A program made the translations under genes and the position numbers. Positions 1 through 64,000 of a stretch of 64,000 bases of DNA are shown in pieces. Each line of letters starts with the position of its first letter. Positions within the stretch are counted from its first letter, which is position 1. The notes beneath the pieces are model-generated. The model saw only the letters and a program-made list of their open reading frames with translations. It did not search any database and was not told where the DNA came from. Source of the DNA: Candidatus Limnocylindrales bacterium (GTDB taxonomy: Bacteria; Chloroflexota; Limnocylindria; Limnocylindrales; CSP1-4); contig JBCLDE010000001.1 of the NCBI GenBank assembly GCA_038915165.1, positions 6,234 to 70,233 of the forward strand, read 5' to 3'.

Positions 1-107
1 GCGGTGGCGGCGACCAAGCCGAAGAGGAACGCGACGATGAACCGGAGCCCGGCCGAGGAGCGGCGGACTTCGTGGCTCGTCTCGATAGTCTCAGTCGTTG
101 TCGTCAT
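1..107 (-). CDS. partial CDS (N-terminus only, runs off window start); small hydrophobic protein, family unknown
   Basis: ATG at 107 on the minus strand reads MTTTTETIETSHEVRRSSAGLRFIVAFLFGLVAATA..., a polar head followed by a hydrophobic helix. It is absent from the ORF track because it is cut by the window edge. Confidence 0.25.
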   Translation of the reverse strand, partial: MTTTTETIETSHEVRRSSAGLRFIVAFLFGLVAAT

Positions 108-195
108 CGATGTTGAGACATCCTAGCAAGCGGACCCGGCCAGCCCCGTCGGTGGCCGTACGACGGCCACGAGCGTGTCGCCGTGACGCCGGAGC

Positions 196-1170
196 TCAGG
201 CGGGGCTGCGGGGGACCAGGACGACGCGTCGATTCGGCTCCTCGCCGATGGACTGGGTGGCCACGCCGGGATGATCGCGCAGCGAGATGTGGATCCAGCG
301 GCGCTCGAGCGCAGACATCGGCTCCAGCTGGAGCATCTTGCCGGTCTCCGCCACGCGCGCGGCGGCGCGATCGGCCAGTTCGCGCAGCTGGCGCTCGCGG
401 CGGCCGCGATAATCCTCGACGTCGACGAGGACGCGAGTCCACGTCCCCATCTCCTTGGAAAGCATCAGGTTGACGAGGTGCTGGAGGGCGGAGAGGCGCT
501 CGCCCTTGCGACCGATGAGCGCGCCGAGCGCTTCCTTCTCATCGCCATCGGCAACGACATTGAGACGGCTCGTCTCGCCGGTCTCGACGTCCACGCGGAC
601 CACGAAACCGAGATGGCCCATCAGCCGTTCCAGAATCGCCTTGCCGGCTGCGAGGGCCTCGGGCGACGCTTCGGTGGCCTCGAGATCGGCACGCTCCGCG
701 GCGAGCGAGCCACGAGCGGCCACCAACTCTGCGGCCTCGGAGGCCGACAGGTCGGCCGATCCACCATGGGTCGGGGAAGGCGCGCGTTCGTCGTGGCGCG
801 GTCGGTCGTCCGGGCGCGGTCGGTCATCGCGGCGCGGCCGATCGTCTCGGCGCGGTCCGCGGTCGTCCTGGCGTGGGGCGCGGTCGTCCTGGCGTGGGGC
901 GCGGTCGTCCTGGCGCGGGCGATCGTCGCGCGGCGGGCTCGTCGGAAGCGGGGACGCCGCGGCAGCCTCACGTTTCGGGGCAGCACCTCCCAGCGCCGTG
1001 CGCGGCGCGGCCACGATCCGGGCCGGCTCCGCGCCCATCCCCAGGACGCCACGACTGCCGGGCGTCAGGATCTCGAAGTCCAGGTCGTTGAGCTCGGCTC
1101 CGAACGCCTCGCGTGCGAGGCGCAGGGCCTCTTCGACGGACTTGCCGGTGAACTCGCGGTACTCGCTCAT
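196..1170 (-). CDS. jag: Jag/KhpB RNA-binding protein (Jag_N, KH, R3H) with a repetitive Asp/Arg/Pro linker
   Basis: N-terminus MSEYREFTGKSVEEALRLAREAFG...FEIL matches Jag_N. The C-terminus ...LEPMSALERRWIHISLRDHPGVATQSIGEEPNRRVVLVP is a typical R3H end. It sits directly downstream of yidC, as in the classic origin block. Confidence 0.85.
   Translation of the reverse strand: MSEYREFTGKSVEEALRLAREAFGAELNDLDFEILTPGSRGVLGMGAEPARIVAAPRTALGGAAPKREAAAASPLPTSPPRDDRPRQDDRAPRQDDRAPRQDDRGPRRDDRPRRDDRPRPDDRPRHDERAPSPTHGGSADLSASEAAELVAARGSLAAERADLEATEASPEALAAGKAILERLMGHLGFVVRVDVETGETSRLNVVADGDEKEALGALIGRKGERLSALQHLVNLMLSKEMGTWTRVLVDVEDYRGRRERQLRELADRAAARVAETGKMLQLEPMSALERRWIHISLRDHPGVATQSIGEEPNRRVVLVPRSPA
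787..932. repeat. degenerate 18/21-bp tandem array inside jag, including two perfect 21-bp units (859..879, 880..900)
   Basis: The unit gcggtcgtcctggcgtggggc occurs twice in a row and is flanked by diverged 18/21-bp copies. The array encodes (DDR[A/G]PRQ/DDRPRx) repeated about 7 times in the Jag linker. Confidence 0.9.
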
Positions 1171-1171
1171 G

Positions 1172-2389
1172 TCAGCGTCGTCTCCCTCGTCGGCCCTGAC
1201 GGCCCCGCTCTCGGGGGCGGATCGTCGATGCGGCCGTGGTCTTCTTCTCAGCGTCGGTCAGGATGGCCGCACGCTTGCTTGGGTCGGGTGGCGGTGGCAT
1301 CGCCACCGGGAAGCGCGGGGTATGGCCGGTCGCGAAGCGTGGCGTCCAGCCGAACAGCGGGAACATACCGCCCCAGCCCACGATGAGGTACTGCTGGGCG
1401 ATCGAGAAGATCGTGGCGGTGATCCAGTAGATGAACAGGCCGGCCGGCAGGAACCCGCCGTACGCGATGGAGATGAACGGCAGGAACAGCATCGTCTGGC
1501 GCATGACCTTGGTATTCGGATCGTCCTCGTTCGTGCTGACCGGCAGCATCATCCGGGACTGGACCAGCTGCAGGAGGGCCGAGATGATGGCGAGGATGCT
1601 GAGACCCAGGACGAAGCCGGCGATGGTGACCGAGAAGAACGTCCACGGCTGGCTGACATCGATCGAGGTCCCGAGGAACGAGATGACCGTATCGATGCAC
1701 GGGCCGCGCGCTGCGTCGGGCACGCCCGCGGCGTTGAGGTTGGTGCATTGGAGGGGCACCACCTGGACCCGGAAGACGGTCAGCATCGCCGTCGGGTTCA
1801 CGTTGGTCAGCCCGTTCTGGATGACCGTGTACATGATGAACAGGAGCGGCATCTGGAGGAGGAGGGGCAGGCAGCCGGCCAGCGGGCTGACGCCGCGCTC
1901 CTTGAACAGTTCCTGCTGGGCAAGGCGGGCCTTCATGGCGTCGCCCTTGTAACGCCGCTGCATCTCCTTGATCTCCGGCTGCAGGAGCTGCATCCGGCGC
2001 ATCGACACGAGCTGCCTGCGGTAGAGCGGGATGACGATGGCCCGGACCAGGAGGGTCAGGGCCGCGATCGCCCAGCCGATCGCTGCGGGCACGCCGAGGT
2101 TCTGCAGGAAGCCGTAGACCGCGACGAGGACGATGAACATCGCCTGGAAGATGGGCGTGAACGCCCACGCCAGGAGGCTGACCGGGTCGGCGCCCGGCTG
2201 GGACGGGCTCAACGGCGGTTGGTGCGTCGGGGATGCCGCTGCCGCTCCGGACGCTCCGGGCGCCCCGTTCGAGGCGCACGCGGCCGCCACCAGCACGACC
2301 AGGACGAGGAGCAGGATCTGGCCGAACCTGTCCCGGTGGAAGCGATGGAGTGTCACGAGCCTGAGCGCCTCGCTAACGGACCGGGTCAT
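1172..2389 (-). CDS. yidC: membrane protein insertase YidC (start uncertain; ORF extends to 2434, GTG alternative at 2356)
   Basis: Motifs [37 protein letters not shown] and [40 protein letters not shown] are typical of the YidC/Oxa1 core. A basic C-terminal tail is present, and yidD lies immediately upstream. Confidence 0.85.
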
Positions 2390-2579
2390 ACCCGCCGGGG
2401 TTCCAGGGGTGGCAGCGGGCGATCCGCTTGGCACCCATCCAGCTTCCCTTGAGCAGACCGTGTCTCTGGATGGCCTGCTCCGTGTAGTGGGAGCAGGTGG
2501 GTTCGAACCGACAGCTGGGCGGCAGCCAGGCGAAGACGATCCGATAAAGCTTGATGAACCCGATACCGATGCGCTTCAA
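2373..2579 (-). CDS. yidD: membrane protein insertion efficiency factor YidD
   Basis: The 68-aa product reads [31 protein letters not shown]...[16 protein letters not shown], the canonical YidD signature. Confidence 0.9.
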
Positions 2580-2908
2580 CCCGTGGACCCTCCGAGCGCG
2601 CCGCCCTTGACGAGGGTTCGGCGCACAGCCCCGACCAGCGTGTCGTAGTCCGCCGCGACGATCGCGGGCCGGGCGATGATGAGGACGTCCCAGCCGGGCT
2701 GGAACGAGGGCGCCATCGCCCTGAGCGTCTCGCGAAGGCGGCGACGGACTCGATTGCGAACCACCGCCCCGCCGAGCGATCGGCCGGTCGACAGCCCGAA
2801 GCGGGTCGTCTCGAGATCGGTCCGCCGGAATCGCGCGGTGAGAAGCGGGTGGGACCGTGTGGTCCCGCCTCCCTGGAACGCCGCGAAGTCCCGCGGTCGG
2901 GAGAGCAT
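2576..2908 (-). CDS. rnpA: ribonuclease P protein component (start ATG 2908 or GTG 2911; the longer track ORF to 3127 overlaps rpmH and is rejected)
   Basis: The product reads [28 protein letters not shown]...[24 protein letters not shown]...DVLIIARP, the RnpA pattern. It lies 35 nt downstream of rpmH. Confidence 0.8.
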
Positions 2909-2943
2909 CACGAGCCGCGGCCTGTCTGCGCCGGGCCCGATCG

Positions 2944-3078
2944 TCAGGCCGTCAGCCGTTTGCGACCGCGAGCTCGACGGGCCGCCATGATCCGCCGGCC
3001 ACCGGCCGACTTCATCCGGGCGCGGAAGCCGTGCTCCTTGGCGCGGTGGCGCTTCTTTGGCTGAAAGGTCTGCTTCAT
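2944..3078 (-). CDS. rpmH: 50S ribosomal protein L34 (44 aa; below the ORF-track length cutoff)
   Basis: Reverse complement from ATG at 3078 gives [44 protein letters not shown], ending at TGA 2946..2944. This is near-consensus L34. Confidence 0.95.
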
Positions 3079-3241
3079 CTGGACTGTCCGGGATCCTCTC
3101 CATCCGGCCTCGGGGACGGTCTGTCACTACCCCCTGAAGGCACGCAAACGCACCTGGCGCCCGAAAGCGCGCGACGCGTCGTCGTCCGGCGGATGATATG
3201 CCCGGCTCCGGAAGAGTGTCAAACCTCGTTGGGACGTCCTG

Positions 3242-3960
3242 TTGATGGACGACGCTCCGGTCACCCTGGTTCCCGATGAGCAGCGCCGGCTCGACGTGTT
3301 GAGCGAGCTGCTAGCAGGCCACCTGACGACGACCGAGACGGCGCTCACGCTCGACCTGCCAATCCGGCACCTGAAGCGTCTGGGGGGCCGTGACCGGCCG
3401 CCGGGCTCAACCACGATCCCGGGCTCAACCGCCACCACCTGGCGGACCGGCCCGCCGACCGGCTCGCCGAGGTGGCCGGCGATGCATCGGCGGAGTCGGA
3501 CGGCAGATCGTGCCCCAACCCCGGCAGGCCATGCACCCGCGGACTACTACGGCCGGTGATGGCGCGTCATGGGCCATCGAGCGACCGAATCACCCGCGCT
3601 GCGGGCCTGCAGCTGCACGATCCACGCTCAGTCACGCGCCGTCGGCAGCCCGACCCGGCAGAGGTTCGGCCGTAGTAGTCCGTGGGCGACTGTTTCGCCG
3701 CGTAACCCGGTGGGACCGTGGGCCGCGGGCCGCCGTCACCGCTGGTTCGGGCCCGAGCTTCCCTTCGCCACGCTCAGTGGGGCGATCGACCGCCACGGGA
3801 TCTTCACGAAGCTGGCCTCGGAGCGCCTGACGCTCGAGGAGGGGCTGACCGGGACTCGCCTGCCGACCCAGATCGGGCGAGCCCTGGTGAGCTCGATCTC
3901 GAGCGGATTTGACGACCGCGCGCACGCGCGAGGTCCTCCGCTGGGCGGTCTGGTGGCTCC
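3242..3960 (+). pseudogene. decayed DDE/rve-type transposase (IS481/ISNCY-like) remnant between rpmH and dnaA
   Basis: The HTH-like N-terminus MMDDAPVTLVPDEQRRLDVLSELLAGHLTTTETALTLDLPIRHLKRL starts at 3242. RITRAAGL follows in a second frame. AIDRHGIFTKLASERLTLEEGLTGTRLPTQIGRAL (~3780-3890) lies in a third segment, resembling the D(R/K)HSIF...PTQFGRAL region of such transposases. There are at least 2 frameshifts and tandem TAG TAG stops at 3673..3678. The assignment is from memory of the family. Confidence 0.45.
3541..3681. repeat. 15-bp perfect inverted repeat pair (ggactactacggccg at 3541..3555, cggccgtagtagtcc at 3667..3681) flanking 111 bp
   Basis: The two arms are exact reverse complements read directly from the sequence. 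With flanks they extend to about 22 bp with 2 mismatches. The pair lies inside the transposase remnant. Confidence 0.85.
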
Positions 3961-4222
3961 GGTAGCGACACGCTCGGATACCCCATGGGGGTATCTCAGA
4001 ATCGCCTTGCGGGCCGCGTTCCGCCGGTGTTATCCTCTCCGAGCCCTCGGCGCCGGAGTCGTACGCGAGAGGCCGTGGAACCCCCGGACGGGATCCTCGG
4101 AACGCATCGAGCCGGGCGCCGCGAGCGGCGTTCCGAGCACGCGTGAACGCGGCCCGATCATTCCATTCCCTGGTCAAACCTACCCATCGACAGCCCCACA
4201 GCAGGCAGGGTCCGATCGATAT

Positions 4223-5599
4223 ATGGACGCAAAGCAGGTCTGGCGCGCCGCTCTGGGTGAGCTACAGGTTTCGCTCTCCCCTGCCAATTTCGAGACGTGG
4301 CTGCGCGACACCCTGCTCGTCGACGTCGACGAGCAGCGGTTCCGGATCGCCGTCCCGAACGGCTTCGCCAAGGACTGGCTCGAGTCTCGCTATCGCTCCC
4401 TGATCAGCCAGACCCTGGCCCGTATCGTCGGCTACAGCGTCCAGGTGGAGTTCGTCATCGGTCCCACGCCCGACGCGCCGGAGGAGCGCTCGCTGCGTCC
4501 GGCGGTCGGAGCCCCGCCGAATGTGGCACAGCAGGTCCGGGTGGAGCCCACGCGCATCGGCGGCGAAGGCGGCACGACCTTCCTGAACTCCCGCTACACG
4601 TTCTCGAACTTCATCGTCGGCTCGGCCAACCGGCTCGCCCATGCGGCCAGCCTGTCGGTCGCCGAGCGGCCGGGCCATGCCTACAACCCGCTTTTTTTGT
4701 ACGGCGGGGTCGGCCTTGGCAAGACCCATCTGATGCATGCCATCGGCAACCAGGTCATCGCCAAGTTCCCGCGAAAGCGAGTCGTCTACGCGACGAGTGA
4801 GAAGTTCACCAACGAGTTCATCACCTCGATCCAGCAGGGCAAGATCGACGAGTTCCGAGCCCGTTACCGACGGATCGATCTCCTGCTCATCGACGACATC
4901 CAGTTCATCGCCGACAAGGAGCGAACGCAGGAAGAGTTCTTCCATACGTTCAACGCGATCCACGAGGACGGCAAGCAGATCGTGCTGTCGTCGGACCGGC
5001 CACCGAAGGGGATCCTGACGCTCGAAGAGCGGCTACGCAGCCGGTTCGAGTGGGGCCTGATCGCCGACCTCACCGCGCCCGACCTGGAGACGCGCATCGC
5101 CATCCTCCGCGCGAAGGCGGAGGAGGGCGCAGTCCCGATCACCTCCGACGTCGTCGAGTTCATCGCCCGGAAGGTCGTCAGCAATATCCGGGAGCTGGAG
5201 GGCGCACTCAACCGGATCGTCGCCTATGCGAGCATGGGGGTGATGCCCATCGGCATCGAGCTCGCCCAAGCTGTCCTCTCGAACGTCCTCTACAACCCCA
5301 AGAAGCGCCAGGTGACGCCGGAGCGGGTCGCCAGGGTCGTGTCGGAGTACTACAGCGTGCCGATGGACGTCCTGCAGGGCCAGAAGCGCGACAAGGCCAT
5401 CGTGGTTCCCCGCCAGATCGCGATGTTCCTGATGCGCCAGGAGACCGACGTCTCGCTCCTGCGCATCGGTGCGGAGCTTGGCGGACGCGACCATTCGACG
5501 GTCCTGCACGCGTGCGCCAAGATCAACCGCGAGGTGGGCGTCAACGACGAGCTGCGCCGGGAGATCGCCGCGGTCCGGGAGCTGATCTACGCCGACTGA
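4223..5599 (+). CDS. dnaA: chromosomal replication initiator DnaA (458 aa; the track ORF's upstream extension from 3569 is rejected)
   Basis: The N-terminus reads MDAKQVWRAALGELQVSLSPANFETWL. The Walker A site is LFLYGGVGLGKTHLMHAIGN, the sensor region is IDDIQFIADKERTQEEFFHTFN, and the C-terminal DNA-binding helix is RDHSTVLHACAKI. Confidence 0.95.
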   Translation: MDAKQVWRAALGELQVSLSPANFETWLRDTLLVDVDEQRFRIAVPNGFAKDWLESRYRSLISQTLARIVGYSVQVEFVIGPTPDAPEERSLRPAVGAPPNVAQQVRVEPTRIGGEGGTTFLNSRYTFSNFIVGSANRLAHAASLSVAERPGHAYNPLFLYGGVGLGKTHLMHAIGNQVIAKFPRKRVVYATSEKFTNEFITSIQQGKIDEFRARYRRIDLLLIDDIQFIADKERTQEEFFHTFNAIHEDGKQIVLSSDRPPKGILTLEERLRSRFEWGLIADLTAPDLETRIAILRAKAEEGAVPITSDVVEFIARKVVSNIRELEGALNRIVAYASMGVMPIGIELAQAVLSNVLYNPKKRQVTPERVARVVSEYYSVPMDVLQGQKRDKAIVVPRQIAMFLMRQETDVSLLRIGAELGGRDHSTVLHACAKINREVGVNDELRREIAAVRELIYAD

Positions 5600-6058
5600 C
5601 CCGCGCTGCGAGACGCCGCGCCGAGGTCGATCCGTTGCCGCTTGGGCCTCGTCGAGTCCCCTTCCTGTGGATAAGCGCCCGGAATCGGTGGGAAACCCCT
5701 CTCCGCTGTGGACATCGCTGTCGTCAGGCGGGCCCTTATCGGCATCGCTCCGTGGAGATCCAGCGACGACTCCGATACAGCGCGCGAGTCGACGCGAAGC
5801 TATCCACATCCTGTCCGCTGACAAACTCGCGTCGGAGGCCCGTCCATCCACGGGATGGTGACCCTCGTCCACCGTCGAAGGGAGCGTGCCTGAGCACGTC
5901 TGTCCACTGAGTGCACACCATGATGATGGTGATGATGAGATGAGAAGATAGAGAGAAGATACCCACGGCCCACCGGTCTCGGATCGGCAGAGCGACGATC
6001 TACCGATCCGACCCCTGGCCGCGGCCCAGATACAGCGTCATAGTGGAGTGAGTCCGAC
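5600..6058. other. candidate oriC (dnaA-dnaN intergenic): DnaA-box cluster plus an AT/purine-rich unwinding-type element
   Basis: The perfect box TGTGGATAA lies at 5666..5674 (reverse complement TTATCCACA). Near-boxes are TGTGGACAT 5707..5715, cTATCCACA 5800..5808, tccATCCAC 5843..5851 and tcTGTCCAC 5899..5907. The stretch tgatgatggtgatgatgagatgagaagatagagagaagata (about 5920..5962) is strikingly AT-rich for this genome. Confidence 0.7.
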
Positions 6059-7177
6059 GTGAAACTTTCGGTCATGCAGGAGAACCTGGCGCGCGGCCTT
6101 TCGGTCGTCAGTCGTGCCGTTTCGAACCGGAGCACCCTGCCCGTCCTCGCCAACGTCCTGCTCAAGACGGAGGACGCGGGGCTCAAGTTGACCGCTACGA
6201 ACCTCGAGATCGGCATAACCTATTGGGTGCCGGGCAAGATCGAGTCGGATGGCGCAACGACCGTCCCAGCCAAGTTGCTGACGGATCTGGTTAACTCACT
6301 GCCGTCCGGCGATCGCGTCGACCTCACCCTCCAGGCGGCCGATACGTTACATCTGCGATGCGGGCGATTCGAGTCGCACATCAAGGGGATCGATGCCGAC
6401 GAATTCCCCGCCATCGGTGCTGTCGGCGAGCGACCTACGACCAGGATCGCCCAGAACGTCCTGCGCAGGGCCTTGGCTGAGATCGTCTTCGCCGCTGCCA
6501 GCGACGAGGCCCGGCCGATCCTGACCGGGGTCCTCGCCAAGTTCGAGGGCGACCGGTTGACGCTCGCTGCGGCCGATAACTACCGCATCGCCGTCAAGAC
6601 CATCCCGATCCTGGACGCCGTCCCTGAGACGAGCGTGGTCATCCCGGCCCGCGCTCTGAACGAGCTGGCGCGGATCCTCGCTGACGTCGACGACCCGGTC
6701 GAAGTCGTGCTGGCCGGCGGCCGCAATCAGGTCCTCTTCCATCTCGACGGCGTCGACCTCGTCAGTCGGCTCATCGACGGCCAATTCCCGAACTACCAGC
6801 AGGTCGTCCCACAGAGCCATACGACCCGGGCCATCTTCGATCGCGAAGAGCTTCTCCGGGCTGTCCGGCCGGCGGCGCTCATCGCCCACGAATCGGCCAA
6901 CATCGTCAAGCTCCAGATCAGCTCGGACGGCGAGCCCGGGATCACGGTCAGCGCCAACGCTGAGGTGGGCGACCATGTCGGGCAGGTCGCAGCCACCGTC
7001 GAGGGTGACGGGACGACCATCGCGTTCAACGCTCGCTACCTCGCCGATGTCCTGACCAACGTGACCGCCGACCAGTTCGCCCTCGAGCTCAACGGTCCGC
7101 TGTCACCGGGCGTTTTCAAGCCCGTCGGTGACGACCAGTACATCCACGTGGTCATGCCCGTGCGAACCACGTCCTAG
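6059..7177 (+). CDS. dnaN: DNA polymerase III beta sliding clamp
   Basis: The 372-aa product reads KLSVMQENLARGLSVVSRAVSNRSTLPVLANVLLKTEDAGLKLTATNLEIGI...MPVRT. It starts at GTG 6059 and follows dnaA/oriC. Confidence 0.95.
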   Translation: MKLSVMQENLARGLSVVSRAVSNRSTLPVLANVLLKTEDAGLKLTATNLEIGITYWVPGKIESDGATTVPAKLLTDLVNSLPSGDRVDLTLQAADTLHLRCGRFESHIKGIDADEFPAIGAVGERPTTRIAQNVLRRALAEIVFAAASDEARPILTGVLAKFEGDRLTLAAADNYRIAVKTIPILDAVPETSVVIPARALNELARILADVDDPVEVVLAGGRNQVLFHLDGVDLVSRLIDGQFPNYQQVVPQSHTTRAIFDREELLRAVRPAALIAHESANIVKLQISSDGEPGITVSANAEVGDHVGQVAATVEGDGTTIAFNARYLADVLTNVTADQFALELNGPLSPGVFKPVGDDQYIHVVMPVRTTS

Positions 7178-7224
7178 CCTGCGTATCCGGAGGCGGGACC
7201 CGGCAGGCCCGGGCTCGGACGACC

Positions 7225-8418
7225 CTGCTTGAGACGATACGCCTGCTCGACTTCCGGGGCTATGCGTCACTTGACGCGACGTTCGGTCCGGGTCCTCAGC
7301 TTATCTGGGGGCCCAACGCGGCCGGCAAGACGAGCCTGCTGGAAGCCATGGTCCTCCTCGCCTGGGGCCGTTCGCACCGGACGAGCTCCGACGGCGAGCT
7401 GATCCGCTGGGGAACGGATCTCGCCCGAGTCGAGGGCCGGGTCGGTACCAACACGATCGAGGTCGCTGTCGTCCGCGCCGGAGCCGGGGGCGAGGCCGGC
7501 CGCAAGCGGATCCGGGTCAACGGCCTCGGTCGCCGAGCGGCCGGCCTCGCCGGGCTCCTCCGGGTCGTTGTCTTCGCGCCGGAGGAGATGCTCCTCATCG
7601 TCGGCTCGCCCTCGCTCCGCCGGGCAGTCATAGACCAGCTGGCCGCGTCTGGCTCGCCGGCCTACGCCGACGCCCTCGCGACGTATGGCCGTACGCTCCA
7701 GCAACGCAACAGCCTGCTCCGCGCGATCCGCGAGGAGGGTGCGTCACGTGACGAGCTGCGCTTCTGGGACGGGGCCTTCCTCGATGCGGGCGGGGCCATC
7801 GTGGCCGAACGCCGGCGACTGCTCGAGGTCCTGGCCGACCCGCTGGCCGCAGCCCACGCAGAGATCGCCCCGGCCGAGGCCGCGACTGCTCGGCTGGCCC
7901 TTCGCTACGCGACCAACGCCCCACCACTCCCCGGCGAGGCGCCTCGTGGCGCGCTCGCCCGGCGTCTGGCCGAGACGGCCGACAAGGAGGTCTGGAACGG
8001 CTCCACGCTGATCGGGCCGCATCGCGACGACCTCGTCTTCGAACTCGACGGTCGTGACATCGCTGGTTTCGCGTCACGTGGCCAGCAGCGAACCGCGATC
8101 CTCGCCCTGAAGCTCGCCGAGCTCGACGTCCTGACCGCGATCGACGGGCGCCCGCCCCTGCTCCTGCTCGACGACGTCTTCTCAGAGCTCGATCCGGAGC
8201 GGCGGTCGCACCTGGTCCGCCGGATCGCGGCGCTGCCCCAGGCGTTCGTGACGACGACGACGCTCGACGACCTCGATCCGGAGCTCCGCGCCATCGCCGC
8301 CGCCTGGGAGGTGCGGACAGGCCCGGACGGAGCCTGGCTCGTGGCGACGGCCCGGCCGGGGCCCACGCCGGACCGCGCCCACGCGCCCACGCCGGACGTC
8401 GGGGAGGCCGCTGGGTGA
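7225..8418 (+). CDS. recF: DNA replication/repair protein RecF; conserved N-terminus lies upstream of the first canonical start (probable CTG start at 7225)
   Basis: In-frame translation from 7225 reads LLETIRLLDFRGYASLDATFGPGPQLIWGPNAAGKTSLLEAMVLL, with Walker A GPNAAGKT at 7309..7332. The track ORF starts only at ATG 7348, after the P-loop. No ATG, GTG or TTG occurs in frame between 7141 and 7348. Confidence 0.85.
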   Translation: MLETIRLLDFRGYASLDATFGPGPQLIWGPNAAGKTSLLEAMVLLAWGRSHRTSSDGELIRWGTDLARVEGRVGTNTIEVAVVRAGAGGEAGRKRIRVNGLGRRAAGLAGLLRVVVFAPEEMLLIVGSPSLRRAVIDQLAASGSPAYADALATYGRTLQQRNSLLRAIREEGASRDELRFWDGAFLDAGGAIVAERRRLLEVLADPLAAAHAEIAPAEAATARLALRYATNAPPLPGEAPRGALARRLAETADKEVWNGSTLIGPHRDDLVFELDGRDIAGFASRGQQRTAILALKLAELDVLTAIDGRPPLLLLDDVFSELDPERRSHLVRRIAALPQAFVTTTTLDDLDPELRAIAAAWEVRTGPDGAWLVATARPGPTPDRAHAPTPDVGEAAG

Positions 8419-8744
8419 GCGTCCGACGCCGGCCGATGGTCCGCCTTGGCGACCTCATCCCGGACGCGGCACGGGCCCTTGGCCTGGAGGACGAGCTGCG
8501 CCTGTCGCGCGCCATGGCGACCTTCGAGGCGCTCGTCGCCGAACGCGTCCCGGCGGCCGCGGGCGCCTGCCGCGTGGTCCGCCTGGAAGGGTTCGGCATG
8601 GATGTGGAGGCCGACATGCCGATCGTCGCCCAGGAGCTGCGCCTGCGCGCCATCGAGCTGCTGGCGGCCTTCGCGGCGGCGCCCGGTGGTGTGGGCGTCC
8701 GTGAATTGCGAGTGCACGTCCGACGCAATGGTCCGCGCGTATAA
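8415..8744 (+). CDS. DUF721 / DciA-like protein (typical recF-downstream gene)
   Basis: The 109-aa product overlaps the recF stop by GTGA. The pattern LGDLIPDAARALGLEDELRLSRAMATFEALV...CRVVRLEGFGMDVEADMPIVAQELRLRAIELL resembles DUF721, and its position after recF is conserved in many phyla. Confidence 0.6.
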   Translation: MSVRRRPMVRLGDLIPDAARALGLEDELRLSRAMATFEALVAERVPAAAGACRVVRLEGFGMDVEADMPIVAQELRLRAIELLAAFAAAPGGVGVRELRVHVRRNGPRV

Positions 8745-8874
8745 TCCGCGACACCCGTCAGCCATCTCCGGGGCAGGCGATCGCGGCCAAAGCCCGTAGC
8801 AAGCCCAGATCGACCTCGCCTGCCCGTCCCGCCACACCCCGGACTTCCGGGGCGCGCCGTCATAAGAGGCCCGG

Positions 8875-11163
8875 ATGGCCGTCCGTCTTCAGATGAAACT
8901 CGGCGTCGTCGCCGAACATGACCGACTCCCCGACTCGCCGGACACACTTGTCGTGGTCGAGCCGAGTGTCGGTTCTGTCGCGCGCTCCAAGGGCCACCTC
9001 TACCTCCTGGTGACCTCGCGGATCTCCACGCGCCACGCCCTCGAGGCCACCCGGCTGACGGCGGAGACGATCCGCAACGAGTACTACTACGACGAGTCGG
9101 CGGGCATCCGGGTCTGCCTCCAGAAGGCGATCGCGACCGCCAACAAACGGCTCGTTCATCAGGCAGACCGGCTCGGCCTGAAGACCGCGGACGACAACGG
9201 CCCGATCGGGATCGGCGTGGCCGTCGTGCGCGGCAGCGAGCTGTATGTCGCTACGGTCGGACCGGCCGAGGCCTACCTCATCCGCCAGGCCCGCCTGTCG
9301 ACGTTGCTGGATCCCCACCGAGAACGCGGCCTTCCGTCAAGCGCCCTGCAACCGGACGTCTGGCGCGGCGAGATCTCGGTCGGGGACTCGCTCGTGCTCA
9401 TCTCTCCCAACGTCATCGCCAAGATCGGCTTGGATGAGCTCAAGGACGCGATGCTGACGCTTCACCCGCAATCGGCGATGGAGCACCTGCACCACCGCTT
9501 CGCGGCGTCCGACGGGTCCGGCAGCGACGGGGCCATCGCCTTCGAGGCGACGGAGGTCTCGTCCACCAGTCGCTCACGAACGCTGGTCCCGGTCCGACCA
9601 GCCCAGCCGCTCGCCGGCGCTCCGGATCGGTCGCCGATCCCGCTGGCCGATAACGTCCAGGCGGCCGGCATCGCGGTCAGCGCCGCGGCCGGGAACGCCC
9701 GGACCGCTGCCGGCGGCGCACTGGAGCGGGTCGTGGCCAAGGTCCAGGACCTCATGCCGCGACGAAAACCGGCTTACCGCAGGATCACCCCCCTGGCGTC
9801 GCGCCGTGAAACCCAGCGAAGGGCGGCACTGGCCCTGCTGGCCCTCATCGTCGTCGTCGGCGGACTGGGACTCGCCGTCTACATGTTCGGAGGCACCTCG
9901 CCCAAGGAGGCGATCAGCTCCGTGAACGTCGGGCAGAAGGCGCTCGATGCCGCGAAGGCGGATCTGGCAAAGGTCACGGGCGCCGGCATCGACCTCGTGA
10001 GCGACGACCCCAAGCAAGCATTGGAGCTGCTGACCGATGCGCACACGCAGCTCGACATCGCCCAGTCCGCCAATGTCAGTCCGACGGTCATCGCACCGCT
10101 GCGCGCCCAGGCGGTCGCCGGGCTCGATCGCCTGTATGGCGTCGTGCCGGTCGACGCGACGAGACTGTTCACATTCACGCCGGCCGAGGGCGCCGACCCC
10201 ATCGACCTGCGGGCGATCGTCCGCGGCCCCGACGGCGCCCCGTACGTCCTGGATCGAACCACCAAGACCGTCTATCGGATCGATCTCAAGAACCAGAAGG
10301 CGACCGCAGTCGCGCGACTTGGCACGAAGGCGGCAGGTGGGACAGTGGCGACCCCGCGCTACCTGTCGGTCGGCGGTCCGGACCTGCTGATCCTCGACAG
10401 CAAGAACGTCCTGTGGCGCTGGCGACCGGCCGACGACACGGGCAAGGGGACGCTCACGAAGATCATCGTCCAGGGCGCCGCCTCGTGGGGCAACGACATC
10501 GTGGGCATCGACACGTTCCTGCGGGATGGGTCGCGCGGCCTCTACAACCTGTACGTCGTCGACCCGTCCGAAAAGCAGATCCGGGCCTATTCTCCGGCCG
10601 CCGACGGCAGCGGCTTCCCGGACGAGTCGACCGACTGGCTGGCCACCGCACGCGAGATGGCGGCGACGACCTCCACGTACGTCAACGGCGACCTGTACGC
10701 GGTCGACGGGGGCGAGCTGCTTCGCTTCGTGTCCGGCAAGAGCGAAGGCTGGGACGCGAAGGCCCCGCCAGATGGCCAGCTGCGGCCGGCACCCAGATAC
10801 GCCTTCGTGTCCGGGGAAGTGCCGTTCGTCAAGGAGCTGCGCCGGACGGGCGAGATCTACGCCTTCGACAAGACGAACAGCCGGCTCATCGCGCTCGACA
10901 AGGTCGACGGCACGTACCGCGCCCAGTACCGCCTGGCGGGCGGGGTCAGGGATTGGTCCGACCTGCGCGGGATGTACATCATCCCAGGCGTCCAGGACGC
11001 ACCGGCCACGCTCGTCTGGCTGTCGCGCGACGGCGTCCACCAGTCCGTTCTGGAGGCGGTACCAGACGTCGCGCCGAAACCGAGCGCCAGCCCGGCGACG
11101 AGCCCGGCGACGAGCCCAAGCGGGCCGGTGAAGGCGACCCCGAAGCCCACCAAGAAGCCCTGA
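8875..11163 (+). CDS. single-pass membrane protein: degenerate PP2C-like cytoplasmic domain, TM helix, beta-propeller-like ectodomain, Pro/Ser/Thr-rich tail
   Basis: The N-terminal ~230 aa follow the PPM layout (GIGVAVVRGSELYVATVGPAEAYLIRQARLSTLLDP; GDSLVLISPNV), but Asp-containing metal motifs are replaced. The TM helix is AALALLALIVVVGGLGLAVYMFG. The C-terminal ~400 aa carry repeated strand motifs (YVLDRTTKTVYRIDL, YAFDKTNSRLIALD). Confidence 0.6.
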   Translation: MAVRLQMKLGVVAEHDRLPDSPDTLVVVEPSVGSVARSKGHLYLLVTSRISTRHALEATRLTAETIRNEYYYDESAGIRVCLQKAIATANKRLVHQADRLGLKTADDNGPIGIGVAVVRGSELYVATVGPAEAYLIRQARLSTLLDPHRERGLPSSALQPDVWRGEISVGDSLVLISPNVIAKIGLDELKDAMLTLHPQSAMEHLHHRFAASDGSGSDGAIAFEATEVSSTSRSRTLVPVRPAQPLAGAPDRSPIPLADNVQAAGIAVSAAAGNARTAAGGALERVVAKVQDLMPRRKPAYRRITPLASRRETQRRAALALLALIVVVGGLGLAVYMFGGTSPKEAISSVNVGQKALDAAKADLAKVTGAGIDLVSDDPKQALELLTDAHTQLDIAQSANVSPTVIAPLRAQAVAGLDRLYGVVPVDATRLFTFTPAEGADPIDLRAIVRGPDGAPYVLDRTTKTVYRIDLKNQKATAVARLGTKAAGGTVATPRYLSVGGPDLLILDSKNVLWRWRPADDTGKGTLTKIIVQGAASWGNDIVGIDTFLRDGSRGLYNLYVVDPSEKQIRAYSPAADGSGFPDESTDWLATAREMAATTSTYVNGDLYAVDGGELLRFVSGKSEGWDAKAPPDGQLRPAPRYAFVSGEVPFVKELRRTGEIYAFDKTNSRLIALDKVDGTYRAQYRLAGGVRDWSDLRGMYIIPGVQDAPATLVWLSRDGVHQSVLEAVPDVAPKPSASPATSPATSPSGPVKATPKPTKKP

Positions 11164-11176
11164 CCGGCCGGCGTCC

Positions 11177-11896
11177 GTGATCCCGCTTCGGGATGCCAAT
11201 CCGACGCGCCGGACACCGCTGGTCACGCTGGCCATCGCCGTCGCGTGCTTCGTCGCCTTTGCCTGGGAACTCGGCCTGCTGGCCAGTGGCGGCGAGGTCG
11301 CGCTGGACGCCTTCGTGACGAGCTGGGGCGTCGTGCCGGCCGACCTGACCGCCGCCTGGTCGCGCGGCGACGTCCTGTCGCGTGAGACCGCCACGCTCAT
11401 CGCCAGCCAGTTCCTCCACGGCAGCTGGCTGCATCTGCTCGGCAACATGCTCTATCTGTGGATCTTCGGCAACAACGTCGAGGACCGGCTGGGCCGCGTG
11501 GTCTTTGTGGCGTTCTACCTGACCGGTGGAGTGCTGGCCGGTTTGAGCCAGGTCGCCATCGATCCGTCGTCGTCGGTCCCGACGATCGGCGCCTCCGGGG
11601 CGATCGCGGCAACCCTCGGGGCGTACCTCGTGCTCTTTCCGCGAGCACGGATCACCTCGCTCGTCTTCCTCGGGTTCTTCTACCAGCTCATCAACGTCCC
11701 GGCGATCATCGTCCTCGGTTTCTGGTTCGTCCTGCAGGTCGTCGATGGCATCGCCTCGCTCGGCGTGACGACGGTCGGTGGTGTCGCCGTCTTCGCCCAC
11801 ATCGGCGGTTTCGTGGCGGGGGCGCTGGCGGCCCGGCTGCTGTTCGTCCGTGCCGGGCGGCGCGGGCGGTCGACGGCCCCGCCTGCCGTGGGATAA
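11177..11896 (+). CDS. rhomboid family intramembrane serine protease
   Basis: FLHGSWLHLLGNMLYLWIFGNNVEDRLG, the catalytic-Ser motif GASGAIAATLGAY and the His motif FAHIGGFVAGAL are all present. Confidence 0.85.
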   Translation: MIPLRDANPTRRTPLVTLAIAVACFVAFAWELGLLASGGEVALDAFVTSWGVVPADLTAAWSRGDVLSRETATLIASQFLHGSWLHLLGNMLYLWIFGNNVEDRLGRVVFVAFYLTGGVLAGLSQVAIDPSSSVPTIGASGAIAATLGAYLVLFPRARITSLVFLGFFYQLINVPAIIVLGFWFVLQVVDGIASLGVTTVGGVAVFAHIGGFVAGALAARLLFVRAGRRGRSTAPPAVG

Positions 11897-11903
11897 TCGC
11901 CGC

Positions 11904-12458
11904 ATGGACGACGGGCTGGTCGAAATGGTCGTCGAGAGCGTCCGGGTCCACATGCTCTCCAGCCGCCACGTGGTCATCCTCAAGGAGGCGGCCCGCGATC
12001 GTTACCTGCCGATCTGGATCGGCCCGTGGGAGGCGAGCGCGATCGCGATGAAACTGCAGGGCCTGACCCCTCAGCGGCCGCTTACCCACGACCTGTTCGC
12101 GACGATGCTGAATGAGCTGGGCGCTCGTATCCTCCGGGTCGTCATCACCGAGCTGGCCGACGAGACGTTCCATGCCAGGATCCTGCTCGAACGGGATGGC
12201 CGGATCATCGAGGTCGACGCCCGACCCTCCGACGCCCTCGCCCTGGCCGTTCGCTCCGATGTCAAGATCTTCGCTGCGAGCGCGGTCCTGGAGCAGGTCG
12301 CGTTAGGCGGCAACGCCGATCTCGGGGGCGCGGAGGGCGGCCTTGGATCGACCCATGAGGCGACCGGCGAGCAGCTCGTCGACCCACGCCTGGACGTCTT
12401 CCGCGATTTCGTGAATTCGCTCGATGCCGACGCTGAGGGCGGCAGCCGCTCCAGTTAG
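11904..12458 (+). CDS. bifunctional nuclease (BFN/DUF151) family protein
   Basis: The product reads MDDGLVEMVVESVRVHMLSSRHVVILKEAARDRYLPIWIGPWEASAIAMKLQGLTPQRPLTHDLF...VDARPSDALALAVRSDVKIFA, a strong BFN pattern. Confidence 0.8.
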   Translation: MDDGLVEMVVESVRVHMLSSRHVVILKEAARDRYLPIWIGPWEASAIAMKLQGLTPQRPLTHDLFATMLNELGARILRVVITELADETFHARILLERDGRIIEVDARPSDALALAVRSDVKIFAASAVLEQVALGGNADLGGAEGGLGSTHEATGEQLVDPRLDVFRDFVNSLDADAEGGSRSS

Positions 12459-13231
12459 ATGGCCGGTGGCGCTGCCGGGCCCAGGATCGGCGCCCCGCGG
12501 CGCAACGCCCGGGCCTTGTTGACCCACATGTGCAGGCGGAGTCGCCAGAAATCGCGCACCGCGTGGAGGATGACGATGGGCTTCGCCCCGGTGGCCGATC
12601 CGGCCGTGCGCGGGTAGTGAGGGACGCCAACCTCGGCCACGGAACGCCCGGCCGCCTGTAGCTTGATGAGCAGCTCGGCGGAGAAGAAGGCGCCCTGCGA
12701 CTCGATCGCGATCCCTTCGAGCGCCTCCCGGCGGAAGAGCTTGCAGGCGCCGTCGACATCGGTCACCCTCAGGCCGAAGAAGATGCGATTGGCCAGCCGG
12801 TACGCGCGGGCGTAGACAGTCCGCAGGAGTGGATCGGCACGCTTGATCCGGAGACCCGCCACGACGTCGGGTGCGTCCGGCGCAGCCAGGCGGGCCGTCA
12901 GGCGGCCGATGTCGACGACCCGGAACTGGCGGTCGCCGTCGGTGAAGGCGATGAGCTCGTAGCGGGCGGCCCCGAACCCCGACAGCAGTGCGGCCCCGTA
13001 GCCGCGGTTGACCGGGTGATGGACGACGCGCACGACGTCCGGGTGGCGGGCGGCGAGCGCGTCGGCGAGATCCGGCGTCCCGTCGCGGGAGCCGTCGTCG
13101 ACGGCGATGATCTCGAACGTATGGGCCAGGCTCGGCAGCGTGGCGAGGGCCTCATCGACCAGCGCTTCGAGGTTGGCCTCCTCGTCATGTGCCGGGAAGA
13201 AATAGGAGAGACGGGCCACCCGGTCGGGCAT
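12455..13231 (-). CDS. GT2 family polyprenol-phosphate sugar synthase (Ppm1/DPM1-like; start ATG 13231, the longer track ORF is rejected)
   Basis: The product reads LSYFFPAHDEEANLEALVDEAL...EIIAVDDGSRDGT...HPVNRGYGAALLSGF...IAFTDGDRQF...GACKLFRREAL, with a GT-A DxD-type core. It is adjacent to GT-C enzymes that would use a lipid-linked donor. Confidence 0.8.
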   Translation of the reverse strand: MPDRVARLSYFFPAHDEEANLEALVDEALATLPSLAHTFEIIAVDDGSRDGTPDLADALAARHPDVVRVVHHPVNRGYGAALLSGFGAARYELIAFTDGDRQFRVVDIGRLTARLAAPDAPDVVAGLRIKRADPLLRTVYARAYRLANRIFFGLRVTDVDGACKLFRREALEGIAIESQGAFFSAELLIKLQAAGRSVAEVGVPHYPRTAGSATGAKPIVILHAVRDFWRLRLHMWVNKARALRRGAPILGPAAPPAI

Positions 13232-13345
13232 GGGGAAACGGTTCGCGTCGATCACGTTGGCGAGTTCTCCCAAGTATCCGTCGAGTCGGGTGTGCTCATC
13301 GGGCAACGGTAACCCCCGTCGGACAGATAGGCCATCATCGCGTCG

Positions 13346-14863
13346 ATGGAACGCGGCGCGGACACCGCCGGCCGGTTCAACCGGACTGCTCCCTGGCTCG
13401 TCGCCGGCTTCGCGTTCGTCATCTACGTCCGCACGCTCCTGCCGTCGGTCGCGTTCGGCGACTGGGGCGAGATGCAGACGGTCCCGCACGTCCTGGGAAT
13501 CGCCCATCCTACCGGCTACCCGACGTACGTGATGCTCGCGTGGCTGGCGGAGCTTGCACCTATCGGCTCGGTGGCGTTCCGGGCGAACCTGCTCTCGGCG
13601 GTCTTCGTGGCTGGGGCGCTGGCCACGTTCACGCTCATCTGCCTGCGCCTTGGCGTCCGACCGGTCCTGGCCATCGCGGCAGGGCTGGTCCTGGGCGTGG
13701 TCGGGACGGTCTGGGCGGCGGCGACGGTCGCCGAGGTGAACTCGCTCCACCTGCTGTTCGCCGCGCTCATCCTTCACCGAGCGCTCGTATGGGATGCCCG
13801 GCGGTCGCCGTCCGACTTGGCGCTGGGTGGGTTGCTCATAGGCCTCTCGGTCGGCAACCACCTGCTCACGCTGTTCATAGCGCCGCTTGTCGCGCTCCAC
13901 GTCCTGTGGGTCGGGCGGCGCGAGATCCGGGCACGGCCGTGGATCCTCGCCCTGCCGGTCTCCGGCGCCCTGGTCGGGCTCCTCGTCTACCTGTATATCC
14001 CGATCGCGGCGAGCTTCTCGCCGCCGCTCGGCTACAACCACCCGGTCACACTGGACGGCTTCTTCCTCGTGACGGGGGAGCAGTTCCGAGGCCAGTTCGA
14101 TTTCCTGTCGGCCGCGGGGCCGAGCGAGTTCGTGCGCTACCTGCCGGACCTGTGGGGCGTTCTCGTGTCGCGGGGCACGGCGGTCATGCCGGTCCTGGGC
14201 TTCGCCGGGCTGCTTGTGCTCGTGCTCCGGCGACCCGCGTTCGGGCTGTTGTGCTCGGCCGTGCTCGTCACCGGGCTTTACCTCTGGGCAAACTACCTGC
14301 GGCTTGAGCACTACCTGCTCGTGCCGTGGCTGCTGCTCGCGATCGGGATGGCGGTCGCGCGCGTGCTCGATGGCGCCATCGCGCGCGTGGTCGGGCGTGC
14401 TGGCGGCGGCCTTGCGGCGTCAGTCGCAGCCCTCGCCCTCGTCGTTGGCGTGCTGAACTGGCCCGCCTCCGACCGCAGTGGCGACCGATCCGCAAGCGAG
14501 TACGCCGACGCGGTCTTCTCGGCGCTCCCGCAGAACGCCGCGATCCTCGTCTGGTGGGACGCAGCGTCGCCGCTGTGGTACGGCCGTTATATCGAGGGGC
14601 GTCGGCCGGACGTGCTCATCGTGGACGACACGAATATCGTGTATGAGGGGTGGGGCACGCGGGAGGCTCGGATCGCATCGCTGATCTGCCAGCGACCGGT
14701 CTATATCATCCGGCCCGCCGACGTCGAACTGATCCCGACGGCCGCGAGGTACCGGCTCGAACCGATCCTCACGGTCTCGGTGGCGATCGGGACCCCCACC
14801 GCCGGCGAAACCCGGCGGATCTATCGCGTGCATGCTCTCGATTCGAAGGCCTGCGGCGGGTAG
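13346..14863 (+). CDS. DUF2723 / TMEM260-like GT-C membrane glycosyltransferase
   Basis: The N-terminal motif is YVRTLLPSVAFGDWGEMQTVPHVLGIAHPTGYPTYVML. It is followed by many TM helices and a soluble C-terminal domain. Confidence 0.7.
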   Translation: MERGADTAGRFNRTAPWLVAGFAFVIYVRTLLPSVAFGDWGEMQTVPHVLGIAHPTGYPTYVMLAWLAELAPIGSVAFRANLLSAVFVAGALATFTLICLRLGVRPVLAIAAGLVLGVVGTVWAAATVAEVNSLHLLFAALILHRALVWDARRSPSDLALGGLLIGLSVGNHLLTLFIAPLVALHVLWVGRREIRARPWILALPVSGALVGLLVYLYIPIAASFSPPLGYNHPVTLDGFFLVTGEQFRGQFDFLSAAGPSEFVRYLPDLWGVLVSRGTAVMPVLGFAGLLVLVLRRPAFGLLCSAVLVTGLYLWANYLRLEHYLLVPWLLLAIGMAVARVLDGAIARVVGRAGGGLAASVAALALVVGVLNWPASDRSGDRSASEYADAVFSALPQNAAILVWWDAASPLWYGRYIEGRRPDVLIVDDTNIVYEGWGTREARIASLICQRPVYIIRPADVELIPTAARYRLEPILTVSVAIGTPTAGETRRIYRVHALDSKACGG

Positions 14864-14899
14864 CCGGCCGGGTGGGCCGTACCTACAGGCGAGTGAGCG

Positions 14900-16336
14900 T
14901 CACCATCCCAGCAACCGACTCCACAGCACCCCCCACAGGTTGATCGCGACCGACAGCACGATGAGGCCGATAGCGAGCGGCATGCCCCACGAGCGCCGGT
15001 CGGCGAGCCGCTGGAACCCGAGCGCGACCAGGAGCAGGGCGAACGGCGCCGCGTCGTTGCTGAACCGATACCCGAATTGGACCCAGCCCTGGCTGAAGTG
15101 CATGAGGTTGACGAACGCGATGGCCACGACCGCCACGGTCGCACCGCTCACCAGGCGACCGCGGCCATAGCGGCCGAGGACCACGATCGCGAGCAGGTAG
15201 GCCGGGCTCGTCAGGATGACGCTCATCCCGGTGTCGCGCGGGACGGCGAGCGGGCAGGCCAGGTCGAATAGGCTACGGACGGCCCCCGGCTCCGTACACA
15301 CGGGTTGCGGGGCGATGGCCAGGCTGTCCGGCAGGGCGGCCGGGAAGATGTCGGGCAACCCGAACAGCGCGATGCCGAGGTTCTGGGGCAGGTAGCGCGG
15401 GTCCTCCACCGCCCAATCCGGATGGTAGCCGAGGCTGGGGTAGCCGTAGCTTTCCAGCTGGTAGAGGTAGTCGTAGGCCGGATGGAAGACGTGGCCGGTC
15501 GTCACCACGTTGTAGGCGATCAAGGCGAGGACCGGCAGTGCCGCCCCGAGGCCGGCTGACCAGGTCCGCCGACGCCAGTCGCCACCGCCCCCGACGAGCG
15601 CGAAGAACGGTGCCCCGAAGATAACGGTCAAGCGGGCGGTGCAGGCCAGCCCGAACAGGAACCCGGCCACGAACTGGCGCGGATCGACCGCCAGCCTGCC
15701 GCCGAGGCGCCGACCAGCACGACCGGCGGCGGACTCCGGGTCGGCGCCGAGGGCGATCCCGATGGCCAGGAAGGTCAGCCCCACGGCCGCGATGTGGGCC
15801 TGGTACCAGGTCGTCGAGAGCTGGGCGCTATACCAGAAGACGGTGCCGAAGGCGAAGAACAGGGTGGTGCACAGCCGGACCGCCGGCCGCACCGGGAGGC
15901 GACCCAGCACCCACCAGCAGAGCGCGACGTCAGTCGCGGCCAGGATGGTGAAGATGGTCTGATCGTCCGTGGCGAGGCCCCACAAGGCCACGAACGGGAG
16001 AAGCACGATGGCGGGCAGCGGCGGGAAGGGGAGCAGGCCACGCGGCACGCCGTTCGCCTTCACGATCGGCAGGACGTCCTGGAAATAGTCGTTCCCGGGC
16101 GCTCCGCCGACGCTGAGGACCGGGTAGCGGATCGCGGCTTGACCCTCGAGGAACGCGGCCGCCTGCCAGACGAAGTGGTCGTAATAGCGGTCCGCCGCGG
16201 TCGCCAGGTACACGGCCGATGACCCGAACACGAGTAACAGCCCGACCACGATGGCCAGCCCTCGGGCGTAGCGCGCGTCGGGCCAGGATGCCGTGTCGGG
16301 GTCTGCCAGGCGACCCTGTGCTACGCTCCGATCCAC
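14900..16336 (-). CDS. polytopic GT-C fold glycosyltransferase (ArnT/PMT-like); start uncertain (ORF to 16495, GTG at 16336)
   Basis: The protein has about 11 hydrophobic segments. The periplasmic-loop-like motif is DRYYDHFVWQAAAFLEGQAAIRYPV...GLLPFPPLPAIVLLPFVALWG. It sits inside the glycosyltransferase cluster. Confidence 0.55.
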   Translation of the reverse strand: MDRSVAQGRLADPDTASWPDARYARGLAIVVGLLLVFGSSAVYLATAADRYYDHFVWQAAAFLEGQAAIRYPVLSVGGAPGNDYFQDVLPIVKANGVPRGLLPFPPLPAIVLLPFVALWGLATDDQTIFTILAATDVALCWWVLGRLPVRPAVRLCTTLFFAFGTVFWYSAQLSTTWYQAHIAAVGLTFLAIGIALGADPESAAGRAGRRLGGRLAVDPRQFVAGFLFGLACTARLTVIFGAPFFALVGGGGDWRRRTWSAGLGAALPVLALIAYNVVTTGHVFHPAYDYLYQLESYGYPSLGYHPDWAVEDPRYLPQNLGIALFGLPDIFPAALPDSLAIAPQPVCTEPGAVRSLFDLACPLAVPRDTGMSVILTSPAYLLAIVVLGRYGRGRLVSGATVAVVAIAFVNLMHFSQGWVQFGYRFSNDAAPFALLLVALGFQRLADRRSWGMPLAIGLIVLSVAINLWGVLWSRLLGW

Positions 16337-16367
16337 CTTTCCACGCTCGTGCAGGAGCCGATTCCCG

Positions 16368-19300
16368 GTGACTGGCCCCGCATCAGGTGGGACCGAGCAA
16401 GGCACACGAGCGCCGTCGCGGCTGACCGGGACGCAGGGAGCCGTCGGCGCGGTCCTCGTGGTCCTCGCGCTCGGTCTCGCCCTTCGATTCATCATCGCAT
16501 ACCTGCTGCCAGGGTCTGGATTCGGAGTGGATCTGGGCGCGTTCCGGTTCTGGGCGCACGACCTCGCGACGAACGGCCCAGCGGGCTTCTACGAGCGAGA
16601 CTTCTTCCACGACTACACGCCCGGCTACCTCTACGTCCTGTGGCTGGTCGGCATCGTCGGCAACGTCGTGGGTGGCGTCGGCGACCTCATCAAGGTGCCG
16701 GCGATCCTGGCCGACCTGGCCATCGGCTGGCTGGTCTGGTCGATGATCCTGGAGCTCGGAGGTCGCCGCAGCCTGGCGCTTGGGGCCGCTCTCGTCGCGG
16801 TCGCGAACCCGATCAGCTGGTTCGACAGCGTCGTCTGGGGCCAGGTCGATTCGGTGGGCGTCGTCTTCCTGCTGCTCGGCCTCCGCGAACTCTGGCGCGA
16901 CCGCCCGGAGAGGGCCGCGATCTTCACCGTGATCGCCGCCCTGATCAAGCCGCAACTCGGGATCCTCATCCCGATCCTCGCGCTGGTGACGATCCGCCGC
17001 GCGTTCTGGCCCGTCCGCGATCCGGTGGTCGCGATCCAGCCCGAGTCGACCGCGGTCGCCGGCATCTGGGCCCGCTTCCTCGCCTGGGAGCGCCGGACGG
17101 ACCACCCGTTCCGGATCGTCACGACCGGACTGGTGGCCCTGCTCACGACCGTCCTGCTGTGCCTGCCGTTCGGGCTCTCCGTCCTGGAGTTCAGCCCCGA
17201 GGCGCCGTACCTTAAGTCCGGCCTGATCGCCCAGATCTTCGCCACGGCGTCCGGCTATCCGTATCTGACGGTCAACGCCTTCAACCCTTGGGCCCTCCTT
17301 GCGGGCGACACGGGCTACAGCCTCGCCAACGCCGGACTGTGGGTCTGCGACGGTCCATGGGGGCCCGACAAGTGCGGCTCGGGGGTCGCGTTCCTCGGCA
17401 CCATCCCGGCGGTCCTGGTCGGGAGCCTGCTGATGATGATCGTGACGGTCGTCATCTCGTTCGTGGCCGCGCGGCGCCCGGACCGCCTCACGATCCTCCT
17501 CAGCCTGACCCTGCTCGCACTGGCCTTCTACGTCGTTCCCACCCGCGTCCACGAGCGCTACGCCTACCCGTTCTTCGCGCTTGCGATCATGCTCGCGGTC
17601 ATCGCCTGCCGCTGGCGGATGGCCTATCTCGTCCTGTCAGTGACGATCCTGCTGAACATGTACGCGGTCCTGACAAACCCGTTCTACGCGAACCCGGGAA
17701 TCAGCGACTGGCTTGGCATCGGACCGCTGATCCGGTCTGAACCGGGCGTCGCGGTCATCGCGCTGATCAATGGCGCGGTCTTCCTGTGGGCATTCGCCCA
17801 GCTTCGTGCCGGGGCGCGCAACAGTTTGGCGAAGGGCCTGGCAACCGAGGAGGCGCGCGCACTGGCGGAGGACGAGCCGCTTGCCCATCGCGCCGGCGTT
17901 GTGCGCGACCCCCCACCGCCTTCTCCGGCCGTTCGTGAGGCGACCGCGGCGGCGGCAGACGATCACGGGAGCGCCACGGCTGGATCGACCGGTCCCGCGA
18001 TCACCGCGATCACCGCGGCGCTCCCGACCTGGACGCCGCGCCCCACCTACGCGGAGATCGGTGTCCTCGGCTGGTTCAAGGCACGCCTGCGCGAGGCGCC
18101 CATCCGGCCGGACCGCAGCGCAGCGCTTCGATCCGAACGTCGCGGCCGTCTCGATCGGCTCGACCTATGGCTCCTCGTCGTGCTCGTCGTCGCGGCGATG
18201 TTCCTGCGCACCTTCCGGCTGGCCGAGCCGCACCAGATGCACTTCGACGAGGTCTACCACGCCCGGACTGCGACCGAGTTCCTGCAGGCCTGGCGCTACG
18301 GCCTGTCGCACGACATCTACGAGTGGACCCATCCGCATCTCGCCAAGTACGCGATGGCCGGTGGCCTGGTCCTGTGGGGCCAGGATCAGGCTAAAGCCAC
18401 CAGCGACCTCGGCGTCTCGGTCAAGGCGTCCGTCGTCGAACCGCGCCGGGACGACCCGCTCTCGCCCGGAGGCCGAAGCGGCGAGCGGCTGCACGTCGCT
18501 ACCGGCTCTGAGGTCCGGACCTACGACCTGCGCACGCGGCGGCTCGTCTCGGTCGTGCAGGCTGCGGGAGCGTCTGCGCTGGCGATCGACAAAACCGGCA
18601 ACCGGCTCATCGTCGGGAACGAGGCGGGCCAGATCTCGACCATCGATCTGTCCGTGCTGGGGAGCGCCGGCGTCGATCCGGGCGGCGAGGCGTTCCCGTT
18701 GGCGACCGTCGACCACCCGGTCGCGAACCTGCTGGTGACCGCTGACGGCGCTTCCATCGTGGCGGCCTCAGCCGACCGCCTGTCAGTCGTGGATCTGGCC
18801 ACGGGCGACGTTCGAGGCAGTCTGGCCCTGCCCGGCATCGCCGACCTGGCGCCCGGCGGCAGTGGTTCTGCGCTGGTGGCAAGGGTCGACGAGGCCAGCG
18901 ATCCGGCGGCGCTCGCCAGCACCCTGGCGGAGCTGTTGTCGGGGGACGCGTCCGACTATGAGGCGCGTCTCGCCAAGGGATCGCCGGGCAGCACCGTCGT
19001 CCTCGGCAGCCCTGGGACCGGCGACGCGCGCAAGGCCCTCGACACGGCGCTCGCCGATGGCCGCCTGCCGGGCGTCAGCATCGACGACGTCGCCCGGGTG
19101 GCCGTCGCGACCAGCGAAGGTGTCACGTTCATCGATCCGGCCCGCGTTTCGAAGGTCAGCACCACCACGCTCAGTGGCGGCGCCCACGGCCTGGCGTTCG
19201 TCACCGGCCTCGCCGACCCCAGGCTCTACGTCACGACCGGCGCGGACTCGGATCCCGGGTACCAGGTCATCGCGGTCGGGGGCGACAGCGCCAAGGCCGG

Positions 19301-21797
19301 GCCGGCGGACCTTGGTCGGCACCCGCTCCCGGCGCCTGGCACCCGGGTCGTCTACGATCGGGCCAGCCAGCAGATCCACATCCTGGGGCTTGTGCCGGGC
19401 AGCTTGTCCGCGTCGCCGTCGGGCACGACGACAGCGCCTGGCTGGACCGTCTACGTCGTGGAACCGCACGGCAACGCCGTCTACGCTGACGCCCGCCTGC
19501 CCGACGGATTCGTGCCCAGCGCCTGGGCCGCGGACATCGAACCGGACTATCCGGCCGAGGATCGCCAGCGGCTGCTGGTCTTCGCGGGGGGTGGCGCATC
19601 GGCCTCGATCGACGTCGGGTCCCATGCCTTCGCGTGGCGGCTCCCCGGCGTCATCGCCGGTGCTCTGACGGCCGGGCTGCTCTACCTGCTCGCCCGGATC
19701 CTCTTCCGGCGCCGCCTGGTGGCCGGCCTGTTGGCGCTCTTCGTCCTCGCCGACGGGATGTTCTTCGTCCAGTCGCGGATCGGTATGAACGACGTCTACG
19801 TCGGGCTGTTCATCGTCGCCGCATACACGCTGTTCGCCGCTCTGTGGACGGGCTGGTGGCGGGGACGGGCCGCCTTCTGGCTGGCGATGCCGGTGATCGG
19901 CGTGCTGCTGGGCCTCGCCCTGGCCAGCAAGTGGGTGGCGGCCTACGCCATCGGCGCGCTCGTCCTGTTGATCCTGGTCCGCAGCGCGCTCGGACGGGTC
20001 CTGTCGATCATCGGCCTCATCGGTATCACCGGCGTCCTAGGCTACATGGCCATCAGCGTCCCGGAAGGGTCGGGGTTCGGGAACTTCACGTTCCTGCTTA
20101 TCATGGTCGCGCTCACCCTGATCGCCGTCGTCGTCGCGGTCGTCCACCCGATCGCCTGGACCGACGAGGAACTCCGCTTCGCGGTCGGCGCCCCGGTCGT
20201 CCTCGGGACGCTGGTCTTCTTCGGTGCCCTCGCTGCCGGCCGGCTCGACACCTCGATCGTGCTTGGGCCCGTCGCCGTCACGCCGCTGCTCGTGGCGATC
20301 GCCCTGGCCAGCGGGTCGCTCATCGTGGCCGGGCTGTTCTGGCTGGGCGGTCGGTTCGGCTTCGGGCCGCTGGCTGCGCCGCCCGGTCCCGACGATCCGA
20401 TGCGCCTGCTGGAGGCCCCCGGCGAGCCACCCGAGGGCTGGCTCCGGCCGGGCTGGCAGCTGGGCCTGCCGGTCGTGTTCGCTGCGCTGTGCCTCGTGGC
20501 GATCCCGATCGCCGTCTACGTCGCCACCTATATCCCGTGGGCGATGATCGAGAATCATCAGCTCGTGCCCGGCTGGCCGGTCGGCCACACCGGCCAGACC
20601 CTGGCTGACCTGACCGCCCAGATGTACCGCTACCACACCGGCCTGACCGCGGCCCACCCGGCGTCATCGCCCTGGTGGGCGTGGCCGCTGAACCTCAAGC
20701 CCGTCTGGTTCCATCAGGAGTCGCTCGGGGGCGGGACGACGGCCGCCCTGTACGACGCGGGCAACCTGGTCATCTGGTGGCTGGGCATCCCGGCCATGGC
20801 CTTCGTCGCGTGGATGGCGTTCAAGCGCCGGAGCCTTGCCCTGACCCTCATCGCGGTCGGTTTCGCGGCCCAATGGATCCCTTGGGCGCGGATCGATCGA
20901 GCGGCCTTCCAGTACCACTACTACACGGCTCTGCCGTTCGTGGTCCTGTCCCTTGCCTACTTCGCCGCCGAGCTGTGGCACGGCGCGTCCCGCCACACGT
21001 GGCAGTTGGCGCGCCTGGCCGGCGCGGCCGCGATCGTGGCCCCGGCCATCATGTGGCTACTGGACCGGCCGCTCTGCGCGTTCGTCGGGGTCGAGTCGGT
21101 CAATCCGGGTTCTCAGGCCTGTCCGGCCGTGATCCCGCAGTTCGTCCTGACCGCACGGTCCGCCGGGCTGGTCGGCGTCCTGGGGGTGGGCCTCGTCGTC
21201 ATCGTGCTGCGCTTTCTGGCGTTCGATTCGCGTGACCGTCATGCGACCGGCCGGAACCAGCTGACCGACGCGTTCCGCTCGCTGATCGGGACCGGCCTCG
21301 TCGTGGTCGCGGCGCTCGTCGTCGTGGCCTTCCTGCCCGACACGCCGATCCTCACCCTCACCAACGTGTCGGTGGAACCGATCGCGTTCCTCGGGGCCAT
21401 CCCGCTCGGCTATCTCGCGCTGCAGGTCATCGGCTCGCGCGACGCCCGCCGGTTCACGGTCGGCCTTGTCGTGGCCGCGGTCGGCTGGTTTGCCATCCTC
21501 TACCCGAATATCAGCGCTCTGCCGCTGCCGTCCGCCGTCGTCAACGCCTACCAGGGCATCCTGCCGACCCACCTGTACGCGTTCCAGTTCCCGATCAGCA
21601 CGGTCGATCGAAACAAGGAGATGCCGCTCCTGACGCCGATGCTGGGCGTCCTGCTTCTCGCGCTCGTCGCGACCTGCCTGGTCGTCGCCTACTCAGCCTG
21701 GGTCTGGCGACTGACGCTTGCCGAAGAGGCCGCCGCGGCGAGGGCCTCCGCGGCGTCGGACGAGACCGAGGGCCTGGCCCGGACCGGCGGCGCCTGA
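16368..21797 (+). CDS. giant (~1810-1834 aa) fusion of two GT-C glycosyltransferase modules; the second is PMT/GT39-like with a ~410-aa YVTN-beta-propeller-like insertion. Start uncertain (ORF from 16293)
   Basis: Module 1 (~16425..17800) carries FYERDFFHDYTPGYLYVLW...SVVWGQVDSVGVVFLLLGL...LIKPQLGILIP (Gpi18/ALG-like). An Ala/Pro linker follows. Module 2 begins near 18160 with HFDEVYHARTATEFL...YEWTHPHLAKY, with the DE motif at 18246..18251. The insert spans 18380..19620 (GAHGLAFVTGLADPRLYVTTG). The PMT core then resumes (AWRLPGVIAGAL...SRIGMNDVYV) and ends in a PMT C-terminal-like region (AAHPASSPWWAWPLNLKPVWF...AFQYHYYTALPF). Confidence 0.7.
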   Translation: MTGPASGGTEQGTRAPSRLTGTQGAVGAVLVVLALGLALRFIIAYLLPGSGFGVDLGAFRFWAHDLATNGPAGFYERDFFHDYTPGYLYVLWLVGIVGNVVGGVGDLIKVPAILADLAIGWLVWSMILELGGRRSLALGAALVAVANPISWFDSVVWGQVDSVGVVFLLLGLRELWRDRPERAAIFTVIAALIKPQLGILIPILALVTIRRAFWPVRDPVVAIQPESTAVAGIWARFLAWERRTDHPFRIVTTGLVALLTTVLLCLPFGLSVLEFSPEAPYLKSGLIAQIFATASGYPYLTVNAFNPWALLAGDTGYSLANAGLWVCDGPWGPDKCGSGVAFLGTIPAVLVGSLLMMIVTVVISFVAARRPDRLTILLSLTLLALAFYVVPTRVHERYAYPFFALAIMLAVIACRWRMAYLVLSVTILLNMYAVLTNPFYANPGISDWLGIGPLIRSEPGVAVIALINGAVFLWAFAQLRAGARNSLAKGLATEEARALAEDEPLAHRAGVVRDPPPPSPAVREATAAAADDHGSATAGSTGPAITAITAALPTWTPRPTYAEIGVLGWFKARLREAPIRPDRSAALRSERRGRLDRLDLWLLVVLVVAAMFLRTFRLAEPHQMHFDEVYHARTATEFLQAWRYGLSHDIYEWTHPHLAKYAMAGGLVLWGQDQAKATSDLGVSVKASVVEPRRDDPLSPGGRSGERLHVATGSEVRTYDLRTRRLVSVVQAAGASALAIDKTGNRLIVGNEAGQISTIDLSVLGSAGVDPGGEAFPLATVDHPVANLLVTADGASIVAASADRLSVVDLATGDVRGSLALPGIADLAPGGSGSALVARVDEASDPAALASTLAELLSGDASDYEARLAKGSPGSTVVLGSPGTGDARKALDTALADGRLPGVSIDDVARVAVATSEGVTFIDPARVSKVSTTTLSGGAHGLAFVTGLADPRLYVTTGADSDPGYQVIAVGGDSAKAGPADLGRHPLPAPGTRVVYDRASQQIHILGLVPGSLSASPSGTTTAPGWTVYVVEPHGNAVYADARLPDGFVPSAWAADIEPDYPAEDRQRLLVFAGGGASASIDVGSHAFAWRLPGVIAGALTAGLLYLLARILFRRRLVAGLLALFVLADGMFFVQSRIGMNDVYVGLFIVAAYTLFAALWTGWWRGRAAFWLAMPVIGVLLGLALASKWVAAYAIGALVLLILVRSALGRVLSIIGLIGITGVLGYMAISVPEGSGFGNFTFLLIMVALTLIAVVVAVVHPIAWTDEELRFAVGAPVVLGTLVFFGALAAGRLDTSIVLGPVAVTPLLVAIALASGSLIVAGLFWLGGRFGFGPLAAPPGPDDPMRLLEAPGEPPEGWLRPGWQLGLPVVFAALCLVAIPIAVYVATYIPWAMIENHQLVPGWPVGHTGQTLADLTAQMYRYHTGLTAAHPASSPWWAWPLNLKPVWFHQESLGGGTTAALYDAGNLVIWWLGIPAMAFVAWMAFKRRSLALTLIAVGFAAQWIPWARIDRAAFQYHYYTALPFVVLSLAYFAAELWHGASRHTWQLARLAGAAAIVAPAIMWLLDRPLCAFVGVESVNPGSQACPAVIPQFVLTARSAGLVGVLGVGLVVIVLRFLAFDSRDRHATGRNQLTDAFRSLIGTGLVVVAALVVVAFLPDTPILTLTNVSVEPIAFLGAIPLGYLALQVIGSRDARRFTVGLVVAAVGWFAILYPNISALPLPSAVVNAYQGILPTHLYAFQFPISTVDRNKEMPLLTPMLGVLLLALVATCLVVAYSAWVWRLTLAEEAAAARASAASDETEGLARTGGA

Positions 21798-22948
21798 GGG
21801 ATCGGCGCCCGGAAGTCGGTCGGCAGCGAACCGCTGGCGGCCAGCCGCCGGATGACGAAGCCGTAGTAGTCCTCCACCCTGGCGGTGACGCGCGGCCAGC
21901 TGAAGTCCTCGGCCCGAGCCCGTCCGGCCTCGCTCATCCTCGCCCGCAGCTCGGGCTCGGAGAGGAGGCGGCCGATCGCCTGGGCCAGCTCCTTGGGCTT
22001 GCGAGGCGGGACGAGCAGGCCTTCGCGACCGCGCCGGACGACCCCCTTGTAGCCGTGGATGTCCGAAGCCACGATGGGCGCTCCGGCGGCCATCGCCTCC
22101 AGCAGGACGATGCCGAACGATTCGCCACCGGTAGCCGGCGACGTGAACACATCGGCCGTCCGAAACAGCTGCGCTTTCTCCGCATCGGAGACCCGGCCAA
22201 GGAATTCGACCGCCTGGAGGCCGCGTGTCGCCACGTAGCGGCGCGCCTCGCGCTCCTGCGGCCCCGAACCAACGACCAGGAGCCGGTTGCCGTAGCCGGT
22301 CTTGCGCAGGATCCGATGCGCCTTCAGCAGGTCAAGCAGCCCCTTGCGCGGCTCGTGCCTGCCGACGAAGAGGACGTTCGGGGTGCCATCCTGCCAGCGC
22401 GCCACCGGGACCGCGCCGGCGAATCGCGGGATGTCGACGCCGTTGGGGATGACCTTGTAGTCGCCCGGAAAGAAGCGGTCGATGAAGTGGCGGGCCGCGG
22501 CGCTGACGGCGATCCGGCCGTGCAGTCGGGCAGCGTGGCCTCGCATCACGCGGCTGCCGATCTCGTAGGACGGGGAGAAGCCCGCGTAGGCATGGAACGT
22601 GGCGATGTTGACGCTGCGCGATTCGCGCAGCAGGAAGAGGGACAGGAACGGCACGAACGGCTCGTGGAAGTGGAGCACGTCGAAGCGCTCGCGGGCGATC
22701 ACGGCGCGGACCTGGCTGATGTAGCGCGGCGAGAACGTGAGCGTCCCGACGGAGCCGTTGGTCGGCATGCTGAAGCCGACGCCGATGCGCAGGACGTCGC
22801 CCTCGGAGGCGCGCTGCGGGCCGTGGCTGGCGGTGATGATCCGGACGTCATGGCCACGCAACCGCAGGTTCGCGTACAGGAACTGGATGTGCTGGGCGAC
22901 CCCGCCCGACTCGGGGTAGATGTACGGGCAGACCAGACCGATCTTCAT
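21689..22948 (-). CDS. pimA: GT4 glycosyltransferase, PimA-like (phosphatidylinositol alpha-mannosyltransferase type)
   Basis: The product reads MKIGLVCPYIYPESGGV...PTNGSVGTL...FDVLHFHEPFVP...ATFHAY...GRIAVSAAA...IPNGVDI...FVGRHEPRKG...GGESFGIVLLEAMAAGAPIVASD. This tracks mycobacterial PimA block by block. The ATGA overlap with the upstream PHP gene lies at 22945..22948. Confidence 0.8.
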   Translation of the reverse strand: MKIGLVCPYIYPESGGVAQHIQFLYANLRLRGHDVRIITASHGPQRASEGDVLRIGVGFSMPTNGSVGTLTFSPRYISQVRAVIARERFDVLHFHEPFVPFLSLFLLRESRSVNIATFHAYAGFSPSYEIGSRVMRGHAARLHGRIAVSAAARHFIDRFFPGDYKVIPNGVDIPRFAGAVPVARWQDGTPNVLFVGRHEPRKGLLDLLKAHRILRKTGYGNRLLVVGSGPQEREARRYVATRGLQAVEFLGRVSDAEKAQLFRTADVFTSPATGGESFGIVLLEAMAAGAPIVASDIHGYKGVVRRGREGLLVPPRKPKELAQAIGRLLSEPELRARMSEAGRARAEDFSWPRVTARVEDYYGFVIRRLAASGSLPTDFRAPIPQAPPVRARPSVSSDAAEALAAAASSASVSRQTQAE

Positions 22949-23790
22949 CGGGGTCCGCGCTCGCCGGAATCGAAGCGCGGCGGCCGTAGCCGTCCACCCG
23001 GATAGCCGTGGTCGCGGCCCGTGCCGTCGCGGCGCAGGCGACCAGCCACCTCCGCGCGGGCGTCTCGGCCTCGCTTGCGCAGCTGCTGGCCGAACGTGCC
23101 GAGCTGGCCGGCCAGCTCGTGGAACGAGCCGCCGTGATCGGTCGTGCGCCCGACGATGGCCCGGTGGAGGTCCGCCGCGTCGCTCCCCGGGAAGGTCGTC
23201 CAGCCAGTCCCGATGGCGTCGAGGGTATGCGCATCGCTGTTGCCCAGGCGAGCCAGACCGTGGACATCGGCGAACTGGACGACGCGGCGATGCCAGGGCC
23301 GCCCGAGGGCCGTCGGGTTGAACGTTTCGAGGCCGTCGGGGTGGACCGCCGGGTTCGGGTCGTCCAGGAGTCGACGCAGGACCCAACCCTGGGCGCACAG
23401 CGGGAACGGAACGAGCGGATGGGCCGGGATGGCCAGGCCGCCGGCGTCGTGGACCGCGAGGATCGTCTCGCGCAGCGAGCGCAGCGGACGGATGGGCCGC
23501 TCCACGAAGAGCGCCAGGAGGTGCCCGCCGAGCGTGGTGACCTCCTCGCCCACGACGACCTCGACACGCAGGCCGCGGTCGCGTGCCATGGATCGAGCCG
23601 CGAGCGCGGCATCGACCCGTCCGTGGTCCGCGATGGCGATGATGTTGAGGTCGGTCCGTCCCTCGACGTGGGTCAGGATGGCGTCGATGCTCGCGGTCCC
23701 ATCGCTGGCGAGCGTATGGATGTGGAGATCGGCACGGCCGCGTCGCTCGACGCCATCCGCCATGCCTTGGTGGGCCACCGGCTGCGTCAT
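22945..23790 (-). CDS. PHP-domain metal-dependent phosphoesterase
   Basis: RADLHIHTLASDGTASI (HxH motif), IIAIADHG, AIPAHP and LGNSDAHTL are typical PHP metal ligands. The gene is coupled by ATGA overlaps on both sides (23787..23790, 22945..22948). Confidence 0.8.
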   Translation of the reverse strand: MTQPVAHQGMADGVERRGRADLHIHTLASDGTASIDAILTHVEGRTDLNIIAIADHGRVDAALAARSMARDRGLRVEVVVGEEVTTLGGHLLALFVERPIRPLRSLRETILAVHDAGGLAIPAHPLVPFPLCAQGWVLRRLLDDPNPAVHPDGLETFNPTALGRPWHRRVVQFADVHGLARLGNSDAHTLDAIGTGWTTFPGSDAADLHRAIVGRTTDHGGSFHELAGQLGTFGQQLRKRGRDARAEVAGRLRRDGTGRDHGYPGGRLRPPRFDSGERGPR

Positions 23791-24785
23791 GCCGCGGCCT
23801 CCTGTTTGGCCCCGGCCTCCCGTGCTGCGTCGGCCTCGAGGTCCGGCCAGATCGGGAAGAAGACGGCCCACCATTGCTCCGGAGCGTCGGCGATGAGCTC
23901 CTCGAAGGCGGCGGCCAGGGCGGTCATCGTCGACGTGACACGCTCCCGTCGTGAGCCGTCTGCGGGGACGTCGATCGGGATGAGGCGGGCGCGGAAGCGG
24001 CCCTTGCCGGCGCGCCGGACGCCCATCGCGTAGGTCGGCACGCCACTTTCGACAGCGAGCATGGCGGGCCCCATGGGCAGCACGGACGGAGCGCCGAAGA
24101 GCGGGATGGGTGTTCCGCCGCCGGTCAGGTCCCGGTCGCCGACGAGGCCGACCGGGATGCCCTCGCGGAGTGCGGTCAGCAGGGCGCGACGCGCCTTGCG
24201 CAGGCCGACGAGGCGGATCCCGGCCACGCCGCGCGTCCGCTCGAAGTAGGCCTGCAGGCCCGGGTCGTCGATGGTCTCCATCGGCGTCACCGTGCTCCCG
24301 ACCCGAAAGGCGAGGAAGACGACGGCCAGCTCGAGGGAGCCGAAGTGCAGGCCGACGAACAGGACGGCCTTGCCCGGCACGACGGCCTGGGCGATGAGTT
24401 CCGGCGTATCGAGGATCAGTCGCTCGTCCACGAATCCGCGGGTGACTGCCGGCGTTCGGGCGACCTCGATGTAGTAGCGAGCGGCATGCCGGTAGGCGCT
24501 GCGGACCAGTCGCTCCAGGGCGACAGGGTCCGTGGCGGCCGCGCGAACGGCCGGGCTGCCACGCCCCGAGGCGTGCAGCGACTGGGCAACCCGGCGGAGG
24601 TTGCGGCGGGCCTGGGCCGCGCGGTCCGGGGTCGTCCGGTGCCACAGGTCGCCGGCCAGTTCGGCGGCTCGGAAGAGCGGGCCTTCCGGCAGTCGGCAAG
24701 CGAGCCAGGACGCCCCGATGAGCGCCCGGCCGCGAAGTCGCGAGCCGAGGCCCACGCGCCGGACGGTGTCGGCGCCGTCGCTCAC
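23787..24785 (-). CDS. lysophospholipid/lipid A-type acyltransferase (HtrB/LpxL family; PatA-like), copy 2
   Basis: It has the family layout: NLRRV...AYRHAARYYIEVAR...GKAVLFVGLHFGSLE...GLVGDRDLTGGG...FGAPSVLPMGPAMLA...PEQWW. The GTG start at 24785 overlaps the upstream stop (GTGA). Confidence 0.75.
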   Translation of the reverse strand: MSDGADTVRRVGLGSRLRGRALIGASWLACRLPEGPLFRAAELAGDLWHRTTPDRAAQARRNLRRVAQSLHASGRGSPAVRAAATDPVALERLVRSAYRHAARYYIEVARTPAVTRGFVDERLILDTPELIAQAVVPGKAVLFVGLHFGSLELAVVFLAFRVGSTVTPMETIDDPGLQAYFERTRGVAGIRLVGLRKARRALLTALREGIPVGLVGDRDLTGGGTPIPLFGAPSVLPMGPAMLAVESGVPTYAMGVRRAGKGRFRARLIPIDVPADGSRRERVTSTMTALAAAFEELIADAPEQWWAVFFPIWPDLEADAAREAGAKQEAAA

Positions 24786-25750
24786 GGGGCGTCGTCCACG
24801 TGTGTGCCGTGGCCGTCCTCGGATCCGAGCGCCGGGCCAGGGTCCCGCTGCCCGGCCTGCATCGTCCGTGCGCGCCGCTCGAGGTCCGCAGCCTCCTCGG
24901 CGGTCTCTGGCCAGATCGGCTTGAAGCTGTACCACTGCTCGGGGGCCGGCCGGATGGTGTCGGCCAGGGCGTCGGCGACCGCCTGGGTAGCCCGCTGGAG
25001 CTCAGCCGGATCCGAGGACGTGACTGTGATCGGATCCCCCCAGCCCACGTGGAGACGGCCGCCGGGCTGGCGGGTCGTCACGATCGGCAGGATGCGCGAG
25101 TGGGTCTTGGCCGCCAACGTCGCCGGTCCCGCGGGCAGCGTGGTCCATGCACCGAACAGCTGCACCGGGATGCCGTCACTGCGGTAGCCCCAGTCGACGA
25201 GAAGCCCCAGCATCTCGCGCCGTCGAAGGACCCCAAAGATCGCCCGCAGGTTGCGCCATGGGATGAGCGTCGCGTTCCACTGCTCGCGTTGGCGCTTGAG
25301 CAGGTCGAACAGTTCAGGGAACGATGAATCGTCAGCGACGACGCTGAGCGGCAGGCCGAGATCGGCGATCGCCGCCCCGATGACGTCGTTGTTGCCCACG
25401 TGGCCGACGGTCAGGATGAGTCCGCCATCCGATGATGCCCCCAGGATCCGCCGCGCCTCCGCACCATCGATGGGATCGACGAGTTTGACGATCTCGTCGG
25501 GCTGCATGAACGGCACACGCATGAGCTCGACGAGGTAGTCGCCATACGCTCGGTAGGCGCGCAGGGCCATGGCACGGACCCGGGGATCGCCCGGCGGCAG
25601 ACCCAGGACATGCCCGAAATTGCGGTTTGACCACGCACGTTTCGTCGGCCAGAGAAGATACGAGGCCTGGGCGCCAAGTCCCAACAGGGCTCCGGCCGGC
25701 CGAGCCGGCACGGTACGCAGGACCCATGCGGCGGCGCGGTAGGCCAGCAC
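24782..25750 (-). CDS. lysophospholipid/lipid A-type acyltransferase (HtrB/LpxL family; PatA-like), copy 1; start uncertain (GTG 25750)
   Basis: It has the same family layout: NFGHVLG...AYRAYGDYLVELMR...GGLILTVGHVGNNDV...GLLVDWGYRSDG...LFGAWTTLPAGPATLA...PEQWY. It is a paralog of the downstream gene. Confidence 0.7.
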   Translation of the reverse strand: MLAYRAAAWVLRTVPARPAGALLGLGAQASYLLWPTKRAWSNRNFGHVLGLPPGDPRVRAMALRAYRAYGDYLVELMRVPFMQPDEIVKLVDPIDGAEARRILGASSDGGLILTVGHVGNNDVIGAAIADLGLPLSVVADDSSFPELFDLLKRQREQWNATLIPWRNLRAIFGVLRRREMLGLLVDWGYRSDGIPVQLFGAWTTLPAGPATLAAKTHSRILPIVTTRQPGGRLHVGWGDPITVTSSDPAELQRATQAVADALADTIRPAPEQWYSFKPIWPETAEEAADLERRARTMQAGQRDPGPALGSEDGHGTHVDDAP

Positions 25751-25824
25751 GACGGACCGTTCCAGGATCCGTGATCGTGCCCCACCGCGCCGGTGCGGCG
25801 CCTCGAGTCGACGCTCGCTCGAGT

Positions 25825-27069
25825 TCACTTGGCGGCGGCTACCTTGGCCTTCGATCCGGCGAGCTTGCGCAGCGTGCGCTTGGGCGGTGCCTCCGTCCCG
25901 ACGAGGGTCTCGTTGTCTTCGCCCCGGATGAATGCCTCGACGCGGTTGAACGCGATGTCGTCGTGGATCTGGTGCGGCGGGCTCTTCATGAAGTAGCTCG
26001 ACGGGGCGACCAGCGTTCCGGCCAGGCCGCGGTCCAGGCCCAGCTTCAGGCAGCGGATGGCGTCGGTGATGACGCCGGCGCTGTTCGGGCTGTCCCAGAC
26101 CTCCAGCTTGAGCTCCACATTGAGCGGGACATCGCCGAAGGTCGTGCCCTCCATCCGGATGTAGCACCACTTGCGGTCCAGGAGCCACGGCACGTGGTCG
26201 CTTGGGCCGACATGGATGTCGTCGGGGTCGAGCTCATAGTCGAGCATGGACGTCACGGCGTTCGTCTTCGAGATCTTCTTCGACTCGAGGCGCTCGCGCT
26301 CCAGCATGTTGAGGAAGTCCGTGTTGCCGCCGAAGTTGAGCTGGTAGGTGCGGTCCAGGCGGACGCCGCGGTCCATGAACAGGCGAGTCAGGACGCGGTG
26401 GGTGATCGTTGCACCGACCTGGCTCTTGATGTCGTCGCCGATGACAGGCAGGCCGGCCTCTGCAAAGCGACGCTGCCAGTACGGCTCGCGACCGATGAAC
26501 ACCGGGATGGCGTTGATGAAGCCGACACCGGCTCGGAGCGCCTGCTCGACATACCACTTGGTCGCCTCTTCCGAACCGACTGGCAGGTACGAGACCATCA
26601 CATCGACTTCGCGCTCCTTGAGGATGCCCACGATGTCGGCCGTGGGGCCGGGCGCCTTCTCGATGATCTGGCTGAGGTACTTGCCCAGGCCGTCGTGGGT
26701 CATGCCGCGCTCGACGGTGACGCCGGTGTGGGCCACCTGCTGGAAGACGATCGTGTTGTTCGGCTTCGTGTAGATCGCCTCGGACAGGTCCTTGCCGACC
26801 TTGTTCTTGTCGATGTCGAACGCCGCCACGAACTCGATGTCGCGGACGTGGTATCCGCCCAGGTCGACATGCATCAGGCCCGGGACGAAGTCGTCCTTCT
26901 TGGCCTCCTCGTAGTAATAGCGACCCTGGACCAGACTGCTGGCGCAGTTGCCGACGCCGACGATCGCGACGCGGATCTTGCCGTCGCCACGGCGCCCGGC
27001 GCCCGCCCAGGTGTTGGTCGGCATCGCGCCGCTCTTGCCGCTCTTGCCGCTCTTGCCGTTGGTGCTCAC
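25825..27069 (-). CDS. ino1: myo-inositol-1-phosphate synthase (start GTG 27069 or ATG 27024)
   Basis: [60 protein letters not shown] and NILGNTDF-like [11 protein letters not shown] are all present. Confidence 0.9.
27028..27058. repeat. 9-bp tandem repeat gccgctctt x3 (+ partial) at the 5' end of ino1
   Basis: Read directly from the sequence. It encodes (GKS)3 if translation starts at GTG 27069. Otherwise it abuts ATG 27024 as 5' leader. Confidence 0.9.
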
Positions 27070-27085
27070 GTCGGTCTCTGTACTC

Positions 27086-27769
27086 CTACTGCGACTGGGT
27101 CGACTGGTGATGGGCCTGGCTGCGGACATGGAGGATCCGCTGGATGACGGTGATGGTGGCACCCACGGCGATGACGGCGAGGGCCGCCGTCAGGGTCCCG
27201 CCCTGCGGGTCGCAGGGACCAGCGCACGCGGTGCCCGCCGGGACGGCTTCGTAGATCGGCACCGGGGCAAGGATCAGCCCCAGGCAGAGGATGACCAGGC
27301 GAACCTCGCGCGGCATGACGCCCACGGCGGCCATCCCGGTCCCGGCGGTGAACCCGAGCCCCTCCGACTTGGCGCGCGTGTAGCTGACCATGAACGCCGC
27401 GCCCATCGCCGCCGCGGCGAGGATGGCTCCCTCAACGAAGCCGGCGAAGGCACAGCCGGCGATGATCCCGACGTAGACCAGCATCTCGCCCCAACGATCG
27501 AAGATAGAGTCCATGAACGCGCCGAGCCTGCTGACCTTGCCGATCGCTCGGGCCAGGGTCCCATCGAACATATCGAAGACGCCGCCGATCAAGACGACGA
27601 GGCCGCCGACGAGCCAGAGCTGCTGCGATACAAGGACGGCCCCGACCGCGGTGATCGCGAAGCCGATGAGCGTCAGGGCGTCAGGCGTCAGGCCGAGCCG
27701 ACCCATGCCGAGCGCGATCGGCTCGAAGGCCTTCTTGACGCGTGTGCGGGAGTCGTTGGAGATCGTCAT
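27086..27769 (-). CDS. CDP-alcohol phosphatidyltransferase (phosphatidylinositol-phosphate synthase-like)
   Basis: The signature D(x)2DG(x)2AR(x)8G(x)3D(x)3D is seen as [31 protein letters not shown]. The gene is adjacent to ino1 and a pimA-like gene. Confidence 0.85.
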
Positions 27770-27772
27770 CGG

Positions 27773-28018
27773 CTAGATGGCGAAGCCGAGGACGGCCCGT
27801 TCGCGAGCGGCGAACTCGGCGAAGGCCTCTCCGCGCAGGCGACAGACCGTTTCGCGGCCCTGACGGCGAGTCTCGACGACGCCGGCTGCCCGCAGGCGAC
27901 CGAGGTGCCACGAGACGAGCGGCTGGGAGAGCCCGACGTGGGCCGTGAGCTCTGCGACAGTGGCCTCGCCACCGGCCAGGCTACGCACGATGCGCAGCCG
28001 ATTGACGTCGGCCATCAC
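27773..28018 (-). CDS. ArsR/SmtB-family HTH transcriptional regulator, first gene of the inositol-lipid operon
   Basis: The 81-aa product reads RLRIVRSLAGGEATVAELTAHVGLSQPLVSWHLGRLRAAGVVETRRQGRETVCRL, a winged-HTH ArsR pattern. Confidence 0.8.
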   Translation of the reverse strand: MMADVNRLRIVRSLAGGEATVAELTAHVGLSQPLVSWHLGRLRAAGVVETRRQGRETVCRLRGEAFAEFAARERAVLGFAI

Positions 28019-28135
28019 CTTGTGGAAGAACCGAAGTTGGCGCAGGTCTTCCGGTTGGACGACGGCCGCGGCGATCGTGCCACGGACTCGTGCTCGCGAG
28101 GGGGACAGGGCAGTCAGGCTCCGATGGTGGTGGTC

Positions 28136-28171
28136 GCATCAACCACGATTTATATCAATCGCCGTTGATGC
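28136..28171. promoter_or_regulatory. 36-bp nested palindrome in the arsR/MFS divergent intergenic region (candidate operator)
   Basis: The element reads GCATCAAC-ca-CGATT-tatatc-AATCG-cc-GTTGATGC. The outer 8-bp arms (28136..28143 / 28164..28171) and the inner 5-bp arms are exact complements. The core is AT-rich in a GC-rich spacer. Confidence 0.4.
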
Positions 28172-28255
28172 TAAGACGTCCCGCCACCGGATGTCAAGCG
28201 ATGGACGCCCGACAGTCATGGACGCCCGCGGTCGGACAGTCGATACACTCCCCGG

Positions 28256-29983
28256 ATGGACCGTCGTTCGGCGCTCGTGCTGCTCGTCGTCTTCGGGACA
28301 GGCGTGTTTCTGGCGGGCCTCGAGTTGATGGTCACCGCCGTCGCGCTGCCGTCCATCCTGGCCGACCTTGCCGATCCGAGCGGCACCTCGGCGTGGGTCG
28401 AGCTGCGCAAGGCCAGCTGGATCATCAATGGCTACCTCCTGGTCTACATCCTGACGATGCCGCTCGCGGGCCGGCTGGCCGACCTGTGGGGTGCGCGCCG
28501 GCTGTTCATGGGGGCGCTCGTCGTGTTCACCGTCGGTTCGGCGCTTGCCGGCGCCGCGCAGACCCTCGACCAGCTGATCGCCGCCCGGCTGGTCCAGGCG
28601 GTCGGAGGCGGGGTGCTGGTCCCGGTCGGTACGGCGGCCGCGTCGCACTTGTTCGAGGGCGCGGCGCGTCCCCGGGCGCTCGGTGTCATCGGCGCCCTGA
28701 CCTTCCTCGGGATGGCCGCGGGGCCGGTCGTCGGTGCGGCGATCCTGGCGTCCGTCCACGCCGAGGGTGCCCTCGCGGCCGCCGATAGCAACGGCTCGCT
28801 CGCCGCGATCCTTGCGCCCGCGTGGCGGTGGGTCTTCTACGTGAACATCCCGATCGGGATCGTCGCGTTGACCCTGGCCTGGGCCGCCTCGCCCGATTGG
28901 GAGACGCCGCGCCGTCCCGGGCGGGTGGATCTTGTGGGCGCCGCCCTGTTCGGGCTCGCTCTCCTTGTCGGCCTGCTGGGGTTGACCCTGCTTGGCAGCA
29001 CGGAGGTGGCCGGTACTGCTGTCGAGCCCGCAGTCGTGACCGTCGGACTCCTCGGCGTGGCGGCGGTCGCCTCGATCAGTGCCGTCGTGCGCGGGCTGCG
29101 CGTTGACGATCCCTTCCTGGACCCGCGGCTTTTCCGGAGCGTGCCGTTCAGTTCCGCGGCCCTCGTCTCGCTGCTGACCGGGTACGCCTTCGCGACCGCC
29201 ATCATCGGAGGCGCCGTCTTCGTCGATCGCGTCCTTTACGGTGGGCCGGACGAGCAACGGTTGGCACTCGGCGCACTGGCCGGGGCGACCGCACTCGGCG
29301 CGCTTCTCTCGGGCTTCATCGTGCGGGTCGTACCGCTCCAGCTGGTCACGCTGGCCGGCCTGGCCCTGAGCGTCGGCGGGCTGCTGGCGATGGCTACCTG
29401 GACGTCGGGCGTCGGGGTGCAGACGGTCGCACTAGCGCTCGGTGTGTTCGGCTTCGGATTCGGGCTGACCGTGACCCCGCGGTCCACGGCTGCCGTCGAG
29501 GCCGCCGGTCGGCGATCGTTCGGCGTCGCCTCGGCCGTCGTGACGGTCGCCCGGATGATCGGCATGGCGAGCGGCCTCGCCATCCTGACCGCCTACGGCT
29601 CGACGACGATCGACCGCCTGGCGGCCCAGGTCTACGCGACGCCCGACGCCTACCTCCAGTTCATCCCCGAGTCACTGCGCGATCGACCGCTGCGCGACCC
29701 GTTGGTCGTCGGTGCCCTCGAGGAGTGGGCGTCGCGCGAGGCGGCCGAGATCATGGTCGGGTTGTTCGTGGTCGCCGCCATCGTGACGGCAGCGGCCGTG
29801 CCGCCGGGCCTCGCGCTTGGCGGCAGGCGCGGGAACCGGGCGGGTATGCTGCGCGATGGACCGGCCGCGACGGACGCGGCGGAGGGGACCACCGCGAGAG
29901 GACCGGACGCCGATGGCCGCGACTCATCCGAACCCGGGTCTCGCGCTCTGATGCGCGGGTCGCCCCCCAGGGTGAGCCCGTGA
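28256..29983 (+). CDS. MFS transporter, DHA2 (EmrB/QacA-like, 14-TMS type)
   Basis: The product reads LELMVTAVALPSILADL...NGYLLVYILTMPLAGRLADLWGARRLF...LIAARLVQAVGGGVLVP. It has about 14 hydrophobic segments and a long C-terminal tail. Confidence 0.85.
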   Translation: MDRRSALVLLVVFGTGVFLAGLELMVTAVALPSILADLADPSGTSAWVELRKASWIINGYLLVYILTMPLAGRLADLWGARRLFMGALVVFTVGSALAGAAQTLDQLIAARLVQAVGGGVLVPVGTAAASHLFEGAARPRALGVIGALTFLGMAAGPVVGAAILASVHAEGALAAADSNGSLAAILAPAWRWVFYVNIPIGIVALTLAWAASPDWETPRRPGRVDLVGAALFGLALLVGLLGLTLLGSTEVAGTAVEPAVVTVGLLGVAAVASISAVVRGLRVDDPFLDPRLFRSVPFSSAALVSLLTGYAFATAIIGGAVFVDRVLYGGPDEQRLALGALAGATALGALLSGFIVRVVPLQLVTLAGLALSVGGLLAMATWTSGVGVQTVALALGVFGFGFGLTVTPRSTAAVEAAGRRSFGVASAVVTVARMIGMASGLAILTAYGSTTIDRLAAQVYATPDAYLQFIPESLRDRPLRDPLVVGALEEWASREAAEIMVGLFVVAAIVTAAAVPPGLALGGRRGNRAGMLRDGPAATDAAEGTTARGPDADGRDSSEPGSRALMRGSPPRVSP

Positions 29984-30006
29984 CGCCCCAGGGTGAGCCC
30001 GTGACG
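29965..30006. repeat. perfect 21-bp tandem duplication (ccccagggtgagcccgtgacg x2) spanning the MFS stop / corA start junction
   Basis: The copies lie at 29965..29985 and 29986..30006. Each contains GTGA, so each provides a candidate GTG start. The first also carries the MFS TGA stop at 29981..29983. Confidence 0.95.
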
Positions 30007-31008
30007 AGGCAGCGGGCCCCCTCCCGGAGCGGCCAGCCTGGAACGATCCGGATCGCGGCGTTTGAGGGCGACAGCATCCTCGAATACGAAGGCCCGACGG
30101 CGCTGGCGCGCCTTCCGGATCTGCTCCGCCAGCCCGACGCCTCGATCTGGGTCGACCTCACGGCGCCGAACGAAGACCAGGTCCAGCAGATCGGTGTGGC
30201 CCTCGCCCTCCATCCACTCATCATCGAAGACGTCCTCGAGGGTAACCAGCGGGCGAAGATCGAGGCCACCGACGGCGTCATCCACATCGTCCTGTTCACG
30301 CTGACCTCGGGCGACCAGGTCCTGGCGTCCGAACTGGACATCGTCCTTGGACTCGGCTTCCTGCTGACTGTTCACGACGGGCCGTGGGATCCTCGGGCGA
30401 CCCACCACCTCCACGGCGGGGTCGCTCCGCTCCTCAAGCGGGGGCCGGACCACCTGCTCTGGGCGCTGGCCGACGACATCGTGGACGGTTACTTCCCATT
30501 CGCCGACGCCATCGGCGACGCCATCGACGACGTACAGGACGAGGTGGTCCGAAAGGCGACCCGAGACACGCTGGAACGCCTCTTCACGCTCAAGCGCGAG
30601 CTCATCCAGGTGCGCCGGGCCATCAGCCCTGTTCGCGAGGTCTTCAACCAGCTGACCAACCGCGACGAGGCGCTCATCGATGCGAATGAGGTCATCTATT
30701 TCCGCGACATCTACGACCACATCATCCGCTTGACCGATGAGCTCGACAATTACCGGGAGCTGGCCTCCGCGACGCTCGACGTCTACCTGACGCAGGTCAA
30801 CAACAACCTTTCGGTGATCATGAAACGCCTCACCGGGGTGACCGTCATCGTCGCCGGCATCGGCGCGATCGCCGGCATCTTCGGGATGAGCGAGGCCGGG
30901 TCGGCCATCGCCGGCGGCGCGGCCGTCGGGTTCTGGGCCGTCACTGTGTTGACCGTCGCGCTGGCCGTCGGAGCCGTGATCGTCCTGCGCAGGATCGACT
31001 GGATCTGA
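29980..31008 (+). CDS. corA: CorA-family divalent cation transporter with GMS in place of the GMN motif (start GTG 29980 or 30001)
   Basis: The cytoplasmic domain carries HPLIIEDVLEGNQRAKIE. The coiled stalk reads YFRDIYDHIIRLTDELDNYRE...NNNLSVIMKRLTGVTVI. The pore loop is IAGIFGMSE (atg agc at about 30866..30871), followed by a final TM. Confidence 0.8.
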   Translation: MTPQGEPVTRQRAPSRSGQPGTIRIAAFEGDSILEYEGPTALARLPDLLRQPDASIWVDLTAPNEDQVQQIGVALALHPLIIEDVLEGNQRAKIEATDGVIHIVLFTLTSGDQVLASELDIVLGLGFLLTVHDGPWDPRATHHLHGGVAPLLKRGPDHLLWALADDIVDGYFPFADAIGDAIDDVQDEVVRKATRDTLERLFTLKRELIQVRRAISPVREVFNQLTNRDEALIDANEVIYFRDIYDHIIRLTDELDNYRELASATLDVYLTQVNNNLSVIMKRLTGVTVIVAGIGAIAGIFGMSEAGSAIAGGAAVGFWAVTVLTVALAVGAVIVLRRIDWI

Positions 31009-31039
31009 CGCACTGCACAGCCGGCGCGAACCGCCGCCA

Positions 31040-31921
31040 CTATCCCCGGTCCGCCGCCACGTGCTCCATCGCCGTGGCCAGTGCCGACAGGGCCCGGGCG
31101 GCCTCCCGGGGTGAACCAAGGTGCACGTCGGCCGCGCTGCGCACCTCATCCGGCATGCCGTGGGGCCCGGTGACCGCAACGGCCAGTCCGCCCATCCTGC
31201 CCGCCGCGCGCGCCGCCCGGAGTGCGACGAACGCGTCCGCATCGCTCACGTCATCGCCGAAGGCGACCACCGTGGCGGGCCGAAGTTCGGTCAGCAGGAG
31301 CTCGAGCGCCTCGCGTTTGCCGCCGGCCGTACGGGGACGGAGGTCGACGACGAGCCGCCCGCGGTAGTGGACCAGGTCGTGCGGTGGCAGGTCCCTGTCG
31401 ACCGTCTCGATGGCGGCCTGGACCTGGGCGCGTGCGGTCGCGGAATCAGGCGCCTGGCGCACGTGGAATGCGACGGACGGCCCCTTGCGCTCCACGAAGA
31501 GCCAGGCCGGACGGCCCAATAGCTCTGGCACGCGAGTGGCGAGCGCCGCCGCCGTGTCTACGGACGCCGCATGGCCGGTCCGGACCGTCGTCACGATCCC
31601 GTTCGCTCGCCCACCGCGTGGGTAGGTGCCCGACTGCAGGCCGTGGTCGCCGAGGTAGGTGATGCCGCCCACCCTGACCCGCGCCGCGACGTCCGCCACC
31701 GTCCGGCCGGTCAGGATGGCGATCGTCAGGTGTTCGGGGCGGGAGTCGGCGATGCGGGCCAGGCGTCGCAAGGCCCGCTGGGCCAGCGGCACGATGACCG
31801 CCGCCCCGGGGTCGCGCGAACCCACGGCGAGGGTCCCGTCGAAGTCGGCCACGACGAGCAGGCGCCCCGGCCGGTCGGCAAGCCCGGCGATGCCGGCCAG
31901 CGTCGTTGCGCGGCGGGTCAA
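31040..31921 (-). CDS. HAD-IIB phosphatase, trehalose-6-phosphate phosphatase-like (TTG start overlapping upstream stop as TTGA)
   Basis: LLVVADFDGTL (motif I), ILTGRT (motif II) and VVAFGDDVSDADAF (motif IV) are present. Confidence 0.65.
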   Translation of the reverse strand: MTRRATTLAGIAGLADRPGRLLVVADFDGTLAVGSRDPGAAVIVPLAQRALRRLARIADSRPEHLTIAILTGRTVADVAARVRVGGITYLGDHGLQSGTYPRGGRANGIVTTVRTGHAASVDTAAALATRVPELLGRPAWLFVERKGPSVAFHVRQAPDSATARAQVQAAIETVDRDLPPHDLVHYRGRLVVDLRPRTAGGKREALELLLTELRPATVVAFGDDVSDADAFVALRAARAAGRMGGLAVAVTGPHGMPDEVRSAADVHLGSPREAARALSALATAMEHVAADRG

Positions 31922-32586
31922 GGCGTGACGTCGATCCCCGGCATGATCGTGCGCAGTCCGGCGGCCATGACGTCCGGCCCGATGCCCCCGAGTGCCCCGT
32001 CCCGGACGATCCCCTCGGCATCGATCCAGAAGTGGATCGGCAGGGCGATGGCGTCCCACCTTTTCGACACCTGTCCGTCCACGTCGAGGCCCATCGGGAA
32101 GGTGACGTTGAGTTTCTGGGCAAAGGTCGCGACCGTGCCTTCTTCCTCCTTGACGTCGACCGCGATGACGACCAGCCCGTGGTCCGCGTAGCGAACGGCG
32201 AAGCCGTTCATCAGTGGGAACTCGTCCTGGCACGACGGGCACCAGGTCGCCATGAAGTTGATCCAGACCGGCTTGCCCCGGAGCGCGGCGAGGTCGATCG
32301 TGCCGCCCCCGACCTGCGGCACGACGAGGGCGGGCGCCGGCTCACCGACATGGAAGAGCCCGGCCCTGCCGCTCGGTGCGCTCGGTGCGGGCGATGCGCT
32401 CGATGGCACGGAGGGTGCCGCGGTTGATCCTCCCGGTGTCGAGCCGGCTGGAGCGAGGGAGAAGGACGACGGTGCGTTCGAGGGTACCGGCGGCTCCGGG
32501 GCGAACGCCAGGATGCCAACGAGGATCCCGAACGCGACGGCGACACCGACGACGAGGCCGGCGACGATAGAGAGACGAGGCCACAT
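31918..32586 (-). CDS. membrane-anchored TlpA/ResA-like thiol-disulfide oxidoreductase
   Basis: An N-terminal TM helix and a Pro/Ser linker are followed by LRGKPVWINFMATWCPSCQDEFPLM, a WCxxC redoxin motif. Confidence 0.8.
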   Translation of the reverse strand: MWPRLSIVAGLVVGVAVAFGILVGILAFAPEPPVPSNAPSSFSLAPAGSTPGGSTAAPSVPSSASPAPSAPSGRAGLFHVGEPAPALVVPQVGGGTIDLAALRGKPVWINFMATWCPSCQDEFPLMNGFAVRYADHGLVVIAVDVKEEEGTVATFAQKLNVTFPMGLDVDGQVSKRWDAIALPIHFWIDAEGIVRDGALGGIGPDVMAAGLRTIMPGIDVTP

Positions 32587-32654
32587 GTCCCGGAGCGTAC
32601 CAGTACCTGTGGCCGACGGCCTTCGCGTGCGGCCGCTGCTACGATGCCGCTCCC

Positions 32655-33389
32655 ATGGGCGACCTCGCGGAGCGGATGCGTACCAGACTCCTTCCGGCGA
32701 TCGTGACCGCGCTGGGTGTCGTACTCCTTGCGGGTGGCCTGCTGTCCATCGCCGCGCCGGTGACGGCCGATCCGTTGTCGAGCCCGGCGCCCACCGCCGT
32801 CGCGCTCGTGCCGTCCGAGCGCCCGCGCATCACGCTCCCACCGCCGTCATCCGCGGGACCGGTCGCCAGTCCGTCGATCCCGGCCGACCGTGTCGCGACC
32901 CGCGTCCGGATCTGGGAGCTCGGGATCGACCTGCCGGTCTTGCCGCCGGGCGGCCCGGACGATTACCCGCTGTGTGACGTCGCGCAGTACTTCCGCCACC
33001 CCAGTCTCGGGCAACCGGGGATGGGTCGGGCGACCTATCTGTACGCCCATGCCCGCGATGGGATGTTCGGGCCGATCCTCGAAGCCTCGAAGGTCCAGGA
33101 CGGCAACAAGATGCGCGGGATGGTCGTCGAGGTCTGGACGAGCGACGACCAGCGCTTCCTGTACGAGATCACGGAGGTCCGCCGCCACGTTCCCTTCGAC
33201 GACGTGTGGTTCGACGATCCGATGGCCGCGCCCGAGGAGGAGCTCTGGCTGCAGACCTCGGAAGGCCCCGCGGTCCCGAAGGGCCAGCCACCGAATCCGA
33301 AGCTCCAGGTTGTGGCGATGCCGCTCTCACAGGAGCCCGCTGACCACGCGGACGCCCACCCGGTCGCGAAACCGGTGGACTGCGGCTAG
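32655..33389 (+). CDS. membrane-anchored sortase-like protein with Ser at the expected catalytic Cys position
   Basis: The TM anchor is LLPAIVTALGVVLLAGGLL. The rest follows a sortase-like layout: RIWELGIDLPVLPPG, YLYAHARDGMFGPI (His), GMVVEVWTSDDQRFLYEITEV, and ELWLQTSEGP where sortases have L.TC.P. The call is by pattern only. Confidence 0.4.
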   Translation: MGDLAERMRTRLLPAIVTALGVVLLAGGLLSIAAPVTADPLSSPAPTAVALVPSERPRITLPPPSSAGPVASPSIPADRVATRVRIWELGIDLPVLPPGGPDDYPLCDVAQYFRHPSLGQPGMGRATYLYAHARDGMFGPILEASKVQDGNKMRGMVVEVWTSDDQRFLYEITEVRRHVPFDDVWFDDPMAAPEEELWLQTSEGPAVPKGQPPNPKLQVVAMPLSQEPADHADAHPVAKPVDCG

Positions 33390-34864
33390 GTCCCGCTCAC
33401 GGTCGTGATGGCCGCGGCCGCTGTCGCGGCCGCGTCGAGCAGGCCACCGGGGAACAGACCCAGCACGATCGTCAGCACGGCCGCCGCGGCGAGCCCGCCC
33501 CACATCAACGCGCCGTGCTTCGGCGCCGGCGCATCGCTGGCCGAATCGCGCATGAACATGTAGACGATGACCCGCAGGTAGTAGAACGCGGCGATCGCCG
33601 CATTGAGGACGACGATGACGGCCAGGATCGTCAGCGGGCCCCCGACCTGCACGGCCGCCAGGATGATGTTGGCCTTGGCGAAGAAGCCGGCCGTCGGCGG
33701 TATCCCGGTCAGTGACAACAGGAAGAGTGTCATGAGCACGCCCAACCACGGTTCGCGCCGGCCGAGCCCAGCGAACGTGGTCAGGCCGGAAGTGACGCCG
33801 ACCCGCTTCTGGAGTGCGGCGATGACCGCGAACGCGCCGAGGTTCATGAACGCGTAGGCGACACCGTAGAAGAGCAGCGCCTCGATGCCCGCGGACTGCT
33901 CCGGTGGGCCGGCGGCCCAGGCCGCCAGGCCGACCAGCATGTAGCCGGTATGGGCGATGGAGCTGTAGGCCAGCATCCGCTTGACGTTGTCCTGGGTCAG
34001 GGCGACGAGATTGCCGAGGGTCATCGTCACCGTCGCAAGCACGATCATGACCGGTAGCCAGAACTCGGCCAGCGGCCCCAGCGCCCCCACGAACAGGCGC
34101 AGGATCAGGGCGAAGGCGCCGACCTTGGGCAAGACCGACAGGTAGCCGGTGATGGGCGTCGGCGAGCCCTGGTAGGCGTCTGGCGTCCAGTAATGGAACG
34201 GCACGGCGGCGATCTTGAATGCGACGCCCGTCGTCAGGAAGGCGAGGCCCATCGCGAGGCCGGGCGAGAGCGGCGCCGTACCGGCGACCACCGCGGCCAG
34301 CGCCTGGGCGATGCCGTCGACGCGCGTCGTGCCGGTCAGGCCCCAGACGAAGGCGAGGCCGAACAGGAAGATCGCGGAGCTGAAGGAACCCAGCAGGAAG
34401 TACTTGATCGCGCCCTCGGTCGAATACGAGTCGGTCTTGTGGAAGCCGGCCAACAGGTAGCCGGGCAACACCATCAACTCCAGTCCGAGGAACAGCAGCA
34501 ACAGGTCTGTCGAGCCGGCGATGAGCATCGCGCCGGTCATCGCGAAGACGAGGAGGGCCGCGAACTCGGCCACCGGCAGCCCACGCGGCAGCAGGTAGTC
34601 CGGTCCGAATACGATGGTCATCGCGATGATGACGATGAACAGGACGTCGAGGAACGTCGTCAGCGCGTCGGCTCTGTAGACGCCATCGAACGCCGTCCCG
34701 CTGACCATGATGGTCAGGCCCGCGGTGATGGCCAGGCCGATGAGCGAGGTGCCCACCGCCAGCGTGCTGGAGCCGGGCCGGATCATATCGACGATGAGGA
34801 TCGCGGCTGCCGTGAGGACGCCCGCGATGAGCGGGCTGATGACGACCAGGTCCTGCCAGCTCAA
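33386..34864 (-). CDS. nuoN: NADH-quinone oxidoreductase subunit N (antiporter-like)
   Basis: The 492-aa polytopic protein reads FKIAAVPFHYWTPDAYQGSPTPITGYLSVLPK...MLAYSSIAHTGYML. TTGA overlap with nuoM. Confidence 0.9.
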   Translation of the reverse strand: MSWQDLVVISPLIAGVLTAAAILIVDMIRPGSSTLAVGTSLIGLAITAGLTIMVSGTAFDGVYRADALTTFLDVLFIVIIAMTIVFGPDYLLPRGLPVAEFAALLVFAMTGAMLIAGSTDLLLLFLGLELMVLPGYLLAGFHKTDSYSTEGAIKYFLLGSFSSAIFLFGLAFVWGLTGTTRVDGIAQALAAVVAGTAPLSPGLAMGLAFLTTGVAFKIAAVPFHYWTPDAYQGSPTPITGYLSVLPKVGAFALILRLFVGALGPLAEFWLPVMIVLATVTMTLGNLVALTQDNVKRMLAYSSIAHTGYMLVGLAAWAAGPPEQSAGIEALLFYGVAYAFMNLGAFAVIAALQKRVGVTSGLTTFAGLGRREPWLGVLMTLFLLSLTGIPPTAGFFAKANIILAAVQVGGPLTILAVIVVLNAAIAAFYYLRVIVYMFMRDSASDAPAPKHGALMWGGLAAAAVLTIVLGLFPGGLLDAAATAAAAITTVSGT

Positions 34865-36504
34865 TGTGCGGCCCCGCCTTCCGGCTGGAGCACAGGGCGG
34901 GACGGCTTGAGCAGGACCCAGCCCGTGCGCGCCACGATCCCGGCCAGGAGCAGGACGATCCCGCCGATGACGGCTGCGTCGGGGATCGCGATGGGTGCCG
35001 CCGGTGCGACCGCGTCGAGAGTCTCCGTGACGGTGCCCGAGAACAGGTTCAGGAGCAGGCCCGGCTGGACGCCGAAGATGACGACCAGCGTCGCGAGCGG
35101 GACGAGCGTCAGGATCTCCACAGCGGTCATGTCGGTCAGGCGGTTGCCGAGCCCGGTCAGGAAGTCGGACAGCTCACCGAACACCATCCGCCCGTACATG
35201 TACAGGAGGTAGCCGGCCGCCAGGATCATCACGAACGTCGCCACGGCAGCCGCCCCGGGGTTGGCCTGGAACGTGCCGACGAGGACCAGGAACTCACCGA
35301 CGAAGCCGGACAGGCCGGGCAGGCCGACGGAGGCGAAGACGAAGAACCCGAAGACAGCCGCCCAGACCGGGGTCCGACCGGCGAGGCCACCCATCCTGGC
35401 GATCGTCCGGTCATGCGTGCGTTCGTAGATGACGCCGACCAGCAGGAAGAGGGCGCCGGTGATGAGGCCGTGGTTGATCATCTGGAGGATCGCGCCCTGG
35501 AGGCCCTGCTGGGTGAACACGAAGATGCCCAGCGTCACGAAGCCCATGTGGCTGACCGACGAGTACGCGACCAGCCGTTTGAGGTCTGGCTGGACCAGCG
35601 CCACGATCGCGCCGTAGATGATCGCGATGAGCGACAGCACGATGATGACCGGCGCAAACGTTGCGGCAGCATCGGGATAGAGCGGCAGGGCGAACCGGAT
35701 GAAGCCGTACGCGCCGAGCTTGAGCATGACTGCGGCCAGGATGACCGAGCCTGCCGTGGGGGCTTCCGTGTGGGCATCGGGAAGCCAAGTATGGAACGGG
35801 AACATCGGGACCTTGATCGCGAAGGCCAGGAAGAAGGCCCCGAAGGCGGCCAGTTGAAGGCCGTCGGCGAAGCCGGGTGACGTCGCGTAGGCCCGCAGCA
35901 TCTCGAAGTCGAAGGCACCGATCCATGATCCGGCGTGGTCGGCCTGGTAGGCGTACGCGGTCGCCAGGATCGCGACCAGCATCAGCAGCGACCCGACCAG
36001 CGTGTAGAGCACGAACTTGATCGTGGCGTAGATCCGGTTGGCCCCGCCCCAGATCCCGATGATCAGGTACATCGGGACCAGGACGATCTCCCAGAAGATG
36101 TAGAACAGGAACGTGTCCAGGGCCAGGAAGACGCCGATCATCCCGACCTCCAGCACGAGGAAGGAGATCATGTATTCCTTGATCCGCGTCTGGATCGGCT
36201 TGAAGCTGGCCAGGATCGCGATCGCGGACAGGGTCGTGGTCAGGACCACCAGTGCGACCGAGATACCGTCCGCGCCAAGCTTGTAGCCGATGCCGAAGGC
36301 CGGGATCCACGAGTGGCTCTCGACGTACTGGAAGCCGGGCCGGCCGGGCAGGTAGCCGATGAGCAGGAAGAGCGACGCGATGAGTGCGAGCACGGCAAAG
36401 CCGAGCGCGACCCCCCGCGCCATCGTCGCCGGCAGGATGGCCACGGCCAGTGCGCCGACCAGTGGCAGGAAGGTGATGATCGAGAGGAGCGGCAGGCCGG
36501 TCAT
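34861..36504 (-). CDS. nuoM: NADH-quinone oxidoreductase subunit M (start ATG 36504 or GTG 36510)
   Basis: The product reads FAIKVPMFPFHTWLPDAHTEAPTAGSVILAAVMLKLGAYGFIRF...LVAYSSVSHMGFV. Confidence 0.9.
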   Translation of the reverse strand: MTGLPLLSIITFLPLVGALAVAILPATMARGVALGFAVLALIASLFLLIGYLPGRPGFQYVESHSWIPAFGIGYKLGADGISVALVVLTTTLSAIAILASFKPIQTRIKEYMISFLVLEVGMIGVFLALDTFLFYIFWEIVLVPMYLIIGIWGGANRIYATIKFVLYTLVGSLLMLVAILATAYAYQADHAGSWIGAFDFEMLRAYATSPGFADGLQLAAFGAFFLAFAIKVPMFPFHTWLPDAHTEAPTAGSVILAAVMLKLGAYGFIRFALPLYPDAAATFAPVIIVLSLIAIIYGAIVALVQPDLKRLVAYSSVSHMGFVTLGIFVFTQQGLQGAILQMINHGLITGALFLLVGVIYERTHDRTIARMGGLAGRTPVWAAVFGFFVFASVGLPGLSGFVGEFLVLVGTFQANPGAAAVATFVMILAAGYLLYMYGRMVFGELSDFLTGLGNRLTDMTAVEILTLVPLATLVVIFGVQPGLLLNLFSGTVTETLDAVAPAAPIAIPDAAVIGGIVLLLAGIVARTGWVLLKPSRPVLQPEGGAAH

Positions 36505-36512
36505 GTCCACGC

Positions 36513-38467
<1,955 letters not shown>

Positions 38468-38468
<1 letters not shown>

Positions 38469-38797
38469 CACCGGCTCATCGCATCGTACTCGTCGACCAG
38501 CGGCGTCTTCTTGTTGCGGTAGATGGCGATGACGATGGCCAGCCCGACCGTCGCTTCGGCCGCGGCCACGGCCATGACCATGAGCGCGATGACCGAGCCC
38601 TGGGCGGACAACGGCTGCGCGCCGGCGGGAGTGACCCCGAACGCACCGAACGCGACGATGGCGAGGTTGACGCCGTTGAGCATCAGCTCGATGGACATCA
38701 GCATGCTGATCGCGTTGCGCCGGGCCAGGAACCCGAACGATCCGATGGAGAACAGGAGGCTGGCCAGGATGAGGTAGGCGTCGAGGGAGTCGCTCAC
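38468..38797 (-). CDS. nuoK: NADH-quinone oxidoreductase subunit K
   Basis: The 109-aa product reads [37 protein letters not shown]. The GTG start overlaps the nuoJ stop (GTGA). Confidence 0.9.
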
Positions 38798-39387
38798 GAC
38801 GGCCCACCTGGTTCGCGCTTGGCCAGGAAGACGCCGCCGACGACCGCGGCCAGGAGCAGCACGCTGACAACCTCGAACGGCAGGACGAAGTCGCTGAACA
38901 GCACGCTCGACATGGCGTCCGTCGCCAGGCGGACCCGCTCCGGCAGCTCGCCCCAGTCCGTGGCGGCGATGGCCAGGGCGACGACGACGGCGATGACGGT
39001 GGAGGCGATCGCGGCCGGCACAGCCTGAGTCTGGAAGACCAGCCGGCTCGGCGCGTCCTTGGTCTGGGTCAGCATGATCGCGAACAGGATGAGGACGCTG
39101 ATCGCGCCGATGTAGATGATGACCTGGGCGGCCGCCAGGAGCGGCGCACCGATCAGGACGTAGATGCCGGCCAGGGCACCGAAGCAGACGATCATGGCCA
39201 GGCCGCAGCGGATGATGTCGCGCATCGTCACGACGAGCAGGCCGGCCCCGATCATGACCGCGGCGAGGAGCCAGAACAGGGCGTCCGCCCAGTCCTGGCC
39301 GAGGAAGACCAGCATGATCGCCGCGACGCCCATGACCAGGCCGACGACGGCGAGCGCCAGGATGATCGGGATCGATCGCTGCAGCAC
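38794..39387 (-). CDS. nuoJ: NADH-quinone oxidoreductase subunit J (start GTG 39387; ATG 39444 alternative would overlap the upstream gene)
   Basis: The product reads [58 protein letters not shown]. Confidence 0.8.
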
Positions 39388-39397
39388 GTCCCGTCGT

Positions 39398-41980
39398 CTA
39401 CTCGGGATGGATCGGTGCGATGGCGGCTCCATGCCCGTTGCCATTGGCGGGGACGCCCCCGATGGTCGGCGGGAGCATGGGCAGCATCCGCGTCGGGTCG
39501 ATGATGCGTCCTTCCGCGGCCGCTGTGGACGCCCAATCGCGCTCGCGCCGGATGTAGGTGACTTCAGTCTCGCGGTCGATCGCCGCGATGGCCATCAGAT
39601 CGATCATCGGGTTCGCGCGGCTCGTGTCGGCGAGCTCGATGTCCGGACCATGGCGCAGTGCGTCGTATGGGCAGGCGTCCACGCAGATACCGCACAGGAT
39701 ACAGCGGCTCTCGTCGACCTCGAACTTCTGGAGGATGCGCGGCTTGAGCATCAGGGCGCCGGTCGGGCAGGTCTCGGCGCACCGTCCGCACGAGACGCAC
39801 GGGGTGTCGTTGAGGCTCATGTCCAGCGGCGTCGTGACGAGCGTGTCGAAGCCGATCCGCATGAAGTCGTAACAGGCCGCCCCGACGACCTCGGCGCACA
39901 CGGTCGCGCAGCGGCCGCAGTCGATGCAGCGTGACGGCTCGCGCAGGATGAAGGCGTGCGAATCGTCCCGGATGTAGTCGTGGTTGGTGCCGGTGAAGCG
40001 GTTCTCGGTGACGCTCCGGTAGCCGGCCCCGGCGTTGTGCTGCGGTTCGAGGGTCTGGAGCGTGGTCCCGTACTCGATCCCAAGGCGACGCAGGTCGCAG
40101 AAGCCGATCGCCTCGCAGGTGCACTGCAGGCAGCGGGTCGACTCGGCGACCGCTTCCTCGCGGGTATATGGCAGTTCGTACTCGATAAAGCTGTTTCTGC
40201 GTTCCTCCGCCTCCAGCACCTTCATCCGGTAGCGCGGTTCCTTGGCCTCCATGGTGAACGGTACGATGGACAGGAACTCGGGCTGCGGCTCGGCCAGTGT
40301 CTGGCGGGTCCGGATGGCGCTCAGGTCGAGGCCCTTCATGTGGGCGTCGACAGCGTACGCCGCGCGGCGGCCCTCGGCGCAGGCCTGCACGACGGTCGCG
40401 GACCCGATCCGCACGTCGCCGGCCCCGAACACGCCCGGGCGGCCGGTCTCGAAGGTCACCGCGTCCGCCCTGAGCCGGTGCAGTATCGTCTTCTCCGGTC
40501 CCTCGTTGCCGGGCTGTCCCAGCCAGTCGAGCTCCGGCCCCTGGCCGATGGCCAGCAGGACACGGTCGCATGGGATGATGAATTCGGTGCCAGGGGCCGG
40601 TTCGGGCCGGCGGCGGCCGGACGCATCCGGTGCACCCAGGACCATCCGGATGAACTCGACGCCCGTGACGTTGCGGGCTTCGTCGGCGATGACACGGACC
40701 GGACCGGCCTGGAAGATGGCGGTGACGCCCTCCTCGATCGCCTCGTGGACCTCGTTGGAAGCCGGCATGTCCTTCATGTCGCGGCGATAGACCAGCGTTA
40801 CTGCCTTGGCGCCCTGGCGGACGGAGATCCGCGAGCAGTCCATGGAGGTGAACCCACCACCGATGACCACGACCCGCTTGCCGGCGTGGTCCGGGTAGGG
40901 CAGGCCGAGGGTCGCCGTGCGCAGGTACTCCAGGCCCTCGATACATTCGGGCGCGTCGTCGTCCGGGATGCCCAGCTTGTTCGTGTCGTAGCAGCCGATC
41001 GCAATGAGGACGGAATCGAAGCCCTGGAAGGTCAGGTCATCCAGCGTGAAGTCGCGGCCGAAGCCGGTATTGCAGACGATCTTGCCGCCGAGACGCGTGA
41101 TCGATTCGTACTCCGCTTCGAGGACTTCGACCTTCGGCAGGCGGTATTGCGGGATGCCGTACCGGAGCATGCCGCCCGGCGCCGGGTCGCGCTCGAAGAC
41201 CGTCACATCGTGGCCGGCCAGGAGCAGGTAGAACGCGGCGCTCATGCCGGCCGGCCCCGAGCCGATGATCGCGGCTCGTCGTCCCGAGGGTGCCTGGCGC
41301 TCGAACGGCAGTGGTGGGTCCACCCCGTCGTCGAGCATCGACTTCAGGACCTGGTCGCCGGCGTAGCGGTGGCTGTCGCGGATGGCGATCGCCTCGTCGA
41401 CCTCGTCGCGTCGGCAGTGATCCTCACACGGCGCCGGGCAGACCCGCCCGAGGATGCTCGGGAACGGGATCGTCCGCTTGAAGATCCGCGCCGACTCGCG
41501 CCAATCGGCCTGTGCGTTGGCCTTCAGGAAGCCCGGGATGTCGATGGAGCTGGGGCACTTGTTCTGGCAGGGCGGCAGGCAATAGGCGTTGTGGTCGGAG
41601 AAGATCAGCTCCAGGTTCGTCCGGCGCAGGCGGCGCACCTCTTCGGTCTGGGTCTGGACCTTCATCTCCGGCGCGCACACGCGCGCGCACGAGATCGGCG
41701 GGTGCTCCTCGCCCTCGACCTCGACGACACACATCCGGCAGGCCCCGAAGCCGGGCAGCTTCGGCTCGTAGCACAGGGTCGGGATCTCGATGCCGTTGGC
41801 GCGGCACACCTCGAGGATCGTCTGGCCCTCGAACCCTTCGAGGATGCGGCCGTCGACCTCGATGCGGATGCGCGGGGTCGACTGCGGGCGCTGCGGCGCC
41901 TGAGCCTCCAGCAGTCGCTCGGCGAGCGACTGCTGGTCCAGTGCGGGGCGGCTTTGGGGGCGCGTGATCAGGTCGGCCAT
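39398..41980 (-). CDS. 860-aa Fe-S flavoprotein fusion: NuoG-type N-terminal [2Fe-2S] domain, GltD/NfnB-type NAD(P)H-FAD module, NuoG-type [4Fe-4S] region, NuoI-like 2x[4Fe-4S] tail
   Basis: The 2Fe-2S region is RIRIEVDGRILEGFEGQTILEVCRANGIEIPTLCYEPKLPGFGACRMCVVEV. The GltD part reads CPSSIDIPGFL...GRVCPAPCEDHC, AAIIGSGPAGMS and VVVIGGGFTSMD. The 4Fe-4S region is SRCIDCGRCATVCAEV...CVSCGRCAETCPTGAL. The tail CILCGICVDACPYDALRHGPDIELAD resembles the NuoI C-terminus. Confidence 0.8.
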   Translation of the reverse strand: MADLITRPQSRPALDQQSLAERLLEAQAPQRPQSTPRIRIEVDGRILEGFEGQTILEVCRANGIEIPTLCYEPKLPGFGACRMCVVEVEGEEHPPISCARVCAPEMKVQTQTEEVRRLRRTNLELIFSDHNAYCLPPCQNKCPSSIDIPGFLKANAQADWRESARIFKRTIPFPSILGRVCPAPCEDHCRRDEVDEAIAIRDSHRYAGDQVLKSMLDDGVDPPLPFERQAPSGRRAAIIGSGPAGMSAAFYLLLAGHDVTVFERDPAPGGMLRYGIPQYRLPKVEVLEAEYESITRLGGKIVCNTGFGRDFTLDDLTFQGFDSVLIAIGCYDTNKLGIPDDDAPECIEGLEYLRTATLGLPYPDHAGKRVVVIGGGFTSMDCSRISVRQGAKAVTLVYRRDMKDMPASNEVHEAIEEGVTAIFQAGPVRVIADEARNVTGVEFIRMVLGAPDASGRRRPEPAPGTEFIIPCDRVLLAIGQGPELDWLGQPGNEGPEKTILHRLRADAVTFETGRPGVFGAGDVRIGSATVVQACAEGRRAAYAVDAHMKGLDLSAIRTRQTLAEPQPEFLSIVPFTMEAKEPRYRMKVLEAEERRNSFIEYELPYTREEAVAESTRCLQCTCEAIGFCDLRRLGIEYGTTLQTLEPQHNAGAGYRSVTENRFTGTNHDYIRDDSHAFILREPSRCIDCGRCATVCAEVVGAACYDFMRIGFDTLVTTPLDMSLNDTPCVSCGRCAETCPTGALMLKPRILQKFEVDESRCILCGICVDACPYDALRHGPDIELADTSRANPMIDLMAIAAIDRETEVTYIRRERDWASTAAAEGRIIDPTRMLPMLPPTIGGVPANGNGHGAAIAPIHPE

Positions 41981-42016
41981 GGTCGCCTTAGTGCCGCGCC
42001 GACATCGGCCACAAAC

Positions 42017-43852
42017 TCACCGGGATCCTCCTGCCACACCGGGGGTGCCGGCCAGCTGCGCGTCGCGGTACGACTCCTTGTAGAGCCGGCCGTCACTCGA
42101 GATCTCCTGGAGCTCGAACCGCTCCATCGTAATGGCGTCGAACGGGCAGCGCTTGACGCACAGCGCGCAGCGGATGCAGCTCTCCTCGTCGATGATCATC
42201 GCCCCGCCGTTGTCCCAGCCGTAGGCCTCCTCGAGCTCGGGCAGCGGCCCCTCGGATTTGAGCTGGTTGATGTCGACCAGGTGGATGACGCCGACGGGGC
42301 AGACATCGGCACAGGCGCCGCACAGGACGCAGCGGAACGGGTCGAACCAGATGTTGTAATTGCACATGAGACAGCGGATCGACTCGGCGACGGCGGCATT
42401 GGCGTCGTAGCCAAGCTCAACCGGCGTGTTGAAGTTGACGACCGGTTCGGTCGATGGCATCCGCGCGGTCACCGGCAGCATCGGGATGTGCTGGCGCGGC
42501 AGGACGTCGTAGAACTCGGGCATGTCGTGGCGCCACGAGCTGGTGATCTTGACGTTGGCGCTGACCGAGACGTCGGTCCGGCCGGCCAGGTAGCGATCGA
42601 TGGCGTAGGCGCACTTCTTGCCGTGGCCGGCCGCCTCGACCAGGGTCGTCGGGCCGGTCACGAAGTCGCCGCAGGCGAAGACGCCCCGGACGTTGGAGGC
42701 GTACGTGGCGGGGTCCACCTTGACCCGGCCGCGGTTGATCTGGAACTTCGCCTCGATCGGCAGGAAGGTCAGGTCGGCCGCCTGTGAGACGGCGGGGATG
42801 ACGGTCTTGGCCGGGATGACGAACTCGGAGCCCGCGATCGGCACCGGGGAACGGCGGCCGGACGCGTCCGGCTCACCCAACCGGTTACGGATGAACTTGA
42901 CGCCGCTGACCTTGCCGTCCTCGCCCAGGATCTCGATCGGGCTGGCCAGGAACTCCAGGCGCACGCCTTCACGCTCGGTCTCGCCCAGCTCCTCTTCGTC
43001 GACGACGAGCTCCGAGCGGGTGCGCCGGTAGACGATCGAGACGCGCTCGGCGCCGTGGCGCAGGCTGGTGCGCGAGCAGTCCATCGCGGTGTAGCCGCCA
43101 CCGATGACCACGATGTCGGTCCCGACCTCCAGGGGCTGGCCGAGGTTGGCCTGCTTCATGAAATCGACGCCGTACTGGACACCCTCGAGATCGGCGCCGG
43201 GGATGTCCAGGGCCACCGCGTCCATGGCGCCGGCGGTGATCGCGATCGCGTCGAAGTCCCGCTGGAGTTGCTCGAACGTGATGTCCACCCCGATCGTCGT
43301 GTCATACACGAACCGGACGCCCAGCCGCTCGATCAGGCGCACGTCGTTCTCGATCGCCTCACGCGGCAGGCGGAAGGCCGGCACGCCGATGAGCATCGTC
43401 CCGCCACCGTACGGCAGGCTGTCGAAGACGGTGCACTGGTAGCCCGCGGTGGCGAGCTCGCGGGCGACGCTCAGACCGGCCGGTCCGGCACCGACGATCG
43501 CCACGCGCTCGTCGCGCGGCGTGATCTGGGGCATCACGTCCGGGATGCCCGACGCCTCATGCCATTCGACGAGGAAGCGCTTCATCGCCCGGATCGCCAG
43601 TGGCCGATCGATGTCGCCACGACGACAGGCCCGCTCGCACGGCGCCGAGCAGACATACGAACACATCGCGGCGACCGGGTTCGTCTCGCGCGCCAGGATG
43701 TAGCCCTCCTCGAACCGGCCTTCGGCGGCAAGGTTGAGGTAGCCACGGCAATTCGTCCCGACCGGGCACGCTTCCTGGCACTCGATGTTGCACTGGAGCC
43801 AGGAGGCGTCGACGGGCTGGACGAGGAATTCCTGGGGCTGCTCGATGGCCAA
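42017..43852 (-). CDS. 611-aa GltD/NfnB-type NAD(P)H oxidoreductase with C-terminal 2x[4Fe-4S] ferredoxin domain (TTG start)
   Basis: The product reads CQEACPVGTNC...CSYVCSAPCERACRR, VAIVGAGPAGLS, IVVIGGGYTAMD and FACGDF. The C-terminus carries CVLCGACADVCPVGVI and CIRCALCVKRCPFDAI. Confidence 0.8.
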   Translation of the reverse strand: MAIEQPQEFLVQPVDASWLQCNIECQEACPVGTNCRGYLNLAAEGRFEEGYILARETNPVAAMCSYVCSAPCERACRRGDIDRPLAIRAMKRFLVEWHEASGIPDVMPQITPRDERVAIVGAGPAGLSVARELATAGYQCTVFDSLPYGGGTMLIGVPAFRLPREAIENDVRLIERLGVRFVYDTTIGVDITFEQLQRDFDAIAITAGAMDAVALDIPGADLEGVQYGVDFMKQANLGQPLEVGTDIVVIGGGYTAMDCSRTSLRHGAERVSIVYRRTRSELVVDEEELGETEREGVRLEFLASPIEILGEDGKVSGVKFIRNRLGEPDASGRRSPVPIAGSEFVIPAKTVIPAVSQAADLTFLPIEAKFQINRGRVKVDPATYASNVRGVFACGDFVTGPTTLVEAAGHGKKCAYAIDRYLAGRTDVSVSANVKITSSWRHDMPEFYDVLPRQHIPMLPVTARMPSTEPVVNFNTPVELGYDANAAVAESIRCLMCNYNIWFDPFRCVLCGACADVCPVGVIHLVDINQLKSEGPLPELEEAYGWDNGGAMIIDEESCIRCALCVKRCPFDAITMERFELQEISSDGRLYKESYRDAQLAGTPGVAGGSR

Positions 43853-43909
43853 GCGGGGCGTGCCTTTCCCTGGTTCTCGGGGCTCGGGTGCGAACGGACG
43901 ATCGGCGCA

Positions 43910-43945
43910 GCGGCCGATGCGGCCGATGCGGCCGATGCGCCGAAT
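43910..43945. repeat. 9-bp tandem repeat gcggccgat x3 perfect + 1 degenerate, in the divergent promoter region between the nuo-like operon and sufB
   Basis: Read directly from the sequence: units at 43910, 43919 and 43928, and a degenerate one at 43937. The array lies 58-93 nt upstream of the TTG start at 43852. Confidence 0.9.
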
Positions 43946-44212
43946 CTACCATCCGTCCCGTCAGGACGTGCACGGCAGGGGGATCCGGCGGGCATTGCGG
44001 GCGAGAGGAGAAGTCAGCAGACGCCCCGTCGGAGGCAGTTCCGGATGGACCAGCCGAGCCGGGTGATCGTCATGAAGGTCGGCGTTCACCTAGCCTGGAT
44101 CCACCGGTAGCAGGGACTGATTCGTCGCTGGCCTGGGTGGCGGGCTCACTGTCGAACCGCGTCCGGTTTCGCGCAGCTTTGCCCCTCTCTATCTCTCATC
44201 CCGACCCGTCGC

Positions 44213-44241
44213 TTGACACTTCGGCGCGTAATCCCGACAAT
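44213..44241 (+). promoter_or_regulatory. putative sigma70-type promoter for sufB (TTGACA-17 nt-GACAAT)
   Basis: TTGACA lies at 44213..44218 and GACAAT at 44236..44241, in a locally AT-richer spacer about 80 nt upstream of the sufB ATG. This is sequence inspection only. Confidence 0.3.
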
Positions 44242-44320
44242 CTGACTCGGAATTAGAAACAAGCCTCGACCAGGCCGGGCCGCGGCGCCTCGGGTGCCGC
44301 TACACAGCACGGGAGATCTC

Positions 44321-45733
44321 ATGACAGCGACCACAGCAACCCGCGAGATCGTCACCGACCAGCGCGACCAGTTCGCCTTCCACGACGACATCACCTACCT
44401 CGTCGAGACGAAACGCGGCTTGACGCGCGAGACGGTCGAGGAGATCAGCGGCTTCAAGAACGAGCCGGACTGGATGCTCCAGTTCCGCCTGCGCGCCTAT
44501 GAGCACTTCCTCAAGCGCCCGATGCCGGCGTGGGGCGGCGACCTGTCGAAGATCGACTTCGGCAACATCGTCTACTACCGCAAGCCGTCGGCGCGCGAAG
44601 AGAAGTCGTGGGACGACGTGCCGGAAAAGATCAAGGCCACCTTCGAGCGGCTGGGCATCCCCGAGGCGGAGCGCAAGTTCCTGGCCGGCGTGGGCGCGCA
44701 GTACGACAGCGAGGTCGTCTATCACTCCGTCAAGGAAGAACTGACCAAGATCGGCGTCGTGTTCATGGGCACGGATCAGGCGCTCATCGACTACCCGGAG
44801 CTCTTCCGCAAGTACTTCGCCACGGTCGTCCCGGCGGAGGACAACAAGTTCGCGGCGCTCAACGCCGCGGTCTGGTCGGGCGGCTCGTTCGTCTATGTGC
44901 CGAAGGGTGTCGAGGTCCCGCTCCCGCTGCAAGCCTACTTCCGCATCAACGGCGAGAACACCGGCCAGTTCGAGCGGACGCTGATCATCGTCGACGAGGG
45001 CGCCAAGGTCCACTACATCGAGGGCTGCACCGCGCCGGTCTATGCGACCGAGTCGCTCCATGTCGCCGTCGTCGAAGTCGTCGCGCTGGCCGGCTCCAAG
45101 GTCCGCTACACGACGATCCAGAACTGGTCGAACGACGTCTACAACCTGGTCACCAAGCGCGCCCACGCCCACGCCAACAGCAACGTGGAGTGGATCGACG
45201 CGAATACCGGCTCGCGCCTCACCATGAAGTACCCGGCCATCTACCTGCGCGGCGAGGGCGCCACGGCCGACATCATCAGCGTCGCCGTCGCGGGCAAGGG
45301 CCAGCATCAGGACACCGGGGCCAAGGCTGTCCACCTGGCACCCAACACCCGCTCGCGGATCGTGAGCAAGTCCGTCTCCAAGGATGGCGGCCGGTCGACC
45401 TACCGCGGCTCGCTCAAGGTGTTGCCGGGGGCCACGAATGTCGTCGCCAGCGTGCGTTGCGACGCGCTCATGCTCGACGACATCAGCCGCAGCGACACCT
45501 ACCCGTACATCGACATCCAGGAAGACGACACGACGATGACCCACGAGGCCACGGTCGGCAAGGTCAGCGCCGACCAGGTCTTCTACCTGATGAGTCGCGG
45601 CCTGACGGAGAACGAGGCGACGAACCTCATCGTCCAGGGCTTCCTGGAGGTCTTCACGAAGGAACTGCCGATGGAGTACGCCATCGAGTTCAACCGGCTC
45701 GTGAAGCTCGAGATGGAGGGGTCGCTCGGATGA
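44321..45733 (+). CDS. sufB: Fe-S cluster assembly protein SufB
   Basis: The product reads ...[32 protein letters not shown]...EGCTAPVY...[17 protein letters not shown]...[17 protein letters not shown]...[21 protein letters not shown]. Confidence 0.9.
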
Positions 45734-46056
45734 CGACTGAGGCGGCGGACGTCGCCGACGCCTCGCACTCGTCGCCGAAACCCGGACCCCGTCCGGTCCG
45801 GCGGGCGCCCACCGACCTCTTCCGGTAGGCGCCTACCGACCTCCCGTTCTCCTTCGCCGACCGGGCGCTCATCGAGCGTCTCGGGACGGAACGCGGTGAG
45901 CCCGCCTGGTTGCGTGCCGAGCGCACGGCCGCCGCTGACGCGTTCGAGGCGTTGCCCCTTGAGCCGAACCGTCTCTACACGACCTATCTCGACCTGCGTC
46001 TCGTGGACGTGATGACGGTCGTGCCCGCCGCACGCGAGTTGCGGCGAACTACGTAG
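45730..46056 (+). pseudogene. sufD: truncated sufD remnant (about 100 codons, internal TAG, then sequence changes character)
   Basis: The ATG overlaps the sufB stop (ATGA). An in-frame TAG lies at 45826..45828 between two copies of a 15-bp repeat (gcgcccaccgacctc / gcgcctaccgacctc, 24 bp apart). The SufD-like N-terminus then reads FSFADRALIERLGTERGEPAWLRAERTAAADAFEALPLEPNRLYTTYLDL and ends at TAG 46054..46056. No sufC/S/U follows. Confidence 0.6.
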
Positions 46057-46167
46057 CCTGTGCAACTTTCGCTTGGAGCCGAGGTTCAGCTGGGCCGTTA
46101 CCGCGAGCGGTACTCTGACCCTACGAGAAGCCGCTTATGAGGAACCGATTCAAGGGGAGACAGGGAG

Positions 46168-46509
46168 ATGCAGACACTAACGCAGATGAAGTGCGTCGCG
46201 TGCCGCAAGGACGCACCGACCGTGACGGATGCCGAGATCGCCGAATTTCATTGCCAAGTCTCTGGTTGGGACATCGTTGAGCTCGATGGACTCAAACGCC
46301 TGAGACGCGTCTTTTCAGTGGACGATTTTGCGCAGGCGTTGGAATTCACGAAGAAGGTTGGCGCGCTTGCAGAGGCAGAGGGGCATCACCCTGCGCTGCT
46401 GACCGAATGGGGTAGGACGACGGTCACATGGTGGACGCACAAAATCAAGGGCCTGCATCGCAACGATTTCATCATGGCGGCGAAAACGGACGAGCTGTAT
46501 CAGCCATGA
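46168..46509 (+). CDS. pterin-4-alpha-carbinolamine dehydratase (PCD/DCoH)
   Basis: The 113-aa product reads ...[62 protein letters not shown]-type RBS lies upstream. The gene sits in a visibly lower-GC patch. Confidence 0.85.
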
Positions 46510-46682
46510 CTCGATCCGTCAGACGGGGCCCGGCCTCGATGCCGGGGAGACGGCGAGGTCGTGACTTCTGGTTGCAAGGAGCACAACCTGGAGTTTACGC
46601 ATCCCACACGGTCTGGCTACCCAGCGAGAAGACAGGCGCGACGTTCCCCACATCGTGCGTGACGAGCCTGGACGACCTGTAG

Positions 46683-47882
46683 CTAGCCGGCTCTGAACCG
46701 TGCGGCCTCGTCCGACCCGCGCGTCGCGTCGCCCGCGCTGTAGGAGTGCGCTCCGGCTCCGGCGAGCTTGCCGCCGTCGACGATCAGGTACTCCTCGCGG
46801 ATCGGGCGGTTGTCAAACCAGCACTCCAGGATCTCCCGGACACCGGCCGCGTAGCGAGCCTGCGCCGAGAGCGTGGTGCCGGACGTGTGCGGGGTCATCG
46901 CGTGATTGGGCATCGTCCGCCAGGGATGATCCTGTGGCGCGGGCTGGGGGAACCAGACATCGCCGGCATAGCCCGCCAGCTGGCCGCTCTCGAGCGCCCG
47001 CACCACGGCGTCGCGGTCGCAGATCTTGCCGCGCGCCGTGTTGACGAGGTAGGCGCCGCGCTTCATCTGCCCGATAAGATCGTCATCGAAGAGGTGCTCG
47101 GTCTCGGGATGCAGCGGCGTGTTGATCGTCACGACGTCACACACACGCACGAGCGACTCGACGTCCGGGTGATACGTGACGTCGAGGGCCTGCTCGAGGG
47201 CGGGAACACGGTGGCGGTCAGTGTAATGCAGCCCGACCTCGAACGGCTTCAGCCGTCGCAGTACCGCGGAGCCGATCCGCCCGGCCCCGACGGTGCCAAC
47301 CTGCATCCCCTCCAGGTCGTAGGCGCGGGACACGCAGTCCGCGATATGCCAGCCGCCGGCGACGACCCGCTGGTAGGACGGGATGTAGTTGCGGACGAGC
47401 GACAGGATCAGCATCACGACGTGCTCGGAGACGCTGATGCTGTTCGAGTACGTCACCTCGGCGACGGTGATGCCCCGGTCGATCGCGGCCTGGAGATCGA
47501 CGTGGTCCGAGCCGATCCCGGCCGTCACTGCGAGCTTCAGCCGCGGCGCCTTGGCGATCCGCTCCGCCGTCAGGTAGGCGGGCCAGAACGGCTGCGAGAT
47601 CACGATCTCCGCCTCGGGCAGCTCGCGCTCGAAGACGGAGTCCGGCCCGTCCTTGTCAGAGGTCACGATCAGCCGGTGCCCGCGCTCCTCGAGGAACCGC
47701 CGCAGCCCGAGCTCGCCCGACACGCTCCCGAGCAGCTCGCCCGGCGTGAAGTCGATGCGCTCCGGCGAGGGCGTGGCCTGACCATCGGGGTAGCGCTCGA
47801 TCCTCGGGATCGCGTCACGGGCGTACGATGTCGGGTAGCCTGCCACGGGGTCGTCGTAGAGAATGCACAGGATAGTAGCCAT
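46683..47882 (-). CDS. fdh: NAD-dependent formate dehydrogenase
   Basis: The product is nearly colinear with the Pseudomonas sp. 101 / Mycobacterium vaccae FDH sequences as I remember them: ILCILYDDPVAGYPTSYARD, TPGELLGSVSGELGLR, VTSDKDGPDSVFERELPEAEIVISQPFWPAYLTAERIAKA, TAGIGSDHVDLQAAIDRGITVAEVTYSNSISVSEHVVM, GTVGAGRIG, GDVWFPQPAPQDHPWR. Confidence 0.9.
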   Translation of the reverse strand: MATILCILYDDPVAGYPTSYARDAIPRIERYPDGQATPSPERIDFTPGELLGSVSGELGLRRFLEERGHRLIVTSDKDGPDSVFERELPEAEIVISQPFWPAYLTAERIAKAPRLKLAVTAGIGSDHVDLQAAIDRGITVAEVTYSNSISVSEHVVMLILSLVRNYIPSYQRVVAGGWHIADCVSRAYDLEGMQVGTVGAGRIGSAVLRRLKPFEVGLHYTDRHRVPALEQALDVTYHPDVESLVRVCDVVTINTPLHPETEHLFDDDLIGQMKRGAYLVNTARGKICDRDAVVRALESGQLAGYAGDVWFPQPAPQDHPWRTMPNHAMTPHTSGTTLSAQARYAAGVREILECWFDNRPIREEYLIVDGGKLAGAGAHSYSAGDATRGSDEAARFRAG

Positions 47883-48102
47883 CTGGATGCCCCTTGCCTA
47901 TCACCGAGTCGAACGCGATCGCCATCATACGCCGCTGTTGCCGTCTGGGCCGGCGGATGCAGGCGACGCACACGAATTCGTGGGTAGGCATGGCGGGGAC
48001 CCTGATGACCGGTGTGATGCCGCGCAGGCGACGTCGGCCAGAATATGAGCTAGCGGCTCGAGCGCCCACCCCATCACGCGAGCCCACGGAGGTCAAGGCA
48101 TC

Positions 48103-48237
48103 ATGCTTGCCGAGCCCACGGTCCTGATCGGTATCGGGGGAATCCTGGGAGCCAATGCCCGTTATCTCGAGGGCCACCGTGGGCAGCGCCCTGACCACCC
48201 GTTCAAGCACGAGACAAGGGTGTGGCTCGGGCGGTAG
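48103..48237 (+). pseudogene. crcB: crcB (fluoride channel) N-terminal remnant
   Basis: A GGAGG RBS precedes MLAEPTVLIGIGGILGANARYL, the typical CrcB start with G-G-x-x-G-x-x-x-R-Y. The rest is non-membrane sequence ending at TAG 48235..48237. Only about 22 codons look CrcB-like. Confidence 0.45.
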
Positions 48238-48399
48238 GACTCGGGAGCCCTCGATGGGTCACCCTACTGCTCGTCTCACTCCGCACGGATAGGGCGGCTC
48301 TGCCCGGCGAAGCAGGAAGCCCAACGGGGACTTCGACCGTCCCGGGCGGCACAAGTCTGCGGGCGCGGCGGGCAGAGCCAGGCTCTGAGCCGGGCGGCC

Positions 48400-48996
48400 T
48401 TACTTCTTGGCAGCCGTGTAGTACGGGTTCTCGCCGGAGGCGTGATCGGTCGTGTCGACGATCGCGATGATCTCGGGCACGGCCTGCCTGATCGAGACCT
48501 CGACGCCCTGGCGAAGCGTGACGTCCACCTGGGCGCAGCCGACGCAGCCGCCGCCCATCGAGATGAAGGCGGTTCCGTCACGGACCTCGAGCAGGTCGAT
48601 ATAGCCGCCGTGGGCCGCGACGCCCGGGTTCACCTGGGTGTCGAGCACGAACTGAACGCGTGCCGCGAGCGGATCGGCCCAGCCGGCGTTCGGGTTGTCG
48701 ATCGCGATGGCGCCGCCGACCGTGGACGCGTCCAGTCCGATCGTGGCGCCGCGCAGCTGGTCGGCGTCGGCGGCCGGCACGTACACCACGCCCTGGGGCG
48801 TTTGGACCACGAGGTCGGTCGGGTCGACCTCGTTGGGCGAAACGAGGGAGAAGCTGTAGGTGAAGCTCGGCCCGCGGTGCCCGGTGATCGCCACGCGCAG
48901 TCGCGCGTCCGGGTGGCCGGCGCTTTTCGCGGCGGCCGCGATCTTGGCCTGGGCTTCGGGGGTGATGAGCAGGAGTGGCACGTCCACAGGCGGCAT
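48400..48996 (-). CDS. NfuA-like Fe-S carrier (degenerate A-type N-domain + Nfu C-domain)
   Basis: The N-terminal half reads ITPEAQAKIAAAAKSAGHPDARLRVAITGHRGPSFTYSFSLV. The C-terminal half reads VNPGVAAHGGYIDLLEVRDGTAFISMGGGCVGCAQVDVTLRQGVE, the Nfu CxxC motif. Confidence 0.8.
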   Translation of the reverse strand: MPPVDVPLLLITPEAQAKIAAAAKSAGHPDARLRVAITGHRGPSFTYSFSLVSPNEVDPTDLVVQTPQGVVYVPAADADQLRGATIGLDASTVGGAIAIDNPNAGWADPLAARVQFVLDTQVNPGVAAHGGYIDLLEVRDGTAFISMGGGCVGCAQVDVTLRQGVEVSIRQAVPEIIAIVDTTDHASGENPYYTAAKK

Positions 48997-49104
48997 CCTA
49001 CGCCAGTTGCCTCCCGAGGTCGAGCGCGGGATCCCCGGTCGCGCGAGGTCGTGGGCGCCGGCTGGCGCTGGTGATCTGGCCGCGCGAGGCGCAGAATCGA
49101 GACG

Positions 49105-49500
49105 ATGACCCGGATCCTGCTGCTCCTGCCGACGCGCACCTACCGGACCGCCGACTTTCTAGCCGCGGCGGATCGGTTGGGCCTGGAGGTCGTGGTCGGG
49201 TCGGAGCGGCGGAATGCGCTCGAAGCACTGACCGGCGGCGGGACGCTCCGGGTCCAGCTGGGCGACCCGGCGCGTGGCGCTGCGACGATCGAGCGGTACG
49301 CCGCGGACCGTCCGCTCGATGCCGTGATCGGCGTCGACGACGGATCGACGCTGGTCGCCGCCATGGCGGCCGAGCGGCTGGGCCTGCCGCACAACCCGGT
49401 CGCAGCAGTCGAACGAAGCCGGGACAAGGCACGGGCACGCCAGACCTTCGCGGCGGCCGGCCTGCCGACACCCGGCTTCGCAACGCATCCTCGTCGGTGA
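49105..49500 (+). pseudogene. 5' fragment of an ATP-grasp enzyme gene (pre-ATP-grasp domain only)
   Basis: The fragment reads MTRILLLLPTRTYRTADFLAAADRLGLEVVVGS...VIGVDDGSTLVAAMAAERLGLPHNPVAAVERSRDKARARQTFAAAGLPTPGF and then hits a stop. Full-length relatives continue for about 250 more residues. No continuation is seen in any frame. Confidence 0.5.
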
Positions 49501-49558
49501 CAGCGAGTCCGAGATCAGGATGGTAGCGGTCGGCACCGTGCAGCGATAGGCTGGTGCC

Positions 49559-50359
49559 ATGCTCACGCGGATCGACCACCTCGTCATCGCCTGCGCAGAC
49601 CCTGATGCGGCGGCCGCCGACCTCGAACGCACGGTCGGGCTGGCTCCCGGCGGTGGCGGACGCCACGACGCGCTCGGGACGTACAACCGGCTCGTCTGGC
49701 TAGGGGATTCCTACCTCGAGCTGATCGGGGTGTTCGACCGCGACCTAGCCGCCCGATCGTGGATCGGCGCGCCATCGCTCCGTGCACTCGACGGGGGAGG
49801 TGGGCTCGCGACGTGGGCCGTTGCCACAGACGCGATCGATGAGGACGTCGCCCGGCTGAACGCCCGGGGCGCGAACCTGGCAGCGCCGATCGACGGCGAG
49901 CGCCGACGGCCCGACGGCGCGGTCGTACGCTGGCGGCTCGCCGCGCCTCGGGAGCTCGGACCGGCAACCCCGCCGTTTCTCATCGAACACGACCCGACGG
50001 CCGCCGAGTGGACGGCGCCAGAGCGTGCCGCCCGAGCCGCCCAGACCCACCCACTCGGGGCGTCCATCCGGCTCGAGACGCTCGAGATCGACGTACCCGA
50101 TATCGCTCGAACGAGCGGCGCGCTCTTTCGGACCGTCGGGATCGGGCCGTTCCGTCCATCGCTGTCCGGCCGTCGCACCCGCGACGCGCCCATCGGCCGG
50201 CAGACGGTCCGGCTCCGGGCCGCGATGGGGCTCGTCACCGTGGCGACATGGCCCGTTGCCACGATCCATCTGCGGGCTGTGCCCGTGGACTTCACCGCCA
50301 CACCGGTCGAGCCACGCACGGTCGAGTTCCTGGGGTGTCGGTTCATCGTCGCGCCGTGA
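49559..50359 (+). CDS. glyoxalase-like (VOC superfamily) domain protein
   Basis: The product reads MLTRIDHLVIACADPDAAAADLERTVGL...HDALGTYNRLVWLGDSYLELIGV...PPFLIEHD. Confidence 0.65.
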   Translation: MLTRIDHLVIACADPDAAAADLERTVGLAPGGGGRHDALGTYNRLVWLGDSYLELIGVFDRDLAARSWIGAPSLRALDGGGGLATWAVATDAIDEDVARLNARGANLAAPIDGERRRPDGAVVRWRLAAPRELGPATPPFLIEHDPTAAEWTAPERAARAAQTHPLGASIRLETLEIDVPDIARTSGALFRTVGIGPFRPSLSGRRTRDAPIGRQTVRLRAAMGLVTVATWPVATIHLRAVPVDFTATPVEPRTVEFLGCRFIVAP

Positions 50360-50394
50360 GGCCCGCCTAGCTTGCACCCCGTCTCCGCGACCAC

Positions 50395-51000
50395 GCCTTG
50401 GCACTCGGCTCGCTGCTGCTGGGCGGCACACCCATCCGCCTCACGGGCCAGGACACCCTGCTCGTCACGTTCGCCAGCGCCACCTCGTGTTGCGCGATGT
50501 GACGAATGGCAGGGCGCATGCGCCGATCCAGCATCTGGCCGAGGCGAAGGCACCGCTGGAGCTGCGCGAGACGTCCCGCTGTCGGAGTACGGCTGTCTCG
50601 GCTTCGAATACGGGTACGCGGTCGAGGCGCCGGAGACGCCCGTACTGTGGGTGGCCCAATACGGCGACTTCGTCAAAGGCGCCGAGGTGATCATCGACCA
50701 GTTCCTCATCGCCGGCTTCGCCAAGTGGGGCCAGACCTCCCGCCTCACGCTGTTCCTGCCGCACGGCTACGAAGGCCAGCGGCCCGAGCACTCGAGTGCC
50801 AGCCTCGGCTCGTTTTGTGCAGCGGGCGGGTCTACTACGACCTGATCCTCTCTTCCCTTCGTGGCCTGGGCAGATCGCGTGGCCATCGCCCGCGTGGAGT
50901 GGCCATCGCCCGCGTGGAGCTGCCCTATCCCTTCCCGGGCCTCGAGAGCGTCGTCTGGGCGCAGGAAGGGCCACGCAAGATGCGCCTATCGTCCAAGCTC
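50395..51000 (+). pseudogene. sucA: decayed 3' fragment of a second 2-oxoglutarate dehydrogenase E1 (sucA/kgd paralog)
   Basis: The fragment is colinear with kgd 58870..59720 of this window: [21 protein letters not shown]..., [74 protein letters not shown], ...YYDL..., ...LPYPFPG...VVWAQEGPRKM. It carries frameshifts, an internal deletion and a 20-bp tandem duplication at 50880..50919. Confidence 0.75.
50880..50919. repeat. perfect 20-bp tandem duplication (tggccatcgcccgcgtggag x2) inside the sucA remnant
   Basis: Read directly from the sequence. The intact kgd has a single copy of the homologous segment (HDVAIGRVELLYPFPG). Confidence 0.95.
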
Positions 51001-51029
51001 TCAGCTAAGATACATTCAAGAGGCACGCC

Positions 51030-53000
51030 ATAGGCCAGAACGTCACCCAGAAGCTCATCGCATCCCACCTGGTCTCCGGCGACCTCACCATCGGGAGCGA
51101 GATCGGCCTGCGCATCGACCAGACGCTCACCCAGGACGCCACCGGGACGATGGTCATGCTCGAGCTCGATGCGCTCGGCCTCGACCGGGCGCGAACCGAG
51201 GTGTCGGTGCAGTACGTCGACCACAACCTCCTGCAGACCGACAACAAGAACGCCGAGGACCACGAGTTTCTGCGCTCGGGCTGTAAACGCTTCGGACTCT
51301 GGTACTCGAAGGCCGGCAACGGCATCTCCCACCCCACTCACATGCAGCGCTTCGGCATCCCAGGCAAGACGCTGGTCGGCTCGGACAGCCACACCCCTGC
51401 TGCCGGCTCGCTGGGCATGCTGGCGATCGGGCTCGGCGGCGTCGAGGTGGCGATGGCGATCGCCGGCGAACCCGTCTACCTGCGGATGCCCGAGATCTGG
51501 GGGGTCCGCCTGACTGGCGAGCTGCCGGCCTGGGTCAGCGCCAAGGACGTCATCCTCGAGATGCTCCGCCGGCACGGCGTCAAGGGCGGCGTCAACCGGA
51601 TCATCGAGTACCACGGTCCTGGTCTGGCGCACCTCGCGGCGATGGACCGGCACGTGATCGCGAATATGGGGGCTGAGCTGGGCGCCACGAGCACGGTCTT
51701 CCCGGCCGATGACCAGGTCCGGACGTTCCTTCGTGCCGAGCAGCGCGAGGCCGATTTCGTCGAGCTCCTCGCCGACGTCGACGCGACGTACGACGTGACC
51801 GAGGAGATCGATCTGTCCACCCTCGAGCCGCTGATCGCGCTGCCAAGCTCACCAGGCAACGTCGTCCCGGTCCGCGAGGTAGCCGGCCGAGAGGTCGCGC
51901 AGGTCGTCGTCGGCTCGTCGGCCAACCCCGGGCTGCGCGACTTCGCTGTCGTCGCCGCGATTGTTCTCGGGAGGCAGACCCATCCCCGCGTCTCCTTCGA
52001 CGTCAACCCCTCGTCGCGGGAGATCCTGCAGGACCTCACGGACATGGGTGCGACGCTCGGTTTGATCGCGGCCGGCGCGCGGCTCCACCAGTCCGGCTGC
52101 ATGGGCTGTATCGGTATGGGCCAGGCGCCGGCGACCGGGCGGAACAGCCTGCGGACGTTCCCACGCAACTTCCCGGGCCGGTCCGGGACGAGGGAGGACT
52201 CGGTCTACCTCTGCTCCCCGGAGACCGCCGCCGCGGCCGCGCTGACGGGCGAGATCACCGATCCACGCGATCTGCCGCGGCTGCTCGGCATCGACTACCC
52301 GCATGTCGAGCTGCCGGCCCGCTCCAGCGTGAACCTCGCGATGTTCGAGCCGCCGCTGCCGACGAAGGAGGCCCGGCGGGTTGAGCTGGTCATCGGGTCG
52401 AACATCTCCGCGCTGCCCGACTTCGACCCGCTGCCCGAGCGAATCGAGGCCCCCGTCGCACTCAAGGTCGGCGATGACGTGTCGACCGACGAGATCCTGC
52501 CGGCCGGCGAGCGGGTGCTGCCCTACCGTAGCAACATCCCCAGGCTGGCCGAGTTCGCCTTCCTGCCGATCGACGAGAGCTACCCGGCTCGGGCACTCGC
52601 CACCAGGGAAGGCAGCGGCCACATCGTGGTCGGCGGCGCCAACTACGGACAGGGATCCTCGCGAGAGCATGCCGTGATCGCGCCGCGCTACCTCGGCCTA
52701 CGCGCGGTCCTCGCCGTCTCCTTCGCCCGCATCCACTGGCAGAACCTGGCGAGTTTCGGGGTGCTGGCGCTGGAGTTCGTTGACCCCGAGGACTATGAGC
52801 GAGTCGTGCGGGATGACGTCCTCGTCATCGAGGGCATTCGGGATGCGATCGCCTCGGGCACCGAGGTCAAGGTCCGCAACGCCACCCGCGGCGAGGTATT
52901 CGTTACCCAGCACCGACTGTCCGGTCGGCAGGTCTCCCTGTTGCTGGCCGGTGGACTGATCCCGTGGCTCCGCGGGCGGGCGAGCGGGCCGACGGCTTGA
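51030..53000 (+). CDS. aconitase-family hydratase (about 656 aa) whose conserved N-terminus begins at an ATA codon with a well-spaced SD
   Basis: In frame from 51030 the product reads (I)GQNVTQKLIASHLVSGDLTIGSEIGLRIDQTLTQDATGTMVMLE..., then GSDSHTPAAGSLGMLAIG, GCMGCIGMG and GANYGQGSSREHA. The frame opens after TAA at 51006. There is no ATG, GTG or TTG before 51150. AAGAGG at 51018..51023 lies 6 nt before ATA 51030. Confidence 0.85.
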   Translation: MGQNVTQKLIASHLVSGDLTIGSEIGLRIDQTLTQDATGTMVMLELDALGLDRARTEVSVQYVDHNLLQTDNKNAEDHEFLRSGCKRFGLWYSKAGNGISHPTHMQRFGIPGKTLVGSDSHTPAAGSLGMLAIGLGGVEVAMAIAGEPVYLRMPEIWGVRLTGELPAWVSAKDVILEMLRRHGVKGGVNRIIEYHGPGLAHLAAMDRHVIANMGAELGATSTVFPADDQVRTFLRAEQREADFVELLADVDATYDVTEEIDLSTLEPLIALPSSPGNVVPVREVAGREVAQVVVGSSANPGLRDFAVVAAIVLGRQTHPRVSFDVNPSSREILQDLTDMGATLGLIAAGARLHQSGCMGCIGMGQAPATGRNSLRTFPRNFPGRSGTREDSVYLCSPETAAAAALTGEITDPRDLPRLLGIDYPHVELPARSSVNLAMFEPPLPTKEARRVELVIGSNISALPDFDPLPERIEAPVALKVGDDVSTDEILPAGERVLPYRSNIPRLAEFAFLPIDESYPARALATREGSGHIVVGGANYGQGSSREHAVIAPRYLGLRAVLAVSFARIHWQNLASFGVLALEFVDPEDYERVVRDDVLVIEGIRDAIASGTEVKVRNATRGEVFVTQHRLSGRQVSLLLAGGLIPWLRGRASGPTA

Positions 53001-53169
53001 GGAGATCGTCGGCGAGACGACGACGTCAGCTCGACCGCCGATCCACTGCCGGGGACGGCGAGCCGATGGTGCCCGCGCTTCACTTCGCAGCAGCCAAAAT
53101 CCACTTTTGATCAAACCCGCAGCGGTGAAGCGATGGCTCGCTCCCGTCGACGGCCGGGGCCGCAATCAA

Positions 53170-53305
53170 CTCGATCAATCGCGCTCTCGCCCTCGCGACA
53201 CCGCTGGCCGAAGCCCGGGACTCGATGCCGGTGAGTCCACGAGACGTTCGCCGAGGGGACCTGCTCGGCGGGCTGATCCACGAGCACCGCGGAGCGGCCG
53301 CGTGA
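53170..53305 (+). mobile_element. short C-terminal remnant of an rve/DDE transposase
   Basis: The frame ending at TGA 53303..53305 reads ...RRGDLLGGLIHEHRGAAA. This resembles the ...LGGL(I/L)xEYxRAA C-terminus common in IS481/IS3-type integrases. No intact upstream ORF is present. Confidence 0.3.
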
Positions 53306-53332
53306 TCGAATCTGGATTTCCGAACCCCACGG

Positions 53333-55072
53333 GTGCACCATGAGTCTGTGCACCGAACCGAGACCTCCAACGTCCTCGTCATCGGCACCGGCGCGGCCGG
53401 CTACCGCGCCGCCATCGCTGCCACACAGGCGGGCGTTCAGGTGCTCATGCTCGGGAAGCGCGCGCGGCTGGACGCACACACTGTGCTGGCCTCCGGCGGC
53501 ATCAACGCGGCGCTCGGGACGCGCGACCCGGAGGACTCCTGGGAGCAGCACTTCGCCGACACCGTGCGCGAGGGCTACTTCCTCGGACATCCTCGGCCGG
53601 TCGAGATCATGGCGCGTGAGTCGCCGGACGCCGTGCTCGAGCTCGCCGCCTGGGGGTGCGAGTTCGCGCGCACAGAGGACGGCGAACTGGACCAGCGCTT
53701 CTTCGGCGCCCACCGCTGGCGGCGAACTTGCTACGCCGGCGACTTCACCGGACGCGCGATCCTGCGCACCGTTGCTGCGAAGGCCGCCGAGCTCGGCATC
53801 CGTGTCGAGGAGGACCAGTACGTCTCTCGGCTGCTCGTCGCCGACGGAACGTGCTTTGGCGCGCTCGCGTTCGACCTGCACACTGGCGAGCGGACCGTTC
53901 ACCTCGCCGACGCGGTCATCCTCGCGACGGGCGGTCACACGCGCATCTGGCGACGGAGCTCCTCGCGTCGCGACGAGAACTATGGTGACGGTATGCGCCT
54001 GGCGCTCGACGCGGGCTGCCGGCTCATGGACATGGAGCTGGTCCAGTTCCACCCGACCGGCATGGTGTTCCCCGAGGAGGCGGCGGGGACCCTTGTCACG
54101 GAAGCCGTCCGCGGCGAGGGCGGGCGCCTGTACAACGCGGTCGGCGAGCGGTACATGGAGCGTTATGACCCTGTCCGGCTCGAGCTCAGCTCGCGTGACC
54201 GCGTGGCGCTGGCGAACTACACCGAGATCGTCCAGGGACGAGGCGGCCCGCACGGCGGCGTGTTCCTCGACATCACCCACCGTGGCAAGGACTACATCTG
54301 CGAGAAGCTGCCGCGCATGTACCGTCAGTTCGTCGAGTGGCAGATGCTTGACATCTCACGCGAGCCGATGGAGGTTGCCCCGACCGCGCACTACACGATG
54401 GGCGGGATCGTCGTCGATCCGGAGACGCACGCGACAGACGTGCCGGGTCTCTATGCCGCCGGCGAGTGCGTCGGCGGACTGCATGGCGCGAACCGGCTCG
54501 GCGGGAACTCACTCGGCGAGGCGCTGATCTCCGGACGCCGCGCCGGCGAGGCGGCGGCGGCCTTCGCGCTCGAAGCCGAGGCCTTCATACGGTCGCGGCG
54601 TGCGATCAACGAGGGGCTCGACGAGCTGGACGCGTTGACTCGACCCGGCGCCGAGCTTGCCCGTCCGCTCCAGCGCCGCCTGCGCGACGTGATGTGGGAG
54701 CGGTGCGGGGTCGTCCGCGACGAGAACGGCCTGCGGGAGGGCCTGAGGGAGATCGAGGTTCTACGCGAGACCGCCGCCGACGTCGACGTTCGGCCGGGCG
54801 CCGAAGGCTGGACGGACCTCGCGCACGCGCTCGACCTGCGCGCCGGACTCACGGTCGCCGAGGCCACCCTGCGCGGCGCCATCGAGCGGCGCGAGACGCG
54901 CGGGGCGCACAACCGTACCGACTTTCCCGATCTCGACCCGACGCTCCAGGTGAACTTCTACGTCGACGCCCGGATGGACCCGTGGAGCGAGCCCGTTCCG
55001 GGCGTGCCGGATGAGCTCCGCGAATGGACCGAACGTCCCGTCGAACTCGGCGCCGAGCGGCTGCTCGAATGA
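53333..55072 (+). CDS. SdhA/FrdA/NadB-family FAD flavoprotein (stand-alone; no Fe-S or membrane subunit adjacent)
   Basis: VLVIGTGAAGYRAA, LASGGINAAL, MELVQFHPTGM, PTAHYTMGGI and AAGECVGGLHGANRLGGNSL are present. Confidence 0.8.
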   Translation: MHHESVHRTETSNVLVIGTGAAGYRAAIAATQAGVQVLMLGKRARLDAHTVLASGGINAALGTRDPEDSWEQHFADTVREGYFLGHPRPVEIMARESPDAVLELAAWGCEFARTEDGELDQRFFGAHRWRRTCYAGDFTGRAILRTVAAKAAELGIRVEEDQYVSRLLVADGTCFGALAFDLHTGERTVHLADAVILATGGHTRIWRRSSSRRDENYGDGMRLALDAGCRLMDMELVQFHPTGMVFPEEAAGTLVTEAVRGEGGRLYNAVGERYMERYDPVRLELSSRDRVALANYTEIVQGRGGPHGGVFLDITHRGKDYICEKLPRMYRQFVEWQMLDISREPMEVAPTAHYTMGGIVVDPETHATDVPGLYAAGECVGGLHGANRLGGNSLGEALISGRRAGEAAAAFALEAEAFIRSRRAINEGLDELDALTRPGAELARPLQRRLRDVMWERCGVVRDENGLREGLREIEVLRETAADVDVRPGAEGWTDLAHALDLRAGLTVAEATLRGAIERRETRGAHNRTDFPDLDPTLQVNFYVDARMDPWSEPVPGVPDELREWTERPVELGAERLLE

Positions 55073-55111
55073 CGTCGATCGGTGTACGGTGGAACCGCAC
55101 GGAGGTGTCGC

Positions 55112-55378
55112 ATGTCCGCCGGACACGACCCGGCCGAGGCGATCGGCCAGGTGACCCACTACTTCAGCCATCGCTCGGTTGCCGCAGTCCGCTTGAGCGC
55201 GCCGCTCGCCCTGGGCGACAAGATCCACATTCGCGGTCACACCACCGACCTCGTCCAGAACGTCGCGTCGATGGAGGTCGAGCGCGCGAAGGTCGACCGG
55301 GCAGGCCCCGGGGACGACGTTGCCCTCGAGGTCGACGATCACGTCCGGGACCGCGACCTGATCTTCCACGAGGCGTAG
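55112..55378 (+). CDS. small EF-Tu-domain-2-like beta-barrel protein (translation elongation factor-like)
   Basis: The product reads IGQVTHYFSHRSVAAVRLSAPLALGDKIHIRGHTTDLVQNVASMEVERAKVDRAGPGDDVALEV. The assignment is a pattern memory only. Confidence 0.5.
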   Translation: MSAGHDPAEAIGQVTHYFSHRSVAAVRLSAPLALGDKIHIRGHTTDLVQNVASMEVERAKVDRAGPGDDVALEVDDHVRDRDLIFHEA

Positions 55379-55540
55379 AGGCGGCCGGCGCGCCGGGATG
55401 CGTCTCACGATCGCGCTGGGCGGCGATGCAAAGCCCGGTCCCGGCGTCGCAGGAACGACCTGGGGGTCGTAGTTCTCCTGTGCCCCGGTGAGCGACGCGA
55501 ACTGCCCGGGGCCAGGACCACGCGGCCATCGTCGAGCGGA

Positions 55541-56248
55541 TCACCGCGGCCAGCCGCATGTTCGACACGGATCTCCGGCGCGAAGCCTCGATCCGAAATA
55601 GATCTGCCCCACACGATGCAGGAACATGTGGGACTCGTTGGGATAGGTGACAAGTGTGGCGTCCCGGAACCAGGACGCTGAACCCGCTGCGGGTGTCCTG
55701 GCGACCGTCGGCCTGAGCCGCGCTAGGGTGGCCCTGCCGCCGCCGGGCGCTCCACTGGTCGTAATGCGCGAAATCGCGAGCGCAACGAGGGCGCCGAGGA
55801 CCCCGACCGCGATGAGCAGACCGCGAACTTCCGCCGAGTAGGACAGCCCAAGCGCCGCATCGAGCGACGCCGACCCAGATCCCGTACCGGCCAGGGCCAC
55901 GACCCCCGCCGCGAGGCTGAGCGGGAACTCGACGCCGCCGTTGGCGTTCCAGAAGCCCTTTTGCAAGTTTACGAGCGCGACGATCACGACCGACTGGGCG
56001 ATGAGTGCCGCGGTCGCCAGGGGCGTCAGGAGACCCACGGCGAGCAGGACCCCGCCCCCGAGTTGGGCCGCCGTCGAGACGAGGGCCCAGAAGCCTACCG
56101 GACGGAGCCCCATGTGCTCGACCCCGGCGCGCCAGCCGGCATACCCCGGACCCGACCACCATCCAAATACCTTCTGCGCGCCGTGGGCGGCGAAGGTCAG
56201 GCCGATCATGAGACGCAGGATGAGTAGACCGAGATCGCCGGGTGTCAT
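55541..56248 (-). CDS. DoxX-family membrane protein with an unrelated ~80-aa C-terminal tail
   Basis: The product reads LLILRLMIGLTFAAHGAQKVFGWW...LLAVGLLTPLATAALIAQSVVIV. The tail ...WFRDATLVTYPNESHMFLH looks like the end of a hydrolase and may be a fused remnant. Confidence 0.7.
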   Translation of the reverse strand: MTPGDLGLLILRLMIGLTFAAHGAQKVFGWWSGPGYAGWRAGVEHMGLRPVGFWALVSTAAQLGGGVLLAVGLLTPLATAALIAQSVVIVALVNLQKGFWNANGGVEFPLSLAAGVVALAGTGSGSASLDAALGLSYSAEVRGLLIAVGVLGALVALAISRITTSGAPGGGRATLARLRPTVARTPAAGSASWFRDATLVTYPNESHMFLHRVGQIYFGSRLRAGDPCRTCGWPR

Positions 56249-56423
56249 TGCCGTGACTCCAGCTCTACTCTACGATTCTGTTGCGAGCGCAACCAAGGTG
56301 AGGCAGGGGCCCGGGCTGGTCAAACCGCGTGGATGCTTCTTGATGCTCTGTCGGGTGGATGCTCGCACATCCACGCGCCGAGCGGACAAGTCGTGCGCGA
56401 TGGGGCCGATGGGGCTACCGTAA

Positions 56424-59400
56424 ATGGCGACCGTGAGCAATTCCATGACTGGTTCGAACGAGGCCCGCGACGCGGTCCGCGCCGTGCCGATTCCGATCCA
56501 GGGGATTGGCGCGCGCCTCGTCGCCAACATGACCCAGAGCCTCACCGTCCCCACCGCAACCTCGTTCCGCGACATGCCGGTCGATGTCATGGTTGCGCTG
56601 CGGCGCCAACTCAACGCGGCCTTGGCCCCGTTCCGCCTGTCGTTCACCCACCTGATCGCGTATGCCATCGCCCAGGCGGGAGCAGTCCACCCGACGCTCG
56701 CTGCCCACTTCGTGGAGATCGACGGGCGGCCGCATCGGGTCGACGCGAGCGCGATCAATCTCGGGCTGGCCGTGGACGTCCGGACCCGCGACGGTCAGCC
56801 ATTTCTGGTCGTCCCTGTGGTCCGGGGTGCCGACGAGCTCGACTTCGCGGCCTTCGTGGCCGCCTACGACGATCTGGTGGGGCGGGCAAGAGACAGCCGC
56901 CTCTCGGCCGACGACCTCGTGGGCGCCGGCATCACGCTCACCAACCCGGGGACGGTGGGCACGACCGCGTCCATCCCTCGCCTGATGCCGGGCCAGGGCG
57001 CGATCGTCGCCACCGGTGCGATCCACAAGGTCGCCGGCGGGAGCGTGATGACGGTCAGCAGCACCTACGACCATCGGATCATCCAGGGTGCCGAATCGGG
57101 CCGCTTCCTGGCCACGGTGGAAGAACTGCTCGGAGGCGCGGACGACTTCTACGGCTACGTCGCGGATTGCCTGGAGATCCCGCGGTCGGTGGTCTCAGTG
57201 ACGACCACGACGGTCGCGCCCGCGACCGTCGGCGTGGCGTCTCCCGCCGCGACCAGCGGCCTGGCCGAAATCGCCGCCGGTGTGGCCCTCGTCCACTCCT
57301 ATCGCCAATTCGGCCACCGGGCCGCCGCTCTCGACCCTCTCGGCAGCACCCCGCCCGGCGAGCCGGCCCTGGAACCGGAGGCCTGGGGCCTCACTCCGGA
57401 GGAGCTGGCGTGTGTCCCGGCCGACCTGCTGCGTGTCGACCTGCCGGGAGCCAACCTGGCGGATGTCCTGCCGGAGCTGCGTCGCACCTACTGCGGAACC
57501 ATCGCCTACGAGATCGAGCACATCAACAGCCACGACGAGCGGACGTGGCTGCGGAAGACGATCGAGACGGGAACGCATCGGGTCCCCCTTACCGCGGACG
57601 ACAAGCGGAAACTTCTCACCCGGCTGACGGCCGTGGAGGCCTTCGAGCACTTTCTCCAGCGTGCGTACCTGGGCCAGAAGCGGTTCTCGATCGAGGGCCT
57701 CGATGTCCTCGTCCCGATGCTGCACCAGATCATCGAGCTGGTCGGACGGGCCGGCGCCAGGACGGTCAAGCTCGGAATGGCCCATCGGGGTCGCCTGAAC
57801 GTCCTCGTCCAGGTGGTGGGCGTCCCCGACGCCGTGATCCTCGACGAGTTCGAGCGCAGCCACTCAACGGCCGAGGCCGACCTCCCGCCCGAGGGTGAGA
57901 CGAGCGACGTCAAGTACCACCGCGGCGCGGACGGCGTCCATCAGACCGCGAGTGGCCCGATCCTGGTGACGCTCTCGTCCAACCCGAGCCACCTCGAGGC
58001 AGTCGACCCCGTGGTCGAGGGCCGGGCACGCGCCGAGCAAAGCGATCGCAAGGGACCTACGGTGAGCCGGGACGTCCGCCTCGCGGTGCCCGTGCTGATC
58101 CATGGAGACGCCGGGTTTGCTGCGCAGGGCGTGGTCGCCGAGACGTTTAACCTCGCGCGTCTCGCCGGCTACACGACCGGCGGGACGACCCACCTCATCG
58201 CCGACAATCAGCTCGGCTTCACGGTCGAGCCGAGTGACGGCCGCTCGACCGACTACGCCAGTGATCTTGCCAAGGGCTTCGACGTGCCGATCGTCCACGT
58301 CAACGCCGACGATCCGGAGGCCTGCCTGGCGGCGGTAGAGCTCGCCGTCGCCTACCGCGAACGGTTTCATGGCGACTTCGTCATCCACGTCGTGGGCTAC
58401 CGTCGCCACGGCCACAACGAGGAGGACGAGCCGGCCTATACACAACCGCTGATGTACGCTCGGGTCGCCGAGCACCCGACGGTCCGCGAGCTCTACCTGC
58501 GGCGCCTGGTCGAGGAGGGCACCCTCGAGCTCAGCGCCGGAGAGGCGATGCTCAGTGCTGCGGAGGCACGCCTGGCGGAGATCCAGGAGTCGGTGGCGAG
58601 CAGGGTGACGGACGGCGAGCTGGAGGCCGTCGCGGAACCTGGGGCGACCGAGCCCCGGCCGGCGGCGAATCTGGTCGGTCCGCGACGCAGGACCCGCGGC
58701 TCGACGGAGGTTCCCGCAACGGCGGTCCGCGCAAGCCGCCTGCGAACCATCAACGACGAGCTCCTCCGCTGGCCCGAGGACTTCACCGTTCATCCCAAGT
58801 TGATCCGCCAGCTCGACCGGCGGCGCGCGGCGCTCGGCCCGGACGGCAGGATCCTGTGGGCGCAGGCGGAAGCCCTCGCGCTGGGGTCACTCCTGCTCGA
58901 CGGCACGCCGATTCGCCTGACCGGCCAGGACACCGAACGAGGGACGTTCAGCCAGCGCCATCTCGTGCTCCACGATGCCGGGGACGGGCGGCAGTTCACG
59001 CCGATCCAGCATCTGTCCGGCGCTCGGGCCTCATTCGAGCTGCACAACAGCCCCCTCTCGGAGCTGGCCTGCCTCGGGTTCGAGTACGGCTATGCCGTGG
59101 AGGCGCCAGAGACCCTCGTCCTCTGGGAGGCGCAGTACGGGGACTTTGCCAACGGCGGCGAGGTCGTGATCGACCAGTTCATCATCGCGGGCCTAGCGAA
59201 GTGGGGCGAGACCTCTCGGCTGACCCTCCTGCTACCGCACGGCTACGAGGGCCAAGGACCGGAGCACTCGAGCGCGCGTCTTGAGCGCTACCTGTCCCTA
59301 GGAGCAGAGGACAACATTCGGGTCGCGAACTGCACGACGCCCGCCCAGTACTTTCACCTGCTGCGCGACCAGGGCCTCCGCCCGATCGTCCGACCGCTGG

Positions 59401-59957
59401 TGCTGATGACGCCCAAGAGCCTGCTGAGGCTTCCGGCCGCGACCTCCAGCGTCGACGAGTTGACCGCCGGCCGGTTCGAGGCCGTCCTCGACGATCCGGA
59501 CCGCGCGGCATCACGCAGCGACGTCCGCCGGCTTGTGCTGTGCAGCGGCCGTCTCTACTACGACCTGCTGCTCTCGCCGATGCGCGCAGAGGCACACGAC
59601 GTGGCCATCGGTCGAGTCGAGCTTCTCTATCCGTTTCCCGGCGAGGAGGTGCGGCGGCTGGTCGCCCGCTACCCGTCCCTCGAGACGGTGGTCTGGGCCC
59701 AGGAGGAGCCGCGCAACATGGGTGCCCGCAAGTTCGTGCTGCCCAAGCTTCTCGAACTTGTCCCCGGGAACGTCCCGATCGTCGACGTCTCGCGACCCGA
59801 GCGATCGAGCCCGGCCGAGGGGTACCACGCCGCGCACCGGACCCAGCAGCAATCGATCGTCGAGGAGGCATTCGGAGAGCTGTCCCTCCGGTCGCCGGCC
59901 CGCGGCCACGGGGGTCGCGGCCGTGCACGGACGTCCCGAAAGGCATCGGTGGCATGA
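56424..59957 (+). CDS. kgd: Kgd/OdhA-type 2-oxoglutarate dehydrogenase: E2 acyltransferase catalytic domain fused to E1o
   Basis: The N-terminal ~230 aa read LTVPTATSFRDMPV...LTNPGTVGTTASIPRLMPGQGAIVATG...SSTYDHRIIQGAESGRFL (E2 catalytic core). E1o motifs follow: RFSIEGLD, MAHRGRLNVL, GDVKYH-like SDVKYHRG, HGDAGFAAQGVV, HNEEDEP, FEYGY and [15 protein letters not shown]. Confidence 0.9.
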   Translation: MATVSNSMTGSNEARDAVRAVPIPIQGIGARLVANMTQSLTVPTATSFRDMPVDVMVALRRQLNAALAPFRLSFTHLIAYAIAQAGAVHPTLAAHFVEIDGRPHRVDASAINLGLAVDVRTRDGQPFLVVPVVRGADELDFAAFVAAYDDLVGRARDSRLSADDLVGAGITLTNPGTVGTTASIPRLMPGQGAIVATGAIHKVAGGSVMTVSSTYDHRIIQGAESGRFLATVEELLGGADDFYGYVADCLEIPRSVVSVTTTTVAPATVGVASPAATSGLAEIAAGVALVHSYRQFGHRAAALDPLGSTPPGEPALEPEAWGLTPEELACVPADLLRVDLPGANLADVLPELRRTYCGTIAYEIEHINSHDERTWLRKTIETGTHRVPLTADDKRKLLTRLTAVEAFEHFLQRAYLGQKRFSIEGLDVLVPMLHQIIELVGRAGARTVKLGMAHRGRLNVLVQVVGVPDAVILDEFERSHSTAEADLPPEGETSDVKYHRGADGVHQTASGPILVTLSSNPSHLEAVDPVVEGRARAEQSDRKGPTVSRDVRLAVPVLIHGDAGFAAQGVVAETFNLARLAGYTTGGTTHLIADNQLGFTVEPSDGRSTDYASDLAKGFDVPIVHVNADDPEACLAAVELAVAYRERFHGDFVIHVVGYRRHGHNEEDEPAYTQPLMYARVAEHPTVRELYLRRLVEEGTLELSAGEAMLSAAEARLAEIQESVASRVTDGELEAVAEPGATEPRPAANLVGPRRRTRGSTEVPATAVRASRLRTINDELLRWPEDFTVHPKLIRQLDRRRAALGPDGRILWAQAEALALGSLLLDGTPIRLTGQDTERGTFSQRHLVLHDAGDGRQFTPIQHLSGARASFELHNSPLSELACLGFEYGYAVEAPETLVLWEAQYGDFANGGEVVIDQFIIAGLAKWGETSRLTLLLPHGYEGQGPEHSSARLERYLSLGAEDNIRVANCTTPAQYFHLLRDQGLRPIVRPLVLMTPKSLLRLPAATSSVDELTAGRFEAVLDDPDRAASRSDVRRLVLCSGRLYYDLLLSPMRAEAHDVAIGRVELLYPFPGEEVRRLVARYPSLETVVWAQEEPRNMGARKFVLPKLLELVPGNVPIVDVSRPERSSPAEGYHAAHRTQQQSIVEEAFGELSLRSPARGHGGRGRARTSRKASVA

Positions 59958-60125
59958 TCGAGACCCGTCACGATCGCAACGTTCACGACATCCACAGTTC
60001 GCCTCCACCTTAGTATGCGGGCACCGGCCCGCGCGCACGAAGGGCTGCTCACGCCCGCTTGGCACAGGTGATCGGCGACGCCGAGGGACGCGGCGGAGCG
60101 GCTGCGCGCGGTCGTTCGGCTGGCC

Positions 60126-60449
60126 GTGCCGGACGCGATCGAACGAGTGCGGTCAGGCTGGCACCTGATCGGCTACGAGGTTCCCGCTGGGCGCCGTTCG
60201 AGGTACTTCGCCTTCGTCGCGCCGGAGGTCGAGCACGTCCACCTCGGGTTCGAGTACGGAATCTGGATGTCCGATCCCGACGGTCTGCTCCGGGGCGCGC
60301 ACCTGGGCCTCCGCAAGGTGCGCTTCGTGACGTACATGCCGGGCGATCCCATCCCGGAGCCGGCGCTCGTCGAGTTCACTCGCGAAGCCGCGTGGCTGGC
60401 CACGATGTCGCGCGACGAGCATCTGGTGCTCGAGCTGGACCGCGACTGA
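60126..60449 (+). CDS. DUF1801-like protein, apparently lacking its N-terminal ~30 residues
   Basis: The product reads ...AVPDAIERVRSGWHLIGYEV...FAFVAPEVEHVHLGFEYGIWMSDPDGLLRGAHLGLRKVRFV. The frame opens at 60072 with homologous-looking ...AAERLRAVVRLA, but the first start codon is GTG 60126. Confidence 0.45.
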   Translation: MPDAIERVRSGWHLIGYEVPAGRRSRYFAFVAPEVEHVHLGFEYGIWMSDPDGLLRGAHLGLRKVRFVTYMPGDPIPEPALVEFTREAAWLATMSRDEHLVLELDRD

Positions 60450-60653
60450 AGGCCGAGCGCCATGCTGTCGCGACGAATGACCAGGTTGATCGAAATCCGC
60501 TCGAATCGCCTTCGTCCGGGCTGGCGGTCCGAGTTCGAGCGGCACAGGGACTGGAAGCGTACGACGGGCTCTCAAGCCCTCTGCCGTCGAGACGGCAGAG
60601 GGCTGGCGCGACGAGACCACCCTATCCTGCTACTCGTCGCGTAGACTCCGGCC

Positions 60654-61640
60654 ATGGCTGACGGCGACCGCTCTGGGCTGCATACGGGGATGGCAGGGCT
60701 TCCGAGTGGCGCACAAGCGGAGATCGAGTCACTCCGTGCAGTTCGTAGCCCAACTCGACGCGTAGTGGCCCCTGCACTCGAAGACATCCTGTACGAGCCG
60801 ATTCCAGTGCTCGATCACGGGTTCATACGCGTGATCGACTACATGGGCGACGACTCCTCTGTCGTCCAAGCCGCCAGAGTCTCCTATGGACGTGGGACGA
60901 CGAAGCAGCGCACCGATGCCGGGTTGATTGGCTACTTGATGCGCCATCGGCACACGTCGCCGTTCGAGATGTGCGAGATCAAGCTGCACGTGAAGCTGCC
61001 CATCTTCGTCGCCCGGCAGTGGATTCGCCACAGGACTGCGAGTGTGAACGAGTACTCGGGCCGATACTCCGTTCTCGACCGGGAATTCTACGTTCCGCGC
61101 ATTGGCGACCTGGCTCCGCAATCGCAGACAGCCCGGCAGGGTCGTGCGGGAGTCTTGCCTCCCGAACGGGCGTCGAGAGTCCTCGACCTGCTAAGGCGCA
61201 ACGCTGAAGCGGCATACGAAGGATATGAGACGCTGCTCGCGGACCCCTCGGAGACGCCTGATGGCTTAGGGCTTGCCCGCGAGCTGGCACGCATGAACTT
61301 GACCCTGAGTTACTACACTCAGTGGTACTGGAAGATTGACCTCCACAACCTTCTGCACTTCGTCGAGGTGAGGGCGTCTCCGGACGCACAGCTGGAAATC
61401 CGCGCCTACGCGTTGGTGTTGCTAGAGCTCCTGAGGGCCTGGGTCCCGCAGACGGCCGAGGCATTTCGCATTCACAGGCTCGAGGGTGTCAGCCTCTCCT
61501 CCAAGGCTATCCGCGTGATCCGCGCCGCCGTGCCGACGTCCAATCTCGTGAGGCCCGAAGACATGAGTGACGGCGAATGGCGCGAGCTACTCGCCGTCCT
61601 CGATCGAAATGAGGCCGTGGACCCTGATGCAAGTCGGTAG
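60654..61640 (+). CDS. thyX: FAD-dependent thymidylate synthase ThyX (start 60654 or ATG 60690)
   Basis: LDHGFIRVIDYMGDD, HRHTSPFEMCEIKLHVKLPIFVARQWIRHRTASVNEYSGRYS (the RHRxxSxxxxSxR motif) and WKIDLHNLLHFVEVR are present. GC is visibly lower than in the surroundings. Confidence 0.9.
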   Translation: MADGDRSGLHTGMAGLPSGAQAEIESLRAVRSPTRRVVAPALEDILYEPIPVLDHGFIRVIDYMGDDSSVVQAARVSYGRGTTKQRTDAGLIGYLMRHRHTSPFEMCEIKLHVKLPIFVARQWIRHRTASVNEYSGRYSVLDREFYVPRIGDLAPQSQTARQGRAGVLPPERASRVLDLLRRNAEAAYEGYETLLADPSETPDGLGLARELARMNLTLSYYTQWYWKIDLHNLLHFVEVRASPDAQLEIRAYALVLLELLRAWVPQTAEAFRIHRLEGVSLSSKAIRVIRAAVPTSNLVRPEDMSDGEWRELLAVLDRNEAVDPDASR

Positions 61641-61979
61641 AGCTTTATCGAAAGGGACCAAACGGGCACCCGCGAAACCCGAAGTGCTCGTGCACCGATC
61701 AGGTGGCCGTCGGAGCAGGCTACGGGCGTATGCCGCTGGTTTCACCCGCCCGCGAACAACACCACCCACCTAGAGCACCCATGTCCGGCCAGATCCCGGC
61801 CTCGACGACGTGGATGAGGGCCCTACGCAGGGCAGCGGCGGCTGCCGCGAACTCGTCGAGGGCGGTCAGGCACCTGCCGCACGTACGACGCAGGTCTCCA
61901 TCGTCCGATCGCCGACGGCGCGAAACTCGGCCCGCGGCCAGACGAGCATCCGCCGTCTCAGTCACACACGATTCACCTG

Positions 61980-62017
61980 TTGGTTATTTCCGAGCGCGGT
62001 AGTATGATTTAGCGATG
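61980..62017 (+). promoter_or_regulatory. putative promoter TTGGTT-17-TATGAT ending 6 nt before the sufT ATG (likely leaderless transcript)
   Basis: TTGGTT lies at 61980..61985, TATGAT at 62003..62008 and the ATG at 62015. There is no room for an SD. Confidence 0.35.
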
Positions 62018-62350
62018 ATCAACGAGACAAGCATCGCCACCCCTGACGTCGCGCCGCCCGCCTTCAACGCCGAGCGCCGTGCCACGGAGCTCGCCATCCT
62101 CGACGCCCTGCGCTCCGTCGTGGACCCGGAGATCGGGATGAATGTCGTGGAACTGGCGCTCATCAAGCAGATCATCCTCGCCCCGGACTCGACCGAGGTG
62201 AGGATGATCCTGACCACGCCCTTCTGTCCGTACGCCGCCTCGATCCTCGCCCAGGTCAAGGAGCAGACCGAGACCGTGGTCGAGCACGACGTCACGGTCA
62301 CCCTGCTGGCCGAGCCTTGGGACCCCAAGGAAGCCGGCATAATGTGGTGA
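62015..62350 (+). CDS. sufT: SufT/DUF59 (MIP18-family) Fe-S assembly protein
   Basis: The product reads ILDALRSVVDPEIGMNVVELALIKQI...VRMILTTPFCPYAASILAQVKE. Confidence 0.8.
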   Translation: MINETSIATPDVAPPAFNAERRATELAILDALRSVVDPEIGMNVVELALIKQIILAPDSTEVRMILTTPFCPYAASILAQVKEQTETVVEHDVTVTLLAEPWDPKEAGIMW

Positions 62351-62426
62351 GCGCGACGCGCACCTCCCGAGCCACCACGCCGAGCCGATGGGCTGGTATC
62401 GCCACCGTCGGCGAGGGGATCGAAGG

Positions 62427-62480
62427 GTAACCCGGGATTTAAGCGGGTTACTTGTCAAAACTCGTTACCGCACGTACGAT
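62427..62480 (+). promoter_or_regulatory. 8-bp inverted repeat (GTAACCCG N9 CGGGTTAC) abutting a TTGTCA-17-TACGAT promoter upstream of the A-type carrier gene
   Basis: The arms lie at 62427..62434 and 62444..62451. The -35 element is at 62452..62457 and the -10 at 62475..62480. A second palindrome GGTGAC...GTCACC (62483..62505) follows, along with a strong RBS GAAGGAGG at 62541..62548. Confidence 0.35.
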
Positions 62481-62557
62481 ATGGTGACTGGCCGGAATCG
62501 TCACCATTACCCGGACGCCATCACGGAACTTGACCCTTCAGAAGGAGGCCGCGGCAG

Positions 62558-62956
62558 ATGCTTGAAGTCCAGTTGATCGAGGTCCAGCCGACCACGGTGC
62601 TCAATATGACCGACGCCGCCACCCTGAAGCTCCGTGAGATCGTGGCCCAAGGGACCAACCCAAACATCGGCCTGCGCGTCCACATCACCAGCGGCGGCTG
62701 CTCTGGCCACAAGTACGAGATGATGCTCGAGGACGCCCCAACCGCCCAGGACAAGGTCATCAAGGCCAACGGCGTCACCGTCTATGTCGATGGCAAGAGC
62801 ATCCACCTGCTGAAGGGCGCCGAGATCGATTACGTCGATACGCTTATGGGCGCCGGCTTCACGGTCAACAACCCCAATGCCGTCGCGGCCTGCGGCTGCG
62901 GCACCAGCTTTCGCACCGCCGACGATGCCGGCTCAGCGAAAAGCTGCTCCAACTAG
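62558..62956 (+). CDS. A-type Fe-S carrier (IscA/SufA/ErpA, HesB family)
   Basis: The product reads LRVHITSGGCSGHKYEMML...IDYVDTLMGAGFTVNNPNAVAACGCGTSF. The AGGAGG RBS 9 nt upstream supports ATG 62558. Confidence 0.85.
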   Translation: MLEVQLIEVQPTTVLNMTDAATLKLREIVAQGTNPNIGLRVHITSGGCSGHKYEMMLEDAPTAQDKVIKANGVTVYVDGKSIHLLKGAEIDYVDTLMGAGFTVNNPNAVAACGCGTSFRTADDAGSAKSCSN

Positions 62957-63085
62957 ATCGGGAACCGTGGAGCGGTCGGTGGCTGGGTTCGGTGGCTTCA
63001 CGGGCTCCGACGGTGGAACTACCGCTCTTTCCGCTGCACACCGTGCTCTGTCCAGAGACGGTGAGTGCGCAGGGACAGGACTCGA

Positions 63086-63373
63086 ATGACCTATGTGATC
63101 GCCGAGGCGTGCATCGACGTGCTCGACCAGTCGTGCGTCTCGGTCTGTCCGGTTGACTGCATCCATTTCGACGAAGGTACGGATCGCAAGCTGTTCATCG
63201 ATCCGAACGAGTGCATCGACTGCGGAGCCTGTGAGCCAGAATGTCCGGTGAATGCGATCTTCACCGAGGAGTCTCTGCCGCCGGAATGGGCGAACTACAC
63301 AGCCATCGACGCCGTCTGGTTTACCGACAAGGCGGCTGCCCGAGCCGAGGTTGACGCGCTCATGCCGGTCTGA
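63086..63373 (+). CDS. fdxA: 7Fe-type ferredoxin ([3Fe-4S][4Fe-4S], FdxA-like)
   Basis: The product reads MTYVIAEACIDVLDQSCVSVCPVDCIH...IDPNECIDCGACEPECPVNAIF. Confidence 0.85.
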   Translation: MTYVIAEACIDVLDQSCVSVCPVDCIHFDEGTDRKLFIDPNECIDCGACEPECPVNAIFTEESLPPEWANYTAIDAVWFTDKAAARAEVDALMPV

Positions 63374-63488
63374 CCGCCCGTCGGGCCTCGTCGAGCGGTC
63401 CCTCGCGGGCGGCGAGGCTCTGGTGGAAGCGATACGACAAGCCCGGAACTCGAGCAGGTGGCAGCGGTGGGCGATCACGTCGACGACC

Positions 63489-63574
63489 CGGCCATCGACC
63501 TCGATGCGGATGCGCGGAGTCCACTGCGGGGCGGCTTTGGGGGCGGGTGATCAGGTCCGGCCACGGTCGCCTTA
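63489..63574 (-). pseudogene. degenerate second copy of the first ~45 codons (plus leader) of the 860-aa nuoG-like fusion gene, directly downstream of nuoF-like
   Basis: 63489..63530 matches 41847..41888 (42 nt, 3 mismatches). 63531..63574 matches 41948..41990 (2 mismatches, 1-nt insertion). This copy lacks the 59 nt at 41889..41947, and ATG is changed to GTG. The shared block ends at TAA, which here is the nuoF-like stop codon (63572..63574). Confidence 0.8.
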
Positions 63575-64000
63575 TGAGATCGCGCCGGCGGTCACCGCGA
63601 TCGGGTGACAGACACCGGCCGGGCAGGAACTCTTGAGGAGATGATCGTCCAACTCGGAGCGGAAGTATCGCATCCCGCTCGTCAACGGGAGGGTCGTCAG
63701 GCGCTCGTGGTCGCACAGCGCGGAGGCCACGATGTCGGCCGAAAGGTCCTCCAGCAGGTTCGTATCAGTCGGGCGCGGCCGGCCCTCGGTGGCCCGATCG
63801 GCGATCTCTAGCAGGCGGCGGGTACCGATCCGGCAGGGGATCGTCTTGCCGCAGGCCTCGTTCGCGCAGAAGCGCGTCAGCAGGCGGGCCAGATCCACGA
63901 CGCAGGTCCGATCGTCGGCGACGACCACGGAACCGGAGCCGACGTGGGCACCGGCGGCCCGCAGCGTGTCGAAGGTATACGGCGTGTCGAGCAGGTCGGC
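63572..64000 (-). CDS. nuoF: NuoF/HoxF-type NADH dehydrogenase flavoprotein subunit, C-terminal part (partial, continues beyond window end)
   Basis: Reading in from the window edge gives ...LLDTPYTFDTLRAAGAHVGSGSVVVADDRTCVVDLARLLTRFCANEACGKTIPCRIGTRRLLEI...ALCDHERLTTLPLTSGMRYFRSELDDHL. This is the NuoF N3-cluster region pattern E.CG.C.PCR.G. Confidence 0.75.
   Translation of the reverse strand, partial: ADLLDTPYTFDTLRAAGAHVGSGSVVVADDRTCVVDLARLLTRFCANEACGKTIPCRIGTRRLLEIADRATEGRPRPTDTNLLEDLSADIVASALCDHERLTTLPLTSGMRYFRSELDDHLLKSSCPAGVCHPIAVTAGAIS

Follow-up and report, generated by a model that had tools for sequence, protein, structure and literature searches.

A GltD-type flavoprotein very probably takes the place of NuoG and NuoI in a split complex I operon of Limnocylindria

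A nuoJKLMN cluster headed by two large flavoproteins

How does a nuoJKLMN cluster work when it is headed by two GltD-type Fe–S flavoproteins, with no quinone-module gene beside it? The question is raised by a stretch of 64 000 nt from a Candidatus Limnocylindrales bacterium (the whole of it is called the window here), in which ORF calls at 33386–43852 gave the seven co-directional minus-strand genes that an earlier note on this DNA had reported:

42017..43852, minus strand: G611, GltD/NfnB-type Fe–S flavoprotein with a ferredoxin domain (Pfam)
39398..41980, minus strand: G860 (PDB sequence search, Foldseek and synteny)
38794..39387, minus strand: nuoJ (PF00499, E 7e-32)
38468..38797, minus strand: nuoK (PF00420, E 1.5e-24)
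36513..38471, minus strand: nuoL (PF00361 and PF00662)
34861..36510, minus strand: nuoM (PF00361; start set after the gene call of locus L087)
33386..34864, minus strand: nuoN (PF00361)

The five nuo products were assigned by Pfam to Oxidored_q3, Oxidored_q2 and, for three proteins, Proton_antipo_M. The 4-nt overlaps described earlier are present as GTGA at 38794 and TTGA at 34861, but not as ATGA at nuoK/nuoL, where the junction reads GTGATG and allows either a GTGA 4-nt or an ATG 1-nt overlap. Both large proteins contain the GltD-type module (Fer4_20, Pyr_redox_2 and Fer4) together with the dinucleotide-binding strings and CxxCxxCxxxCP motifs quoted for them, and Fer2_4 is listed for G860 only. 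Public annotation labels G860 solely as ‘FAD-dependent oxidoreductase’. As stated earlier, nuoA, B, C, D, H and a NuoE-type gene are absent from the window, and sufB (44294–45733) lies divergently upstream of G611. On our data, the cluster very probably derives from a 13-gene operon for respiratory complex I, characteristic of the class Limnocylindria, of which it forms the distal half, with G860 in the place of NuoG and NuoI.

Gene order in related genomes

The search for conserved synteny proposed by the earlier note covered 80 species-level G860 loci of related Limnocylindria (Chloroflexota). G860 is followed immediately by nuoJ in 80/80, and all of them contain the nuoJ-K-L-M-N run. The gene immediately upstream is nuoF in 75/80 and G611 in 1/80, while three loci are too short to tell; the order in those 75 species is nuoA-B-C-D-H-X-F-G860-J-K-L-M-N, and in L003 Pfam identified NuoB, NuoD, NuoH, X and NuoF among the upstream products. 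Three Thermoleophilia loci (L081, L082 and L092) show the identical 13-gene order, and neither nuoG nor nuoI was found within the operon in the Limnocylindria loci or in these three; separate canonical nuoG, nuoI or nuoE copies may exist elsewhere in the genomes. G860 is conserved within the nuo operon of two phyla, where it fills the NuoG/NuoI slot. The suggestion of a GltD-type input wired to nuo was thus correct in that respect, but G860 accompanies the Q-module rather than replacing it.

Scars of a recent operon split

The following features of the window are relevant to the missing genes:

63572..64000, minus strand: final 142 codons of nuoF, with the gene running off the window edge (PF10589 NADH_4Fe-4S, E 1.2e-20)
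63472..63574, minus strand: degraded relic of the nuoF–G860 spacer and the first ~48 G860 codons (repeat matches to 41830–41990)
44294..63373, mostly plus strand: intervening housekeeping genes, ~19 kb (Pfam)
43853..44293, no strand: divergent sufB/G611 spacer (blastn against L083–L086)
41981..42016, minus strand: chimeric G611–G860 junction, 36 nt (sequence comparison with L085 and L001)

The window was thought to lack any canonical Nuo peripheral gene, which is contradicted by the nuoF 3′ end on the same strand. This fragment is 86 % identical to L003 NuoF (tblastn) and is the end of a proximal half-operon nuoA-B-C-D-H-X-F. Hence, nuoF lies ~20 kb upstream of the distal half on the same strand, and we infer the same distance and strand for the Q-module genes, beyond the window.

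Directly past the nuoF stop begins the relic, which has an internal deletion: 63519–63574 matches 41936–41990 at 93 %, and 63472–63530 matches 41830–41888 at 85 %. The direct repeats D4 and D8 are spaced ~21.6 kb apart, and the insert between nuoF and G860, which is found only in the window's small clade, likewise measures ~21.6 kb and consists of housekeeping genes, those of Fe–S assembly and the TCA cycle among them, plus G611. Pfam identified sufB, pterin-4a dehydratase, 2-hydroxyacid dehydrogenase, NifU, glyoxalase, aconitase, an SDH/FRD-type flavoprotein, a Kgd-type 2-oxoglutarate dehydrogenase, DUF1801, ThyX, two Fe–S assembly proteins and one ferredoxin (2-hydroxyacid dehydrogenase and NifU on the minus strand), and no complex I gene among the genes at 44294..63373. 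In the G611–G860 junction, ‘GTTT’ agrees with the opening bases of the cytochrome b gene of other genomes, and ‘GGCGCGGCACTAAGGCGACC’ with the final ~20 nt of nuoF followed by the nuoF–G860 spacer. From these scars it follows that nuoF once adjoined G860 in the window's lineage and that the operon was split recently. The split arrangement is genuine, as it recurs in six MAG contigs, independent of one another, that represent two species-level groups.

Given the insert, G611-G860-nuoJKLMN would therefore now be a transcription unit of its own, and the sufB/G611 spacer is presumed to be the new promoter region of the distal half-operon. Homology of this spacer to G611 upstream regions elsewhere (blastn, L083–L086) is confined to the ~17–54 nt adjoining G611, and a search of the minus strand upstream of G611 detected no sigma-70-like site.

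The absence of nuoA, B, C, D, H and E from the window and the close packing of the seven genes had raised the possibility that G611 and G860 are by themselves the NAD(P)H or ferredoxin input to a NuoJKLMN pump working without NuoB/D/H and without quinone chemistry. Because relatives keep nuoF and G860 contiguous and the window bears junction scars of a recent split, we regard a pump without the Q-module as practically refuted. In 75/80 relatives G860 and the Q-module genes form one contiguous run, the window does contain nuoF, on the strand of the cluster, G611 occurs at the nuo locus in one small clade only, and G860 holds only half of NuoI and needs the half encoded beside nuoH. The earlier note had itself named ‘only a recent breakpoint’ as an argument against its model, and this is what the relatives' synteny reveals; its second reading, a rearrangement product, agrees with both the scars and the relatives in which nuoB-C-D-H-E-F is contiguous with G860-nuoJKLMN.

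G860 resembles the large subunit of NADPH transhydrogenases

Four parts can be distinguished in G860:

41645..41872, minus strand: aa 37–112, NuoG/HydA-type [2Fe–2S] domain (PF13510, E 5e-19; TIGR01973 positions 1–96)
40331..41581, minus strand: aa 134–550, inserted GltD/NfnB-type module (Pfam, AF2 and motif conservation)
39746..40132, minus strand: aa 617–745, Fe–S motifs common to StnC and NuoG (alignment to StnC and NfnA; PF22117 Fer4_Nqo3)
39572..39739, minus strand: aa 748–803, C-terminal half of NuoI (TIGR01971 positions 71–115 of 121)

The operon is therefore not devoid of peripheral Nuo parts, as had been assumed, since G860 itself has NuoG-like and NuoI-like ones, albeit with NCBIfam scores far below the cutoffs (93 against 470 for NuoG; 50 against 113 for NuoI). 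The profile and structure searches that the earlier note had advised found, besides the GltD-type Pfam domains, 9bov_A (NfnA, E 3e-155) and 8oh5_C (StnC, E 2e-133) by PDB sequence search, and 9bov_A, 8oh5_C and 9n5u_A as the best Foldseek matches. G860 is homologous to StnC/NfnA, which is the large subunit in NADPH transhydrogenases of the Bfu type. Its aa 37–774 align residue by residue with StnC of Sporomusa ovata StnABC (8OH5) and Bfu-type NfnA (9BOV, 9N5U), sharing the N-terminal [2Fe–2S] domain, the inserted GltD/NfnB-like FAD–NADPH module with two [4Fe–4S] clusters, the later CxxCxC...C and 2×[4Fe–4S] motifs, and a gene location beside NuoE-like and NuoF-like genes. While StnC ends in an FdhF/molybdopterin-like domain of ~470 aa that mediates tetramer formation (PMC10482914), no molybdopterin-like domain of the StnC/NuoG kind was found in G860, which has the NuoI C-terminal half in its place and is encoded inside a nuo operon.

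Although overall identity between the two phyla is 41–47 %, none of the Fe–S cysteines varies and neither does the FAD motif; the invariant cysteines include C70, C81, C84 and C98 of the [2Fe–2S] domain and all those of CxxCxCx5C and CxxCxxCxxxC ... CxxCxxCxxxCP at aa 617–745. The GltD module comprises Fer4_20 with two [4Fe–4S] motifs, the FAD motif GxGxxG and a second Rossmann fold (GGGFTSMD...YRR).

Ordinary NuoG shows that complex I can carry a vestigial domain, the molybdopterin-like one, along with cluster N7. By analogy, G860 could be a true complex I subunit whose GltD module is a structural relic without NADPH turnover, and the second Rossmann motif and YRR are indeed degenerate in some Thermoleophilia proteins (P0138 and P0393), so that NADPH use may not be universal. 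We nevertheless consider a relic rather unlikely, as the Limnocylindria G860 and P0440 keep the FAD motif, GGGFT(S/A)MD, YRR and all six GltD-module cysteines, the dN/dS of G860 is 0.12–0.18, and AF2 models an intact GltD fold at high confidence (pLDDT 80–95 over the module).

A NuoI divided between two genes

The tail of G860 contains the second CxxCxxCxxxCP motif and the ‘ELA..SR’ end of NuoI (aa 748–792 correspond to TIGR01971 positions 71–115), and its best single-stretch PDB matches are NuoI/TYKY/NDUFS8/NdhI. It is kept in Thermoleophilia and missing from StnC-like proteins. Gene X, which adjoins nuoH, encodes TIGR01971 positions 1–63/66, the N-terminal NuoI half, followed by NuoE; both halves occur in Limnocylindria as well as in Thermoleophilia. 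The AlphaFold model is uninformative over the C-terminal Fe–S part of G860 (pLDDT < 35); judged by the complementarity of their sequences, the two halves may assemble into NuoI in trans.

Considering that the nearest solved relatives, NfnABC and StnABC, are soluble, that the Thermoleophilia NuoF (636–638 aa) has extra Bfu-type domains and that the public label says nothing more specific, G860 might be a soluble Stn/Nfn-type transhydrogenase, either by itself or together with G611 and NuoE/F, and merely be encoded among nuo genes. This is very unlikely in view of the adjoining nuoJ (80/80) and nuoF (75/80) in Limnocylindria and the three nuo-embedded Thermoleophilia loci without nuoG or nuoI. 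Moreover, G860 lacks the FdhF-like domain of Stn tetramerization; in its place stands one half of NuoI, and the other half is part of the fusion gene beside nuoH. The Limnocylindria NuoF is of ordinary length, without the Bfu-specific clusters of the StnABC/NfnABC partner, and X lacks the N1a domain; therefore, their module is not a full Stn.

G611 arrived from a Rieske/cytochrome b operon

G611 is a GltD-type paralogue with four predicted clusters and FAD: Pfam indicates two [4Fe–4S] motifs, an FAD site, an NADPH-type site with YRR and a C-terminal 2×[4Fe–4S] ferredoxin domain, and it matches 9bov_A (residues 99–574, E 3.5e-106). It had been taken for a partner of nuo, but in L083, L084 and L085 it is the first gene of an operon G611-cytb-cytb′-Rieske-cyt c. 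Its presence at the nuo locus is a lineage-specific recent arrival by relocation from that operon, and no cytochrome b or Rieske gene lies near it in the window. Anammox Rieske/cytochrome b complexes have an NAD(P) oxidoreductase subunit, Kuste4570 or Kustd1483 (PMC12954380), which by description resembles G611 as an FAD protein with about four Fe–S clusters; G611 homologues of other Limnocylindria hold the same operon position, whereas the window G611 is detached.

Only the G611 ORF and a leader of ~50 nt were moved, to 36 nt upstream of G860, and two species-level groups have retained this order, with a G611 dN/dS of 0.10 (overall range 0.10–0.17), as might be expected if G611 had become an additional input or accessory subunit of complex I through a functional, not accidental, pairing with G860. 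However, its conservation is equally explained by service to the Rieske/cytochrome b complex in trans, it is translationally coupled to cytochrome b everywhere else (L083, L084 and L085), and it has no evident complex I docking feature, which makes a new role quite improbable.

Comparison with known complex I variants

Limnocylindria share the J–N genes, the Q-module and nuoF with the canonical 14-subunit complex I (Thermus Nqo3/Nqo9, E. coli), and G860 shares its NuoG-type [2Fe–2S] domain, N4/N5-like motifs and NuoI-type second cluster motif. They differ in gene order (A-B-C-D-H-X-F-G*-J instead of A-B-C-D-E-F-G-H-I-J), in a G subunit with a second flavin/nucleotide module, and in a split NuoI whose two parts are each joined to another subunit. 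‘Nuo-Bfu’, a predicted complex I of 14 subunits (A–N) with a BfuABC module, has been described from Deferribacteres, Proteobacteria, Planctomycetes and Nitrospirae (Schut et al. 2022, PMC9304861). It is likewise a complex I-like operon with a Bfu (HydABC-related) NADH module, to which the Bfu-type domains of the Thermoleophilia NuoF correspond; its description mentions neither a GltD/NADPH module nor a split NuoI, whereas the 13 genes in Chloroflexota and Actinomycetota encode a large subunit of the Nfn/Stn type. In mbx-like operons, the place of NuoI is taken by a gltD-related flavoprotein (Degli Esposti 2015, PMC4758237), again a GltD-type protein in the NuoI position of a complex I-family operon, but those operons encode ferredoxin:NAD(P)+ systems of the Mbx/Mrp type and contain no NuoE/F/G-type genes, while G860 is NuoG-like and belongs to a full nuo operon.

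An 11-subunit complex I, nuoABCDHIJKLMN, was reported in actinobacteria and chloroflexi (Moparthi & Hagerhall 2011, PMC3144371). The Limnocylindria operon has the same A-B-C-D-H-I-J-K-L-M-N backbone, except that an E-F-G* cassette lies inside nuoI with in-frame fusions at both ends; the 13-gene order fits the insertion of a stnABC-like cassette into nuoI of the 11-gene operon. Our literature search found no description of a Limnocylindria/Thermoleophilia-type complex I variant.

In such a complex, G860 would stand in for both NuoG and NuoI, and the NuoI halves of X and G860 would reassemble in trans into the N6a/N6b ferredoxin. NADH would enter at the FMN of NuoF, and the reassembled NuoI would connect the module of NuoE, NuoF and G860 with cluster N2 of NuoB and with quinone, with NuoH/A/J/K/L/M/N as the proton-pumping part. 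By analogy with the electron path of StnC (PMC10482914), NADPH may enter or leave at the FAD of G860 via its two clusters.

The seven-gene cluster and its surroundings

Seven minus-strand ORFs lie where the earlier note had placed them in the window (G+C content ~69 %), i.e. the genes of the two GltD-type proteins G611 and G860, and nuoJ (PF00499), nuoK (PF00420), nuoL (PF00662 and PF00361), nuoM and nuoN (PF00361 each) in the order J-K-L-M-N. According to Pfam, a GltD-type module (Fer4_20 and Pyr_redox_2) is combined with ferredoxin motifs in each of the two large proteins, and the motif strings quoted for them were recovered in both; the N-terminus of G860 corresponds to the NuoG-type [2Fe-2S] domain PF13510, with an additional, weak match to Fer4_Nqo3. 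Of the 4-nt overlaps reported between the genes, GTGA and TTGA are present, while the ATGA claimed at nuoK/nuoL is not, the junction reading GTGATG. The statement that the window lacks peripheral Nuo genes holds for nuoA, B, C, D and H and for a NuoE-type gene, none of which was found within the 64 kb, but not for nuoF, the 3' end of which is found at the window edge on the same strand as the cluster. The earlier observation is thus partly confirmed.

39398-41980, minus strand: G860, GltD-type protein of 860 aa
42017-43852, minus strand: G611, GltD-type protein of 611 aa
63572-64000, minus strand: 3' end of nuoF, last 142 codons, truncated by the window edge

The complete operon in relatives

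An exact-sequence look-up of G860 returned no record, so its context was taken from relatives. A scan with one genome per species yielded >500 loci with close relatives of G860, of which the best 80 were used; their G860 proteins are 81-93 % identical, and all are Chloroflexota metagenome-assembled genomes (MAGs) labelled Candidatus Limnocylindria or Limnocylindrales. Among these best 80 of >500 loci, nuoJ-K-L-M-N follows G860 in 80/80, nuoB, C, D and H are contiguous with the G860 operon in 60-75, and the gene directly 5' of G860 is nuoF in 75 and G611 in one (L002), 3 loci being too short to tell. Upstream of G860, locus L003 encodes NuoB, NuoC, NuoD, NuoH (446 aa), a NuoE-type protein termed X (226 aa) and NuoF, and NuoA was observed in locus L012. 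Therefore, the typical operon is nuoA-B-C-D-H-X-F-G860-J-K-L-M-N, i.e. 13 genes, with a separate nuoG and nuoI absent from the operon. For the window genome, in which only the 3' end of nuoF is visible, we infer that nuoB, C, D and H lie beyond position 64000.

Two MAGs contributed two G860-locus contigs each (L039 and L045; L035 and L051). The full operon is present on both L039 and L045, and L051 is just a 3.3-kb fragment; these are probably co-binned strain variants, not two operons per genome. One relative, P0034 (1075 aa, on a 1.57-Mb ENA contig), was called as a G860-NuoJ fusion carrying PF00499, which likely reflects an assembly frameshift or read-through.

A lineage-specific split of the operon

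In the window, nuoF and G611 are separated by housekeeping genes, mostly on the opposite strand, i.e. genes for a ferredoxin, two Fe-S assembly proteins, ThyX, a DUF1801 protein, a Kgd-type 2-oxoglutarate dehydrogenase, an SDH/FRD-type flavoprotein, aconitase, a glyoxalase, NifU, a 2-hydroxyacid dehydrogenase, a pterin-4a dehydratase and sufB. Both junctions are scarred. The 36-nt spacer between G611 and G860 opens with 'GTTT', the first bases of the cytochrome b gene that follows G611 in other genomes, and its final ~20 nt correspond, in relatives, to the nuoF 3' end plus the spacer before G860, while a decayed copy of the 5' end of G860 is found immediately 3' of the nuoF stop of the window:

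63519-63574: relic of G860, 93 % identical to 41936-41990
63472-63530: relic of G860, 85 % identical to 41830-41888

The two scars thus show that nuoF and G860 were once neighbours in the window lineage and that ~21.6 kb came to separate them, the junction being duplicated in the process. The order sufB<>G611-G860-nuoJ is also found on six independent MAG contigs of two species-level groups (98 % and 93 % G860 identity); therefore, the derived order is real but limited to a small clade. As a headline, the proposal of a J-N pump with GltD-type input and without a quinone module (Q-module) is unsupported, since the nuo genes of relatives are contiguous and the scars mark a recent split; the alternative considered at the same time, a rearrangement product, is correct, synteny and scars both revealing a recent breakpoint, the very outcome that the earlier note had listed as refuting its proposal. 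The Q-module-less pump is an artefact of the lineage-specific operon split and has no importance of its own. Neither tRNA genes nor long inverted repeats were found at the breakpoints.

The gene at 56424-59957 encodes a 1177-aa 2-oxoglutarate dehydrogenase with the E2 acyltransferase domain fused ahead of E1, which we take to be the Kgd-type arrangement known from Actinobacteria. A decayed partial copy of the 3' part of this Kgd-type gene sits in the glyoxalase/aconitase gap (50395-50852 versus 58872-59575, 70-83 % identical over ~460 nt), a further sign of earlier duplication or rearrangement in the region.

A promoter and terminator scan of the minus strand gave nothing above chance, with no promoter-like site in the sufB/G611 spacer, so co-transcription was judged from spacing. 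The enzyme of the window clade would be encoded in two transcription units, the distal one probably starting in the 440-bp sufB/G611 spacer. This spacer also contains a perfect tandem of three 9-mers at 43912-43938 (GGCCGATGC, plus strand), and in L087, a 98 % identical relative, ~217 nt of the spacer (query positions 194-410) are missing.

G860 resembles StnC

The closest solved structures to G860, over aa 37-774, are large (BfuA) subunits of Bfu-type transhydrogenases, i.e. NfnA of Caldicellulosiruptor NfnABC (9BOV, E 3e-155) and StnC of Sporomusa ovata StnABC (8OH5, E 2e-133), with NfnA of Thermococcus sibiricus (9N5U) also among the closest. The structure search suggested earlier agrees, with Foldseek ranking 9BOV, 8OH5 and 9N5U first (probability 1.00); its matches are NfnA/StnC and GltD-type proteins only, on an AlphaFold2 model (33-sequence alignment) in which the GltD core is good and aa 619-860, including the Fe-S tail, have a pLDDT <35.

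In StnC, a protein related to NuoG, a GltD-like NADPH/FAD domain is inserted, and electrons from NADPH run via the StnC clusters to FMN in StnB, which is NuoF-like (PMC10482914). G860 shares with StnC and NfnA the N-terminal [2Fe-2S] domain, the inserted GltD-like FAD/NADPH module and the NuoG/HydA-type clusters (motifs aligned). Every cluster motif of StnC is common to both up to CxxCxxCxxxCP-TGAL, after which they diverge, StnC continuing into a CxxCxxxC motif and an FdhF-like domain and G860 into 'DESRCILCGICVDACPYDAL...ELADTSR'. The alignment ends at StnC residue ~703 of 1172, and G860, ending at aa 860, is devoid of the FdhF/molybdopterin-like C-terminal domain, the tetramer core in Stn. 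The Limnocylindria partners also lack the extra Bfu bifurcation clusters, NuoF (441 aa) showing only PF01512 and PF10589 and X no 2Fe-2S domain, whereas the Thermoleophilia version has them in the BfuB/BfuC-like partner. Compared with NuoG, G860 scores 93.5 bits against TIGR01973 (cutoff 470), with only model positions 1-96 matched and the molybdopterin domain absent. As regards the stand-alone subunit type of NfnAB/GltD, no NfnA or GltB gene is adjacent in the window or the examined loci, and the NCBIfam GltD-type models score under their cutoffs. In public annotation, G860 goes under 'FAD-dependent oxidoreductase' or 'formate dehydrogenase major subunit' only.

StnC-like matches of ~800-850 aa were considered as further complex I forms and rejected. 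P0129, P0157, P0166, P0198, P0222 and P0229 all end in '...NN(I/V)DHCARL' and are not short forms: they belong to formate dehydrogenases with a GltD module, and the gene calls seem to break off at a UGA that probably encodes selenocysteine. Only P0138 is a true relative among the shorter StnC-like matches.

NuoI is split between two proteins

Searched alone, the C-terminal segment of G860 is, stretch for stretch, nearest to the complex I subunits NuoI/TYKY/NDUFS8/NdhI from bacteria, mitochondria and chloroplasts, and corresponds to positions 71-115 of 121 of TIGR01971 (NuoI), at 49.7 bits versus a cutoff of 113. In contrast to NuoI, G860 does not hold two NuoI-type CxxCxxCxxxCP motifs in one polypeptide. 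In relatives, X, encoded between nuoH and nuoF, comprises TIGR01971 positions 1-63/66, including the first CxxCxxCxxxCP, followed by NuoE. This NuoE part is devoid of the thioredoxin-like [2Fe-2S] (N1a) domain in Limnocylindria and complete in Thermoleophilia.

X, fusion of the NuoI N-half to NuoE, in relatives:
L003, 7981-8661
L053, 8027-8707
L092, 7311-8072
L081, 7330-8091

The NuoI halves in X and G860 are complementary. In a 2x[4Fe-4S] ferredoxin each cluster is bound by three Cys of one motif and the fourth of the other, so X and G860 would most naturally rebuild the N6a/N6b ferredoxin in trans.

The Thermoleophilia version and a proposed origin of the gene order

Thermoleophilia (Actinomycetota) show the same order, nuoA-B-C-D-H-X-F-G*-J-K-L-M-N, in which X (253 aa) combines the NuoI N-half with a complete NuoE and G*, the counterpart of G860, has 816-824 aa and 41-47 % identity to G860. 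Judged by its domains, the NuoF of this operon in Thermoleophilia is of the Bfu/StnB (bifurcating) type, while that of Limnocylindria is an ordinary one of 441 aa.

NuoF of Thermoleophilia, 636-638 aa, with N-terminal 2Fe-2S_thioredx and C-terminal Fer4:
L081, 8088-10004
L092, 8084-9994

Invariant in both phyla are the 'ELA..SR' tail, every Fe-S cysteine and the GxGxxG of the FAD site. Among the G* proteins, P0440 has an intact second nucleotide-binding motif (GGGFTAMD...YRR), whereas that of P0138 and P0393 is degenerate (GDGFAAAE...SPCAR); some members of the family may have lost the NADPH site.

An 11-gene form of complex I has been reported for actinobacteria and chloroflexi (PMC3144371). 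We infer that a stnABC-like cassette was inserted into nuoI of such an 11-gene nuoABCDHIJKLMN operon, which would yield A-B-C-D-H-[I_N::E]-F-[G*::I_C]-J...N. A 14-subunit 'Nuo-Bfu' complex I has been predicted in other phyla (Schut et al. 2022, PMC9304861), neither a GltD module nor a split NuoI being mentioned there, and gltD-related proteins have been noted in place of NuoI in mbx-like operons (Degli Esposti 2015, PMC4758237). Our search of the open-access literature turned up no paper on a NuoG that contains a GltD module or on a NuoI in two parts. Beneath the earlier finding lies a predicted, apparently undescribed complex I variant, in which a StnC-type subunit carries the NADPH/FAD site and NuoI is divided between two proteins.

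The paralogue G611

G611 is a paralogue with ~33 % identity to the G860 core, consisting of a GltD module and a C-terminal 2x[4Fe-4S] ferredoxin domain; its top match is NfnA residues 99-574. The family is 85-92 % conserved among Limnocylindria. In the following loci of other Limnocylindria, the G611 orthologue opens an operon with Rieske and cytochrome b genes, in the order G611-cytochrome b(N)-cytochrome b(C)-Rieske-cytochrome c/cupredoxin, G611 and cytochrome b overlapping by 4 nt:

L083, 10001-15008
L084, 10001-15008
L085, 10001-15464

No cytochrome b or Rieske genes accompany G611 in the 64-kb window, and homology to the genomes of L083, L084 and L085 is limited to the G611 ORF and a leader of ~17-54 nt, so the gene alone was relocated. 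G611 is still under purifying selection (dN/dS 0.10-0.17). [quoted passage not shown] The operon of the orthologues suggests an NAD(P)H-linked bc-type complex like that proposed for anammox bacteria, and with G611 a GltD-type flavoprotein is found in a Rieske/cytochrome b operon beyond these organisms.

Proposed working and implications

Gene content and order, homology, the conservation of cofactor motifs and the NuoI split are observed, the working steps deduced. The peripheral input module would consist of X, NuoF and G860, with the FMN of NuoF as the site of NADH oxidation and the FAD of G860 as the site of NADPH oxidation, or of NADPH formation by reverse flow or transhydrogenation; the GGGFTSMD...YRR site of G860 is kept in Limnocylindria. 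NuoI, re-assembled from its halves, would connect this module to NuoB/N2 and quinone, and protons would be translocated by NuoH/A/J/K/L/M/N.

It is quite possible, if somewhat short of probable, that complex I of Limnocylindria and Thermoleophilia acquired its input module independently of NuoEFG, by insertion of a stnABC/Nfn-Bfu-type cassette into nuoI, giving NuoI(N)-NuoE and StnC-NuoI(C) fusions and one flavin site each for NADH (FMN) and NADPH (FAD); such an enzyme would reduce quinone and pump protons while oxidising NADPH or catalysing NADH/NADPH transhydrogenation.

The current view is that complex I gained an NADH module a single time, in the form of NuoEFG. Here, the order of the genes and the way in which the NuoI halves complement each other suggest that a Bfu-type transhydrogenase was recruited on a second, independent occasion, by which a respiratory proton pump would have gained an NADPH/FAD site. 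If true, this would be a natural case of a ferredoxin subunit split and re-assembled over two polypeptides. Limnocylindria and Thermoleophilia are abundant soil lineages, and, if the site is active, the quinone pool of uncultured bacteria that are very abundant in soil would directly receive electrons from NADPH or pass them to NADP+.

Follow-up and report, generated by a model that had tools for sequence, protein, structure and literature searches.

An NfnA/StnC-like iron-sulfur flavoprotein fused to the C-terminal half of NuoI, encoded next to nuoJ in a Limnocylindrales bacterium

The closest solved relatives of the protein analyzed here are NfnA and StnC (BfuA), which belong to the soluble NfnABC and StnABC enzymes. 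These proteins combine an N-terminal [2Fe-2S] domain, an FAD/NADPH-binding GltD/NfnB-like insert at the His/Cys cluster, a two-cluster ferredoxin-like domain and a C-terminal Fdh-like domain of ~450 residues. The Fdh-like domain is inactive, carries cluster A5 and mediates tetramerisation (PMC11829005, PMC10482914). The electron paths in NfnA/StnC have been published (PMC11829005, PMC10482914), as has the B1-FMN-C1 bifurcation site (PMC11829005). Within complex I-like systems, 'Nuo-Bfu' enzymes were previously predicted as membrane-bound complexes encoded by 14-subunit A-N operons in Deferribacteres, Proteobacteria, Planctomycetes and Nitrospirae (Schut et al. 2022, PMC9304861). That paper's text nowhere mentions GltD, NuoI, Actinobacteria, Thermoleophilia or Conexibacter; Chloroflexi appear four times, always in connection with other Bfu types (Mbh-, Por- and Fdh-Bfu, for example). 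In Mbx-like operons a gltD-related flavoprotein is reported to stand in for NuoI (Degli Esposti 2015, PMC4758237). No description of the complex I variant presented below was found in the searchable literature.

We have analyzed a gene for an 860-residue protein in a 64-kb stretch of Limnocylindrales DNA (the window). In this protein an Fe-S flavoprotein like NfnA/StnC is joined to the C-terminal half of NuoI. Within a variant form of complex I, the proton-pumping NAD(P)H:quinone oxidoreductase, the protein probably serves as NuoG and half of NuoI in a single subunit. The features of the gene and its neighbours are collected in Table 1.

Table 1. Features of the 860-codon gene and its neighbours, in window coordinates
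Feature	Residues	Position	Strand	Basis
Whole gene, G'::GltD::I(C) subunit	860 aa	39398..41980	minus	ORF and translation, PDB and Foldseek matches, homologues
N-terminal leader	1-36	41873..41980	minus	low-complexity, AF2 pLDDT <50
[2Fe-2S] domain, N1b / A1 type	37-112	41645..41872	minus	Pfam Fer2_4, E 5e-19
His/Cys [4Fe-4S] motif, first half (N5 / A3 type)	119-135	41576..41626	minus	Pfam NADH-G_4Fe-4S_3
Inserted GltD/NfnB-like module	136-560	40301..41575	minus	Pfam, AF2, Foldseek, motif conservation
Putative His/Cys motif, second half	612-640	40061..40147	minus	aligns with CLECGC...C block of NfnA/StnC
HydA/NuoG-type ferredoxin-like domain	678-743	39752..39949	minus	Pfam Fer4_Nqo3
NuoI C-terminal half, I(C)	746-815	39536..39745	minus	TIGR01971 best family; NuoI/TYKY PDB matches
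Variable C-terminal extension and stop codon	816-860	39398..39535	minus	low conservation
nuoJ		38794..39387	minus	Pfam Oxidored_q3, NCBIfam NuoJ
nuoK		38468-38797	minus	ORF, tblastn with L001 subunits
nuoL		about 36513-38468	minus	ORF, tblastn with L001 subunits
nuoM		about 34861-36504	minus	ORF, tblastn with L001 subunits
nuoN		33386-34864	minus	ORF, tblastn with L001 subunits
X611, GltD-like Fe-S flavoprotein with C-terminal 2x[4Fe-4S] domain	611 aa	42017..43852	minus	Pfam, NCBIfam

Domain organization of the 860-residue protein

The ORF opens with ATG and closes with a TAG stop at 39398-39400. All of the motifs quoted for it in an earlier, sequence-only reading are present; the strand, which that reading left unstated, is minus. 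The database holds 7918 relatives, and the best 120 of these share 81-98% identity with the protein and are 852-891 residues long, bar one entry of 1075 residues. That longer entry carries a NuoJ domain too. The cluster cysteines are all invariant among 79 sequences from two phyla and the dN/dS of the gene is ~0.18; the gene is intact and still under purifying selection. Because of the many relatives, the invariant cysteines and the low dN/dS, the architecture is not a product of chance or of assembly error.

Pfam and NCBIfam scans agree with the domain order proposed in the sequence-only reading, and domain scans, PDB matches and Foldseek matches all bear out a NuoG-type start followed by a switch into GltD at the His/Cys cluster. 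By its best stretch, at TIGR01973 profile positions 1-96 of 606, the N-terminal Fe-S module belongs to the NuoG type; the NuoG score of 93.5 bits is far below the curated cutoff of 470. No molybdopterin-like domain was seen in the protein by Pfam scan or among the PDB sequence matches, in keeping with the earlier proposal that this part of NuoG is absent. The [2Fe-2S] domain includes the motif IPTLCYEPKLPGFGACRMCVVEV at residues 66-88, and its C70, C81, C84 and C98 are invariant. The His/Cys motif, with LELIFSDHNAYC at residues 123-134, matches only profile positions 1-17 of 40 in NADH-G_4Fe-4S_3, and its H130 and C134 are invariant.

The inserted module qualifies as a GltD/NfnB-type domain by two matches above the Pfam gathering scores: Fer4_20 at residues 134-213 (65.2 bits, cutoff 25.8) and Pyr_redox_2 at residues 236-537 (96.4 bits, cutoff 26.1). 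It has two putative [4Fe-4S] sites (C138, C142, C181, C185, C189), a predicted FAD site (G240-x-G242-P-x-G245) and a predicted NAD(P)H site (G374-G-G376, Y398-R-R400); the GxGxxG, GGGFTSMD and YRR motifs are conserved. AF2 pLDDT is 80-96 across the module, and Foldseek matches it to NfnI-L, GltD and DPD, with TM-scores of 0.75-0.79 against NfnI-L and GltD (normalised to target length).

Should the protein be a complex I subunit, its GltD module could nevertheless be a vestige without NAD(P)H turnover that serves as a scaffold in place of the lost C-terminal domain of NuoG; the enzyme would then be a plain NADH:quinone oxidoreductase. NfnA and StnC themselves hold an inactive Fdh-like vestige, and the NAD(P)H motif is degenerate in 8 of 63 Thermoleophilia homologues, so this site is dispensable in some lineages. 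Moreover, the lysine conserved in StnC as ligand of the FAD-proximal cluster (K170; PMC10482914) aligns here with a histidine, H204. However, H204 is invariant in the 79 sequences of both phyla and could itself be a ligand; the FAD motif, the GGGFTSMD Rossmann motif, Y-R-R and the cysteines of both clusters are invariant in all sampled Limnocylindria, and pN in the module is low. We therefore regard a vestigial role for the module as unlikely.

Downstream of the GltD module, residues 617-628 read C617-x2-C620-x-C622-x5-C628 and are followed by DLRRLG; these cysteines are invariant in two phyla. The block looks like the remaining half of the His/Cys motif begun by H130 and C134, and together they may ligate one cluster, as judged from the alignment. 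The sequence-only reading had the protein return to a NuoG-like block; Fer4_Nqo3 at residues 678-743 supports such a return, but it begins earlier than was thought, at C617-C628. The ferredoxin-like domain also matches TIGR02512 FeFe_hydrog_A at residues 678-748 and contains SRCIDCGRCATVCAEV...CVSCGRCAETCPTGAL at residues 683-743. Its motif A (C685/688/691/695), motif B (C728/731/734/738) and an extra C703 are invariant, and the domain is predicted to hold two [4Fe-4S] clusters. AF2 pLDDT falls below 50 over residues 621-815, as it does at residues 824-826 and 830-860 of the C-terminal extension, the segment with the highest pN of all.

Residues 38-768 align end to end with residues 4-697 of 9bov_A (E 3e-155), and the NfnA/StnC alignments of this region have E values of 3e-155 and 2e-133. 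The top PDB sequence matches (9bov_A, 8oh5_C and 9n5u_A) are identical to the top Foldseek matches. A NuoG-like N-terminus interrupted by GltD is therefore a known architecture, that of NfnA/StnC (BfuA) in the solved structures 9bov, 8oh5 and 9n5u, and not the new chimera that had been proposed. The first ~745 residues are an NfnA/StnC-type module. What is new is the C-terminus: the protein ends 92 residues past the point where the alignment stops (768), and where NfnA/StnC continue into their inactive Fdh-like domain, it carries the C-terminal half of NuoI instead.

The two halves of NuoI lie on separate polypeptides

The last ~115 residues of the protein begin with the second half of NuoI. 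This half has a Pfam Fer4 match (residues 754-776), the motif CILCGICVDACPYDALRHGPDIELAD (residues 760-785) and, after motif C (C760/763/766/770-P), the NuoI-specific segment YDALRHGPDIELAD...; its pN is 0.006 versus a pS of 0.125. NuoI models are the top-ranked families for the tail, which covers TIGR01971 profile positions ~71-116 of 121. The tail alone scores 42-57 bits against NuoI models (TIGR01971, PRK05888), below the curated TIGR01971 cutoff of 113.05. Its best single-stretch PDB matches are genuine NuoI/TYKY chains, and the alignments run 15-25 residues past the Cys motif into NuoI-specific sequence. Generic ferredoxin domains at the ends of the protein would have been at odds with the sequence-only reading; instead, the N-terminus and residues 678-743 are of the HydA/HoxU/NuoG type and the tail is specific to NuoI.

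NuoI has two CxxCxxCxxxCP motifs in one chain, and the 860-residue protein has the second motif and the post-motif segment only. The missing N-terminal half is the N-terminus of a NuoE-like protein encoded right after nuoH. This I(N)::E protein carries the N-terminal segment of NuoI (..YPE...RFRG..) and the first Cys motif, spans NuoI profile positions 1-63 with one CxxCxxCxxxCP motif and then continues into its NuoE part. I(N) alone scores 47.6 bits against TIGR01971, with NuoI models ranked top. When I(N) and I(C) are concatenated the score is 94.6 bits over one stretch, positions 1-116 of 121, and the top 8 families are all NuoI; this is still less than the curated cutoff. A paired I(N)/I(C) profile matched >35 distinct NuoI/TYKY sequences in the PDB, the best of them (E 5e-30) in a single stretch that has a gap of 6 residues right where the halves meet. 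The positions of the halves also fit: wherever a locus extends far enough to tell, nuoH is immediately followed by I(N), and nuoJ comes immediately after I(C). The earlier proposal that G, a flavoprotein and I are fused in one polypeptide thus holds for the NuoI affinity of the tail, but only the C-terminal half of NuoI is present.

These data bear on the view that the protein is a subunit of a soluble NfnA/StnC-like transhydrogenase, with an incidental nuo neighbourhood and a generic ferredoxin motif that replaced the Fdh-like domain and resembles NuoI by coincidence. The closest solved relatives are indeed soluble, polyferredoxins score well on the tail through summed repeats, and the tail alone lies far under the NuoI cutoffs. 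Against this, the coverage of the tail exactly complements that of I(N), the joined halves give an end-to-end NuoI alignment that extends well beyond the Cys motif, and a lone CxxCxxCxxxCP motif requires a partner. In ~60 species, and again in a second phylum, the gene also keeps its place between nuoF and nuoJ, in operons with no other nuoG or nuoI. We find a soluble transhydrogenase quite improbable and favour a subunit of complex I.

Operon order in relatives and the broken operon of the window

The gene order nuoA-B-C-D-H-[I(N)::E]-F-[G'::GltD::I(C)]-J-K-L-M-N is found in ~60 Limnocylindria species genomes and likewise in Thermoleophilia. It is constant across 80 species-representative loci, within whose operons no separate nuoG or nuoI was found. 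Limnocylindria and Thermoleophilia have identical junction spacing, and all 13 subunits are homologous. This order is that of an 11-subunit A-B-C-D-H-I-J..N operon whose nuoI encloses an Nfn/Stn-type E-F-G' cassette. In two relatives (L001 and L002) curated complex I cutoffs are passed by NuoB (218.5 versus 142.7), NuoD (NF004739; 424.3 versus 360) and NuoH (NF004741; 330.3 versus 305), and Pfam or tblastn matches back J, K, L, M and N. A variant proton-pumping complex I is thus likely to occur in Limnocylindria (Chloroflexota) and Thermoleophilia (Actinomycetota).

In the window, nuoJ starts with GTG at 39387, 10 nt past the stop of the 860-codon gene, just as the sequence-only reading had it, and nuoK-N have called counterparts in L004 and L006, two loci almost identical to this one. 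Neither nuoH, nuoA-D nor nuoE/F was found anywhere in the 64 kb. The adjoining gene, 36 nt upstream, encodes X611, an arrangement that recurs in L004-L007. The C-terminus of X611 is a generic ferredoxin and not specific to NuoI; in other Limnocylindria X611 is the first gene of a Rieske/cytochrome b operon (L088, L089, L092 and L093).

The absence of nuoH, nuoA-D and a separate nuoI from the window, together with the NuoI-like tail, would suit a full fusion of NuoG, a flavoprotein and NuoI, belonging to a complex without NuoH that relies on NuoJ-N alone. We give this very little credence. The tail has a single Cys motif and covers only NuoI profile positions ~71-116, the complementary half is carried by I(N)::E, and nuoA-D and nuoH share the operon in all unsplit relatives, so that nuoH is not skipped by the fusion, as had been supposed, but lies upstream of I(N)::E. 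Furthermore, a contig of a related MAG from the same project (L061) has nuoB-C-D-H-[I(N)::E]-F followed by a stub with the first ~44 codons of the 860-codon gene, the leader and the very start of the [2Fe-2S] domain; by blastn, window positions 41849-41990 match L061 5927-6067 with 90% identity. In the window's lineage nuoA-F probably lie at such a separate locus. Since the stub survives after nuoF, the split arrangement is derived. The operon of this lineage later broke apart between nuoF and the 860-codon gene, and X611 was taken from the head of a Rieske/cytochrome b operon to its present place.

Proposed origin and function, and comparison with known systems

For the complex I subunit that we favour, the origin could be as follows. 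A three-gene cassette of the Nfn/Stn type would have entered the nuoI gene of an 11-subunit operon at the loop between the two motifs, and each half of nuoI would have become fused in frame to one of the cassette's end genes. I(N) and I(C) may then re-form the two-cluster NuoI fold (N6a/N6b) across two polypeptides and tether the input module to NuoB, D and H. NADH would be oxidised at the FMN of NuoF and NADPH at the FAD of GltD; the two electron streams might join in the cluster chain of G', at A3/N5 or A2/A4, and reach N2 and quinone by way of the split NuoI, in a reversible manner. The complex is likely fed by both NADH (NuoF) and NADPH (GltD), where the preference for NADPH is taken solely from homology in the Y-R-R motif.

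The partner subunits differ between the two groups. F subunits are nearer to NfnB/StnB/HydB of bifurcating enzymes than to canonical NuoF. In Limnocylindria F has 431 residues, the core only, with the extra N- and C-terminal domains lost, and 76 of 80 loci encode a NuoE-like protein without the [2Fe-2S] domain. The Thermoleophilia operons retain the whole of a Bfu-type B subunit, which matches HydB/NfnB/StnB from end to end with 792-771 bits, and a complete NuoE including the [2Fe-2S] cysteines. The partners of a bifurcating core, a long B with Fe-S domains and a C with [2Fe-2S], are thus found in Thermoleophilia and not in Limnocylindria. If Nfn/Stn-type bifurcation had been kept, NADH, NADPH and possibly ferredoxin would be coupled to quinone reduction and proton pumping, and NADPH could be made, for example, with the help of an exergonic quinone branch or the proton-motive force. 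The Thermoleophilia subunits, as components of the published B1-FMN-C1 site, and the earlier prediction of membrane-bound Nuo-Bfu enzymes (PMC9304861) speak for this. However, with E lacking [2Fe-2S] and F lacking its extra domains, the published site cannot be complete in Limnocylindria, and we judge retained bifurcation to be most improbable.

A broader and more tentative possibility is that an 11-subunit complex I captured an electron-bifurcating Nfn/Stn-type cassette via nuoI, gained its N-module independently of NuoEFG and now couples the NADH, NADPH and quinone pools to proton translocation. Were this so, the ferredoxin pool might be coupled too in Thermoleophilia, NADPH could form, for example, by electron flow in reverse or by bifurcation, one enzyme would be both a respiratory complex and a membrane-bound transhydrogenase linked to the pmf, and NuoI would be re-assembled from two polypeptides.

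Among known systems, NfnA/StnC differ from the 860-residue protein not only in their C-terminal domain: the gene described here sits inside a nuo operon, and its Limnocylindria partners lack domains tied to bifurcation. Canonical NuoG (Nqo3) has lost the second cluster of the ferredoxin-like domain, which the 860-residue protein is predicted to retain. The likeness to canonical complex I lies in the tail and I(N), which align over the whole core of solved NuoI (Nqo9 / TYKY) chains, and in the gene's place in the nuoF-nuoJ interval; the differences are the GltD insert, the division of NuoI and its fusion to NuoE and G', and the position of nuoH before nuoE. A single NCBIfam model, PRK12814 (NF009454, 'putative NADPH-dependent glutamate synthase small subunit'), spans the [2Fe-2S], GltD and Fe-S regions without a NuoI-like tail; residues 38-697 match its positions 4-630 of 657 (E 9e-158), with a score of 526.6 bits versus a curated cutoff of 916. 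The Nuo-Bfu enzymes (PMC9304861) are similar in having complex I-like operons with a mid-operon NADH module of the bifurcating BfuABC type, a description that the Thermoleophilia version fits. An earlier case of a GltD-type NAD(P)H module at the position of NuoI is that of the Mbx-like operons (PMC4758237), which encode complex I-like enzymes. There, however, the flavoprotein reportedly takes the place of NuoI in a hydrogenase-related Mbx complex. The operons described here retain NuoI in two parts, and their GltD module lies within a NuoG-like subunit of a predicted quinone-reducing complex that has NuoE and NuoF.

Composition of the 860-residue protein

The gene analyzed here is an ORF of 860 codons with an ATG start, in a window of 68.6% G+C. 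All of the peptide motifs quoted in the sequence-only reading are present in its translation, and the order of domains proposed there (NuoG-type [2Fe-2S] domain, GltD module, NuoG-type clusters and NuoI-like end) was reproduced by Pfam and NCBIfam scans. The stop codon is followed after 10 nt, as had been noticed, by the GTG of nuoJ and then by nuoK, L, M and N on the same strand; the rest of the 64-kb window contains no further nuo genes. X611, the gene of a 611-residue GltD-like Fe-S flavoprotein, lies 36 nt upstream, with a divergent sufB beyond it. Other genes of the window are jag, yidC, dnaA, dnaN, aconitase, an SdhA-like flavoprotein, an OdhA-type gene and thyX.

The presence of jag/khpB, yidC, dnaA and dnaN places the start of the window in the neighbourhood of the chromosomal replication origin. 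At 676 aa the dnaA ORF is long, ~220 residues of it being an N-terminal extension. An 1834-aa ORF, adjoined by a TMEM260-like glycosyltransferase gene, has protein O-mannosyltransferase domains (PMT, PMT_4TMC) in its C-terminal third only. A protein of 1177 aa carries a 2-oxoacid acyltransferase (E2) catalytic domain ahead of 2-oxoglutarate dehydrogenase E1; this fusion is of the OdhA/Kgd type known from Actinobacteria, here in a Chloroflexota genome. The ~440 bp between X611 and sufB contain the 9-mer GCATCGGCC (minus-strand reading) three times in tandem.

Coordinates of features in the window, the 860-residue protein and related loci
Feature	Location	Strand	Remark
Gene of the 860-residue protein	window 39398..41980	-	
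Fer2_4 ([2Fe-2S] domain)	residues 37-112		Pfam/NCBIfam
NuoG His/Cys-cluster domain	residues 119-135		Pfam/NCBIfam; first 17 profile positions
Fer4_20	residues 134-213		Pfam/NCBIfam
Pyr_redox_2	residues 236-537		Pfam/NCBIfam
Fer4_Nqo3	residues 678-743		Pfam/NCBIfam
Last Fer4 motif	residues 754-776		Pfam/NCBIfam
H204 codon	window 41369-41371	-	
Counterpart of the L061 remnant	window 41849-41990		
X611	window 42017-43852	-	
9-mer tandem repeat	window 43912-43938	-	
jag/khpB, yidC, dnaA, dnaN	window 196-7177		
TMEM260-like glycosyltransferase	window 13346-14863	+	
1834-aa PMT ORF	window 16293-21797	+	
E2-E1 fusion	window 56424-59957	+	
Remnant in sister MAG	L061 5927-6067		
Half-NuoI/NuoE fusion, Limnocylindria	L001 8029-8706; L061 3919-4599		examples
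Half-NuoI/NuoE fusion, Thermoleophilia	L090 7311-8072		253 aa
X611 in bc-type contexts	L088 8001-13008; L089 8001-13008; L092 7001-12464; L093 7001-12578		

Database searches yielded 7918 relatives of the protein. The best 120 of these are 81-98% identical to it, are labelled Chloroflexota or Candidatus Limnocylindrales and, with one exception, are 852-891 aa in length. The exception, P0034 (1075 aa, on a 1.57-Mb contig), has a NuoJ domain (PF00499) in the same polypeptide, reflecting either one more fusion event, with NuoJ, or a lost stop codon or gene-call read-through. Alignments of the family conserve the four [2Fe-2S] cysteines, H130/C134 with C617-C628, the cysteines of the GltD clusters, the GxGxxG of the FAD site, GGGFTSMD and Y-R-R of the NAD(P)H site, the successive Cys motifs A, B and C, and C703.

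The splitting of NuoG by a GltD module is borne out as an architecture but not as a novelty, being already known from solved large subunits of Bfu-type transhydrogenases. Residues 38-768 align end to end with NfnA of Caldicellulosiruptor saccharolyticus (9bov_A, E 3e-155), StnC of Sporomusa ovata (8oh5_C, E 2e-133) and NfnA of Thermococcus sibiricus (9n5u_A). The same three chains are the top fold matches of an AF2 model, followed by NfnI-L, GltD and DPD. A first AF2 run, on the full protein with 30 close homologues, was unusable (mean pLDDT 33); a second, with 79 sequences from two phyla, reached a mean pLDDT of 64.6, with residues ~33-560 usable and the [2Fe-2S] and GltD domains good. Residues 621-815 fell below 50 in this second run. 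NfnA and StnC consist of a [2Fe-2S] N-domain, a GltD/NfnB-like module (in StnC residues 102-565, with FAD, NADPH and two [4Fe-4S] clusters), NuoG-type clusters and an inactive Fdh-like C-terminal domain; electrons from NADPH follow FAD-A7-A6-A3-A2-A1 to a NuoF-like subunit, and the A2-A4-A5 branch comes to a dead end in the Fdh-like domain (PMC10482914, PMC11829005). In our protein the NuoG-type fold resumes after GltD at C617-x2-C620-x-C622-x5-C628, which aligns with the matching block of NfnA/StnC. Two defining features of these proteins are absent, namely the Fdh-like domain and the Lys ligand of the FAD-proximal cluster: K170, strictly conserved in StnC (PMC10482914), is replaced by H204, which is invariant in the 79 sequences from both phyla.

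The two halves of NuoI and the order of the operon

Motif C (CxxCxxCxxxCP, C760-C770) lies 20 residues past motif B and is followed by ~90 residues. In a search with the tail by itself, the five best families are all NuoI models, each under its cutoff, and TIGR01971 aligns over profile positions 71-116 of 121. NuoI/TYKY chains are its best single-stretch matches in the PDB, with alignments extending 15-25 residues past the motif; polyferredoxins rank higher only through summed repeats. The affinity to NuoI in the sequence-only reading thus stands, but only for the C-terminal half of NuoI, I(C), and not for a whole subunit. I(C) occupies the place taken in NfnA/StnC by the Fdh-like domain.

A single ferredoxin-type motif cannot by itself build the usual two-cluster fold, and a partner protein was therefore sought. 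The gene following nuoH in relatives encodes a protein of 225 aa in which residues 12-75 correspond to TIGR01971 positions 1-63, with matches to nine NuoI models, and similarity to NuoE is confined to residues ~118-187. It begins '..LTLRRFFEPKVTVMYPE..HKFRGRLQLL..C56ETCFQCAQAC66P', i.e., the N-terminal segment and first Cys motif of NuoI, and is written here as I(N)::E. When the I(N) of L061, a contig of a sister MAG, was joined to the I(C) of the window, the eight best families were all NuoI and a single alignment covered TIGR01971 positions 1-116 of 121 (94.6 bits, E 3e-27, against 47.6 and 42.1 bits for the halves singly). Even the joined halves miss the curated cutoff of 113, so by that criterion neither protein is filed as a NuoI family member; by curated cutoffs the 860-residue protein also falls outside the NuoG and PRK12814 families. 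A profile in which the halves from 12 loci of both lineages were paired matches more than 35 distinct solved NuoI/TYKY sequences in the PDB. The best match aligns residues 84-210 of 9f5x_G with profile positions 8-128 in one stretch (E 5e-30), and its sole gap, of 6 residues, coincides with the join, which lies in the inter-motif loop.

The genes on megabase contigs are ordered nuoA-B-C-D-H-'E'-F-[860-residue protein]-J-K-L-M-N. Species-representative genomes were scanned with a NuoH query and the subunits placed by tblastn; the 80 loci obtained are labelled almost all Limnocylindrales/Limnocylindria, Chloroflexota or Chloroflexia. This order is constant wherever the contig is long enough, and no separate nuoG or nuoI was mapped within the operon at the 80 loci. 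NuoB, NuoD and NuoH of the relatives score above curated complex I cutoffs. The sequence-only reading had nuoH skipped; relatives carry it in a full operon, before I(N)::E. A NuoH-less complex of J, K, L, M and N only, as an account of the window, was rejected in view of these full operons and of the sister-MAG contig, which has nuoB-F and a stub of the target gene. Because the NuoI halves are on flanking proteins, the order becomes A-B-C-D-H-[I(N)::E]-F-[G'::GltD::I(C)]-J..N, which corresponds to the 11-subunit order A-B-C-D-H-I-J..N with nuoI enclosing E-F-G'.

The operon break in the lineage of the window

Four NCBI assemblies, whose proteins are 93-98% identical to ours, have the order of the window: divergent sufB, X611, G'::GltD::I(C), nuoJ onward. 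In a sister MAG from the same project nuoB-C-D-H-I(N)E-F is on the separate contig L061. Directly past the nuoF stop there, a stretch of 141 nt matches the beginning of our gene (~44 codons plus 10 nt upstream) at 90% identity; similarity then stops and a stop codon follows in the frame of the remnant's start codon. This remnant is a scar left by the operon break. The split arrangement is derived from the unsplit one, since a stub of the gene persists after nuoF. The gene itself remains constrained, with dN/dS of 0.18 against L004 and L005 and 0.25 against L006, which are loci of the window type, and with pN 0.006 and pS 0.125 in the I(C) segment.

X611 is likewise conserved. In all four of the other contexts examined it heads an X611-cytochrome b-cytochrome b(C)-Rieske-cytochrome c/cupredoxin operon, and one of these homologues is 92% identical to that of the window. 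The window thus unites the front gene of a bc-type operon with the final part of the nuo operon, and no bc genes are found within it. A straightforward swap of segments between the nuo operon and the Rieske/cytochrome b operon was rejected, as neither the window nor L061 after nuoF carries bc genes; past nuoF, L061 has ferredoxin, IscA-like, DUF59-like and ATP-grasp genes, not cytochrome b or Rieske. A second NuoI-like tail at the C-terminus of X611 was not supported: FwdF and [FeFe]-hydrogenase ferredoxin models outrank NuoI and the NuoI-specific extension is unaligned. In other Limnocylindria X611 overlaps the start of cytochrome b. As an NAD(P)H-type flavoprotein linked to a bc-type complex, it brings to mind the anammox Rieske/cyt b complexes, for which production of NAD(P)H has been proposed (PMC12954380).

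Distribution, origin and predicted electron routes

In a search for diverse representatives most of the distant relatives are 1000-1300 aa and of NfnA/StnC type. In the ~800-850-aa range the short-tail architecture is limited to P0258 (816 aa, 43% identical to our protein) and its family. Seven of ten sequences fetched from this range were rejected as short-tail members, ending '...NN[IV]DHCARL' within an Fdh-type domain, and are probably cut at a selenocysteine codon. Many relatives of ~810-850 aa, including P0249, P0277, P0286, P0318, P0342 and P0349, have this ending and look like GltD-bearing, Sec-containing formate dehydrogenase-type subunits with gene calls ending at the Sec codon. P0350 and P0344 have other C-termini and P0382 a different Cys-rich tail.

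The P0258 family comprises ~825-aa proteins labelled Thermoleophilia or Actinobacteria, in operons ordered as in Limnocylindria. Each of the 13 subunits has a homologue in the other phylum (32-54% identity) and the spacing of the G'-to-I(C) junction is identical, which argue for a single origin. The Thermoleophilia protein after nuoH is I(N) with a complete NuoE (NF005722, 146 bits versus a cutoff of 141) that keeps its [2Fe-2S] cysteines, and the F subunit (636 aa) matches HydB/NfnB/StnB end to end (792-771 bits versus 388-371 for canonical NuoF). F of Limnocylindria (431 aa) scores 310-282 bits with NfnB/HydB cores versus at most 262 with canonical NuoF. The NuoE part there is the helical N-domain only (Pfam positions 2-64 of 145), without the thioredoxin-like [2Fe-2S] (N1a/C1) domain; 76 of the 80 NuoH loci have no Cys after residue 90 of I(N)::E. 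The Limnocylindria form looks like a reduced Thermoleophilia design, a direction of change that we infer. In an alignment with Thermoleophilia members such as P0258, some 8 of 63 Thermoleophilia homologues have GDG instead of GGG in the NAD(P)H Rossmann motif and have lost Y-R-R, which suggests that in certain lineages the NADPH site has degenerated.

In canonical complex I (Thermus enzyme) the chain runs FMN-N3-N1b-N4-N5-N6a-N6b-N2. Based on this chain and the published NfnA/StnC pathways, NADH would enter at the FMN of NuoF and NADPH at the FAD of GltD, the two paths would converge in the G' clusters, and electrons would leave through a re-formed NuoI to N2 and quinone. The exit might be from the His/Cys cluster (A3, the N5 equivalent), as in canonical complex I, or along the A2-A4 branch, where the I(C) motif takes the sequence position of A5 of NfnA; NfnA's "dead-end" branch would in that case be the working outlet. 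The preference for NADPH at the GltD site is putative, and flow may be in either direction. Bifurcation is conceivable in Thermoleophilia and unlikely in Limnocylindria, which lack the cluster domain of NuoE as well as the extra domains of the B subunit.

One view of the origin of complex I is that a core of 11 subunits gained a module for NADH oxidation. The module recruited in the present case appears to belong to the Nfn/Stn (Bfu) type, with an apparent insertion scar in which three input genes lie inside nuoI and its halves are fused to the first and last genes of the cassette. If so, this would be a second, independent acquisition of an N-module with its insertion point preserved. NuoI would be a naturally split Fe-S subunit, predicted to re-form across two chains, and a testable case of fission tolerance in two-cluster ferredoxin folds. 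With an NADPH site of its own, this respiratory complex I would couple the nicotinamide pools of anabolism and catabolism directly to the quinone pool and proton-motive force. Thermoleophilia, with full bifurcation-type partners, and the reduced Limnocylindria, without the NuoE [2Fe-2S], would form a natural series bearing on the role of cluster N1a/C1 and the extra B-subunit domains. The data contain many environmental metagenome-assembled genomes of both lineages. Because relatives are currently named "FAD-dependent oxidoreductase", "formate dehydrogenase major subunit" and similar, automated pipelines will probably record NuoG and NuoI as missing from these genomes.

In the searchable literature (subscription journals being outside its scope) we found no description of a NuoG that bears GltD and is fused to half of NuoI, a NuoI divided over two polypeptides, nuoE-F-G nested in nuoI, or a NuoE lacking its [2Fe-2S] domain. 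Among known proteins, the first ~745 residues are closest to NfnA/StnC and the tail to NuoI; the protein descends from the NfnA/StnC, NuoG and NuoI families and would work like them. At the level of systems its nearest counterparts are canonical complex I, the predicted "Nuo-Bfu" complexes (PMC9304861) and Mbx-like operons where a gltD-related flavoprotein reportedly takes the place of NuoI (PMC4758237).

Follow-up and report, generated by a model that had tools for sequence, protein, structure and literature searches.

Complex I of the Limnocylindria is normally encoded by one operon, nuoA-B-C-D-H-E-F-[NuoG'-GltD-NuoI' fusion]-J-K-L-M-N, in which a fusion gene fills the nuoG..nuoI slot. In the 64,000-nt stretch of DNA analysed here (the window), nuoF and the fusion gene are 21.46 kb apart, and the beginning of the fusion gene occurs a second time directly behind nuoF. 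How did one operon become two, and what does the repeated sequence record? The original prediction held that nuoF once preceded the fusion gene directly, and that either the intervening DNA was inserted at this junction or the junction was duplicated. The parts of the operon present in the window are as follows.

63572..64000, minus strand: 3' part of nuoF, a gene cut by the window (PF10589, NADH_4Fe-4S, E=1e-20)
39398..41980, minus strand: 860-aa fusion gene with a NuoG-type N-terminal [2Fe-2S] domain, a GltD module and a NuoI-like 2x[4Fe-4S] domain (Pfam)
33386..39444, minus strand: nuoJ, nuoK, nuoL, nuoM and nuoN, the intact distal half of the operon (Pfam; gene calls in L001-L005)

The TAA at 63574..63572 is indeed the stop codon of nuoF, as the reading frame that it closes carries the NuoF Fe-S domain. 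The gene is orthologous to nuoF of 80 relatives, with 75-89% identity. The complete gene, of 441 aa, is seen in its ancestral context in L173, a second assembly obtained independently from this species (99.6% identity across 12 kb), with nuoE-H-D-C-B-A upstream. The fusion protein has more than 7,900 homologues, the best 120 of which are 81-98% identical to it. The predicted ancestral order is found in 79 of 80 species-representative Limnocylindria relatives, where the fusion gene follows nuoF within 10-40 nt and is itself followed by nuoJKLMN. L172, the closest outgroup, has the same order and a fusion protein with 91% identity. The split arrangement is limited to a single clade of two species, in both of which the breakpoints are identical. 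Beyond the ends of the operon, the genes are those of the outgroups: upstream of nuoA a Methyltransf_28 gene (61 outgroup loci) and a 356-aa gene (56 loci), downstream of nuoN a sortase-like gene (31 loci) and a trehalose phosphatase gene (23 loci). Because both outer flanks are ancestral, neither half of the operon appears to have moved, and we interpret the net event as the gain of 21.46 kb by insertion, with ~180 nt of the target duplicated at its flanks.

The duplicated sequence lies in direct orientation and comprises the end of nuoF, the TAA, a 7-nt spacer and codons 1 to ~49 of the fusion gene. All the genes concerned (nuoF, the fusion gene and a 611-aa gene within the insert) are on the minus strand. 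The two copies contain the following elements.

41833..42012, minus strand: proximal copy, consisting of a decayed nuoF tail, TAA, spacer and fusion-gene codons 1-49
41990..41988, minus strand: former nuoF stop codon, TAA, in the proximal copy
41987..41981, minus strand: spacer GGCGACC of the proximal copy
63595..63477, minus strand: distal copy including the nuoF tail, right after intact nuoF
63477..63571, minus strand: fusion-gene pseudogene fragment of the distal copy, in which codons 1-15 and 35-49 remain
63571..63565, minus strand: spacer GGCGACC of the distal copy

A repeat search of the window returned two pairs from these copies, D14 (41936-41974 and 63519-63557, 95%) and D5 (41830-41888 and 63472-63530, 85%). 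BLASTN aligned the proximal and distal copies in one block with 52/56 identities and 1 gap (E=1e-18) and in another with 50/59 identities (E=3e-14), and detected no further significant match between 800 nt of the distal and 3 kb of the proximal region. Together with direct reading, these results bear out the predicted recurrence of the fusion gene's leader and first codons behind the nuoF stop.

The proximal copy is the working 5' end of the fusion gene, whose ATG (41980) is preceded by TAAGGCGACC, the same sequence as at the nuoF stop. The distal copy has decayed in the manner first proposed: its start codon is GTG instead of ATG (63564..63562), one additional G shifts the frame, and a deletion between TGCGGG repeats has removed the 59 nt that stand at 41889..41947 in the proximal copy. 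It is also truncated at codon ~49, and similarity to the fusion gene stops at 63477. The distal copy is collinear with the 5' end of a functional gene and carries disabling lesions. In the second species (L008), the corresponding remnant is longer, still has its ATG as well as the 59 nt, shows collinearity across ~150 nt and terminates at the same ...GTCGTCGACGT as the copy in the window. Very probably, then, the distal repeat is a pseudogene fragment in decay, left at the place where nuoF and the fusion gene ancestrally met.

One claim had to be corrected. The shared block had been thought to end exactly at the TAA; in fact the duplication also takes in the final ~24 nt of nuoF. In the distal copy these nucleotides (63595..63572) are the left end; in the proximal copy they are matched by 42012..41991 (GTGGCCGATGTCGGCGCGGCAC, the 22 nt 5' of the TAA). 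Compared with relatives L047 and L064, this proximal tail has 16/16 matching positions and a 3-nt insertion, and its position with respect to the stop is unchanged. The match is short, and 18 of 1,000 shuffles score equally well (p ~0.02).

Given a short repeat and a metagenome-assembled source genome, we should consider that the contig is chimeric, or that unrelated genes happen to share a leader or ribosome-binding motif. We regard this as exceedingly improbable. The distal junction, including the 59-nt deletion, is the same in L173, which also has a 23-nt tandem duplication in the junction region, and the order nuoF-fusion'-IstB'-fdx is common to L008 and L173. The proximal junction, 611-GTGAGTTT-nuoF'-TAA-fusion, is present in L001-L005, and unitigs of unrelated metagenome runs (X1 record 6, X3 record 17) span the joint between the 611-aa gene and the fusion gene. 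In all, the junctions are reproduced in seven independent contigs from six other assemblies, in addition to the unitigs. The latter (Logan, 100-300 nt) back the junctions and are too short to phase them, and no sequencing run covers more than 0.32 of the window's sampled words. A common leader motif, for its part, would not account for similarity across ~49 coding codons, for the collinearity in L008 or for the BLASTN E-values.

The insert spans 42013..63471 and is a mosaic of at least three sources: a fragment of an IS21 element, a block of ~19 kb with Fe-S assembly and TCA genes, and a module of ~2 kb from the head of a cytochrome b6 operon. From the nuoF side to the fusion-gene side, it contains:

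63383..63471, minus strand: internal istB fragment, IS21 family (ends +/-10 nt; ..HRCHLLEFR..SYRFHQSLAAREG..)
63086..63373, plus strand: gene for a 95-aa 2x[4Fe-4S]/7Fe-type ferredoxin (PF00037, PF12838), convergent with nuoF
43976..63085, both strands: Fe-S assembly/TCA block (Pfam scans)
43853..43975, minus strand: native upstream region of the 611-aa gene, aligned with 12 outgroup upstream regions
42017..43852, minus strand: gene for a 611-aa GltD-like NAD(P)H/FAD flavoprotein with a 2x[4Fe-4S] tail (Pfam)
42013..42020, minus strand: GTGAGTTT, the first 8 nt of the cytochrome b6 gene and the right breakpoint of the 611-aa module

The istB fragment encodes the C-terminus of the helper ATPase and measures 89 nt in the window and ~290 nt in L008. 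The L008 piece matches PF01695 (IstB_IS21, E=3.7e-8, profile positions 187-224 of 238) and NCBIfam IS21_help_AAA (NF038214, E=8e-10), with scores under the full-length cut-offs for both, as expected of a fragment. The window sequence aligns to the L008 IstB peptide by tblastn; tblastx of the L008 junction segment gave high-GC noise only. In metagenome X4, unitigs run from 63471 into the longer, L008-like IstB sequence, with one diverging at 63383, and depth rises ~3-fold across 63400-63429, indicating that the fragment sequence is multi-copy there. Transposases generate target duplications of 2-14 bp, exact direct repeats that abut the ends of the element, and those of IS21 are 4-8 bp. At this locus the repeat is ~180 nt, neither junction has IS ends, and no such short duplication flanks the istB fragment. 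Neither the window nor the 173 loci contain other IS21-like sequence, and istA, IS ends and inverted repeats are absent. We therefore rejected the idea that IS21 ends formed the junctions: the IstB piece is internal and has no other IS21 sequence with it. With the IS21 family (istA plus istB) the locus shares a match to the C-terminal third of IstB; it differs in being a relic, without istA, ends or target duplication. The fragment may have come later, as a passenger in dispensable DNA, and not have driven the rearrangement.

The first intact gene of the inserted block is the ferredoxin gene, which has 95% nucleotide identity to its counterpart in L008 and a 95-aa call in L173. The block does hold Fe-S assembly and TCA genes, as had been proposed. 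Its plus strand carries sufA, a sufT-like gene, thyX, DUF1801, kgd, an sdhA-like gene, an aconitase-family gene, a glyoxalase-like gene, pterin-4a and sufB, and its minus strand DoxX, a NifU-like gene and a 2-hydroxyacid/formate dehydrogenase-like gene. A kgd C-terminal pseudogene (50372-51033) and an ATP-grasp_N fragment are also present. In no outgroup locus does any gene of the block lie within 10 kb of nuoF or of the 611-aa gene, and source loci for the block were not found in the outgroups. In exact look-ups, neither the ferredoxin of the window (102 and 95 aa) nor its SufA (132 aa) had a match; SufT had one.

The 611-aa "GltD" gene is also in the insert, as the original prediction said, but it proves to be a detached b6-operon gene and not part of the nuo set. 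It heads a Rieske/cytochrome b6 operon in every other member of the Limnocylindria sampled, and the copy in the window is orthologous to this head flavoprotein (84-92% identical). The next gene is cytB in L086-L088, L170 and 77 of 80 metagenome loci, the remaining 3 of which stop at the contig end; in L169, cytB is overlapped by a truncated upstream gene. Among L086-L088 and the 80 metagenome loci, the fusion gene never follows. Homology of the module to outgroups begins ~105-120 nt ahead of the start codon and extends 8 nt beyond the stop. There, the GTG of GTGAGTTT overlaps the TGA of the 611-aa gene, identical to the cytB start in L087 and L088 and with divergence thereafter, and unitigs of X2 and X3 depart from the window at exactly 42013 into canonical cytB sequence. 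Thus, where a flavoprotein-headed operon would show GTGA/ATGA coupling to cytB, subunit IV and Rieske genes, the window holds only 8 nt of cytB. Two other readings of this boundary were rejected. The 36-nt spacer ahead of the fusion gene is not a cytB remnant throughout, since 8 nt match cytB and the next 22 nt the nuoF tail. Nor does the C-terminal tail of the 611-aa protein (..AGTPGVAGGxR at the stop) derive from nuoF, as it is native and conserved in L086-L088. A search for cytB homologues and look-ups of P0323 and P0353 returned only other assemblies, none of them from the split clade.

Upstream of the 611-aa gene are a conserved GGATGGTAGATTC (extended -10-like), GTGCAC at the -35 position and the ribosome-binding site GGGAAAGG, and a 9-nt repeat array is expanded within the same region. 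A consensus promoter scan did not call this promoter, and a terminator scan of 62900-63700 found none. In common with GltD-headed b6 operons of Limnocylindria, the window has the upstream region native to the 611-aa gene and a GTGA in which that gene overlaps the beginning of cytB; in those operons, cytB, subunit IV, Rieske and cytochrome c genes come next, whereas here a 36-nt relic spacer and the fusion gene do.

Taken together, these observations make it highly likely that 21.46 kb was inserted between nuoF and the fusion gene, with a target duplication of ~180 nt, in the ancestor of the two-species clade. Of the two possibilities raised at the outset, insertion and duplication of the junction, both would then be true. 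The insertion would have entered a single ancestral nuo operon, and the duplicated target, which begins 24 nt ahead of the nuoF stop and reaches codon ~49 of the fusion gene, would have been left as one copy on each side. Owing to the overlap of the breakpoints, nuoF remains whole at the left copy, and the fusion gene, together with its ribosome-binding spacer, at the right one. The intact genes on both sides are probably the reason that the rearrangement survived. The redundant halves have been eroding since: the proximal nuoF tail has gained indels, and the distal fragment no longer has its start codon and frame. In the species of the window, 59 nt of the distal fragment have also gone, along with ~190 nt of the adjoining IS fragment. 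We infer that nuoA-F now ends as a separate transcription unit. The fusion gene and nuoJ-N are presumably transcribed, together with the 611-aa gene, from the captured b6-operon promoter.

How the insert arrived is less clear, and we consider three routes, each tentative. The best placed of them, though still doubtful, begins with a tandem duplication of ~180 nt by slippage across the boundary of nuoF and the fusion gene. The joint so formed, with an intact gene on either side, would be dispensable, and the IS21 element, the block and the 611-aa module would later have landed in it, to be trimmed by deletions. Arguing for this case, all of the inserted DNA starts precisely where the left copy ends and stops precisely where the right copy begins, its parts come from unrelated sources, and small duplications and deletions are ongoing at the locus (the 59-nt deletion, the ~190-nt loss and the 23-nt duplication in L173). 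The insert may thus have been assembled stepwise rather than in one event. Counter to this, several independent insertions at one site are required, and a relative with the tandem duplication only was not found among the 80 genomes and L172. Somewhat less likely is a single replicative template switch (FoSTeS/MMBIR-like) that left at codon ~49 and returned ~180 nt behind, with synthesis that would have copied the IS21-adjacent block and then the 611-aa module from elsewhere. Such a switch would fit the sharp breakpoints within genes (cytB nt 8, nuoF -24, fusion codon ~49) and a flanking direct duplication much longer than any transposase target duplication. It also predicts source copies, at least initially (a second 611-aa gene at the b6 operon, a second Fe-S/TCA block). 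Microhomology is not evident at the junctions after decay, and to our knowledge, template-switch insertions of 20 kb are seldom documented in bacteria.

We give about the same small weight to an IS21-bounded translocatable unit, or a cointegrate-type structure, that brought the block, with or without the 611-aa module, into the junction. The IstB fragment sits exactly between the fusion-gene remnant and the block in both species, and its multi-copy state in X4 is consistent with such a role. Yet the fragment is internal and has none of the expected marks (IS end, istA, inverted repeat, 4-8 bp target duplication), the other end of the insert and the rest of the window and loci hold no IS remnant, and we know of no 180-nt target duplications made by IS21. 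That nothing was inserted, and that half of the operon was instead relocated by translocation, inversion or a large tandem duplication with reciprocal loss, seems very unlikely. Direct repeats at both junctions could represent a tandem duplication joint followed by deletion, and the kgd pseudogene fragment shows that some duplication and decay took place in the block. However, dozens of outgroups have the same genes on the far sides of nuoA and nuoN, and the tandem duplication would need a length of over 55 kb, would take in the dnaA/dnaN origin region (3.5-7 kb of the window), and would afterwards have to be deleted.

With the insertion as the preferred reading, we can ask whether the 611-aa gene was relocated rather than copied, so that it came to stand ahead of the distal complex I genes, where selection retains it. 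We consider this improbable. Had it happened, the 611-aa protein would work or be co-regulated with the complex I subunit that bears a paralogous GltD module, possibly in a GltD-type pair that feeds or drains NAD(P)H. The b6 complex of the clade would then lack a flavoprotein gene in cis, a natural subunit swap between respiratory complexes I and III. The detachment itself indicates that the flavoprotein gene can be separated from cytochrome b6, which bears on the function of this flavoprotein. For annotation, it follows that the nuoJKLMN locus is not devoid of peripheral-arm genes; the missing ones are 21.5 kb away.

This is a clear but ordinary operon rearrangement in a small soil and freshwater group of Chloroflexota, for which we found nothing relevant in the literature on complex I of Limnocylindria. 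Its value lies in nucleotide resolution: it illustrates how an essential respiratory operon of 13 genes can be split without loss of function, with the orphaned half gaining a putative promoter by capturing the head of another operon. Disruption of operons that leaves a flanking duplication and pseudogene remnants has been described in reductive or IS-rich bacterial genomes. As in those cases, a gene fragment at the old junction records the ancestral order, decay proceeded by frameshift, start-codon loss and microhomology deletions, and an IS fragment lies in the scar. Here, in contrast, the ~180-nt duplication far exceeds a transposase target duplication, it straddles the gene boundary exactly and leaves both essential neighbours intact, and the insert consists of housekeeping genes, not mobile-element cargo. 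Split nuo clusters are also known in other bacteria, in which complex I genes occupy two or more loci. The present case resembles them in having two presumed transcription units with the break between the NADH-input module and the distal genes. It differs in that the split is very recent, being confined to two species with an unsplit outgroup at 91% protein identity, that the scar can still be read, and that the distal unit has gained the head of another respiratory operon.

The fusion gene encodes an 860-aa protein that begins with a NuoG-type [2Fe-2S] domain, continues with a GltD-type FAD/NAD(P)H module and ends in a 2x[4Fe-4S] domain; nuoJ, K, L, M and N come next after the gene. Its 5' end occurs a second time directly after nuoF, in a distal copy that has decayed. 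On the minus strand, the 3' end of nuoF (PF10589) closes with its TAA, followed by GGCGACC and then GTGGCCGGACCTGATCACCCGCCCCCAAAGCCGCCCCGCAGTGGAC-TCCGCGCATCCGCATCGAGGTCGATGGCCGGGTCGTCGACGT. The TAAGGCGACC found after nuoF also stands before the ATG of the fusion gene, and the distal stretch is collinear with the first 49 codons of that gene. A repeat search of the window returned two blocks, with 95% and 85% identity between the distal and proximal copies. BLASTN between the two regions, the comparison suggested with the original prediction, gave two alignments, one of 52/56 identities and a single gap (E=1e-18), the other of 50/59 (E=3e-14), with no further significant match between them. 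The distal copy has GTG instead of ATG, carries one additional G, and lacks exactly 41889..41947 (59 nt), a piece bounded by TGCGGG repeats. Thus the predicted recurrence of the fusion gene 5' end after the nuoF stop, with its lesions, holds in all listed details by repeat search, BLASTN and reading of the sequence.

Features of the locus in the window
63574..63572, minus strand: TAA stop codon of nuoF
63383..63471: IstB fragment (~89 nt)
42013..63471: inserted segment (21.46 kb)
Between the repeats (21.5 kb): ferredoxin, sufA, sufT-like, thyX, DUF1801, kgd, DoxX, sdhA-like and aconitase-family genes; kgd C-terminal pseudogene, glyoxalase-like gene, ATP-grasp fragment and NifU-like gene; 2-hydroxyacid/formate-dehydrogenase-like gene, pterin-4a and sufB
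42019..42017, minus strand: TGA stop codon of the 611-aa gene
42020-41988, minus strand: 10-codon relic frame, GTG AGT TTG TGG CCG ATG TCG GCG CGG CAC TAA
41980, minus strand: ATG of the 860-aa fusion gene
196-7177: origin region (jag, yidC, dnaA, dnaN)

The source names of homologues place the organism in Candidatus Limnocylindrales of the Chloroflexota. Scanning for the nuoF C-terminus in one genome per species yielded 80 loci. In 79 of these, the fusion gene begins 10-40 nt past nuoF and is followed by nuoJ-N. The only exception is L008, where, as in the window, ferredoxin, sufA and sufT come after nuoF. Ranked by fusion-protein identity, the nearest outgroup (locus L172, protein P0003, 91%) also has nuoF and then the fusion gene; relatives L001-L005, with fusion proteins 93-98% identical, all have the order sufB, 611-aa gene, fusion gene, nuoJ. 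Given the adjacency in 79/80 loci and in L172, the split between nuoF and the fusion gene is derived, and it is limited to two species-level lineages (the window with L004, L005 and L173; L001-L003 with L008). In other words, nuoF followed by the nuoG-like gene was the ancestral order, as predicted. Outgroups have the operon order nuoA, B, (C)D, H, E, F, fusion, J-N, and L173, from the window's species, has the same upstream half, with nuoC and nuoD separate. The Limnocylindria complex I order, nuoA-B-C/D-H-E-F-[NuoG N-terminus-GltD-2x4Fe4S fusion]-J-K-L-M-N (L019:4095-13036; L173:11581-17845; window 33386-41980), is kept in about 80 species; nuoH lies between nuoD and nuoE, and there is no separate nuoG or nuoI.

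Such a split could reflect an insertion, relocation of one operon half, or a large tandem duplication with reciprocal loss. The distal junction recurs in L173, which comes from an independent assembly, matches the window at 99.6% identity over 12 kb and reaches past nuoA. The two genes upstream of its nuoA, Methyltransf_28 (398 aa) and a 356-aa gene, occupy that position in 61 and 56 outgroup loci, respectively. Downstream of nuoN, a sortase-like gene is found in 31 outgroup loci and a trehalose phosphatase in 23, as in the window. Both outer flanks are ancestral; therefore neither half moved and the insertion lies between the halves. These flanks speak against relocation and large duplication, and the origin region would fall inside the segment that a large tandem duplication would have copied; both are disfavoured. 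Where the original prediction allowed for insertion or for a duplicated junction, the flanks show that 21.46 kb was inserted, flanked by a direct target duplication of ~180 nt (nuoF -24 to fusion codon ~49). A chimeric assembly is excluded, as the junctions recur in relatives' loci, in the L173 assembly and in metagenome unitigs. Also excluded is a shared leader motif as the source of the similarity.

The proximal junction preserves traces of two operons. Upstream of the fusion gene lies the 611-aa gene, with a GltD module and a 2x[4Fe-4S] tail; its product shares only 32-39% identity with the fusion protein. In loci L086-L088, the 611-aa gene is followed by genes for cytochrome b6, subunit IV and Rieske protein. 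Among 80 metagenome loci, 77 likewise have cytochrome b6 next, and 44 of those 77 extend to a Rieske gene; the other three stop at the contig end. A PIG-L-family gene stands upstream in L086-L088 and in 58/80 metagenome loci, and in none of L086-L088 or the 80 does the fusion gene follow the 611-aa gene. The window is homologous to these loci over a stretch that opens ~120 nt before the 611 start codon and closes 8 nt beyond the stop codon, so a ~2-kb module of putative promoter and 611-aa gene came from the head of the Rieske/cytochrome b6 operon, copied or moved. Protein-level searches brought up no b6 operon from this clade. The upstream region holds a conserved GGATGGTAGATTC, an extended -10-like element. 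A 9-nt array (CATCGGCCG x3; window 43910-43945) lies inside the native leader of the 611-aa gene, where outgroups have a short GTCGGC..GCCGAT palindrome-like element, so the array arose by expansion, specifically in this clade, of a leader element that is conserved.

The stop of the 611-aa gene sits within GTGAGTTT, which in outgroups is the overlapping start of the cytochrome b6 gene (cytB). The window departs from cytB after these first 8 nt, and unitigs from two metagenome runs (X2 and X3) depart from the window at exactly 42013, into canonical cytB. The next 22 nt (GTGGCCGATGTCGGCGCGGCAC) match the end of nuoF, namely its final ~24 nt: against relatives' nuoF tail, 16/16 positions agree, with a 3-nt insertion, at equal distance from the stop (18/1000 shuffles score as well). 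There follow the former nuoF stop TAA, a 7-nt spacer and the fusion gene ATG. The relic frame spans this joint from the cytB GTG (42020), which overlaps the 611-aa gene stop, to the former nuoF TAA. Both species of the clade retain this frame, L001-L003 with a single W>G change.

The remnant in L008 is less decayed, keeping the ATG and the 59 nt, with one 1-nt and one 3-nt deletion, and stops at the same ...GTCGTCGACGT as that of the window. The next ~290 nt code, with frameshifts, for the C-terminal third of an IS21 IstB helper ATPase (PF01695, E=3.7e-8; NCBIfam IS21_help_AAA, E=8e-10), of which the window retains only 63383..63471. Unitigs from metagenome run X4 extend from 63471 into the longer, L008-like IstB, and one departs at 63383; the fragment is covered ~3x as deeply as the flank, which fits a repeated element. 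Both IS ends are missing from the fragment, and therefore neither border is a transposition joint. Within the IstB relic, L173 carries a 23-nt tandem duplication (GCGATACGACAAGCCCAGAACTA; L173:11425-11447) absent from the window, so the scar continues to change between strains. The topology fits three routes: a small tandem duplication over the gene boundary with later insertions at the joint, replicative template switching that copied the pieces, and an IS21-associated translocatable unit.

Remnants differ from working copies (intact fusion gene 5' ends) by 13-16%, versus 3% between the working copies of the two species over the same stretch, which indicates that the event predates the split of these species. 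The window remnant was later shortened by the 59 nt between the TGCGGG repeats and by ~190 nt of IstB. A derived CCCCCAAAGCC is common to the window remnant and all working copies; the L008 remnant keeps the outgroup-like CGACAGCC. In the window's species the direct repeats may have undergone gene conversion, of which these two sites give a weak hint.

The Fe-S/TCA block, the main part of the insert, was not found within 10 kb of nuoF or the 611-aa gene in any outgroup locus, nor was its source found there. The ATP-grasp_N fragment lies 1.3 kb from sufT in L008 (L008:9050-9439) and 12.5 kb in the window (49075-49500), so the two species carry the thyX-kgd-sdhA-aconitase segment in different places. 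The kgd pseudogene (50372-51033), made up of Transket_pyr and OxoGdeHyase_C pieces that lie in two frames, shares 70-85% identity with the intact kgd (58872-59642), 8.5 kb off, and holds a 20-nt internal tandem repeat (50879-50940). Directly following it, the aconitase-family ORF (51150-53000) has only 616 aa, begins at PF00330 profile position 71 and has a partial Aconitase_C; it may be a truncated or divergent family member. The origin neighbourhood is ~26 kb from nuoN, placing the rearranged region near oriC.

As for present-day expression, nuoA-F would form one transcription unit ending in the scar. The fusion gene and nuoJ-N may be transcribed with the 611-aa gene from the captured putative b6-operon promoter. 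Simple sequence scans did not call the 611 promoter, and they gave no terminator after nuoF. The fusion gene retains its original spacer, AAGGCGACC-ATG, and the relic frame might relay ribosomes to it from the 611-aa gene.

Overall, the analysis confirms the original observation and both supports and sharpens its interpretation. A complex I operon that is otherwise conserved was recently broken by an insertion, the scar of which is well preserved, and the insert includes the captured head of another respiratory operon. Events of this type are already known; the locus illustrates one well and is not a system of a new type.
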